Source: Candidatus Roizmanbacteria bacterium CG_4_10_14_0_8_um_filter_33_9 (GTDB lineage: Bacteria > Patescibacteriota > Microgenomatia > UBA1406 > GWC2-37-13). Taken from it: a DNA stretch of 24,503 nt. The stretch spans positions 1,724-26,226 of the forward strand of contig PFLI01000065.1 in the NCBI GenBank assembly GCA_002785065.1. The letters are read 5' to 3'. Below the pieces are notes generated by a model. The model was not told the DNA's origin. It searched no databases and saw only the letters and a program-made list of their open reading frames with translations. The position numbers and the translations under genes were made by a program. The first letter of the stretch is position 1, and every line of letters begins with the position of its first letter. Shown here piece by piece: positions 1 to 24,503 of this stretch.

Positions 1-1
1 T

Positions 2-313
2 CAAGTTGAAGTATTGACAATATCTGAAAAACATAATGATTATGCAAAAAAAGTTACGGATATATTGCTTAAAAATAATATACGAGCACATCTTAATGAT
101 GAAAATGCGACGATAGGAAAAAAAATCCGACAATCGACCTTGCAAAAAGTATCTTTTATGATTATAATAGGTGATAAGGAAATAGAAAAATCGCAAGATA
201 AAGAAACTCAGTATGTTATTTCTTTGCGAAGTAGGGAAGGAGAAAATCGAAATCAAATACTTCTCTATGACTTTATTTCCGAATTGAAAAGCACCATTGA
301 GAAATACCTTTAA
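2..313 (+). CDS. thrS: Threonyl-tRNA synthetase, C-terminal anticodon-binding domain (partial; begins before the window)
   Basis: Frame is open from base 2 (QVEVLTISEKHNDYA...IGKKIR...MIIIGDKE...ISLRSR), the class IIa anticodon-binding domain pattern. It lies directly before infC-rpmI-rplT-pheST, the canonical operon. Confidence 0.93.
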   Translation, partial: QVEVLTISEKHNDYAKKVTDILLKNNIRAHLNDENATIGKKIRQSTLQKVSFMIIIGDKEIEKSQDKETQYVISLRSREGENRNQILLYDFISELKSTIEKYL

Positions 314-830
314 TAGCAGACCACCAAAAAAGTATTATGTACTCAACTATCGTATTGAAGCTCCAATGCTTCGTGTTATTGATAGTAAAGGTAAATTGTT
401 GGGAGTAATTACTAAACAGGAAGCGCTTTTACAAGCCCAGGAACGCGATGAAGACTTAGTATTAATAGCACAACACGCAGACCCACCTGTTGCAAAAATT
501 ATAGATTTTAAGAAATTTTTGTATCAAGAGGAAAAAAAGTCTAAGGAAGCACGAAAAGGTATTAAAAAAAGTATTGTTAAAGATTTAAAATTATCTTTAT
601 TTATTGGTCCGGCTGATTTTGATAGAGTCGTAAAAAAGGGAATAGAGTTTTTAAAAGCAGGAAATCAACTAAGACTTAATCTAACTCTTAAAGGAAGAGA
701 GATGGGAAAAAAACAAATGGCGTTTGATTTAATAAAAAAGTATATTACTCAACTTGGTGAGGTAAATGTTTCCAAAGAACCACGAATTGAAGGAAGAGTA
801 ATACGGGCTGTTGTCGCAAGAAAAAAGTGA
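297..830 (+). CDS. infC: Translation initiation factor IF-3
   Basis: NYRI..P.LRVID..G..LGV...EAL..A.E.D.DLVLIA..ADPPVAKIIDFKKFLY is the IF-3 N-domain, and KDLKLSLFIG..D begins the C-domain. TTG start overlaps the thrS end by 17 nt, with an in-frame TGA at 285-287 upstream. Confidence 0.97.
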   Translation: MRNTFNSRPPKKYYVLNYRIEAPMLRVIDSKGKLLGVITKQEALLQAQERDEDLVLIAQHADPPVAKIIDFKKFLYQEEKKSKEARKGIKKSIVKDLKLSLFIGPADFDRVVKKGIEFLKAGNQLRLNLTLKGREMGKKQMAFDLIKKYITQLGEVNVSKEPRIEGRVIRAVVARKK

Positions 831-852
831 CAAATATTAACATTATTTATTT

Positions 853-906
853 GTCATCCTGAATATATTTCAGGATCTAAAAGATGCTGAAACAGTTCAG
901 CATGAC
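853..906. repeat. YGTC-tagged REP-like double-hairpin element (copy 1, intergenic)
   Basis: GTCATCCTGAA-tatat-TTCAGGATCT-aaa-AGATGCTGAA-acag-TTCAGCATGAC: two 8-bp hairpins in inverted arrangement with GTCAT/ATGAC termini, flanked by T and A. Confidence 0.9.
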
Positions 907-921
907 AGTTTAATACTATTT

Positions 922-1122
922 ATGAAAGTAAAACAAAAAACAAGAAAATCTGCAGCAAGCAGATTTCGAGTTACAAAAAATGGTAAGGTAATGCACAGAC
1001 AAAAAGGTTTCAGACACCTTCGAACTGTCAAAGGAAAAAGAAACTTGAGAAGACTTAAAAAAATGAAACCATTAGTTGGAAAATTTGCAATAAAAGTGAA
1101 AAAGATGTTGGGGTTAAAGTAA
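922..1122 (+). CDS. rpmI: 50S ribosomal protein L35
   Basis: K.KTRKSAASRFRVTKNGKV......H....K...RRL; position between infC and rplT. Confidence 0.97.
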   Translation: MKVKQKTRKSAASRFRVTKNGKVMHRQKGFRHLRTVKGKRNLRRLKKMKPLVGKFAIKVKKMLGLK

Positions 1123-1169
1123 TGACTAAGAAAAAAAATTAATATTAATAATTTAATAAAAAAAATCTT

Positions 1170-1517
1170 ATGGTTCGCGTTAAAGGAGGAGTTCATACAA
1201 GAAGAAAACATAAAAAAATTTTAGACCTTGCTAAAGGCTATTGGATGACGCGTCACAAACAGTTTAAAAAAGCAAAAGAAGCAGTCCTACACGCAGGTGA
1301 ATACGCTTTTACCGGAAGAAAAGAAAATAAGAGAAATTTCAGAACTCTTTGGATTATTCGATTAAATGCCGCATTAAAACAGTTTGATTTGAAATACAGC
1401 AAATTCATTCATATGCTCACGACTAAAAAAGTAGGCGTTGATAGAAAAATACTTTCACAAATTGCTAATGAATATCCTTCTGTTTTTGCCAAGATAGTTG
1501 AAGAAGTAAAAAAGTAA
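1170..1517 (+). CDS. rplT: 50S ribosomal protein L20
   Basis: MVRVKGG...R.KHKKIL.LAKGY...R...KRNFRTLWIIRLNAA...DRKILS signature. Confidence 0.98.
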   Translation: MVRVKGGVHTRRKHKKILDLAKGYWMTRHKQFKKAKEAVLHAGEYAFTGRKENKRNFRTLWIIRLNAALKQFDLKYSKFIHMLTTKKVGVDRKILSQIANEYPSVFAKIVEEVKK

Positions 1518-1569
1518 CTTCAAAATAACGTTTAAAATTAGATTATCCTACAGTATACTTATATACTAT

Positions 1570-2646
1570 ATGGAAATAGATGTAACAAATGAAAAAAAGA
1601 AAGCAATTGATTTTATCGTAAATTCATCTTCTTTATCCGAGCTTATCAAAACAGAAACAGAACTTCTTGGACGAAATGGTCTTATTAATTCATTATTAAA
1701 ACAGCTCAAAAACATTATACCTGAAAAAAGAAAGACTGTTGGAATAAATATTAATGCATTAAAACAGGAAGTTATAACACTCATTAATCAAAAAAAACAG
1801 CTATTATCTCAAAAAATAGATGATAAAAATATCGATGTTACCATGCCCGGAACATCTATTAAAACGGGAACTCTCCATCCAATCACAATCGCTATTACAG
1901 AAATAAGTTCGATATTTTCAAAACTCGGATTTATACGAATGTCATATCCAGAAGTTGAGTGGGAGTATCTTGCATTTGACACTCTTAATATGCCAAAAAC
2001 TCATCCAGCACGCGATGACTTTGAAACGACATTTGTTAACGGAGAACCGCATCCAACATACGGAAAAATGATTTTAACTCCCCATACTTCGTCAGGTCAG
2101 ATTCGAGAAATGTGGAGACTTAAAAAACCACCTATTCGCATGATAAATATTGGAAAGTGTTATCGGCCCAATTGGGATGCGACACATACTCCAATGTTTC
2201 ATCAATTTGAAGGACTTTGTGTTGATACTGATATAAATATCACTCATTTAAAAGGTGCTCTTGATTATTTTGCAAAAGAATATTTTGGTGAAAATACACA
2301 AACTCGACTCAGACCGCATCATTTTCAGTTTACCGAACCATCCTTCGAGGTAGATATTAGTTGTACCATGTGCCAAGGAACAGGGATCCTTCGACAATCC
2401 CGTGATAGCGGGACTTCTCAGGATGACCTAAAAGTCAAATGTAAAATATGTAAATCCGGATGGCTTGAACTGGGAGGTACTGGGATGGTGCATCCAAATG
2501 TATTAATATCGGGAGGTATTGATCCTATAAAATACTCGGGATGGGCGTTTGGATTTGGAATCGAACGGGTTATTATGATGAAATACGGAGTCGATGATAT
2601 TCGAAATTATTACTCAGGGGACATGAGATTTTTAAGTCAATTTTAA
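1570..2646 (+). CDS. pheS: Phenylalanyl-tRNA synthetase alpha subunit, with a repeat-derived insertion in the CxxC...CxxC loop
   Basis: GTLHPIT, FDTLNMPKTHPARD, LTPHTSSGQIR, DATHTPMFHQFEG, RPHHFQFTEPSFEVD, GWLELGGTGMVHPNV and AFGFGIERVIM motifs. Confidence 0.98.
   Translation: MEIDVTNEKKKAIDFIVNSSSLSELIKTETELLGRNGLINSLLKQLKNIIPEKRKTVGININALKQEVITLINQKKQLLSQKIDDKNIDVTMPGTSIKTGTLHPITIAITEISSIFSKLGFIRMSYPEVEWEYLAFDTLNMPKTHPARDDFETTFVNGEPHPTYGKMILTPHTSSGQIREMWRLKKPPIRMINIGKCYRPNWDATHTPMFHQFEGLCVDTDINITHLKGALDYFAKEYFGENTQTRLRPHHFQFTEPSFEVDISCTMCQGTGILRQSRDSGTSQDDLKVKCKICKSGWLELGGTGMVHPNVLISGGIDPIKYSGWAFGFGIERVIMMKYGVDDIRNYYSGDMRFLSQF
2385..2427 (-). repeat. YGTC-tagged REP-like half element inserted in-frame in pheS (copy 2)
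   Basis: Reverse complement is GTCATCCTGAG-AAGTCCCGCTATCACGGGA-TTGTCGAAGGATC. It has the same GTCATCCTG start and GGATC end as copies 1 and 4, plus an inner hairpin TCCCG-tgatag-CGGGA (2398-2413). Codons 2383-2427 encode GILRQSRDSGTSQDD. Confidence 0.85.
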
Positions 2647-2650
2647 ATAT

Positions 2651-4624
2651 ATGAACATCAAAGTATTACATAGTTGGTTGCTTGAATATCTCGATACCAA
2701 AGCAACTCCTCCGCAAATACAGCAATATATATCTTTATGCGGACCTTCTGTTGAAAGTGTGGAAAAAATTCAAAATGATTGGTTGTATGATATTGAGATT
2801 ACCTCAAATCGCATTGATACGGTGTCAGTTGTTGGCATTGCTCGTGAAATATCAACAATTCTCAATCGATTTGAAATACCAGCATTATTTAAAAAACCTA
2901 TCCTTCTCGAACCGTCTTCACCAAATAACATTCTTCCTTTTACTATTAAAGATAACGGTAAACTCACAAAACGACTTATGGCAATTGTTATGGATAACAT
3001 TACGGTAAGTAAATCTCCCGATTTTATAACAAAACGGTTAGAAGCTGCTGGAATTCGTTCGTTGAGCAATATTGTTGATATAACCAATTACGTCATGCTT
3101 GAAATCGGTCATCCAACTCATGTGTTTGATTATGATCGAATTAAAACCAATACATTTATCTTAAGACATGCAAATAAAGGAGAAAAAATCACCACACTAG
3201 ATAAAAAAACGCATGACCTATATGAGACTGATATTATCATTGATGACGGAACAGGTCGTATTATCGATTTTCCTGGTATCATGGGTACTGCAAATAGTGT
3301 AGTGACTGACAAAACAAAACGCATTGTCTTTTTCATAGAATCAAATAATCCTCAAGCAATACGTAGATCATCAATGAAACATGGAATTCGAACCATGGCA
3401 GCCTCAATTAATGAAAAAAATCCTCATCCTGCGCTTGTTCAAGATGCACTTTTTCGCGGAATAGAATTATACCAAACATACGCAAAAGCAGAAATTGCAA
3501 GTCCTGTTTATGATCTCTATCCAAATCCTCTAACTTCTAAAAAAATAAGCATTGATATTCCATTTATCCATAAAAAAATAGGTGTACCAATGGATAAAAA
3601 ACAGATTATTTCAATTCTTACTGATTTACAGTTTGAGGTAAAAACTAAACAAGACAATCTTGAAATAACCATACCAACTTTCCGCTATTTTGATATGTAT
3701 GAAAAAGAAGATATTATTGAAGAGATCGCACGAATTTATGGATATCATAATATTCCAGGACAACTACCACCTTTAGCATATATCCAACAACCTAAAGATA
3801 TTGAACAAATCTTTAATTATCAAAATGTTATTAAAACATATTTAAAGCATCAAACATGGTATGAAACAATGAATTATTCCGCATATTCCAAATTGTTACT
3901 ATCTGCGTTTGATTTAAAAGAAACGGATCATCTCCATATTACTAATACAATATCAGAGGATATTAAATATCTCCGCGTATCGATTATTCCGTCACTGCTT
4001 AAAAATATCAAAGAGAACGGGGGATTCTCAACCGATTTAAAATTGTTTGAAATTGCTAAAACATATAAACCTCAAAAAGCAAGCCTTCCTGAAGAACGGT
4101 TTAAATTATCTTTAGTAACAAAAGGCTCTTTTTTGAGCTTAAAGGGATTAATTGAAGCACTGCTAAAAGAACTACATGTTGAAAAATACTCATTTACCCT
4201 GTCTTCACATCCGTTTTTTTCCTCAACTGTTCAAGCACATCTTTTAATTGAAAACGTAGTTGTTGGTGTGTTAGGTAAAGTCAAAAACTCAATTATGGAA
4301 CACATGCAGCTGACTGATTCAGTTTTTGCTGCGGAGTTTGATTTTGAAAAACTGATTGAAAAGGCACGCCTTATGCCTATTTATAAACCATACAATCCCT
4401 ATGCAGCAATCCAGCTTGATTTAACAACGCCTCTCAATCAATCATATGCAAAAATCGTCCAGATTGCGAAAGAATCCGCTCCTCATATAACTCAAATCAC
4501 CCTTAAAGATACATATAAGGATAACGTAACATTACATCTCATATTTTCCTCACCCAATAGAAACTATACAGAAAAAGAAGCACTTATTGAACTTGAAAAG
4601 ATAAAAAATAATATTTTAGTATAG
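2651..4624 (+). CDS. pheT: Phenylalanyl-tRNA synthetase beta subunit, short form lacking the B2/OB tRNA-binding insert
   Basis: IEITSNRIDTVSVVGIARE, RLEAAGIRSLSNIVDITNYVMLEIGHPTHVFD, IPTFRYFD..EKEDIIEEIARIYGY and YLRVSIIPSLL motifs; follows pheS. Confidence 0.96.
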   Translation: MNIKVLHSWLLEYLDTKATPPQIQQYISLCGPSVESVEKIQNDWLYDIEITSNRIDTVSVVGIAREISTILNRFEIPALFKKPILLEPSSPNNILPFTIKDNGKLTKRLMAIVMDNITVSKSPDFITKRLEAAGIRSLSNIVDITNYVMLEIGHPTHVFDYDRIKTNTFILRHANKGEKITTLDKKTHDLYETDIIIDDGTGRIIDFPGIMGTANSVVTDKTKRIVFFIESNNPQAIRRSSMKHGIRTMAASINEKNPHPALVQDALFRGIELYQTYAKAEIASPVYDLYPNPLTSKKISIDIPFIHKKIGVPMDKKQIISILTDLQFEVKTKQDNLEITIPTFRYFDMYEKEDIIEEIARIYGYHNIPGQLPPLAYIQQPKDIEQIFNYQNVIKTYLKHQTWYETMNYSAYSKLLLSAFDLKETDHLHITNTISEDIKYLRVSIIPSLLKNIKENGGFSTDLKLFEIAKTYKPQKASLPEERFKLSLVTKGSFLSLKGLIEALLKELHVEKYSFTLSSHPFFSSTVQAHLLIENVVVGVLGKVKNSIMEHMQLTDSVFAAEFDFEKLIEKARLMPIYKPYNPYAAIQLDLTTPLNQSYAKIVQIAKESAPHITQITLKDTYKDNVTLHLIFSSPNRNYTEKEALIELEKIKNNILV

Positions 4625-4645
4625 TTGCATTCATACCAATAAAAT

Positions 4646-4790
4646 GATACTCCCCGACGCAGAGCATCGGGGCATCTATATGTGTCATTCCGGCGAAAGC
4701 CGGAATCTATATAATTCTGGATCCCGATTTTCATCGGGATGACAAACAATTTTCGCAGCAGAGCTGCGAGGAATTAAACCACTAAGGTTA
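4646..4790. mobile_element. Putative non-autonomous palindrome-bounded element (IS200/IS605- or PATE-like) with two GC-AGA-GC hairpins
   Basis: Hairpin A CCCCGA-C-GC-AGA-GC-A-TCGGGG (4652-4672) and hairpin B TCGCAGC-AGA-GCTGCGA (4753-4769) are in the same orientation about 100 nt apart. B is followed by GGAATTAAACCACTAAGGTTAAA. The boundaries and the family call are inference. Confidence 0.5.
4684..4743. repeat. YGTC-tagged REP-like double-hairpin element (copy 3, intergenic, nested between the GC-AGA-GC hairpins)
   Basis: GTC-ATTCCGGC-GAAA-GCCGGAAT-CT...GG-ATCCCGAT-tttc-ATCGGGAT-GAC; TGTCAT/ATGACA termini as in copy 1. Confidence 0.9.
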
Positions 4791-4791
4791 A

Positions 4792-5364
4792 ATTATTAAT
4801 AGTTTTATCTACTATCGTTCATGCAGATCAAAACCGAGATATTCTTTTTTTAAAAAGATGGACAAAAACCTGAGAGACGCAAAATTAAATGAAATACATT
4901 TTCGATCTACTTTCATTGTAGATATCGTAGCATTTATACTCATGCCGAATCATTATCATTTTTTACTGAAACAACTAAAACAAAATGGAATTATTTCTTT
5001 TATGTCAAATAGTATAAATTCAATTACAAGGTTTTATAATGTGAAAAATGAGAGAAAAGGTCCTGTATTTTTACCTCAGTTTCGCTTTAAACGAATTTTA
5101 TCGATAGAACAGCTTGTTTATACATCAAAATACATACATACAAATGCTTATACTGCCAACATAATTAATACAAAAGAAGAAATCATTAAATATCCATATT
5201 CATCAATGAGTTGCTATATAGCTCAAAATATTTTACAAATCAATTTAAAACCTGTTTTGAGTTATTTTAATCATAATACAAATAAATATATTGATTTTAT
5301 TCAGAAAAATACCCAGAATAATACAGAAAGAGAGATTAATAGTCATATCAATCAATGGAGTTAA
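4792..5364 (+). pseudogene. REP-associated tyrosine transposase (RAYT, Y1 HUH family), 5'-truncated
   Basis: HUH motif FILMPNHYHFLLKQ, then N..NERKGPVF...F, (Y1) KYIHTN and YPYSS. The frame extends upstream of the ATG at 4858 to a TAA at 4789-4791 (IINSFIYYRSCRSKPRYSFFKK), and the usual N-terminal YYHvxNRG segment is absent. Confidence 0.75.
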
Positions 5365-5390
5365 GATACAGCTTGTCAAGATAATCTATT

Positions 5391-6482
5391 TCACCCCAGG
5401 GGTGCATCATGTCTATCGCAAACACCCGAACTAGCAGAAAAAACGATACTTACTCTTGTATCACCATTGGTATCTTGAATAACATATGAAGGCATATGCT
5501 CACCAATTTGAAATAACTGAGTAGCATCTGGAGGAATAAATTCTAACTGAGCATCAGGCGAAAGTACTTTTAATCTTTCTTTAAAATCATAATATCTAGC
5601 AACTATACCTGTACTAAATGATTGATACTGCGCGAAAGCGCGTAAGGCTACAGAATACAAAGGCAACTCAGATAATTGAACTAATTGCGGATCAGGTTTT
5701 GAGGCAAGTTCTCTTAATAAATCAGCTCGTGACTTTGCAGTATTACCATCTTTCATTCTTTCAAATAAAAGAAATAGTATTTGCTTGTCGTTTAATCTTG
5801 AAGAAAACAATCCCAAGCCTCCTGCTTGTTTAAGAATTTGATGATAATTATTTGGTGTCGGATCGGCACAATTACCAACCGCAAAATTACTTTGCATCAA
5901 TTCATTTAAAGCTACCCACATAATATGTTGTAGATCAGGATCAAAAAATAATTGTACTTCTTCAATGCCAAGAGCCTTAATCATGTCAGCGGCAAAAAGT
6001 GAAGTCATAAATGCTGTAGGAGGTGGAGGAACTTCTATTTTATTATTAATGGTTTGATATGTATGTGTTAATCTATCTGGAGTTTTGATCTCAAGCCCCA
6101 TAACAGTTAAAATATTTGCAAGGGGTGGGGTACGTAGAACATCTTCTTTTAAAGCAGAAACTGTAACATTGCCGTGTAAAGGCTCTCCAGAACTTCTGGC
6201 ACAATGAGAAATAACAATTGATGCAGTCTGAGCTAAAGGAGAAAATTCTGGTGGATAACCTGTAAGAATCACTTGTGCGTTTGGATCGTGAATTTTATTA
6301 GAGTATAATATTTTTGCATCAATATATACATTACCCAAACCAATCCATAAGGATCCTTCTGTTCTTGCGCGTAACCAAGATTTAATATACTGTAATGTAG
6401 AATTCCCGGTTATCAAAGGAGGAGCGAGAGATTCGGAGGTAATTGTATATTGTTGAGCTACTGGACTTCTTTCTTCACTCAT
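5391..6482 (-). CDS. Hypothetical soluble protein, 363 aa (start revised to MSEERSP)
   Basis: Long ORF with no motif I recognise. The track start at 6602 overlaps the PBP 3' end, whereas the ATG at 6482 lies 7 nt after an extended -10 TGaTATAAT. Confidence 0.75.
   Translation of the reverse strand: MSEERSPVAQQYTITSESLAPPLITGNSTLQYIKSWLRARTEGSLWIGLGNVYIDAKILYSNKIHDPNAQVILTGYPPEFSPLAQTASIVISHCARSSGEPLHGNVTVSALKEDVLRTPPLANILTVMGLEIKTPDRLTHTYQTINNKIEVPPPPTAFMTSLFAADMIKALGIEEVQLFFDPDLQHIMWVALNELMQSNFAVGNCADPTPNNYHQILKQAGGLGLFSSRLNDKQILFLLFERMKDGNTAKSRADLLRELASKPDPQLVQLSELPLYSVALRAFAQYQSFSTGIVARYYDFKERLKVLSPDAQLEFIPPDATQLFQIGEHMPSYVIQDTNGDTRVSIVFSASSGVCDRHDAPLG
5392..5404. repeat. Short GC-rich palindrome CACCCC-A-GGGGTG, candidate REP of the adjacent RAYT
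   Basis: Perfect inverted repeat 27 nt downstream of the RAYT stop in AT-rich context. The assignment as a REP is inference from position. Confidence 0.55.
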
Positions 6483-6489
6483 ACTTAGT

Positions 6490-6498
6490 ATTATATCA
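6490..6498 (-). promoter_or_regulatory. Extended -10 promoter (TGnTATAAT), leaderless geometry
   Basis: Minus strand reads TTTGATATAAT-actaagt-ATG. Confidence 0.65.
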
Positions 6499-6517
6499 AA
6501 GGAGGACTGTTTTAACA

Positions 6518-9130
6518 CTATTCCGTACTTGAGGATGAAGTTGGTGTTGAAGTCGTGGTTGGCGCTGAAGTTGGAACTGCAGTTGGCTCTGCATAATTCC
6601 AATTTCTATTTAATCCAAATTTAATTGCAGACTCTCCTGATTTATCTTTATCATTTGTAGCACGGACTTTAAGTTCATAAACACCATCCGGTTTATCCTT
6701 AATTGTCTCCTCGATATCTTTTTTATCTTCGTTATAGTTTTTGATCTCTTGATTATTAAGCCATATTTTTACATTTTTAAGAGATGACATCGAAGTTATT
6801 TTTACTTTAATATTGATATCTTTCCCTTCAAGTTTAGACCGATCAGACGGAGATTTAATAGAAACAACGACGTCTTCGGAACGATTATCTGAAATTTCTG
6901 TTGGACATTTCCATTTATCATCAGATTGCTCTCGAGCCCATTTATCAATAGCATCCTGCCATCTATTTTTTCCATCGGTTGAAATGGGATCATTTTCAGT
7001 AACCACATAACAGTCTTTCTCTTCATAATTGCCTGTTTTTATTTCAATATCATTAGCAAGCTTTCCGTTTGATTTTGAAATTTTTTGTTTTTTATAATAG
7101 GAAGATACATCTTTCGGTTCTGTGCCTTCGATGAAATACTCCGATCGAGTTCCATTGCCATCTTTAGGTAATCCCCCAAACAATGAATCTATTTGTAATG
7201 CCTTAACCTTATTCGGTTTATCCATAATGCCGTCATCATACTTTTTAAGAAGATATTGCATAGTTTTATACCAAATAGGCGATGCGCCTGTTGCACCTGA
7301 TGAAATTTTTGGATTCATTTTTGAATTGTCATTATTTCCAACCCACACTCCAACACTTATTCCTTTCGTATATCCAATTGCCCAGTTGTCACGTTTATCA
7401 TCGGTTGTTCCCGTCTTCACCGCTACTGTTTTCCCTGGGATATTTAAGTAAGATCGAAGACCAAATTCTATTTCACGTGCGTTGTTATCGGATAAAATAT
7501 GAGAGATGAGAAAAGCAGATTCCGGGGATATCGGTTTTGTCTCATGACTTTTTTTTGCTGAGTAAATAAGTTTATTCGAATAGTCTTTAATTTCAACAAT
7601 TGACTGAATATCTTTTTTGATACCTCCTCGTGCAAATACAGAAAAAGCAGATGTCATATCCACAAGAGTTACTTCACCTCCACCAAGAGTAATAGAAAGT
7701 CCAAACCTGTTCAAATTTTCTTGTGTTGGGCTAAGGGTGTTTAGCCCCATATCGCTAGCTCTTTGCATAAAATCACGAATACCAACCATAGCCAACAATT
7801 TTACTGCAGGAAGATTAAATGAATTACCTAATGCGAAACGAAGTTGAACTGGTCCATGATATTTTCCATCATAATTCACTGGAACATAATCTTCTTGATC
7901 TTTAGATGGAAAAGTAGTCTCAACATCCATAAGCGTTGTTGTTGGTGTATATCCTTTTTCAAATGCAGTAACATAGGTAATAGGCTTTATAGTTGATCCT
8001 GGTTGACGAAGACCCAAAGAAGCATTAAATGCTCCATATTCTGTATCATTAAAGTCATATGAACCAACCATAGCAAGCATTTCGTTTGTCTTTGAATCAA
8101 GAACAACAACAGCGCCATTTCCAACTTGATAATCTTCTTTAATACTATTGATTTCATCTTTTACAATTTTTTCTATTGACGTTTGAGCTTCAAGTGAGAG
8201 AGTTGTTTTTATCTTTAATCCTTGCTCTAGAATTTTTGATCCGAACTCTTTTTCAATTTGGTCTTTAACGTAAAAAACAAAATGAGGTGCGTTAATAGAC
8301 ATTTTTGCTGCGGAAAAAACAACGGAATTTATACTATCGACTGATTGTTTTTCTTCTTTTAATGTGATATATCCATCTTCACGCATACGACGTAAAACAT
8401 CTATTGTGCGAGTTTTCCAAACGTCTTTTTTTCCTATAAAAGGGGAGTATATGCTCGGACTCTGGGGAAGTCCTGCTAGAATTGCAGATTCCAAAATAGT
8501 TAATTCTTTTGGAGATTTATTAAAATATCCCTTTGCTGCCGATCCAATACCGACATAACTTCCTCCATAGGGAATTTCATTAAGATACATTTCTAATATC
8601 TGGTCTTTGGTATATTTTCCTTCAACCGAAATAGCTAAAATAATTTCCTTAATTTTACGCGAAGCAGTTTGCTTTGAATCCAAAAGCACGGTTTTAATAA
8701 GTTGTTGTGTAATTGTTGACCCTCCTCCGGAAATCTTTCTTGTAAGAAGTAAATTAATAAATGAACGAAGAATTCCAATTTGTGAGATTCCACCATGTTT
8801 ATAAAAACCTTTGTCTTCGATAGCAATAGTTGCTTGCTTTAATTTGTCATTTATTTCGGATAATTTAAACGGTAACCTATTTTTGTCCTTAAACATTTCA
8901 AACAAAATCTTTCCGTCACGGTCATAAAAAACAGTGGCATTTTCAGAGACTTGTGATAATTTTCCTGGAGCAGGAAGATCACGACCAAACCATGCAAAAA
9001 GAATAAGAAAAATAAGAAAAATAAAAGCAATTACTGAACCAATAACAATAAATGGATTCTTTTTAATAAAAATAAACGCTTGTGGAAAAATAGTTAATTT
9101 ACTTTGCCGTCTACGTTTTGAAACATACAT
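6518..9130 (-). CDS. Class A penicillin-binding protein (PBP1A family; transglycosylase-transpeptidase) with a C-terminal Ig-like domain and a Thr/Ser/Pro-rich tail
   Basis: N-terminal TM helix. GT51 motifs EDKGFYKHGG, GGSTITQQLIK and RKIKE. Transpeptidase motifs SxxK (QPGSTIKP), SxN (NSFN) and KTGT. Tail EPTAVPTSAPTTTSTPTSSSSTE. Confidence 0.96.
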   Translation of the reverse strand: MYVSKRRRQSKLTIFPQAFIFIKKNPFIVIGSVIAFIFLIFLILFAWFGRDLPAPGKLSQVSENATVFYDRDGKILFEMFKDKNRLPFKLSEINDKLKQATIAIEDKGFYKHGGISQIGILRSFINLLLTRKISGGGSTITQQLIKTVLLDSKQTASRKIKEIILAISVEGKYTKDQILEMYLNEIPYGGSYVGIGSAAKGYFNKSPKELTILESAILAGLPQSPSIYSPFIGKKDVWKTRTIDVLRRMREDGYITLKEEKQSVDSINSVVFSAAKMSINAPHFVFYVKDQIEKEFGSKILEQGLKIKTTLSLEAQTSIEKIVKDEINSIKEDYQVGNGAVVVLDSKTNEMLAMVGSYDFNDTEYGAFNASLGLRQPGSTIKPITYVTAFEKGYTPTTTLMDVETTFPSKDQEDYVPVNYDGKYHGPVQLRFALGNSFNLPAVKLLAMVGIRDFMQRASDMGLNTLSPTQENLNRFGLSITLGGGEVTLVDMTSAFSVFARGGIKKDIQSIVEIKDYSNKLIYSAKKSHETKPISPESAFLISHILSDNNAREIEFGLRSYLNIPGKTVAVKTGTTDDKRDNWAIGYTKGISVGVWVGNNDNSKMNPKISSGATGASPIWYKTMQYLLKKYDDGIMDKPNKVKALQIDSLFGGLPKDGNGTRSEYFIEGTEPKDVSSYYKKQKISKSNGKLANDIEIKTGNYEEKDCYVVTENDPISTDGKNRWQDAIDKWAREQSDDKWKCPTEISDNRSEDVVVSIKSPSDRSKLEGKDINIKVKITSMSSLKNVKIWLNNQEIKNYNEDKKDIEETIKDKPDGVYELKVRATNDKDKSGESAIKFGLNRNWNYAEPTAVPTSAPTTTSTPTSSSSTE

Positions 9131-9137
9131 AAAGTTA

Positions 9138-9143
9138 AGTATA
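9138..9143 (-). promoter_or_regulatory. -10 element (TATACT) for the PBP gene
   Basis: Minus strand reads TATACT-taacttt-ATG (7-nt spacing); the -35 is weak. Confidence 0.5.
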
Positions 9144-9153
9144 CAAAAAAATT

Positions 9154-9162
9154 TGATATAAT
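9154..9162 (+). promoter_or_regulatory. Extended -10 promoter (TGaTATAAT) for the small ORF-recG operon
   Basis: TTTGATATAAT-aaaaat-GTG. The 12-mer TTTGATATAATA also occurs upstream of the 6482 gene. Confidence 0.65.
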
Positions 9163-9168
9163 AAAAAT

Positions 9169-9282
9169 GTGAAACTATTTAAGAAAAAAATTAAGACAGA
9201 GATGATTTGGAAAGTGGTTATTTTTATTTCTTCGCTTTTGCTTATTATATCCTCACTCGCTCCTATGTTTTTGATGAGATAA
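9169..9282 (+). CDS. Small single-pass membrane protein, 37 aa (absent from the ORF track)
   Basis: GTG start gives MKLFKKKIKTEMIWKVVIFISSLLLIISSLAPMFLMR: basic N-terminus plus one hydrophobic helix. It fills the gap between the promoter and recG, with its stop 6 nt before the recG ATG. Alternative ATG at 9202. Confidence 0.65.
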   Translation: MKLFKKKIKTEMIWKVVIFISSLLLIISSLAPMFLMR

Positions 9283-9288
9283 TAGAGT

Positions 9289-11331
9289 ATGTCATCTTAT
9301 GATATTCCCATTTCTAACCTCCCTCGAACAAGAAGCTTAACTATTAAACGTTTTAAAGCGTTGGAAATTGAAACATTTGGCGATTTACTCAACTATTTTC
9401 CTTCTCGTTACGAAGACTATTCGCAAATTACACCAATTGCACATCTTGTTTTAGGAAACAAAACTACCATTCAAGGCGAAATCAAAAGTGCCCGAAATCA
9501 TTACTCAAAAAGCGGACTTCAACTTCAAAAAATAATAATAAAAGATGAAACAGGAAGTATTGAAGTTAATTGGTTTAATCAACCATATCTCATACGGATT
9601 CTTACTGTTACTAAAAAAATATCTGTTTCCGGCACTGTCATTTTTATTGGTCGAGAGCTCGTATTCCAACCATTTGAATATGAGCTCATTACAGACTTTC
9701 ATACCAAGCTCGTTCATACAGGAAAAATTGTTCCCGTTTATAGCGAAAAACAAAATCTATCATCTAAATTACTGCGTGAAAAACTGACTTATGTTTTATT
9801 GGAAATACTACAGTTTCCAGAACTTCTTCCGAAAGAAATTACTTCTTTTAACTCTCTTATTTCACCCAAAGAAGCATATGTAAATATTCATTTTCCTATT
9901 TCAGGGGAAATGTATCAGAAGGCAAAGGAACGTTTGGCTTTTGAAGAATTGTTTGTAATTTCTTTACTACTCGCACAATTAAAAAAAGAACAAAAAGAAA
10001 TTCAAGTAAAATTTCCCATAAAAATAAATGAAAAAAATAAAAAGTTGATCTCAATATTTATTCATAACCTTCCATTTACTTTAACTCCTGATCAAAATAC
10101 TGCTCTTAATGAGATTATTGCTGATATTCAAAAATTAAATCCAATGAATCGATTTCTTCAGGGAGATGTAGGTTCAGGAAAAACAATCGTAGCAGCAATA
10201 ATCGCATATGCTGTATGTTTAAACGGATATAAAACACTCATTATGGCTCCTACTGAAATCCTCGCAAAACAGCATTATGAAACGTTTTCAAAATTATTTG
10301 AAAAAACTGGGATACAAATTGGATTAATTACCGGTTCGCAAAAAATTAACCAAGATCAATCAACAATTGTTATCGGAACACATGCGCTTCTCAATAACTC
10401 AACAATATATAAAAAGGTTGGATTGGTTATCATTGACGAACAACACAGATTTGGCGTTAAACAAAGAGCTTTTTTAAAATCTTCCAGTAATTATCCTCAT
10501 TTACTAACTATGACTGCCACACCCATTCCAAGAACAGTTGCTTTAACTTTATATGGAGATCTTGATATTTCTGTTTTGTTAACTCTTCCAAAAGGTAGAA
10601 TTTTAATAAAAACATTTCTTGTTCCAACAGAAAAACGACAAAATGCATATGATTGGATTCGAAAAAAAGTTAAAAACGAAAAGCAACAAGTATTTATTGT
10701 ATGCCCTCGAATTAGTGAGTCTGAAGAAGAAAATGAAACATCGATTAAAGCTGTTAAAAAAGAATATGAAACAATCAAAAAAGAAATCTTTCCAGAGTTA
10801 CAAATTGGCCTTCTACATGGAAAATTAAGACCAAAAGAAAAAAATGAAATCATGAATATGTTTAAAAACAAACAAATAGATATTTTAGTTTCTACTTCAG
10901 TGGTTGAAGTTGGTATTGATATTCCAAATGCGACTATTATGATGATTGAAGGTTCGGAAAATTTTGGTCTTGCCCAGCTTCACCAACTACGAGGAAGAGT
11001 CGGTAGAAGCACGCTTCAATCATATTGTCTATTATTTACTGAATCTGATGACCCTGAAACTATGAACAGATTATCCTTTTTTTCAAAACACATTAACGGT
11101 TTTGAACTATCAGAATATGATTTTAAAAGAAGAGGATCGGGAAGTATTTTGGGAACTGAACAACACGGCTATCTTAAGCTTAAGATAGCTTCACTATCAG
11201 ATATGAATCTGATTTCAAAAGTGAAAAAAAGTGTAGAATATTTTATAAAAAAATATCCTTCTCTATCTCATTTTCCTCAATTGGAAAAAGAAATAAATAA
11301 ATATGATATTGAAAATATATCGATGGACTAA
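9289..11331 (+). CDS. recG: ATP-dependent DNA helicase RecG
   Basis: DLLNYFPSRYED and wedge/OB (WFNQPY) region, LQGDVGSGKT, MAPTEILAKQH, IIDEQHRFGVKQR, MTATPIPRT, STSVVEVGIDIPNAT, GLAQLHQLRGRVGR, and the TRG motif DFKRRGSG. Confidence 0.98.
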   Translation: MSSYDIPISNLPRTRSLTIKRFKALEIETFGDLLNYFPSRYEDYSQITPIAHLVLGNKTTIQGEIKSARNHYSKSGLQLQKIIIKDETGSIEVNWFNQPYLIRILTVTKKISVSGTVIFIGRELVFQPFEYELITDFHTKLVHTGKIVPVYSEKQNLSSKLLREKLTYVLLEILQFPELLPKEITSFNSLISPKEAYVNIHFPISGEMYQKAKERLAFEELFVISLLLAQLKKEQKEIQVKFPIKINEKNKKLISIFIHNLPFTLTPDQNTALNEIIADIQKLNPMNRFLQGDVGSGKTIVAAIIAYAVCLNGYKTLIMAPTEILAKQHYETFSKLFEKTGIQIGLITGSQKINQDQSTIVIGTHALLNNSTIYKKVGLVIIDEQHRFGVKQRAFLKSSSNYPHLLTMTATPIPRTVALTLYGDLDISVLLTLPKGRILIKTFLVPTEKRQNAYDWIRKKVKNEKQQVFIVCPRISESEEENETSIKAVKKEYETIKKEIFPELQIGLLHGKLRPKEKNEIMNMFKNKQIDILVSTSVVEVGIDIPNATIMMIEGSENFGLAQLHQLRGRVGRSTLQSYCLLFTESDDPETMNRLSFFSKHINGFELSEYDFKRRGSGSILGTEQHGYLKLKIASLSDMNLISKVKKSVEYFIKKYPSLSHFPQLEKEINKYDIENISMD

Positions 11332-11339
11332 GAAACACT

Positions 11340-11367
11340 TTGCAAACAGATATAAATAAGATATAAT
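11340..11367 (+). promoter_or_regulatory. Sigma70-type promoter for rpmF-nusB-rnc
   Basis: TTGCAA-N16-TATAAT, 27 nt upstream of the rpmF ATG; no Shine-Dalgarno motif in the leader. Confidence 0.55.
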
Positions 11368-11394
11368 AAGAATTAGTTACTTATTTTTTACTCT

Positions 11395-11544
11395 ATGGCA
11401 CCATTACCAAAACGAAAGCACTCAACACAGAGAAAAGGCAAACGAATGAGTCATAAATCAACCACACTCGCTAAATTAGTCATCTGTAAAAAATGTGGTA
11501 AAACAAAATTACCTCATCGAATTTGTAAATATTGTAATAAATAA
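11395..11544 (+). CDS. rpmF: 50S ribosomal protein L32 (Zn-ribbon form; absent from the ORF track)
   Basis: My translation is MAPLPKRKHSTQRKGKRMSHKSTTLAKLVICKKCGKTKLPHRICKYCNK, with the PKRK.S..R...R and CxxC...PHRxCxxC signature. Confidence 0.95.
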   Translation: MAPLPKRKHSTQRKGKRMSHKSTTLAKLVICKKCGKTKLPHRICKYCNK

Positions 11545-11550
11545 CCCGTT

Positions 11551-11916
11551 ATGGACGTTCGGCATAAAAAAAGGATGAAAATAATCCAAAACCTTTATGC
11601 TTATTCCTTTCAAAATACCTCAAATACATTTTTAAATACGGATGAGATTGATTCGTTGAACATTATTGAAAATCTTCACGAAGTTGATGAACAAATAGTT
11701 CTTTATGCTAAAAAATTTCCCATTGAAAAAATCGGAAAAGTAGATCTTGCTATTTTAAGACTTGCGATTTATGAACTTATTATTAATCCAAAAGAGCCAA
11801 AAAAGGTTGTAATCAATGAAGCAATCGAACTAGCAAAAGAACTCGGCGGAGAAAAGTCTTTCTCATTTATAAACGGAGTTCTTGGAAAAATTGTTTTTGA
11901 GCACAAACCAAAATGA
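11551..11916 (+). CDS. nusB: Transcription antitermination factor NusB
   Basis: VDLAILRLAIYEL...P.KVVINEAIELAKELGGEKSFSFINGVLG. Confidence 0.95.
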   Translation: MDVRHKKRMKIIQNLYAYSFQNTSNTFLNTDEIDSLNIIENLHEVDEQIVLYAKKFPIEKIGKVDLAILRLAIYELIINPKEPKKVVINEAIELAKELGGEKSFSFINGVLGKIVFEHKPK

Positions 11917-12608
11917 ATAAATTATTAAAATTACTAGAAAAAAGAATAAAAATTACGTTTATAAATAAAAAAATTGTTGAAAATGTTTTTATTCATCGTT
12001 CTTTTTTAAATGAACACAAACATTCGGAATTTCCTTCAAACGAAAAATTGGAATTTCTCGGTGATAGTGTACTATCTCTGATTACTTCAATTTATTTGTA
12101 TAAAAATTTTCCCCTTCTTGACGAAGGAACATATACAGATATTAAAGCATCGGTTGTTCGAACCGAAAGTTTGGCTGAAGTTGGAAAAAAATTAGATTTA
12201 GGTATGATTGTTTTACTATCAAAAGGAGAAGAACTTAACGGTGGACGAGAAAATAAAAATATATTAGCTGATTGCTTTGAAGCTTTTATTGCCGCAATTT
12301 TTATTGATAAAGGGTTTGACGTTGCATACACATTTATCGTTGAGTGGCTTTTTAAAGGCAAATTAGACTATATTGTTAAAAACAAATTATATTTATCTCC
12401 AAAAAGTCGATTACAAGAATATATACAGGCAAAATATCGAAAACTACCTATTTATACAACACAAGAAGAAAAAGGACCTGAACACAAAAAAGAATTTTTA
12501 GTATCCGTAAACTTTGATTCAGAGTTTTTAGGACAAGGAAAAGGTTCTTCAAAAAAAGAAGCTGAGGAAGCAGCAGCAAAAAATGCACTGGAAAAACTAA
12601 AAGAATAA
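11913..12608 (+). CDS. rnc: Ribonuclease III
   Basis: HRSFLNE, NEKLEFLGDSVL signature, DCFEAFIAA, and a dsRBD (PKSRLQEYIQ...GPEHKKEF...G.GSSKKEAEEAAA). ATGA overlap with nusB. Confidence 0.98.
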   Translation: MNKLLKLLEKRIKITFINKKIVENVFIHRSFLNEHKHSEFPSNEKLEFLGDSVLSLITSIYLYKNFPLLDEGTYTDIKASVVRTESLAEVGKKLDLGMIVLLSKGEELNGGRENKNILADCFEAFIAAIFIDKGFDVAYTFIVEWLFKGKLDYIVKNKLYLSPKSRLQEYIQAKYRKLPIYTTQEEKGPEHKKEFLVSVNFDSEFLGQGKGSSKKEAEEAAAKNALEKLKE

Positions 12609-12664
12609 AGTATAATTATGTTTTGGAACGATAAACACCAAAATTACATTTTTAATAAAGAAAT

Positions 12665-12919
12665 ATGCCTGCAACAATAAGATTAATGAGATTTGGAAAA
12701 AAAGGTCAACCAAGTTATCGCATAGTTGTTCTTGATAAAAGGAAAAAGAGAGATGGAGCTTATATTGAAAAAATAGGATTCTATAATCCAATGGTGGAGC
12801 CAAAAATATTCGAAATTGACGAACAAAAATTTACTTCTTGGAAATTGAAAGGTGCATTAATTTCAGAAGGAATGAGGAAGCTGCTTAAAAATAAAGCTGC
12901 CACAACCAAAACAAAATAA
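12665..12919 (+). CDS. rpsP: 30S ribosomal protein S16
   Basis: IRLMRFGKKGQPSYRIVVLDKRKKRDGAYIEKIGFYNP. Confidence 0.98.
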   Translation: MPATIRLMRFGKKGQPSYRIVVLDKRKKRDGAYIEKIGFYNPMVEPKIFEIDEQKFTSWKLKGALISEGMRKLLKNKAATTKTK

Positions 12920-12934
12920 CGTTAAAAAGCTATC

Positions 12935-13612
12935 TTATTGAAATGGATTATCGGTAATTTCGTAATCTGTCCCTAAAGATTCTTGTGTATCTTCGAAATT
13001 AATCTTAACCTTATCTTTAATTTCTAGTAATAATGCCAGATCTTTTAAGTCAAGTTTTGGAACCAGTTCTTGACCTAGAATATATTTTTTATTATAAAAA
13101 TTTAAATTTACTTGTGTATTTACATTCGTTCCAGAAAATTGTATAGTCTCACTAGTTGCAAGTCTTCCACCGATATAATTATAGTTCTTCAAAAACTCCA
13201 TAAAGGTATTTGCATTTCCTTTTCCGGCAACATTCATTGATATTTTATTTTTGGTAGATGAAATGTTAATCGTGTAATTAGAAATGAAAAATCCCGTCTC
13301 TTGGCTTATCTTTTCAAGGGCATATATAATTGTAAAAAAGTCTTCATTTTCAGGAATAAGCGCTGATAGAATCTTGTTGTAAATAGTTATTTGTTCCATT
13401 TTCAACTGAGAATTTGCTTTAATAATATCAGCTCGGTTTTTTAAAAGCTTTATTTCACTTGTAAGATTGGCTTCTTCTATTCGAGCAGATATTAATGCAC
13501 TATAAGAATAATTAACTAACATTGTCATAATAAATAAAACAAATATAGTTAAAAGAATTATCCAGTTGTCTTTAACAAAAAACTGAATTTGTTTAATTTT
13601 TAATTTATTCAT
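12935..13612 (-). CDS. pilO: Type IV pilus alignment protein, PilO-like
   Basis: One N-terminal TM helix, a coiled coil, then ALEKISQETG and V.G.G...FMEFLKN.....RL pattern. Third gene of the pilM-N-O run. Confidence 0.7.
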   Translation of the reverse strand: MNKLKIKQIQFFVKDNWIILLTIFVLFIMTMLVNYSYSALISARIEEANLTSEIKLLKNRADIIKANSQLKMEQITIYNKILSALIPENEDFFTIIYALEKISQETGFFISNYTINISSTKNKISMNVAGKGNANTFMEFLKNYNYIGGRLATSETIQFSGTNVNTQVNLNFYNKKYILGQELVPKLDLKDLALLLEIKDKVKINFEDTQESLGTDYEITDNPFQ

Positions 13613-14187
13613 TGTATTTGATTGAACCTACCTCTGAACTGTAATTGATATTTATAGGAACTAATTCCTAAAGTCTTTAAATTAAGAGTAAAATTTGCCA
13701 AACTTAATTGACTAAATTTTGATAAAAAATCATTTGACTCAATAAATTTAATAAATGAGATCATATTGTGATAATTTGAAAATTTAACAGTAAATGATGT
13801 ATCTCGTAGCTTATTTATTAAGACGCTATCTAATAAAGCCGATTGGGTAGATGATGAAGATGTTACGGCTTCTTTTAGAATAGTATAATACGGTAAAAAA
13901 TTTGCATCATCTTTCATAAAAGTTGTTAATTGTGATTCTTTACTTTTAAAATAACGTACATTTGCTTCTGAATCCTTATTATCAACAAGAAAAGCAAGAT
14001 ACAATTTTTTTTTATCGTTCATAGAATTAATATTATTTTTTACTTTTAATAATATAATGGTAAGAAAAATAAAAACAATAAAGCAAAAAACGCCAATTAT
14101 TGAAGCAAGTAGTTTAATCTTGTCTCCATAGAGTACAAGAAAATGTACTTTTTTTTTAGATAATAATAAATTAATTCGCTTTTTCAT
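13609..14187 (-). CDS. pilN: Type IV pilus alignment protein, PilN-like
   Basis: N-terminal INLL (PilM-binding) motif, TM helix and coiled coil; ATGA overlaps with both neighbours. Confidence 0.7.
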   Translation of the reverse strand: MKKRINLLLSKKKVHFLVLYGDKIKLLASIIGVFCFIVFIFLTIILLKVKNNINSMNDKKKLYLAFLVDNKDSEANVRYFKSKESQLTTFMKDDANFLPYYTILKEAVTSSSSTQSALLDSVLINKLRDTSFTVKFSNYHNMISFIKFIESNDFLSKFSQLSLANFTLNLKTLGISSYKYQLQFRGRFNQIQ

Positions 14188-15215
14188 CTGAGATTACCAG
14201 AAATAGCACCAATAAAAGATGTCATTTCTATCCCGAATGATTCAGTTATTGGATTGGATTTTATGTAATCTTTTAAAATTAATGAATCTACAGGAACTTG
14301 AAGCAACTCGGAAAGTTTTTTATCAAAGGATAGTACATATGATGAATAATTAAATAAGTACATTTTTTCTACTCGTAAACCAAGTTTTTCTTTTGAAGAA
14401 ATCATAAACTTTGATAGTTCGTTCACAAAGTCCCTTAAAATATTTGATACTATTTTTGAAATATCATACGAAGCATTGTTTTCAAAACCCACAGTTTTCA
14501 GTAATTCCAATGCTTTTGAATCGGTAACTTCTAAATTAAACTTAATTTCTTTAATAAGAATATCTAAACCGAGCTTAATTGTATGTGTCATCATAATTAA
14601 TGACGATTTAGCGTCTATTAAATATATGGAGCTTGAAGAATACCCAAAATTTATAATTAAATATGAATTATCATTTTTATCATTTTTATATTGAAGAATC
14701 TCCGAAAAAAGTCTTCCTATTGAGCTATGTTCGTTTTCAAGAGAAACCGGTATTAAGCTTAACATTTCAAATAGTTTTTCTGCTCTCTCAATTTGTTTTT
14801 TTGAACATGCGATAATGAGTACTTTATTTTGTTTTGCCTGTTTATCTGTTGTCAATATTTCTATATCTAAAACAACTTCATCAAGCGGTATGGGAATAAA
14901 TTGATCTGCTTGATATTTAACTACAGATAGCAGCTCTTTTTCGTTAAGTAAAGCTAAATCAAGAATTTGTGAATATGAATATGTATCAGGAACAACAATG
15001 TTCACATTTCGTTTAGTTAATTTTAAATCTGAAAACATTTTTGATATAAGTTCTGCTTGAGCAGTTAAGCTTTTTTCTGTATCATCAGAGTAAAAATTGG
15101 ATACGGTATTTTGAATTCCTGCCGCATTTAGAGTAATACTACCTTTATTAAAAGATGCATCAACAATTCGGGTAAACTTTTCTCCTAAATCAATGCAAAC
15201 TGAGTCATTATTCAT
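14184..15215 (-). CDS. pilM: Type IV pilus assembly protein PilM (actin-like fold); start revised to ATG 15215
   Basis: CIDLG..FTRIV and IINFGYSSSSI phosphate-loop motifs, L...EL..VVKYQADQFIPIPLDEV..D, and C-terminal GAISGNLR. Confidence 0.88.
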   Translation of the reverse strand: MNNDSVCIDLGEKFTRIVDASFNKGSITLNAAGIQNTVSNFYSDDTEKSLTAQAELISKMFSDLKLTKRNVNIVVPDTYSYSQILDLALLNEKELLSVVKYQADQFIPIPLDEVVLDIEILTTDKQAKQNKVLIIACSKKQIERAEKLFEMLSLIPVSLENEHSSIGRLFSEILQYKNDKNDNSYLIINFGYSSSSIYLIDAKSSLIMMTHTIKLGLDILIKEIKFNLEVTDSKALELLKTVGFENNASYDISKIVSNILRDFVNELSKFMISSKEKLGLRVEKMYLFNYSSYVLSFDKKLSELLQVPVDSLILKDYIKSNPITESFGIEMTSFIGAISGNLR

Positions 15216-15221
15216 TATTCC

Positions 15222-15250
15222 AGTATCGTTAATAAAAAACAAAAAGTCAA
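15222..15250 (-). promoter_or_regulatory. Sigma70-type promoter for pilMNO, leaderless geometry
   Basis: Minus strand reads TTGACT-N17-GATACT-N6-ATG(15215). Confidence 0.55.
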
Positions 15251-15262
15251 GTTGTATTCTTA

Positions 15263-15796
15263 CTAATAACTACGAAGTTTAAATGTAAAATGATATGGTA
15301 AGGTAAAAATTGAACCGGAATCGGTTATATCAAATGAAGTTATTATAATTGGAGGACTAAAACTACTCGTTCTATAACAAGTAAATCCTTCATTTTGAAT
15401 TTTTACTCGTGTATTTGTTAAATAAGAAATAGCTCCTACACTGCTTTGTGATGCAATTTTATGTTCTAAATCAACATAATAAGAAAAAGTATTAAGTTCT
15501 GTATCAATAACATTAATTCGAGGAGCGGGAGTAGGTATCGGAGTAGTTATTGGATTCGTAAGTATAGGACAAACATCGTTAGTATATGTTACATCAACAA
15601 CACGAATACCTTTTTGTTGAATGTTAAATTTCATATTCTCCAAAGCGTAGTCGCCTTGTTGTTTTATATCTTTAAGTGCATAAATTCGTGTTTCTTGTTG
15701 AAGTATTGTAAAAATTATTGCAAATAGTGAGGGAAGAGTAAAAGAAATAACGGCCAGAACTACTAATATTTCAATAAATGTAAATCCTTTTTTCAT
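15263..15796 (-). CDS. Minor pilin, PulJ/PilW-like (start revised to MKKG|FTFIE)
   Basis: Class III signal G|FTFIEILVV plus hydrophobic helix; Pro/Thr-rich segment TNPITTPIPTPAP; 2 Cys. Confidence 0.85.
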   Translation of the reverse strand: MKKGFTFIEILVVLAVISFTLPSLFAIIFTILQQETRIYALKDIKQQGDYALENMKFNIQQKGIRVVDVTYTNDVCPILTNPITTPIPTPAPRINVIDTELNTFSYYVDLEHKIASQSSVGAISYLTNTRVKIQNEGFTCYRTSSFSPPIIITSFDITDSGSIFTLPYHFTFKLRSY

Positions 15797-15798
15797 GG

Positions 15799-16314
15799 TT
15801 AATATGTTTTCTCCCAAATTGAAAATACCGAATTAATTGGAACACGATATACTGTACCTGATTCGGTCCACTCTACTATAATCGAAACATTAACTTTATC
15901 AATGTATGCGTCAGTTTCAGAAACTGTTAGAGGAGTTAATGTGACATACCGACGATACATTATATTTAAAGTGAATGGACAACTGTTAAGGTCAATAGTG
16001 GAAGACGAAACCCACCCGGCAATAGGTGAGGTATTAAAACAAAATGTGTATGGTAATTGTGACGCTTTATATGTAAAAGAGGTTGTATCTGTATTGTTGC
16101 CTCCCCAATTTAATTCTTTTTCTGCACTTAACCATTCATACAGCTCATCAGCATAATGTTTTGCAAAAATTTTATGTTCATTGACTTTAGAAACTCGAAG
16201 AGAAGCTATCATAACTCTTACTGCTACAACAAAAAAGAGACTTAAAATGGTAATAAATATAAGAACCTCAATTAATGAAAAAGCTACATTTAATTTTAAT
16301 TTATAGCTGCACAT
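15799..16314 (-). CDS. Minor pilin, PilV/GspI-like (start revised to ATG 16314)
   Basis: Class III signal A|FSLIEVLI, then A..YADELYEWL and C-terminal V.IIVEW.E. TAATG overlap with the upstream gene; 2 Cys in the mature protein. Confidence 0.83.
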   Translation of the reverse strand: MCSYKLKLNVAFSLIEVLIFITILSLFFVVAVRVMIASLRVSKVNEHKIFAKHYADELYEWLSAEKELNWGGNNTDTTSFTYKASQLPYTFCFNTSPIAGWVSSSTIDLNSCPFTLNIMYRRYVTLTPLTVSETDAYIDKVNVSIIVEWTESGTVYRVPINSVFSIWEKTY

Positions 16315-16838
16315 TAAGGACAGGTACAATTAGTAACACAGTTGCTACAAGTTGAGCAAAACCCATCACTAATAATAGAGTTAGCAGATACTTTAATATA
16401 ATTGCATTTATCGAGAATCTCACTTTTAACTACAAAACATGTACAGGTAACTTTTCCATAATTCGGATTAAAATCTATTGAATTTGGATAAATATATATA
16501 TTATTAGATACAGCATACGTAATCGATTGAGGATCACTTTCTATACAGTGAGGAATAATTTGATACGATTTTCCTGCCACATCAACCTGAAAAGTAAAAT
16601 CTTGAACTTCAGGTACGCTTGATTCATTAAATGGTGTACATAAAGAACGATCTCCTGAGTTGGTTTTTGACTTGGTAAGTTCAAGAATTGTCATAACTTT
16701 TTTAGTTTCATTTTTCAATTGTTTTTCATTCGTAAAACGGTTAATAGTTGAAAGAGAAATAGTTGAGAATATAGCAATAATAACAATCACAACTATAAGC
16801 TCAATCAGCGTAAAACCTTTTAAAGATGAAGATTTCAT
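16314..16838 (-). CDS. Minor pilin, FimT/GspH-like, with a Cys-rich C-terminus
   Basis: G|FTLIELIVV signal and L......V...LELTKSKT helix; 10 Cys, ending CSTCSNCVTNCTCP. Confidence 0.83.
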   Translation of the reverse strand: MKSSSLKGFTLIELIVVIVIIAIFSTISLSTINRFTNEKQLKNETKKVMTILELTKSKTNSGDRSLCTPFNESSVPEVQDFTFQVDVAGKSYQIIPHCIESDPQSITYAVSNNIYIYPNSIDFNPNYGKVTCTCFVVKSEILDKCNYIKVSANSIISDGFCSTCSNCVTNCTCP

Positions 16839-16841
16839 ATA

Positions 16842-17279
16842 TTAAAGTTGACCATATGGCCCCATACAATAATTACAATACGCATCAGTACTATGACACG
16901 ATGGAATTGGAGAACAAACAGTGAAGCTTCCGCTTTCTAGGTGAACTCCAAAAGTATATGTATTACCATCTGAAAAGTAATAGTATAATTCACTTTGCTT
17001 AGGATCAGTAGGTATCTTGGACATATATGTGTTTCCTGATGCATCGACTAATGCTGCTCCAAATGGTAAACCCGGAGGAGAAACAGGGGATGTAGGGTAT
17101 AGGTCATTACTGCTCTTGTACATTTCCAAGGCGGAACGAATTAATTCAACATCGGCTTTTCTCCGAGCATCACGAGATTGCTTTAAAAACTGAGTATATG
17201 AAACAATACCGGCAACGGCAAGAAACCCAATAATGGTTGTTACAACTAATATTTCAACCAATGTAAAAGATTTTTGCAT
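16842..17279 (-). CDS. Type IV pilin, GspG-like (start revised to MQKS|FTLVE)
   Basis: S|FTLVEILVV signal, SRDARRKADVELIRSALEMY...LYP, YMSKIPTDP; 4 Cys. Confidence 0.88.
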   Translation of the reverse strand: MQKSFTLVEILVVTTIIGFLAVAGIVSYTQFLKQSRDARRKADVELIRSALEMYKSSNDLYPTSPVSPPGLPFGAALVDASGNTYMSKIPTDPKQSELYYYFSDGNTYTFGVHLESGSFTVCSPIPSCHSTDAYCNYCMGPYGQL

Positions 17280-17280
17280 A

Positions 17281-17700
17281 TTATTGTTGATTGGAAACAC
17301 AAAATGTACTTACGCTTTCTTCGGATTCAAAAACTCGCGCCGCTTCACGAGTCGGAATACATAATGAATATGATACCCCATCGTCTGGAGCAGTATATAC
17401 ATATGGATCATCTGTTTTTGGATCTTTTGGAGCTAAAGTCATAATAACTGTAGAAGGGTCTTCACAATAAACAGAACCGATATCAGGTGTGTTAATAGGC
17501 GTAGGATATTTGTAACCACAAACTGAATAATATTGCTCAACTGCTTTTTGGATCGTATTTATATCTGTCTTTCGCTTTGTATCTCTTGCTTTTTTTTGAG
17601 CAGTTGAAAATGAAGAGGTAATAATTGTCATAATCACGCCAATTATTCCTAAGACAACAAGCATTTCGAGTAAAGTAAAGCCAAATTGTTTATTTTTCAT
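17281..17700 (-). CDS. Type IV pilin, GspG-like
   Basis: G|FTLLEMLVV signal, ARDTKRKTDINTIQKAVEQYY, PKDPKT...Y.Y; 4 Cys. Confidence 0.88.
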   Translation of the reverse strand: MKNKQFGFTLLEMLVVLGIIGVIMTIITSSFSTAQKKARDTKRKTDINTIQKAVEQYYSVCGYKYPTPINTPDIGSVYCEDPSTVIMTLAPKDPKTDDPYVYTAPDDGVSYSLCIPTREAARVFESEESVSTFCVSNQQ

Positions 17701-17707
17701 ATATGTA

Positions 17708-18169
17708 TTAAGGTTGGAGAACTTTATAACATTTGTTTGACGAACATGTATATCCTGTCACCGTATTAAAATCACCTGGACATGATTCAACGTCTATATC
17801 CCCAACATTATCTAAACATGCATACATAGTATATGTACTATCATCATCGTTTGTTGAATAATAATATTTTCTTGCTGATGCAGCTGGACAGTTAGAGCTT
17901 GGATCTTTAGGAACTTTATTCATATAAACAATCGTGCCTGAAGACCAAGTATTGCATGGAAGTGCAGGAATAATAGATGGATATAATTGAGGAGTCTGAT
18001 TCTGTTTATATAATTCAAGAGCATTTTGTAACTGTCTTAAGTCTGACTTCCTCTGAACATCTCTTGTTCGCTGCCGCGATTCAATATAGTTGGGTAAAAG
18101 AAGTGTTGTTAATATGGCAATTATTGCAATTACAACCAATATCTCAACCAACGAGAATGCTTTTTTCAT
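17708..18169 (-). CDS. Type IV pilin, GspG-like
   Basis: A|FSLVEILVV signal, RDVQRKSDLRQLQNALELY...YP, YMNKVPKDP; 6 Cys. Confidence 0.88.
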   Translation of the reverse strand: MKKAFSLVEILVVIAIIAILTTLLLPNYIESRQRTRDVQRKSDLRQLQNALELYKQNQTPQLYPSIIPALPCNTWSSGTIVYMNKVPKDPSSNCPAASARKYYYSTNDDDSTYTMYACLDNVGDIDVESCPGDFNTVTGYTCSSNKCYKVLQP

Positions 18170-18172
18170 AAT

Positions 18173-18901
18173 CTATATATTTATAGTAACCTTCTTCTCA
18201 ATAAAAAGCAAGAGATTGTCCAATGCAAGTGCAACATTGAGATTATTGTTTTCTATTTTATGTTTAATAAAAAAAAGATATTTTAAAATTTCGGGGTAAA
18301 TGTCATCCTGGGGAATCCCGCTCTGTGGGATGACTCCAGGATCCGTAGATTCTGGACAATCAGAAGTGGTGCCAGAATGACGTAACTTGTTTGCAAAATA
18401 ATAAATAAATTCATTAATATATTTCAATACATCTTCTTTTTTAATGTTCGCTAATTGATCGTGACATAATGGATTCCTCTTTTTATTTTCAATAAGAAAG
18501 TCCAAAAGAGGGGGTATTTCATTTACATGATTTGCAACTGTATTAGTGATTTTAACGGAAACTACTTTCGCTCTGGAACGAATTGTCGGAAGCAAAGAAT
18601 ACAGATTAGAAGTTATAAGAACAATATGATTTAAGTCTTTTTTTTCTTCCAAAACTTTAAGTAGCATATTTTGAACTTCCCAAGAAGTACTCTCAAACCT
18701 ATAAAAAATAAATAACCGATCACTTGGAAAACGTATCGTAAATAATTTCAGAATGCTTTTTACTTCTTCTATGGTTAGCTCAGTTTTTTCAGGTATAAAT
18801 CTGTAAATATGGGTTGAATTAATAAGGTGTTTACGAATAAATGCATTAAGATAGTTTTCAGTGTCTTCTTTAGTTTGAGAACAAAGAATAATAGGAAGCA
18901 T
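18173..18901 (-). CDS. holB: DNA polymerase III delta-prime-like (HolB-like) clamp-loader subunit, short form, with a 27-aa repeat-derived insertion
   Basis: LTIEEVK, QNMLLKVLEE (cf. NALLKTLEEP), IVLITSN...LLPTIRSR (SRC-like Arg finger), and C-terminal NNLNVALALDNLL. No P-loop is visible. Confidence 0.75.
   Translation of the reverse strand: MLPIILCSQTKEDTENYLNAFIRKHLINSTHIYRFIPEKTELTIEEVKSILKLFTIRFPSDRLFIFYRFESTSWEVQNMLLKVLEEKKDLNHIVLITSNLYSLLPTIRSRAKVVSVKITNTVANHVNEIPPLLDFLIENKKRNPLCHDQLANIKKEDVLKYINEFIYYFANKLRHSGTTSDCPESTDPGVIPQSGIPQDDIYPEILKYLFFIKHKIENNNLNVALALDNLLLFIEKKVTINI
18302..18381. repeat. YGTC-tagged REP-like double-hairpin element inserted in-frame in the holB-like gene (copy 4)
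   Basis: GTC-ATCCTGG-gga-ATCCCG-ctctg-TGGGAT-gact-CCAGGAT-Ccgta-G-ATTCTGG-acaatcagaagtggtg-CCAGAAT-GAC. Bases 18302-18382 are exactly 27 codons on the minus strand (RHSGTTSDCPESTDPGVIPQSGIPQDD). Confidence 0.9.
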
Positions 18902-18907
18902 ATGTTA

Positions 18908-18936
18908 TTGCATTCTAACAAAAATATATCTATATT
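18908..18936 (+). promoter_or_regulatory. Sigma70-type promoter for pilB-pilT-pilC, leaderless geometry
   Basis: TTGCAT-N17-TATATT-N6-ATG(18943). Confidence 0.6.
18912..18920 (-). promoter_or_regulatory. Extended -10 promoter for the holB-pilin operon
   Basis: Minus strand reads TGtTAGAAT-N10-ATG(18901). Confidence 0.55.
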
Positions 18937-18942
18937 TAAAGA

Positions 18943-20652
18943 ATGAATATTCCACCAAAACAATTCATCGAAACTCTGGTACAAAAGCAGCTTATTACTC
19001 AAGAAGAAGGTGATAAATACGAAATGGAGTCATTGAACAAAAATCTCCCTATTTATGATTATCTGCTCGTATATGGAAAGCTTAAAAAAAGCGATATACT
19101 CAAATCTCAAGCTGAATTACTTCATGTCCCATTTGTCGATATTAATACTATTGCTGTTAGCCCTGAAGCATTAGCTTTTATTTCTGAATCCATTGCACGA
19201 AAATATATTATATTACCTTACTCATATGATTCAAAAACCGATTCAATTTATGTAGCAACTGCTCATCCGCTTGATTTTTCGTTAAATGATTTTTTAGAAA
19301 AAAAAACAAATAAAAGAATTATTTTATCGCTTGGAAATAAAGAAGATATTATTAAATCTATTAATATGGTTTATATCCATGGACTATCTCCAGAGGTTAA
19401 AGAAGCTCTTGCGGAGGTATCGGGATATAATACAGATAATACAAGCGAACAAATTACCACTATCGTAAAAGAGGCTCCTATAGCAAAAATAGTAAACACT
19501 ATCCTTGAATTTGCCATGAAAGGACGTGCTTCAGATATTCATATCGAACCTCAAGAAGATAAAACAAGAATTCGTTATCGAATCGACGGAGTTTTACAGG
19601 AAAAACTAACCTTACCAAGAAGTATTCATGATTCCCTTGCATCAAGAATAAAAATTCTTTCCCAAATGAAAATTGACGAACGAAGAATCCCGCAAGATGG
19701 TCGCTTTAGTTTTAAAGTTGGAAATGAAGAAGTTGACCTTCGCGTATCATCTCTTCCAACAGTACACGGTGAAAAAATAGTTATGAGAATTCTTAAAAAA
19801 ACAGGTGGTCTTCCTATGCTTCATGAACTTGGACTTCGTGGAACACAATATAAAGACTTAGAAGAAGCAATCCTCAAACCATATGGCATTATTCTTGTTA
19901 CCGGACCCACTGGTTCAGGAAAAACTACCACACTGTATTCTATTTTAACAAAATTAAATAAACCATCGGTTAATATCGTTACCCTCGAAGATCCGGTTGA
20001 ATATGAAATTGTGGGTATTAATCAAGTACAAATTAATCCCCAGGCAGGTTTAACATTTGGAGCAGGTCTCCGTTCATTTCTTCGACAAGACCCAAATATT
20101 ATTCTTGTTGGAGAAATCCGGGATAAAGAAACTGCTCAACTTGCAATCCAAGCCGCTCTTACTGGACATCTTGTTTTTTCAACCCTCCACACCAACGATG
20201 CCGCTACTGCGATACCACGGCTTATTGATCTGGGAGCAGAACCCTTTTTAATTTCATCTGTCTTAAATGCATCAGTTGCTCAACGTATTTCACGTACTGT
20301 CTGCCCACATTGTAAAGAACAATATGAACCTGTCGAAACAATTAAAGAAAATATTAAATCTATACTTGGACCACTTCTTCCTGCTAAATATCAAACATCA
20401 CCAATTATGTTATCTCGAGGAAAAGGTTGTGTGGAATGTAATTTTTCAGGATATTTAGGAAGAATCGCCATATTTGAAGTCTTAAAAATAACTCCAATAA
20501 TTAATAAAATGATTCTACAGCAGGCATCAGCGCGTGAAATTGAAGCACAAGCAAAGAAGGATAGTCTTATTATTATGAAACAAGACGGGTATTTAAAAGC
20601 TCTCGAAGGTATAACCTCTCTAGAAGAAGTTTTACGAGTTGCAGAAGTATGA
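18943..20652 (+). CDS. pilB: Type IV pilus assembly ATPase PilB/GspE family
   Basis: ASDIHIEP, RIRYRIDG, RIPQDGRF, GPTGSGKTTTL, TLEDPVEY, LRQDPNIILVGEIRD, TGHLVFSTLHTN, and Zn motif CPHC...CVEC. Confidence 0.97.
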   Translation: MNIPPKQFIETLVQKQLITQEEGDKYEMESLNKNLPIYDYLLVYGKLKKSDILKSQAELLHVPFVDINTIAVSPEALAFISESIARKYIILPYSYDSKTDSIYVATAHPLDFSLNDFLEKKTNKRIILSLGNKEDIIKSINMVYIHGLSPEVKEALAEVSGYNTDNTSEQITTIVKEAPIAKIVNTILEFAMKGRASDIHIEPQEDKTRIRYRIDGVLQEKLTLPRSIHDSLASRIKILSQMKIDERRIPQDGRFSFKVGNEEVDLRVSSLPTVHGEKIVMRILKKTGGLPMLHELGLRGTQYKDLEEAILKPYGIILVTGPTGSGKTTTLYSILTKLNKPSVNIVTLEDPVEYEIVGINQVQINPQAGLTFGAGLRSFLRQDPNIILVGEIRDKETAQLAIQAALTGHLVFSTLHTNDAATAIPRLIDLGAEPFLISSVLNASVAQRISRTVCPHCKEQYEPVETIKENIKSILGPLLPAKYQTSPIMLSRGKGCVECNFSGYLGRIAIFEVLKITPIINKMILQQASAREIEAQAKKDSLIIMKQDGYLKALEGITSLEEVLRVAEV

Positions 20653-21707
20653 GAAACACTATTCAACAATTAATGCAAGTGGCAATTGATAAAAATGCAT
20701 CAGATCTTCATATTGTTGCACCTTATTTTGCAACACTGCGAATTAAAAATAAACTTCTTTTTTTACGCAACTTTGGAATTATCCAACCTGAAACTTCTGA
20801 GGAAATGCTTTTATCATTACTTTCTCCTGAACAAAAAACATATTTTTTAGAAAATAAGGAAATTGATATCGGATATGACTTTGCAGGTACAAGATTTAGA
20901 ATAAATATTTATATAAATAGAAAATCTATTGGAGCAGCGTTTCGACTAATTCCCAATAGGATTAAAAATTTTGCAGAATTAAATCTTCCGAAAATTTTTC
21001 AAACATTTTCCAATTATAATCAAGGACTTATTCTTTTTACTGGTCCAACCGGGGAGGGAAAATCAAGTTCTCTTGCTGCAATTATTAATGATATTAACCT
21101 TCGTCATTCCAAACATATTATTACTATCGAAGATCCAGTTGAATACGTATATCCAATTGAAAAATCAATTATTTCTCAAAGAGAAATTCATCAAGATACA
21201 CTTTCATTTAATTCTGCACTTAAATCCGTTTTACGAGAAGATCCTGACATTGTACTTGTAGGGGAGATGAGGGATTATGAGACTGTTCAATCTACATTGC
21301 AAATAGCCGAAACTGGCCATCTTGTTTTTTCAACCCTTCATACGGGATCCACAAAAGATTCGATTGACCGAATAATTGACATGTTTCCATCTCACCAACA
21401 AAATCAAACAAGAAGCACACTTTCGCAAGAGCTTATTGCAATTATCGCTCAACGGCTACTTCCTTCATCAACCAATGACGATCTTGTCCCCGCAGTTGAA
21501 ATACTAATGAATACTTCATCAATTGCATCTGTTATTCGTGATGGTAAAACATTTATGATCGATACCATTCTTGAAACAGGCGAAGAAAAAGGTATGGTAC
21601 TTTTTGAACGATATCTATATAAATTATATCAAAACGGTCTTATTTCAAGAGAAACTGCCCATAGTCATGCAATCCGTCCTAATATTATTTCGAAATTAAT
21701 TAAATAG
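20649..21707 (+). CDS. pilT: Type IV pilus retraction ATPase PilT
   Basis: ASDLHI, RFRINIY, GPTGEGKS, TIEDPVE, LREDPDIVLVGEMRD, ETGHLVFSTLHT, and an AIRNLIRE-like SIASVIRD motif. Confidence 0.95.
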   Translation: MRNTIQQLMQVAIDKNASDLHIVAPYFATLRIKNKLLFLRNFGIIQPETSEEMLLSLLSPEQKTYFLENKEIDIGYDFAGTRFRINIYINRKSIGAAFRLIPNRIKNFAELNLPKIFQTFSNYNQGLILFTGPTGEGKSSSLAAIINDINLRHSKHIITIEDPVEYVYPIEKSIISQREIHQDTLSFNSALKSVLREDPDIVLVGEMRDYETVQSTLQIAETGHLVFSTLHTGSTKDSIDRIIDMFPSHQQNQTRSTLSQELIAIIAQRLLPSSTNDDLVPAVEILMNTSSIASVIRDGKTFMIDTILETGEEKGMVLFERYLYKLYQNGLISRETAHSHAIRPNIISKLIK

Positions 21708-21708
21708 T

Positions 21709-22905
21709 ATGTATTGGTTTAAAGCACTTAAAAATGGTGTCGTTATCAATCAAAAAATTGAATCAAACAGTGAACAAGATGTTGTTGATTATTTAAAACG
21801 AAACGATTACGTTCCAATAAAAGTCCAGGAAATTAAGCCGCTTCTTCCAGAACTAATGACAATGTTTGATCGTATCGGGTTCGGAGATATTGTTGATTTT
21901 ACAAGACAATTGGCAATTATGTTAAATGCAGGTCTAACTCTCATTGATAGTTTTTCCATTCTACAAAAACAAATAACAAAACCAAGTTTGTTATTAATGA
22001 TAAAAAATATTTATAAAGATGTTTTAGGGGGAAGCACCTTTTCAAAAGCTCTTCAAAAATACCCAACTCATTTTTCCAATCTTTATATTTCACTTGTAAA
22101 GTCAGGAGAAGCATCTGGTAAAATAAGTGAGATTTTGCTTCGACTGGCAGACAATTTGGAAAAGCAAAGGGAGTTTCAATCAAAAATTAAAGGCGCGTTA
22201 GTTTATCCGGTAATTGTTGTTATCGGTATGATAGGCGTTATGTTTGTCATGGTTACTTTTGTAGTTCCAAAACTGCTTAATCTTTATAAAGACTTTAATG
22301 TAACTCTTCCTATGTCAACTCAAATACTCATTTTTATATCTAATATTTCAACCAAATTCTGGCCTTTTATCTTTCTTGGAATTTTTGCAAGTTTTATTCT
22401 TATAAAAAGATATCTTAATACCAAAATAGGGAAACAGTCATTTGATGAATTTACTTTAAAACTTCCCGTTTTCGGAAAAATTGTATCTATTTCTGCTTTA
22501 GTTGATACTACTCGCACTTTATCAATACTTATTGGTTCGGGTGTTTCCATTCTAGAAAGCCTTAATATTATTATTGATACGAGTGGAAACATGGTGTATC
22601 AAAATGCGTTCACTCATATTTATAAACAGGTCGAGAAAGGATTTGCTTTAGGAACTGCTCTTGAAAACGAAAAACTATTTCCTCCTATATTAATACAAAT
22701 GACGACAGTAGGAGAGCAAACCGGTCATTTAGATGATACCTTATCCCGCATTTCCAAATATTTTGAAATGGAGTCTGAAATGGCTGTAAAGACAATGACA
22801 ACCCTAATCGAACCACTTATTCTTGTTTTTTTAGGCTTAGGAGTAGGCTTTCTTGTCCTTGCGGTAATAACACCTATTTATAATTTAACTTCATCGATAA
22901 AATGA
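21709..22905 (+). CDS. pilC: Type IV pilus platform protein PilC/GspF family
   Basis: FTRQLAIMLNAGL, GEASGKISEIL.RLA, GALVYP, GEQTGHLDDTL and LIEPL; three TM segments. Confidence 0.97.
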   Translation: MYWFKALKNGVVINQKIESNSEQDVVDYLKRNDYVPIKVQEIKPLLPELMTMFDRIGFGDIVDFTRQLAIMLNAGLTLIDSFSILQKQITKPSLLLMIKNIYKDVLGGSTFSKALQKYPTHFSNLYISLVKSGEASGKISEILLRLADNLEKQREFQSKIKGALVYPVIVVIGMIGVMFVMVTFVVPKLLNLYKDFNVTLPMSTQILIFISNISTKFWPFIFLGIFASFILIKRYLNTKIGKQSFDEFTLKLPVFGKIVSISALVDTTRTLSILIGSGVSILESLNIIIDTSGNMVYQNAFTHIYKQVEKGFALGTALENEKLFPPILIQMTTVGEQTGHLDDTLSRISKYFEMESEMAVKTMTTLIEPLILVFLGLGVGFLVLAVITPIYNLTSSIK

Positions 22906-22930
22906 TATTGTCTTATATATTAAGATAGTA

Positions 22931-22960
22931 TTGACAATTACATATAAGTTGTTCTATTAT
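22931..22960 (+). promoter_or_regulatory. Near-consensus sigma70 promoter for the pilin gene, leaderless geometry
   Basis: TTGACA-N18-TATTAT-N7-ATG(22968). Confidence 0.7.
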
Positions 22961-22967
22961 TAAATAT

Positions 22968-23552
22968 ATGAAAAAAAATCTATTGGGTTTTACCCTGATC
23001 GAACTATTAATAGTCATCGCTTTATTAGGTACTCTTGCAGTTGCACTTTTAGCAGCGCTTGATCCTCTTGAACAAATCAGAAAAGGTACTGATACAGGTA
23101 TTAGAAACACCGTTGCAGAAATCCATGGTGGTGCAATTCGTTATTCAGCTTTAAAGGGAGGAGTGCTTCCATTTAGAGACGAAAGTGATCCAACAAAATT
23201 ACATAGCGGTGAAATTGATTGGTTTGCTGGTAGTACGGATAAAGGTAGTGCATTTATTCAAGAAATTATAGATTCAGGGGAACTCAAAACCGATTTTATT
23301 AAACTTGCAGGAACTCAATTAAGCCGTATTTTTATCAATGGTAAAAATGGTGATCCAGCAACAGACTATAAAGTAACGGTATGTTATAAACCTGAGGCAA
23401 AATCATTTAGAATGGATAATAATACTAAGTTTTCAACAACTAATGCTGATGGAATAGGTGAAGTTGTTGAACAAACTACTGCGGGAGATGTTTGTCCAGC
23501 AACAGCAGGAACAACTCCAAATGGAATATATTGTTATTGGTGCGTAAGGTAA
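22968..23552 (+). CDS. Type IV pilin, probable major pilin
   Basis: G|FTLIELLIVIALLGTLAVALLAALDPLEQIRKG.DT; own promoter and terminator; 4 Cys. Confidence 0.85.
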   Translation: MKKNLLGFTLIELLIVIALLGTLAVALLAALDPLEQIRKGTDTGIRNTVAEIHGGAIRYSALKGGVLPFRDESDPTKLHSGEIDWFAGSTDKGSAFIQEIIDSGELKTDFIKLAGTQLSRIFINGKNGDPATDYKVTVCYKPEAKSFRMDNNTKFSTTNADGIGEVVEQTTAGDVCPATAGTTPNGIYCYWCVR

Positions 23553-23570
23553 CCTAAAATTTATTAAATC

Positions 23571-23600
23571 AAAAAAAGCCAGCTTTTGTTGGCTTTTTTT
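23571..23600. terminator. Intrinsic, potentially bidirectional terminator
   Basis: AAAAAAAGCCA-GC-TTTT-GT-TGGCTTTTTTT: perfect 11-bp inverted repeat with A- and T-tracts, 18 nt after the pilin stop. Confidence 0.88.
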
Positions 23601-23608
23601 GTTATCAT
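23600..23608 (+). promoter_or_regulatory. Possible extended -10 promoter for the glycosyltransferase gene
   Basis: TGtTATCAT-N8-ATG(23617), abutting the terminator T-tract. Confidence 0.4.
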
Positions 23609-23616
23609 TGTAATCT

Positions 23617-24503
23617 ATGTTTTTAATTATCTACTTTTTGATTATTTTTCTTATTTTGCTTAATAGAACATCCTTATACTTGTTTGGCGGTGATAGCAGT
23701 GAGTTTAGTCTCGTAGGTTCGACTTGGGGTGTAGCTCATCCACCCGGATATCCGTTATATTCGCTTTTATCAAATCTAATTGTACGTATATTTCCTTTTT
23801 TTACAGTACCTTGGAGAATAAGTCTTATGTCGTCTATTTCCACCGTACTCACTTCAATATTAATATATAAAATTTTGAGATTTTATAAGATACATAGAAA
23901 TGTTTCTTTTTTTTCTGCAGGATTTTATGTTTTTTTATATCCAGTCTGGTTATATTCTCTTGTTCCAGAAGTTTTCGCTCTTCATACTCTACTTGTTACT
24001 CTCACAACATGGTTTGTTTTCCAGTTTACTAAAAGGAAAAAAATTAGTTACCTCTATTTTATTTTTTTATTATTAGGTCTACAAATCAGTAATCATCATA
24101 TGTTTCTTCTATTCGTACCTGGTTGGACTTATTTACTTCATAAAAGTAGAGTTACTTTGTTTTTAAAAAAATTATCAAAACGAAATATAATTTTACTTGT
24201 TTGTTTATTTTTAATTGGAGTATCATTCTATCTTTATACTCCTATTGTTAGTTATTTTGGGGCAATCTCGGATTGGGAAAACGCAAAAACGTTACTTGGA
24301 TTTGTTAGATTAATAACGAGAGCTACATATGGATCATTTAAAGCGTATTTAGGATCGGTCCCAAATTTTATAAATCAATTTTTTGATTTAGTTACTTGTT
24401 TTATCTTCATTTTCCATGATTTTCGTATTTTAGGACTCATTTTTATTATCTACGGCTTATTTACATTAATTAAAAATTACAAGATACTTTTTAACTTTAT
24501 TTT
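23617..24503 (+). CDS. DUF2723/TMEM260-like GT-C membrane glycosyltransferase (partial; runs off the window; absent from the ORF track)
   Basis: I translated it with no stop to the window end: MFLIIYFLIIFLILLNRTSLYLFGGDSSEFSLVGSTWGVAHPPGYPLYSLL...PEVFALH...NHH. GD..EF and AHPPGYPLY are DUF2723 hallmarks; several TM helices follow. Confidence 0.85.
   Translation, partial: MFLIIYFLIIFLILLNRTSLYLFGGDSSEFSLVGSTWGVAHPPGYPLYSLLSNLIVRIFPFFTVPWRISLMSSISTVLTSILIYKILRFYKIHRNVSFFSAGFYVFLYPVWLYSLVPEVFALHTLLVTLTTWFVFQFTKRKKISYLYFIFLLLGLQISNHHMFLLFVPGWTYLLHKSRVTLFLKKLSKRNIILLVCLFLIGVSFYLYTPIVSYFGAISDWENAKTLLGFVRLITRATYGSFKAYLGSVPNFINQFFDLVTCFIFIFHDFRILGLIFIIYGLFTLIKNYKILFNFI

Follow-up and report, generated by a model that had tools for sequence, protein, structure and literature searches.

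Results

Palindromic elements in the window

The DNA analysed here (the window, 24,503 nt of contig PFLI01000065.1 from Candidatus Roizmanbacteria bacterium CG_4_10_14_0_8_um_filter_33_9, assembly GCA_002785065.1) contains two intergenic pairs of palindromic half-units, a third pair inside a HolB-like gene and an eroded half-unit inside pheS (Table 1). Direct reading of the sequence confirmed these four elements, all of which had been reported in a first-pass annotation; the two halves of a pair, described there as head-to-head, actually meet at their tails (ATC..GAT), and their GTCAT heads face outward.

Table 1. Repeat elements of the window and the genes that host them
Feature	Position	Strand or halves	Remarks
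Type I pair, intergenic	852..907	853-877 (+), 883-906 (-)	termini TGTCAT...ATGACA
pheS (phenylalanyl-tRNA synthetase alpha subunit), host of the eroded copy	1570..2646	+	translation; orthologue alignment
Eroded Type II-module half-unit within pheS	2383..2427	-	in-frame reading GILRQSRDSGTSQDD
Intergenic pair	4683..4744	4684-4707 (+), 4720-4743 (-)	downstream of ORF 2651-4624
HolB-like gene (DNA polymerase III delta-prime type), which holds the full Type II pair	18173..18901	-	Pfam DNA_pol3_delta2, 45 bits
Type II pair inside the HolB-like gene	18301..18382	18302-18343 (+) 2c, 18348-18381 (-) 2a	

The pair at 853-906 has halves of 25 and 24 nt, TGTCAT-CCTGAA-loop-TTCAGG-ATC being followed by an inverted partner with a GCTGAA stem, and it folds as ssDNA with -13.9 kcal/mol (z -5.6 against shuffles). 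In the pair at 4684-4743 (z -4.5), the plus-strand half has a TCCGGC stem and resembles the NTS, the segment 4684-4711 fitting the published SRM pattern (see below), and the minus-strand half has a CCCGAT stem. The pair at 18302-18381 (z -4.5 / -3.1) is made of two half-units that are longer, have inner loops and carry CCTGG and TCTGG stems, and its minus-strand half is the exact 2a consensus. The pheS copy is a single minus-strand unit, GGTCAT-CCTGAGAAG-TCCCG..CGGGA-..GAAGG-ATC, whose hairpin has decayed (z -1.4) and whose module GGATCCTTCGACAA..CTCAGGATGA recurs within Type II elements. Note that the inner TCCCG..GGGA hairpin, first taken as specific to coding copies, regularly forms part of the CGTCATTCTGG subtype as a module and is also present in intergenic copies elsewhere in the genome. 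Two further pattern matches in the window (6743-6788 and 7505-7548) have AT-rich stems of 4-5 bp and look like chance occurrences.

A dominant repeat family of the NTS/SRM type

The source genome is a MAG of 1.07 Mb (195 contigs, 92.7% complete) from a streamlined groundwater bacterium. A pattern scan identified 96 GTCAT-5bp stem-loop-stem-ATC units in this genome, compared to 1.7 +/- 1.5 in 20 first-order Markov simulations of it (i.e., ~0.04 units expected per window), so that the high copy number predicted from the window holds; after curation, 74 elements (roughly 75 copies) were retained. Indeed, the GTCAT family came out as the dominant repeat of the genome in a de novo k-mer repeat census with k=13, the census with k=10 being uninformative. 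The unit grammar is oriented, Y-GTC-[AT-stem-loop-stem-AT]-C, and its GTC-AT...AT-C skeleton is found in 7/7 half-units of the window as well as in the 96 units genome-wide. Stems covary with their own complements (CCTGAA, CCCGAA, GCTGAA, GCCGAA, TCTGAA, TCCGGC, TCCCGC and CCCGAT), each variant coming with the matching partner. The prevailing subtypes have either CCYGAA-type stems or TCTGG stems with modular, nested loops of 14-60 nt. Units overall range from 25 to 126 nt, and the gene-less pairs span 54-126 nt with two outward-facing ends, their termini (YGTCAT...ATGACR) being terminal inverted repeats.

These repeats, which had been considered as a CPR family, are not one, because the 25-nt unit is found unchanged in many phyla and because the grammar has already been published as the NTS/SRM motif. 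NTS/SRM sequences are hairpin-forming semi-palindromes of ~20-50 nt, strongly enriched over shuffled genomes, and are the target of small single-domain GIY-YIG ssDNA nucleases named Ssn (Chenal et al., Nat Commun 2025, PMC11893778). For SsnA, the GTC upstream of the palindrome is needed for cleavage and the C directly after it for binding (PMC11893778). The repeats of our genome share this hairpin, which is oriented by a GTC before it and a C after it, as well as a copy number in the range of dozens to hundreds per genome; the three full elements of the window fold as ssDNA with z values of -4.5 to -5.6, the enrichment is that given above (96 versus 1.7), and the unit at C75:13117 is identical to the Neisseria NTS at 27/28 positions. 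In contrast, the main subtypes (Type I and Type II) do not fit the degenerate SRM pattern as published, which matched 8 of about 96 units in the genome (0.9 expected), including one in the window at 4684. Literature searches brought up no paper that describes these repeats in CPR or SRMs lying in frame.

Insertions inside essential genes

PheS aligned with 24 orthologues (55-68% identity) and matched the solved chains 2RHQ, 4P71 and 3PCO; the solved PheS chains place the insert at the tip of a CxxCxGxG...CxxC zinc knuckle. The knuckle motifs are separated by 22 residues here versus 4-11 (mostly 7) in relatives, 2RHQ and 4P71 have none, and E. coli PheS is devoid of the entire zinc knuckle. In G019, the same PheS loop carries an unrelated GTCAT unit that is absent from the congener G023. 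Orthologues of the HolB-like gene were found in 26/30 relatives, and the reading frame runs across its Type II pair as RHSGTTSDCPESTDPGVIPQSGIPQDD, at a site where 18/19 relatives, same-genus genome included, display a gap of 20-23 residues (15 in the other one).

On the genome scale, 23/74 curated elements (~31%) lie in frame within long ORFs, in frames free of stops, in addition to the eroded PheS copy. As first proposed, one structured family is found in intergenic DNA and in reading frames alike. About 21 genes are concerned, most of them with a Pfam assignment, and they include PheS, LeuRS, CysRS, GatB, LepA, TrmD, MiaA, Fmt, DHFR, PilD and the HolB-like gene. At least 60 codons remain on either side of 22/23 in-frame elements (174 and 42 codons for the HolB-like copy), and coding copies occur in both orientations. 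A second genome, G011, showed about 16 of about 60 elements in frame. Inserts were missing from relatives in 5/5 genes tested (PheS, HolB-like, TrmD, DHFR and LeuRS), which supports the initial view that coding copies are true insertions, and these are presumably translated as extra protein loops.

The suggested preference for the QDD frame was not supported: the TGA of the invariant ATGAC closes one of the three frames, and the two open ones are used 11:7 in this genome (p = 0.48) and 20:11 when pooled with G011 (p = 0.15). The TGA-bearing frame was used by 0/18 ends here and by 0/31 pooled with G011, which speaks against in-gene copies staying out of the proteins (with host genes that are pseudogenes or assembly chimeras, or inserts removed from RNA), a reading that we hold to be very improbable. 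Although the MAG is fragmented and its 195 contigs break at repeats, no stop interrupts the frames for 60-800 codons to either side, Pfam matches are full-length, and independent contigs from the metagenome runs X1, X6 and X9 cross the PheS insert with no differences there. In addition, SsnA has no action on RNA, the NTS being cut as ssDNA and on one strand only (PMC11893778).

A repeat-flanked Ssn-like nuclease gene

The first-pass annotation saw no dedicated mobiliser, which holds for the window only: the GIY-YIG nuclease with flanking repeats of this family that it had proposed to look for was found on C39 and is a candidate for this role. This is the one clear small GIY-YIG (Ssn-like) gene of the genome (C39:8570-8869, 100 aa, Pfam 59.7 bits), set between two Type II units (8536-8591 and 8898-8952), with the CGTCATTCTGG subtype on both sides. 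Its protein (P0003) covers positions 2-74 of 78 of the Pfam GIY-YIG model and displays the GIY/YIG tyrosines Y8 and Y18 together with E65, which aligns with the Glu of the GIY-YIG protein 1ZG2. Matches to the PDB were weak, an NCBIfam match reached 17.7 bits, and the nearest Atlas clusters contain GIY-YIG proteins of 94-104 aa. Published Ssn nucleases are single-domain GIY-YIG proteins of ~94 aa (family cd10448) with catalytic Tyr, Tyr and Glu (PMC11893778). BLASTP showed no relation between the C39 protein and a second small GIY-YIG gene, on C10, which lacks flanking GTCAT units.

The closest homologue of the C39 protein, in G017 (62% identity), is likewise flanked, and all five Type II units of G017 are located at that locus; the two cassettes have unrelated gene neighbourhoods. 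Ssn homologues flanked by their own GTCAT hairpins were also identified in G027, G012, G020 and G002 and in one record each from Kerfeldbacteria and Pedobacter (L200 being among the flanked loci). G027 and G029 contain close, stop-interrupted homologues and no Type II units, the same-genus genome contains neither Type I nor Type II units, and the presence of Ssn and of Type II units correlates loosely among relatives. In this genome (92.7% complete, 195 contigs), no Ssn gene turned up with Type I units in its flanks. As for pair composition, 20/20 Type II pairs join two unlike ends (like-with-like ~7 expected by chance, p about 1e-4), and 13/20 are 2a+2b, i.e., the two ends flanking ssn. The gene-less pairs therefore look like miniature derivatives of the ssn cassette, as they share its architecture with two unlike ends.

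The inverted pairing of small palindromes is also reminiscent of BIME/REPIN, and the genome does contain an IS200-type TnpA on C74 (99.8 bits) as well as, on C113, an ORF with a weak likeness to RAYT (24 bits for Pfam and 30 bits for NCBIfam REP_Tyr_transpos). A rival reading is thus that a RAYT-type Y1 (HUH) tyrosine transposase moves the repeats, which would then be REP/REPIN elements like those of E. coli and Pseudomonas. Both leads were rejected because their flanks carry other hairpins: no GTCAT unit lies beside either Y1 gene, C74 ends in direct-repeat hairpins of a different kind, and CACCCTnAGGGTG hairpins lie on either side of C113, whose own score is far under the 80-bit cut-off. Given that the repeat-flanked gene is a GIY-YIG gene in several genomes, we hold this origin to be very unlikely.

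Insertion sites and mobility

No target-site duplication was detected in the flanks of 37 pairs, nor any clear target motif beyond the Y/R terminal bases of the element itself. In Logan contigs from four groundwater metagenome runs, covering window positions 1-20000, depth at the repeats rose 3- to 9-fold, contigs broke at repeats, and no empty-site allele was seen; the latter was not counted against mobility because contigs drop rare variants. The missing duplications and the lack of empty/filled polymorphism would also suit sites maintained by the host (for ssDNA restriction, for control of transformation as in Neisseria, or as terminators) and spread by recombination or gene conversion, with a domesticated Ssn and coding copies as by-products. 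Indeed, the sole role shown by experiment for Neisseria NTS/SsnA is the modulation of natural transformation, not mobility (PMC11893778). However, the distribution is patchy, the same-genus genome having neither type; copies lie within essential genes in both orientations and two frames; the pairs, with their two unlike ends, resemble the gene cassette in build; and cassette neighbourhoods differ between this genome and G017. A selfish spreading unit fits this patchiness, the in-gene copies, the unlike-end pairs and the differing cassette neighbourhoods better than host-maintained sites, which on their own we judge unlikely, even if the two readings are compatible.

Discussion

The motif places the repeats of this genome in the NTS/SRM family, and the association with an ssn gene, the pair architecture, the status of coding copies as insertions and the open frames are likewise shown by the data. 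Our results make it likely that they are NTS/SRM-type hairpins with a candidate cognate Ssn, that the gene-less pairs are miniature cassettes, and that these have spread into genes. The full unit would be a cassette of ~0.4 kb (GTCAT-hairpin-ATC, then ssn, then GAT-hairpin-ATGAC), of which the window's 54-126 nt pairs would be gene-less miniatures retaining the two outward-facing ends and, as ssDNA, would serve as recognition sites of small single-domain GIY-YIG nucleases (Ssn). Such units would have multiplied within this genome lineage and landed in intergenic as well as coding DNA, where most insertions were presumably lost, and the survivors would be those that kept the frame, avoided the TGA-bearing one and fell in tolerant, length-variable loops, thus being translated as extra loops of 8-30 residues. 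Ssn, or else another agent, may be what moves the units.

Compared to the published NTS/SRM, with which the family also shares a small single-domain GIY-YIG gene with the repeat on both sides, ~31% of copies are located in genes and in frame here versus 2% in N. meningitidis (PMC11893778), and the main form is the gene-less pair with two unlike ends. Like REP/BIME/REPIN, the elements are small palindromes, often inverted doublets, with a single-copy repeat-flanked gene, and recognition of ssDNA hairpins may be common to both; in contrast, the associated gene here codes for a GIY-YIG nuclease rather than a Y1 HUH enzyme, the head motif differs, and REPs are extragenic. MITEs are likewise short non-coding derivatives that keep both ends of a longer gene-bearing unit, as seen for the 2a/2b ends common to the ssn cassette, whereas no target-site duplication occurs here and the 'parent' encodes a nuclease without known strand-transfer activity. 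RPEs, described within Rickettsia, are ~150 bp long and have no known mobiliser (Ogata et al. 2000, reviewed in PMC10969869). The common points are palindromic repeats lying in frame within many unrelated housekeeping genes, a reduced genome and added peptide segments; in contrast, the units here are 25-126 nt long, are found in Patescibacteria and go with an Ssn cassette, the comparison being one of descriptions. It should be noted that Rickettsia is among the SRM-rich genera (PMC11893778).

Altogether, these findings connect two bodies of work that stood apart, one from 2025 on the Ssn/SRM nuclease-repeat system and an older one on palindromic elements lying in frame in Rickettsia genes. The hairpins colonise essential genes, including those of three aminoacyl-tRNA synthetases, GatB, LepA, TrmD and DHFR, at about fifteen times the rate reported for Neisseria. 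For annotation, short GC-rich islands in CPR genes should be read as repeat insertions, most of which the published SRM patterns miss, and the C39 protein with the 2a, 2b and 2c ends provides concrete enzyme/site pairs with which repeat movement by Ssn can be tested. A bolder and more doubtful extension, to which we give limited credence, is that SRM-ssn-SRM cassettes are autonomous ssDNA mobile elements crossing phyla and that gene-less pairs are the general cause of RPE-type in-frame palindromes. If true, the 25-year-old Rickettsia RPE puzzle would gain a mobiliser, and such units would be a recurrent source of new surface loops in the essential proteins of reduced genomes (Patescibacteria and Rickettsiales).

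Repeat census and anatomy of the window elements

In the Candidatus Roizmanbacteria assembly (1.07 Mb, 33% GC, 195 contigs; the window is contig C172), an exact-stem search identified 96–100 half-units compared to 1.7 ± 1.5 in simulated genomes, thus bearing out the high genome-wide copy number suggested by the first-pass annotation, and a k-mer census placed this GTCAT family as the dominant repeat. The curated set contains 74 elements of two types. Type I (38 elements) has a 25-nt half-unit, TGTCAT-SCYGAA-loop-TTCRGS-ATC, with the rarer stems TCCGGC, TCCCGC and CCCGAT, and Type II (36 elements; three subtypes, named here 2a, 2b and 2c) starts with CGTCATTCTGG, ends with CCAGAATC and carries modular loops of 14–60 nt in which further small hairpins are nested. 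Since different stems each carry their own complement, it is the pairing rather than the sequence that is conserved, as the first-pass annotation had also proposed. Other repeats occur as well: many intergenic arrays (on C63, C72, C73, C107, C128, C138 and C110) are built from short low-complexity units in tandem (CAAATGT, GGAGATT, CTAAACT), and a 16–17 nt tandem repeat, GTTCACCCTGAAGG(AA), is also present among these contigs. A ~70-nt sequence (..GTTAACAAACAGAAACTGTTACCGATGTACCCGACTTTAAC..) is shared by several contig ends (C172, C184, C158, C132 and C107) and probably marks where a multi-copy insertion sequence terminates and interrupts the assembly.

Direct reading of the window placed the four elements where they had first been annotated, the chance expectation for a stretch of this size being ~0.04 such units. 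Three are half-unit pairs joined tail-to-tail with heads outward (YGTCAT-stem-loop-stem-ATC, a 4–12 nt spacer, GAT-stem-loop-stem-ATGACR), which fold as ssDNA far better than shuffled sequences (z −5.6, −4.5 and −4.5). The fourth, one eroded unit within pheS, did not stand far out from shuffles when folded as ssDNA (z −1.4); it consists of a module, GGATCCTTCGACAA..CTCAGGATGA, which recurs within Type II elements, and has an additional inner hairpin. The hairpins on either side of the third element, previously listed separately as a possible outer element, may be terminators or a different repeat type. In other groundwater runs, two of the pairs carry small population variants, while the genes around them remain nearly invariant.

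Positions of repeats, nuclease genes and accompanying features in the window and on other contigs
Location	Position	Strand	Feature
Window	853-906		half-unit pair
Window	893		+1 A in loop of half-unit 883-906, other groundwater runs (population variant)
Window	2385-2427	minus	eroded unit in pheS
Window	4646-4672		hairpin CCCCGA..TCGGGG
Window	4684-4743		half-unit pair
Window	4711-4717		pair spacer, 1-nt shift and two substitutions, other groundwater runs
Window	4753-4769		hairpin TTCGCAGC..GCTGCGA
Window	18302-18381		half-unit pair in HolB-like gene
C10	1-460		second small GIY-YIG gene, 104 aa
C39	8536-8591		2b unit, overlaps ORF 3' end
C39	8570-8869	minus	ssn-like ORF, 100 aa
C39	8898-8952		2a unit, 28 nt upstream of ORF start
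C74	140-700		IS200/IS605-type TnpA, 145 aa
C75	13117		NTS-like copy
C110	4388-4470		tandem array
C113	257-1100		Y1/RAYT-like ORF, 231 aa
C172	3-74		shared contig-end sequence

Relationship to the Ssn nuclease and its target repeats

In Neisseria, the 94-aa single-domain GIY-YIG nuclease SsnA binds its target hairpin NTS (CGTCATTCCCGCGMAVGCGGGAATCYRG; generalised as the Ssn-related motif, SRM) as ssDNA on one strand only and cuts a few bases upstream; binding depends most strongly on the C right after the palindrome and cleavage on the three bases right before it, and the gene is typically repeat-flanked on both sides (Chenal et al. 2025, PMC11893778). These bases are the invariant C and GTC of the unit grammar described in the first-pass annotation, the C75 copy is identical to the NTS at 27/28 positions, and the window half-unit at 4684 matches the published SRM pattern. 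This pattern matches only 8 of the ~96 units, and the dominant types are variants that the published definition does not cover. The system of repeat and nuclease dates from 2025 (PMC11893778) and in-frame palindromes in Rickettsia have been known since 2000 (review PMC10969869); our literature search found neither a paper joining the two nor a description of them in Patescibacteria.

A Pfam search of the genome gave three GIY-YIG matches, the best being the C39 ORF, which has both tyrosines (of GIY and of YIG) as well as the conserved glutamate. It lies between Type II units, with two further units beyond, so that a nuclease flanked by the same repeat, which the first-pass annotation had proposed to look for, does exist. 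Among 30 relatives, its closest homologue (G017, 62% identity) has the same arrangement, and the five Type II units that this genome contains are all at that locus; the two loci have nothing in common outside the gene and repeats, the neighbouring genes being unlike. Ssn homologues in four other relatives, and likewise in one Kerfeldbacteria record, one Pedobacter record and two further records, each have GTCAT hairpins of their own on both sides, with heads outward. The gene-less pairs display the architecture of these loci, and all 20 Type II pairs join unlike ends, 13 of them 2a+2b, i.e., the ends that flank ssn (like-with-like pairs: 0/20 vs ~7 expected from subtype frequencies, p ~1e-4). 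From this common anatomy and these unlike ends, we infer that gene-less pairs derive in miniature form from the SRM-ssn-SRM cassette. The assembly (92.7% complete) yielded no ssn gene with Type I flanks, and searches for target duplications at element flanks and for empty-site alleles in metagenome contigs, which break at repeats, were likewise negative.

The C10 GIY-YIG gene, whose protein has no kinship to the C39 protein by BLASTP, directly follows a tRNA gene, and after it comes a 17-nt repeat of the tRNA 3' end (AATCCGACTGGGGGTAC); the arrangement resembles a tiny islet integrated into the tRNA.

The genome also encodes a TnpA of IS200 type and an ORF with weak resemblance to RAYT, but both are flanked by other hairpins, and a reading of the repeats as REP elements mobilised by a RAYT is unlikely. 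The intact C74 TnpA (NCBIfam, 112 bits) lies between two direct copies of a ~30-nt hairpin (..GTCACTGAGTGAAACGAAGGGGCGGG..) found nowhere else in the assembly. The C113 ORF, broken by a run of N, has weak Y1/RAYT-like matches (an HxH-type NHYHFL motif, and YIHINH) and is preceded by two CACCCTnAGGGTG hairpins. C108, C42 and C143 hold four more TnpA fragments, and some Type I units contain nested ACCCTGTAAGGGT modules related to the CACCCTnAGGGTG hairpins. Our data are also compatible with a host function such as that in Neisseria, where incoming ssDNA is controlled, and the two readings are not mutually exclusive.

Copies inside genes

For 22 elements, the reading frame continues without a stop for 60 codons or more to either side; with the HolB-like copy, 23 of the 74 (31%) are in frame, far more than the 2% reported in N. 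meningitidis (PMC11893778), and the eroded pheS copy is one more. Since long open frames make up ~87% of the genome, genes are nonetheless strongly under-hit (p ~1e-27). Besides PheS and the HolB-like protein, the hosts are (by Pfam) PilD, LepA, MiaA, a Xer-type recombinase, Fmt, TrmD, GatB, asparagine synthase, a P-type ATPase, DHFR, LeuRS, CysRS and six glycosyltransferases, together with two unknown proteins. That such copies are artefacts or are not translated is unlikely, because the frames are open, the TGA frame is avoided and the PheS insert is spanned by independent contigs, which come from three metagenome runs and show no differences at the insert.

The first-pass annotation took the QDD frame shared by both window coding copies as preferred or tolerated. 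Read through the ATGAC end, one frame holds TGA and is never used, and the open frames, xD (QDD, QND, QHD) and MT (GMT, RMT), are used 11:7 (p = 0.48), or 20:11 when pooled with another genome, G011 (p = 0.15). At the GTCAT end, usage of the two open frames splits 7:10, and sense and antisense copies are about equal in number. Because TGA closes one frame and both others serve, the shared QDD frame reflects the frames left free of the stop codon and not a preference.

In PheS, the CxxCxGxG to CxxC interval is 22 residues in the window and 4–11 (mostly 7) in relatives, solved chains (2RHQ, 4P71) have none there, and E. coli PheS misses the entire knuckle; the site is a dispensable hairpin tip. 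The HolB-like insert faces a gap in 19 relatives including a same-genus genome (20–23 residues in 18/19), and for TrmD, DHFR and LeuRS the insert is likewise missing in relatives. A genome of another family, G019, carries a GTCAT unit (read VISRSEATRNL) in the same PheS loop; the unit is unrelated and missing from the congener G023, so this tolerant site has been hit independently. Other relatives have their own, different insertions at the corresponding loops (24 aa in the TrmD of G005, ~20 aa in the LeuRS of G003), and these loops are either hit repeatedly or freely variable. G011 itself holds 85 Type I half-units, with ~16 of ~60 sampled elements in frame in long ORFs.

Distribution and origin

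Of the 30 relatives, five (from five genera of the same family) contain Type II units and 13 contain Type I units. Neither type is present in the same-genus genome (99% complete, 6 contigs) and orthologous sites are empty, which points to a gain in the lineage studied here. Identical copies of the Type I 25-mer occur in several CPR classes, Sphingomonadaceae, Bacteroidota, Ignavibacteria, Nitrospirota, Melainabacteria, Treponema, Elusimicrobiota and a Rickettsia endosymbiont. Since one sequence recurs in so many bacterial groups, the family, taken for a CPR repeat in the first-pass annotation, is cosmopolitan rather than CPR-specific.

Follow-up and report, generated by a model that had tools for sequence, protein, structure and literature searches.

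Candidatus Roizmanbacteria belongs to the CPR/Microgenomates group, within the ultra-small CPR bacteria. The bacterium analysed here comes from groundwater, and the annotated names of its nearest protein relatives also point to this group. The genome analysed here, Candidatus Roizmanbacteria bacterium CG_4_10_14_0_8_um_filter_33_9 (GCA_002785065.1), has a GC content of 33% and comprises 1.07 Mb in 195 contigs. The stretch of DNA under analysis, hereafter the window, has a length of 24,503 nucleotides (PFLI01000065.1:1724-26226) and is AT-rich. In its first part the genes infC, rpmI and rplT are followed by pheS and then by pheT. The pheS product is the alpha subunit of phenylalanyl-tRNA synthetase, an essential enzyme. 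It has the tRNA-synt_2d core and the N-terminal coiled coil of a bacterial PheS, its fold matches PheRS and the pheT gene is adjacent. The features of the gene and of its four-cysteine loop are the following:

1570-2646, plus strand: pheS, phenylalanyl-tRNA synthetase alpha subunit of 358 aa, carrying the insert (ORF; Pfam tRNA-synt_2d at 3e-81 and Phe_tRNA-synt_N; AF2 fold)
2362-2373, plus strand: first CxxC (C265-C268) of the four-Cys knuckle, both residues invariant in 53 homologues
2383-2427, plus strand: 45-nt stretch encoding residues 272-286 (GILRQSRDSGTSQDD), net gain 36 nt, boundaries uncertain by about 9 nt
2428-2436, plus strand: CTAAAAGTC (L-K-V), directly 3' of the insert and not present in canonical loops
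2440-2451, plus strand: second CxxC (C291-C294), invariant in 53 homologues
2651-4624: pheT, adjoining pheS downstream (ORF call)

Further along the window, repeated pilin-like N-termini are found on the minus strand at 15746-15796, 17229-17279, 18119-18169 and 22323-22355, and two paralogous ATPase-like stretches are found at 19973-21343; the direct repeats D1-D3 and D12 correspond to these pilin-like and ATPase-like repeats. Together these genes look like a type IV pilus cluster, unrelated to the PheS insert.

The lengthened cysteine loop of PheS

All four cysteines are invariant across the 53 aligned homologues and make up a putative zinc knuckle, which is also found in the PheS structures 2RHQ (S. 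haemolyticus) and 4P71 (P. aeruginosa). In these the knuckle sits at the same place just before GW[LI]E and has the same CxxC...CxxC arrangement, within the compact CxxCxGxGCxxC loop that a previous inspection of the DNA by eye (the sequence-only reading) had named for many bacterial PheS proteins. The spacing of the Cys pairs is 4 residues in both structures and normally 10 in Roizmanbacteria, compared to 22 in the window, where the loop is composed of CTMC, QGTGILRQSRDSGTSQDDLKVK and CKIC; the recomputed ORF agrees in coordinates and sequence with the distance of 22 residues given in that reading. When the window PheS is aligned with HMMER to 2RHQ and 4P71, residues 273-290 stay unaligned. 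The AF2 model is that of a normal PheS, with a mean pLDDT of 82.8 and bacterial PheRS as the best structural matches, and structure prediction of the loop shows confidence dropping to 66-73 at residues 271-290.

Counted from EPSF to GWLEL, the segment measures 34 aa in most relatives versus 46 aa in the window, and compared to members of the same family or order the window PheS is longer by a net 12 aa (36 nt). The event had been described as a 15-residue in-frame insertion into an essential synthetase. It is indeed in frame, while its net size has to be reduced to 12 residues, because G272 corresponds to the Gly conserved in CxGxG and the 'IL' after it is present in the uninserted protein P0004. 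The GC content of 2383-2427 is 56%, as against 33% for the genome. Motif search could read the loop in 24 of 29 loci from the same family or order; in all but one of the 24 the Cys-pair spacer is within five residues of the ten-residue norm, and in most it is exactly ten. The canonical ten-residue loop is likewise found in 74 of the 120 best database homologues. In the closest orthologues a gap is present at these residues, as had been anticipated:

P0002: 81% identity to the window PheS, five extra loop residues
P0003: 78% identity to the window PheS, one extra loop residue
P0004: 77% identity to the window PheS, no extra residue (GTGILGNMKC)

These three proteins and the window PheS form a supported clade (SH-aLRT 96) in a tree calculated without the loop columns. 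In the P0002 gene (L031:6001-7056) the DNA of the five extra residues forms a small ACGGG...CCCGT hairpin, possibly left over from a further palindromic insert. In three separate clades of PheS the triplets CTAAAAGTC (L-K-V) accompany the insert type of the window, and they are possibly part of the unit that was inserted; a GACCT..AGGTC palindrome is seen in relatives.

An assembly artefact was rejected on the Logan contigs of four runs, from four differently coded samples, which are identical over the 45 nt, with 0 differences across the insert and no gapped variant; this check at the level of contigs would miss a rare insert-free variant, and one of the four runs is possibly the source sample. 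An intron, an intein and translational bypass were also considered and rejected, as no features of those systems were found. Since the 45 nt are in frame, stop-free and devoid of intron or intein features, plain translation is the simplest reading.

The CGTC-tagged repeat family and its copy in pheS

The half-unit of the repeat family is composed of GATTCTGG-A, a variable GC stem-loop and CCAGAATGACG, and measures 43-44 nt with two nested stems. Full elements of 70-130 nt are composed of two half-units head to head, with CGTCATTCTGG and CCAGAATGACG as their ends. Most copies end in CGTC/GACG and a minority in TGTC. Pairing is found in 85% of the cells of the proposed stems, compared to 30-50% when the partners are slid, and in the inner stem both sides have changed in five of six pairs, a covariation score reached by none of 500 shuffles. 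The covariance model R1 was built from 21 half-units, with the PheS copy left out. In this genome it gives 58 half-unit hits in about thirty paired regions on many contigs; nearly all copies are paired and solo half-units are rare. No consistent target-site duplication was detected in 32 flank pairs (0-2 nt, chance level), so the family has the inverted ends of DDE-type MITEs but lacks their target-site duplication. Paired hairpins, a tetranucleotide tag and no target duplication fit elements of the REP type.

Run unfiltered on the window, R1 finds exactly seven half-units, which are three pairs and the stretch in pheS:

852-907: full element in the infC-rpmI spacer, halves 852-877 (minus) and 883-907 (plus)
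2385-2428, plus strand: decayed single half-unit (REP-like hairpin), in frame in pheS, matched by R1 over the full model length at 11.6 bits
4683-4744: full element, TGTC-tagged, of the CCGGAATGACA type, downstream of pheT, halves 4683-4707 (minus) and 4720-4744 (plus)
18301-18382: full element in frame in a DNA polymerase III delta'-like gene, halves 18301-18343 and 18348-18382 (R1 50.1 and 28.7 bits)

A survey of 40 relatives with R1 showed that the family is patchy, with 0 hits in most of them. In addition to the 58 hits in the genome studied (G000), 33 were found in G009, 30 in G013, 20 in G011 and 11 in G037, while the 99% complete genome G001, of the same genus, has 0. The infC-rpmI spacer carries an element of the same family here and in three related contigs (L031:5165-5240, L034:1562-1616 and L036:9362-9387), and this conserved position could reflect old inheritance or a role in the operon as a terminator or leader structure. 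Elements of the family also adjoin pheS in relatives, downstream on the P0079 contig (L064:1188-1253) and upstream on the P0002 contig (L031:5899-5941); the pheS neighbourhood is therefore rich in these repeats.

The pheS stretch was recognised by several methods. The R1 match on 2385-2428, taken alone, is weak, with an E value of 0.18 for the window (0.44 for the genome); it ranks directly after the six obvious half-units, and the best background match in the window reaches 8.6 bits versus 11.6 for the pheS copy. With an HMM the copy scores 11.1 bits versus 8.1 for the best match on the reversed genome. An exact 14-mer, GGATCCTTCGACAA, is common to the insert and five element copies, with a chance expectation far below 1. 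The top local alignment of the insert is with a unit on contig C132, and the local-alignment score was reached by none of 500 shuffles and by two of 500 GC-rich genomic 44-mers (p about 0.002-0.004). The outer stem pairs 2386-2390 with 2420-2424 and the inner stem 2398-2402 with 2409-2413; the hairpin fold has an energy of -18.2 kcal/mol (z -2.5 as RNA, -2.0 as DNA). The copy looks mosaic, being made of two module types which are both found in one unit on contig C110. Its decay is evident from the 11.6 bits as compared to 50-65 for intact units, and from the stem, where three of 13 pairs are broken and ten are kept. The copy ends in GACC, one base off the family tag GACG, as would be expected of a decayed copy under coding constraint.

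Less sensitive searches were negative. A repeat search within the window, allowing up to three mismatches, returned the pheS site itself only, as simple window matching fails because the stems of the family are too variable. The insert alone, compared to the genome with nhmmer and blastn, gave short exact words and no significant full-length match, and profile methods are needed. The statistics, each modest individually, are jointly convincing because the position of the match coincides exactly with the residues which the alignment marks as extra. An origin of these residues by slippage or by an ordinary indel, with accidental likeness to the repeat, would be in line with the varying loop length of many homologues and with a model score of just 11-12 bits. 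We regard it as very improbable in view of the full-length match lying exactly on the gap, the 14-mer common to five elements, the near absence of shuffled or GC-rich controls reaching the score, the presence of a GC-rich hairpin in an AT-rich gene and the unmistakable in-frame copies in five other genes. The earlier proposal that a half-element of a repeat family encodes the stretch is thus borne out by the covariance model, the HMM, the shared 14-mer and the permutation test. As judged from sequence comparison, the pheS stretch is derived from a half-unit of the CGTC-tagged repeat.

The five other genes with an in-frame element are the following, the first four being at loci L039-L042:

C173:2428-2496: LeuRS (leuS), element at aa 817-838, in the anticodon-binding domain
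C138:6375-6470: DHFR (folA), element at aa 79-109, Pfam match split in two
C2:1000-1079: prepilin peptidase (A24), element at aa 91-116, between its two domains
C96:10190-10268: PMT_2-type glycosyltransferase, element at aa 139-164
18173-18901 of the window, minus strand: DNA polymerase III delta'-like (holB-like) ORF, element at aa 174-200, Pfam DNA_pol3_delta2, open frame

The element in the last of these, with 81-82 nt and two hairpins, is the top-scoring copy in the window (50.1 bits). The block of 22 residues in LeuRS is absent in 19 relatives, including a genome of the same genus. At exactly this site the leuS of G003 (L068) carries a different insert of about 18 residues, which suggests that, besides the PheS loop, this position of LeuRS may be hit recurrently. 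Of the three frames at the right end of the unit one is closed by a stop (CCA-GAA-TGA), and all intragenic copies are read in the two stop-free frames, as QND/QDD or as RMT, which is what survivorship would produce.

A candidate mobiliser is encoded downstream of pheT:

4858-5364, plus strand: RAYT-like/IS200-like Y1 (HUH) transposase homologue, 168 aa (NCBIfam and Pfam, below cut-offs)

REP-type elements are moved as single-stranded DNA by HUH/Y1 enzymes. The ORF matches NCBIfam REP_Tyr_transpos with an E value of 2.7e-7 and 30.5 bits, the cut-off being 80, and Pfam Y1_Tnp with an E value of 0.018; a phmmer search against PDB gave no match. The TGTC-tagged element is located 114 nt upstream of the ORF and no unit is found downstream. 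On either side of this element lies another small GC hairpin (region 4646-4790). A second RAYT-like copy with 45% identity is present on contig C113, and a search of 41 genomes gave homologues in 30, at one to nine copies each. No CGTC-type units were found near the C113 copy or near the RAYT-like genes in the loci of 11 relatives, and RAYT-like genes and elements do not vary together in number across genomes. That this gene may mobilise the CGTC repeats is a lead from the adjacency in the window. In agreement with the negative results, no dedicated transposase for CGTC REPs was found by Di Nocera et al. (PMC3733652).

Expansion of the PheS loop among relatives

An expanded loop is present in 46 of the 120 best homologues, a distribution which requires at least 18 changes on the tree and by which the loop evidently tolerates lengthening. 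The sequence-only reading had ascribed this tolerance to a surface-exposed position, which the loop may have; what shows it here is the comparison of homologues, together with the drop in AF2 confidence. At least four different palindromic sequences are found among the inserts. R1 recognises a complete double hairpin of the CGTC type in the P0079 loop (E values 3e-4 and 1e-3), strong, unrelated hairpins are present in the loops of P0009 (z -3.3) and P0057 (z -7.2), and that of G025 has a different 15-residue insert with a weak predicted fold (z -1.7). In exact-pattern searches of their own genomes the PheS inserts of G025 and G013 each matched themselves alone. P0005 and the clade of P0048, P0080, P0104 and P0116 have the hairpin type of the window (ATCCTTCGAC...CTCAGGATGAC, followed by CTAAAGGTC-AAA-TGT), located at the identical codon. 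An AU test rejected the grouping of the window and these insert-bearing sequences as one clade (delta lnL 211, p 1e-44).

The same hairpin type and L-K-V-K in two distant clades imply that the history may be older or more complex than one insertion. The sequence-only reading had called the insertion recent, a view which is not borne out, given the heavy decay of the copy and the fact that two other PheS clades have its hairpin type at this codon. Repeated insertion, an old insertion with many losses and exchange of the loop as a cassette are to be considered, and the data do not settle between them.

If the insert had been acquired by an early Roizmanbacteria ancestor, inherited vertically and trimmed or lost many times, the window would be a survivor and its nearest relatives would represent deletions. 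The shared hairpin type and position just described would then be explained, as would the decay of the window copy, the five hairpin-forming extra residues kept in P0002 and the 'GIL' kept in P0004. We consider this rather unlikely: the ten-residue loop of the 74 homologues is also that of nearly all family and order relatives, so a single origin needs very many exact losses; the insert-bearing sequences are not one clade by the AU test; and the repeat family is patchy, with no copy in the same-genus genome G001.

The loop may alternatively pass among co-occurring Roizmanbacteria by homologous recombination in its flanks (GGAACAGG upstream, AAATGTAAA..TGTAAATCCGGATGG downstream), which are nearly identical in DNA across all genes compared. 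The QDD-LKVK type is polyphyletic and the third codon positions of CTA-AAG-GTC are conserved between clades, as such exchange would have it. Against it, the nucleotide identity of the window loop with those of P0005, P0080 and P0104 (0.73, 0.57 and 0.62) does not clearly exceed that over the whole gene (0.67, 0.63 and 0.61), and we rate this route as improbable.

Conservation of [S/A]-Q/R-D-D-L-K/T-V-K in three PheS clades could also indicate that the inserted peptide has been co-opted, for example that the charged ...SQDDLKVK tail modulates the Cys knuckle, tRNA binding or the contact with PheT. The conservation may however reflect the terminal sequence of the element, CAGGATGAC; other lineages have quite different peptides or none at this place and the AF2 confidence is low, which leaves co-option with little likelihood.

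More tentatively, the spacer of the PheS knuckle could serve hairpin DNA as a landing pad in Roizmanbacteria, and perhaps in further CPR bacteria, a possibility which is linked to the mobilisation of CGTC-type REPs by the RAYT-like Y1 gene. The turnover of several unrelated palindromic families at this site, by gain, nesting, trimming and possibly exchange, may be far quicker than the evolution of the gene, and the DNA of the site or an earlier resident hairpin may attract insertions beyond what tolerance alone would allow.

Origin of the insert and relation to known elements

The best explanation, which we hold to be probable, is that one hairpin unit from a REP-like repeat with the CGTC tag joined the CxxC spacer of PheS and was kept as a selfish passenger, not as a functional domain. 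It would have arrived as one unit, or be the leftover of a two-unit element, by a Y1/RAYT-type enzyme acting in trans or by a hairpin-mediated error of replication or recombination. The end of the unit is read as CAG-GAT-GAC (Q-D-D), which is one of the two stop-free frames. As unit length and frame keep the reading frame open, the copy would be translated as a net lengthening of the loop by 12 residues, and it would persist because the spacer tolerates changes in length. After arrival the sequence would have decayed, with most of the stem pairing kept. That the insert is translated and neutral, as well as the timing of these steps, we infer from the DNA. The passenger behaviour would resemble that of the Rickettsia palindromic elements and of intragenic REPs.

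CGTC-tagged REPs, including intragenic ones, have been described by Di Nocera, De Gregorio & Rocco 2013 (PMC3733652) as GC-rich stem-loops of 20-40 bp with CGTC at one end, mostly in inverted pairs and in tens of copies. Their intragenic forms are single units or dimers encoding about 20-30 aa, different REPs occur at about one site of recB in Xanthomonas, and the Rickettsia elements RPE-4 and RPE-6 are CGTC REPs (PMC3733652). The family described here matches them by anatomy, in the short GC-rich palindromic unit, the many dispersed inverted dimers and the intragenic copies. It differs in its host, Roizmanbacteria (CPR) being outside that survey, and in its slightly longer units of about 43 nt, while the pheS copy differs in being a decayed solo unit with the tag GACC.

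Rickettsia palindromic elements (RPEs; Ogata et al. 2000) are, according to two later accounts (PMC10969869, PMC3733652), palindromes in frame in essential housekeeping genes which are translated as extra loops and leave the protein intact. The likeness is one of behaviour, as the insertions here are also in frame and frame-keeping (PheS, LeuRS, DHFR, prepilin peptidase, glycosyltransferase and DNA polymerase III delta'). Host phylum and sequence family differ, and RPE-1 is about 150 bp long, as compared to units of 43 nt and full elements of 70-130 nt here. A further difference is the recurrent arrival of several families, in different lineages, at a single loop of a single gene.

With the REPIN/RAYT system and GTAG REPs (Bertels & Rainey 2011, PMC3116915; Nunvar et al. 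2010, PMC2817692) the family shares the inverted hairpin doublet, the absence of target-site duplication and a RAYT-like Y1 gene beside one element. It differs in the tag, which is GTAG in that system and CGTC/TGTC here, and in the RAYT-like gene having an element on one side alone; REPINs are moreover extragenic by definition. We found no literature tying Patescibacteria or Roizmanbacteria to REPs or MITEs.

In-frame insertion of a palindrome is a known kind of event, and the most interesting feature of the locus is the recurrence of such hits on one PheS loop. The finding extends the translated selfish palindromes of the Rickettsia type to ultra-small CPR bacteria, where, in a genome of about 1 Mb, repeats are located inside two aminoacyl-tRNA synthetases, DHFR and a subunit of the replication clamp loader. 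Inserts of this kind inflate and distort protein alignments of the marker genes used for CPR phylogeny, and 'lineage-specific loops' which derive from them are not to be read as adaptations. The PheS loop represents a natural experiment on which protein sites bear random peptides and on whether hairpin elements choose their targets.

Follow-up and report, generated by a model that had tools for sequence, protein, structure and literature searches.

Introduction

The closest described counterparts of the element studied here are the CGTC-tagged REPs, which Di Nocera, De Gregorio & Rocco (2013) defined by a terminal CGTC or TGTC tag (variant CCTC) and A-T-first stems (PMC3733652). These REPs have stems of 8–9 bp, loops of 4–5 nt, and an unpaired tail with the consensus CCA; they frequently form inverted dimers or heterodimers and have no associated transposase (PMC3733652). 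Intragenic dimers of CGTC and GTAG REPs encode 20–30 residues and are often found in genes for DNA synthesis or repair and in tRNA synthetase genes. The same study equated the RPE-4 and RPE-6 repeats of R. conorii with CGTC families and included the Neisseria dRS3 repeats in the superfamily (PMC3733652). In-frame insertions of the RPEs (RPE-1 to RPE-10) were described by Ogata et al. (2000/2002), according to a summary within PMC10969869.

We analyzed a stretch of DNA of 24,503 nucleotides (the window) from an ultra-small groundwater bacterium of the Microgenomates group of the Patescibacteria/CPR. The source genome consisted of 195 contigs totaling 1.07 Mb, with a GC content of 33% and an estimated completeness of 92.7%. 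Our literature search found no report of REPIN/RAYT, MITE, or palindromic elements in Patescibacteria, and the earlier REP survey, to judge by its date, probably did not include the phylum Patescibacteria/CPR with its Microgenomates group.

The host gene encodes a short delta′-like protein

The minus strand of the window contains an ORF at 18173–18901 that encodes a short delta′-like (HolB-like) clamp-loader subunit of 242 aa, as identified from the ORF, profile matches, and fold. The original prediction had named a HolB-like host, and this identification held. The Pfam profile DNA_pol3_delta2 matched the protein with 45 bits (cut-off 27). Only profile positions 67–158 were covered, and since the match was confined to the second half of the profile, the usual P-loop region is missing. 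The holB models were all below their cut-offs (NCBIfam holB, 48.3 bits against 180.6). When a structural model of the host protein was searched with Foldseek, the best solved folds were 2gno, 3glh_E, 1jr3_E, and 1a5t (E 1e-7 to 3e-6, TM ~0.42). These best matches include TM0771 and E. coli delta′, pointing to a clamp-loader fold with its C-terminal helical domain. Residues T106, I107, S109, and R110 were invariant across the orthologues, and the Ser-Arg of the sensor/'SRC' motif was present. Without the insert described below, the protein would have 215 aa, and orthologues across the family are equally short (~215–240 aa). A tblastn search of the host protein against its own genome returned a repeat copy as the sole other match, so the delta′-like gene is single-copy.

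In the 16314–20652 region, holB is followed on the minus strand by four or more consecutive genes for type IV pilin-like proteins whose N termini carry methylation motifs. The first of these starts 3 nt after the holB stop codon, a spacing suggestive of co-transcription. A gene for a 569-aa PilB/GspE-type ATPase (18943–20652) is transcribed divergently from holB.

The insert is an inverted dimer of tagged units

The insert spans 18302–18382 (81 bp), reads GTCAT...ATGACG, and corresponds exactly to codons 174–200 of the host ORF (27 codons, minus strand). It encodes the peptide RHSGTTSDCPESTDPGVIPQSGIPQDD, which is rich in Ser, Asp, Pro, Gly, and Thr, between the flanking residues YYFANKL and IYPEILKYLF. 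Its GC content was 54%, compared to 27% in the remaining part of the gene. The GC-rich island, its bounds, its length in codons, and its flanks, which had all been noticed in the original prediction, were reproduced from the sequence. The 21-mer from the left end of the insert had two matches in the window and none in 100 shuffles.

The prediction had also taken the insert for a complete double-hairpin copy, and indeed two units, with relatives throughout the genome, were found. Because the base T at 18301 belongs to the tag (TGTC), the repeat itself extends over 18301–18382, while the 27 codons occupy 18302–18382. The repeat is complete and pairs two tagged REP units in inverted orientation, their tags pointing outward, TGTC on the left and CGTC (minus-strand reading, 18382–18379) on the right. 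Unit 1 (18301–18343, plus strand) has the 'GGGA...GACT' type of interior, as delimited by the unit alignment (row C172_+_20024) and the DNA fold. It consists of the tag TGTC, an outer stem ATCCTGG/CCAGGAT, a nested inner hairpin, and a closing C. This outer stem differs from the family stem by a T-to-C and a pairing A-to-G change, and a few other copies have the same variant. A 4-nt spacer, CGTA (18344–18347), separates the two units; other copies have spacers of 0–12 nt. Unit 2 (18348–18382, minus strand) has the 'CACC...ATTGT' type of interior, the tag CGTC, and the stem ATTCTGG/CCAGAAT. At least five further copies in the genome, on contigs C173, C39, C141, C29, and C189, match it with 100% identity.

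The insert is present in independent assemblies

Aquifer and groundwater samples that had been assembled with MEGAHIT, SPAdes, or by JGI (JGI and ENA assemblies) yielded 23 contigs encoding the identical 242-aa protein, and the DNA of the gene was identical in all ten contigs examined. In four runs, Logan contigs reached 18374 from the unique left flank and, on the other side, ran from 18353/18354 into the unique right flank. The junction-spanning contigs had unique sequence on one side and 29–73 nt of the element on the other, and none of the Logan contigs from these four runs skipped the element. Read support had been named as a check in the original prediction, and both the junctions crossed by contigs in four runs and the identical gene in independent assemblies bear on it.

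In four metagenome runs from groundwater or aquifers, the bins at 18334–18395 had a summed contig depth ~40–120 times as high as the flanks. Extra contig pieces mapped to 18344–18382, the region of unit 2, and the Logan contigs broke there. The ~40–120-fold depth at 18344–18382 indicates that the unit is very abundant across the community. These breaks inside a high-copy unit, together with the fragmentation of the genome into 195 contigs, are what speaks for an artefact of assembly or binning, with a repeat wrongly joined into a gene of a fragmented MAG. Against it, the same protein came from different samples and assemblers, contigs spanned each junction, and the reading frame was preserved. 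As independent contigs had identical DNA, we rejected an artefact, to which we assign next to no probability.

Orthologues lack the insert

We compared the host protein with 17 orthologues, four of which were metagenomic homologues and 13 of which came from family-level genomes and genome records. All 17 lacked 20–23 residues at the exact place of the insert in the alignment. The insert segment was also absent from all nine metagenomic homologues, which include the four counted among the 17. Consistently, tblastn matches in the relatives broke at query residues 172–177 and resumed at 194–205. A gap of about 27 aa in orthologues had been expected; the gap is at the exact site in every orthologue, but its size is 20–23 residues. 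The insert-free orthologues hold no equivalent segment, only about six residues (e.g. KEKQAP) where the window has repeat-encoded residues alone. The net gain in holB is thus 21 residues, not 27, which means that either the insertion was not clean or the loop was altered afterwards.

The genome of a member of the same genus (99% complete, 6 contigs) contained no unit of the family, even when a relaxed pattern was used. No allele with an empty site was found in a collection of 5.8 billion proteins, where the nearest insert-free orthologue was 54–62% identical, depending on the alignment. Judged from these comparisons, with unit 2 identical to other copies and the same-genus genome free of the family, the insertion is lineage-specific and probably recent.

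The element belongs to a mostly intergenic repeat family

A census of the source genome found 41 tagged units (35 with CGTC and six with TGTC) and 28 complete elements of 56–130 bp. Each unit followed the same grammar of a tag, a 7-bp outer stem ATTCTGG...CCAGAAT, and a closing C. The outer stem ATTCTGG/CCAGAAT occurred in 40 of the 41 units, the holB copy having ATCCTGG/CCAGGAT, and a single C followed the stem in all 41, CCA being absent. The unit interiors were 16–30 nt long and fell into three types, most of them with a nested inner hairpin. The complete elements consisted of two inverted units, 0–12 nt apart with their tags outward, and some had extra modules. Inverted ends (CGTCATTCTGG and its complement) were present in the elements. 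The flanks of the listed copies showed no consistent direct duplication of a target site, and there was no empty site to compare.

The elements were strongly biased toward intergenic positions. Only seven of the 28 lay wholly within stop-to-stop ORFs of at least 100 codons, although such ORFs make up 92% of the genome; the other 21 did not (binomial P ~1e-17). Five elements (~18%), which were 67–96 bp long, lay inside genes whose homology continues on either side of the element. Besides the holB copy, these were in-frame copies in the anticodon-binding domain of LeuRS (C173:2429–2495), in DHFR between profile positions 73 and 74 (C138:6376–6469), in a PMT-like glycosyltransferase (C96:10191–10267), and in the prepilin peptidase A24 between its two domains (C2:1001–1078). 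While 41 of 168 element reading frames were free of stops, all five genic copies were open in the frame of the host. Four of the five, holB and three others, shared an RHSG... reading. With all genic copies open and in frame, the host genes would by implication be translated through the repeat.

Comparison with orthologues confirmed a gap for three of the genic copies, namely those in holB, LeuRS, and DHFR. Relative to the same-genus genome (G001), LeuRS had a net gain of 21 residues from a 23-codon element, and DHFR had a net gain of 23 residues from a 32-codon element. In all three checked cases the net gain was smaller than the element (21/27, 21/23, and 23/32 codons), and a few residues of the host loop were missing beside each. 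The host sites in holB, LeuRS, and DHFR are variable loops. The pattern of genic copies is that expected if the repeats landed at random and only the copies that kept the frame and were free of stops survived in needed genes.

The in-frame, stop-free state of every genic copy also bears on the idea that the segment is an intron- or intein-like intervening sequence, so that the 27 residues are missing from the mature protein. Such a state would be unexpected of a segment that is cut out of the RNA; moreover, an intein would need far more than 27 residues, and no intron of Rfam matched. The strong secondary structure of the element would suit an intervening sequence, with nothing more direct in its favor, and we regard this reading as extremely unlikely.

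The window contains three further palindromes of related build. A single unit lies in frame in pheS (2383–2427, minus strand), with the stem ATCCTGAG.../...AGGAT and an inner hairpin. As the original prediction had correctly reported, this copy begins GTCATCCTGAGAAGTCCCGCTATCACGGGAT. The pheS-type 'CATCCTGAGC..GTCGAAGGAT' module was also found on contigs C49, C107, C110, and C138. An intergenic dimer at 853–906, of a related AT-loop subfamily (GTCATCCTGA...CAGCATGAC) with many genomic relatives, follows the same grammar of tag and A-T stem with a different stem, ATCCTGA/TCAGGAT. A TGTC-tagged intergenic dimer with the stems ATTCCGG and ATCCCGA is located at 4684–4743, between an ORF ending at 4624 and an ORF starting at 4858.

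The insert as a probable tolerated loop

To place the insert in the protein, we used an AlphaFold2 model of the host, which was built from a 10-sequence alignment (mean pLDDT 72.8, pTM 0.51). Residues 178–198 had pLDDT values below 50, and the remainder was mostly between 70 and 90. The insert (174–200) was positioned between two predicted helices, 155–176 and 198–218, of the C-terminal helical domain. The alignment columns are empty at the insert, and this alone may explain its low pLDDT. An inter-helix loop, which had been put forward as a structural check, is what the model returned, at low confidence, and the 27-residue insert is probably an exposed and disordered, or floppy, loop.

We consider it very probable that the insert is one copy of a selfish tagged REP repeat that is tolerated as a translated loop of the delta′-like protein. 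A palindromic, non-coding repeat composed of CGTC/TGTC-tagged REP units as an inverted heterodimer would have landed in the holB-like gene, at a variable surface loop between the C-terminal helices of this single-copy delta′ protein. The copy would then have persisted as a passenger, its 27 codons read as a Ser/Asp/Pro/Gly/Thr-rich loop that is probably disordered and neutral or nearly so in its effect. As the copy was free of stops and the host frame was kept, purifying selection would not have removed it. Selfish spread followed by purifying selection leaves just the pattern seen around the holB insert.

The original prediction went further and described a second independent domestication of the same repeat subfamily in a replication protein. 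An in-frame repeat in a loop of a replication protein was borne out, but a gain of function was unsupported, and the pheS unit is a different unit type within the same tagged-palindrome superfamily rather than a member of the same subfamily. If the loop had been exapted, selection would be keeping it for a role gained in the clamp loader, such as a new contact in the collar domain. The fixed, intact state of the insert across all 23 contigs and the frequent reports of intragenic REPs in replication and repair genes (PMC3733652) are both in keeping with such a role. The fixation carries little weight, as the contigs examined are clonal, with the same gene DNA, no differences, and an aquifer or groundwater origin. 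The insert is absent from all 17 orthologues and the repeat family from the same-genus genome, and the identity of unit 2 with intergenic copies leaves no time for adaptation. The loop is predicted to be unstructured, and the same peptide frame occurs in unrelated enzymes, which argues for tolerance rather than a specific function. We consider exaptation very improbable; the insert is most likely a tolerated 27-residue loop and not a new function.

A role of the nucleic acid itself was also weighed, in which the hairpins would act in the mRNA of a holB-pilin operon (by pausing, RNase protection, or attenuation) or in the DNA as a protein-binding site, and the coding would be incidental. The insert region folded better than shuffled sequences (z = -2.5 for RNA and -3.75 for DNA), the 3-nt spacing to the pilin-like gene suggests that the two are co-transcribed, and REPs elsewhere are thought, according to PMC3733652, to stabilize mRNA or to terminate transcription. 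However, the hairpin lies ~130 nt upstream of the gene end within translated sequence, where ribosomes would unwind it. An intrinsic terminator was rejected, as neither a terminator-like site nor a U-run was found at the insert, and no known RNA family of Rfam matched at E values up to 1. We regard the nucleic-acid role as an improbable explanation of the insert, and it would be compatible with the tolerated selfish copy as an added role.

Distribution in Patescibacteria and mobilization

The exact pattern of tag and stem was present in seven of 41 relatives. Among 301 sampled genomes of Patescibacteria, the exact tag with the 7-bp outer stem (GTCATTCTGG...CCAGAATC) was found in 20, which belong to many families (e.g. 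G234, G090, G270, G265, and G060), and the reversed control pattern gave no match in this sample. The unit interiors differed between genomes with their pairing kept. A strict dimer pattern, applied to five REP-bearing relatives, matched G011 only. A phage origin was rejected after blastn returned no match among 50,697 phage records.

Genes with Y1 domains (IS200/RAYT-like, Y1_Tnp) were present in the source genome and in most relatives, with or without the repeats. In the source genome, no Y1 gene was flanked by family units or located near one. A RAYT-like ORF of 228 aa (C113:254–940) matched NCBIfam REP_Tyr_transpos with 36.8 bits, below the cut-off of 80, and had no unit nearby. The positions of REPs and Y1 genes did not coincide in G009, G011, G013, or G037. 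ORFs of ~215–250 aa with partial Y1_Tnp matches were seen in most relatives, none of them beside CGTC units. Genomes with repeats had ~4.7 Y1 matches each, compared to 1.7 in those without; we gave this difference no weight, since the repeat-bearing genomes are related to one another and a match count is not a copy number. Three REP-rich genomes (G234, G090, and G265; 90–99% complete, 19–35 unit matches each) had no Y1_Tnp match, and the family therefore does not seem to depend on RAYT. With these genomes at hand and no Y1 gene flanked by units, mobilization by RAYT/IS200 was rejected.

It is possible, though we hold it to be the less probable case, that the holB insert is one product of an undescribed family of tagged palindromes that spans the phylum. 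Such a family would imply either a conserved and still unknown trans-acting enzyme or frequent horizontal spread, and its repeats would time and again supply the essential proteins of ultra-small genomes with new loops.

Comparison with known systems

A lone insert in holB represents no new mechanism in itself. What the family adds is that selfish palindromes are tolerated in single-copy essential genes (clamp loader, LeuRS, and DHFR) of a 1-Mb genome of which ~92% is long ORFs, and that the inserts mark protein loops able to accept 20–30 extra residues. Such inserts inflate protein lengths and break both homology matches and short-read assemblies, and annotators of CPR genomes should expect them.

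Compared with MITEs (reviewed in PMC10969869), the elements are likewise small, non-coding, and present in multiple copies, with terminal inverted repeats and occasional in-frame fusion to ORFs, but they show no evident target-site duplication, nor was any parent IS found whose ends match. REPINs (Bertels & Rainey 2011, PMC3116915) are similarly built of two inverted REP hairpins with a short spacer and reach tens of copies per genome; they carry a GTAG tag and are associated with a REP-flanked RAYT, whereas the tag here is CGTC and no Y1 gene is flanked by units.

The RPEs provide the closest parallel for the genic copies. They too are selfish palindromes of a small genome that lie in frame in unrelated housekeeping genes at fold-compatible places, as do the copies in holB, LeuRS, DHFR, peptidase A24, and the PMT-like glycosyltransferase, and they share one conserved peptide reading across host genes, as do four of the five copies here. 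The link between RPEs and the holB element runs solely through the statement on RPE-4 and RPE-6 in PMC3733652. RPE-1 is ~150 bp long, in contrast to 67–96 bp for the genic copies here, and the RPE host is an alphaproteobacterial intracellular parasite rather than a CPR bacterium. Nearly half of the RPE copies (three families) are genic compared to ~18% (5/28) here, and expression has been shown for RPE-bearing proteins, while translation of the present inserts would follow from their sequence.

The features described for CGTC-tagged REPs offer the best fit, by analogy of those features. The units here differ in having a 7-bp outer stem with a nested interior of 16–30 nt, where CGTC REPs have a stem of 8–9 bp and a loop of 4–5 nt, and in having a single-C tail instead of CCA. 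They are alike in the unpaired terminal CGTC (35 units) or TGTC (six units) and in the A-T composition of the first two stem pairs. Both are multi-copy and mostly intergenic with a minority within ORFs, are mostly arranged as inverted dimers and often as heterodimers, encode 20–30 residues when a dimer lies in an ORF, and have no flanking transposase gene. By these features, the holB element would belong to the CGTC-tagged REP superfamily, and intragenic CGTC-type REPs, the RPE-like elements, would extend to the candidate phyla radiation.
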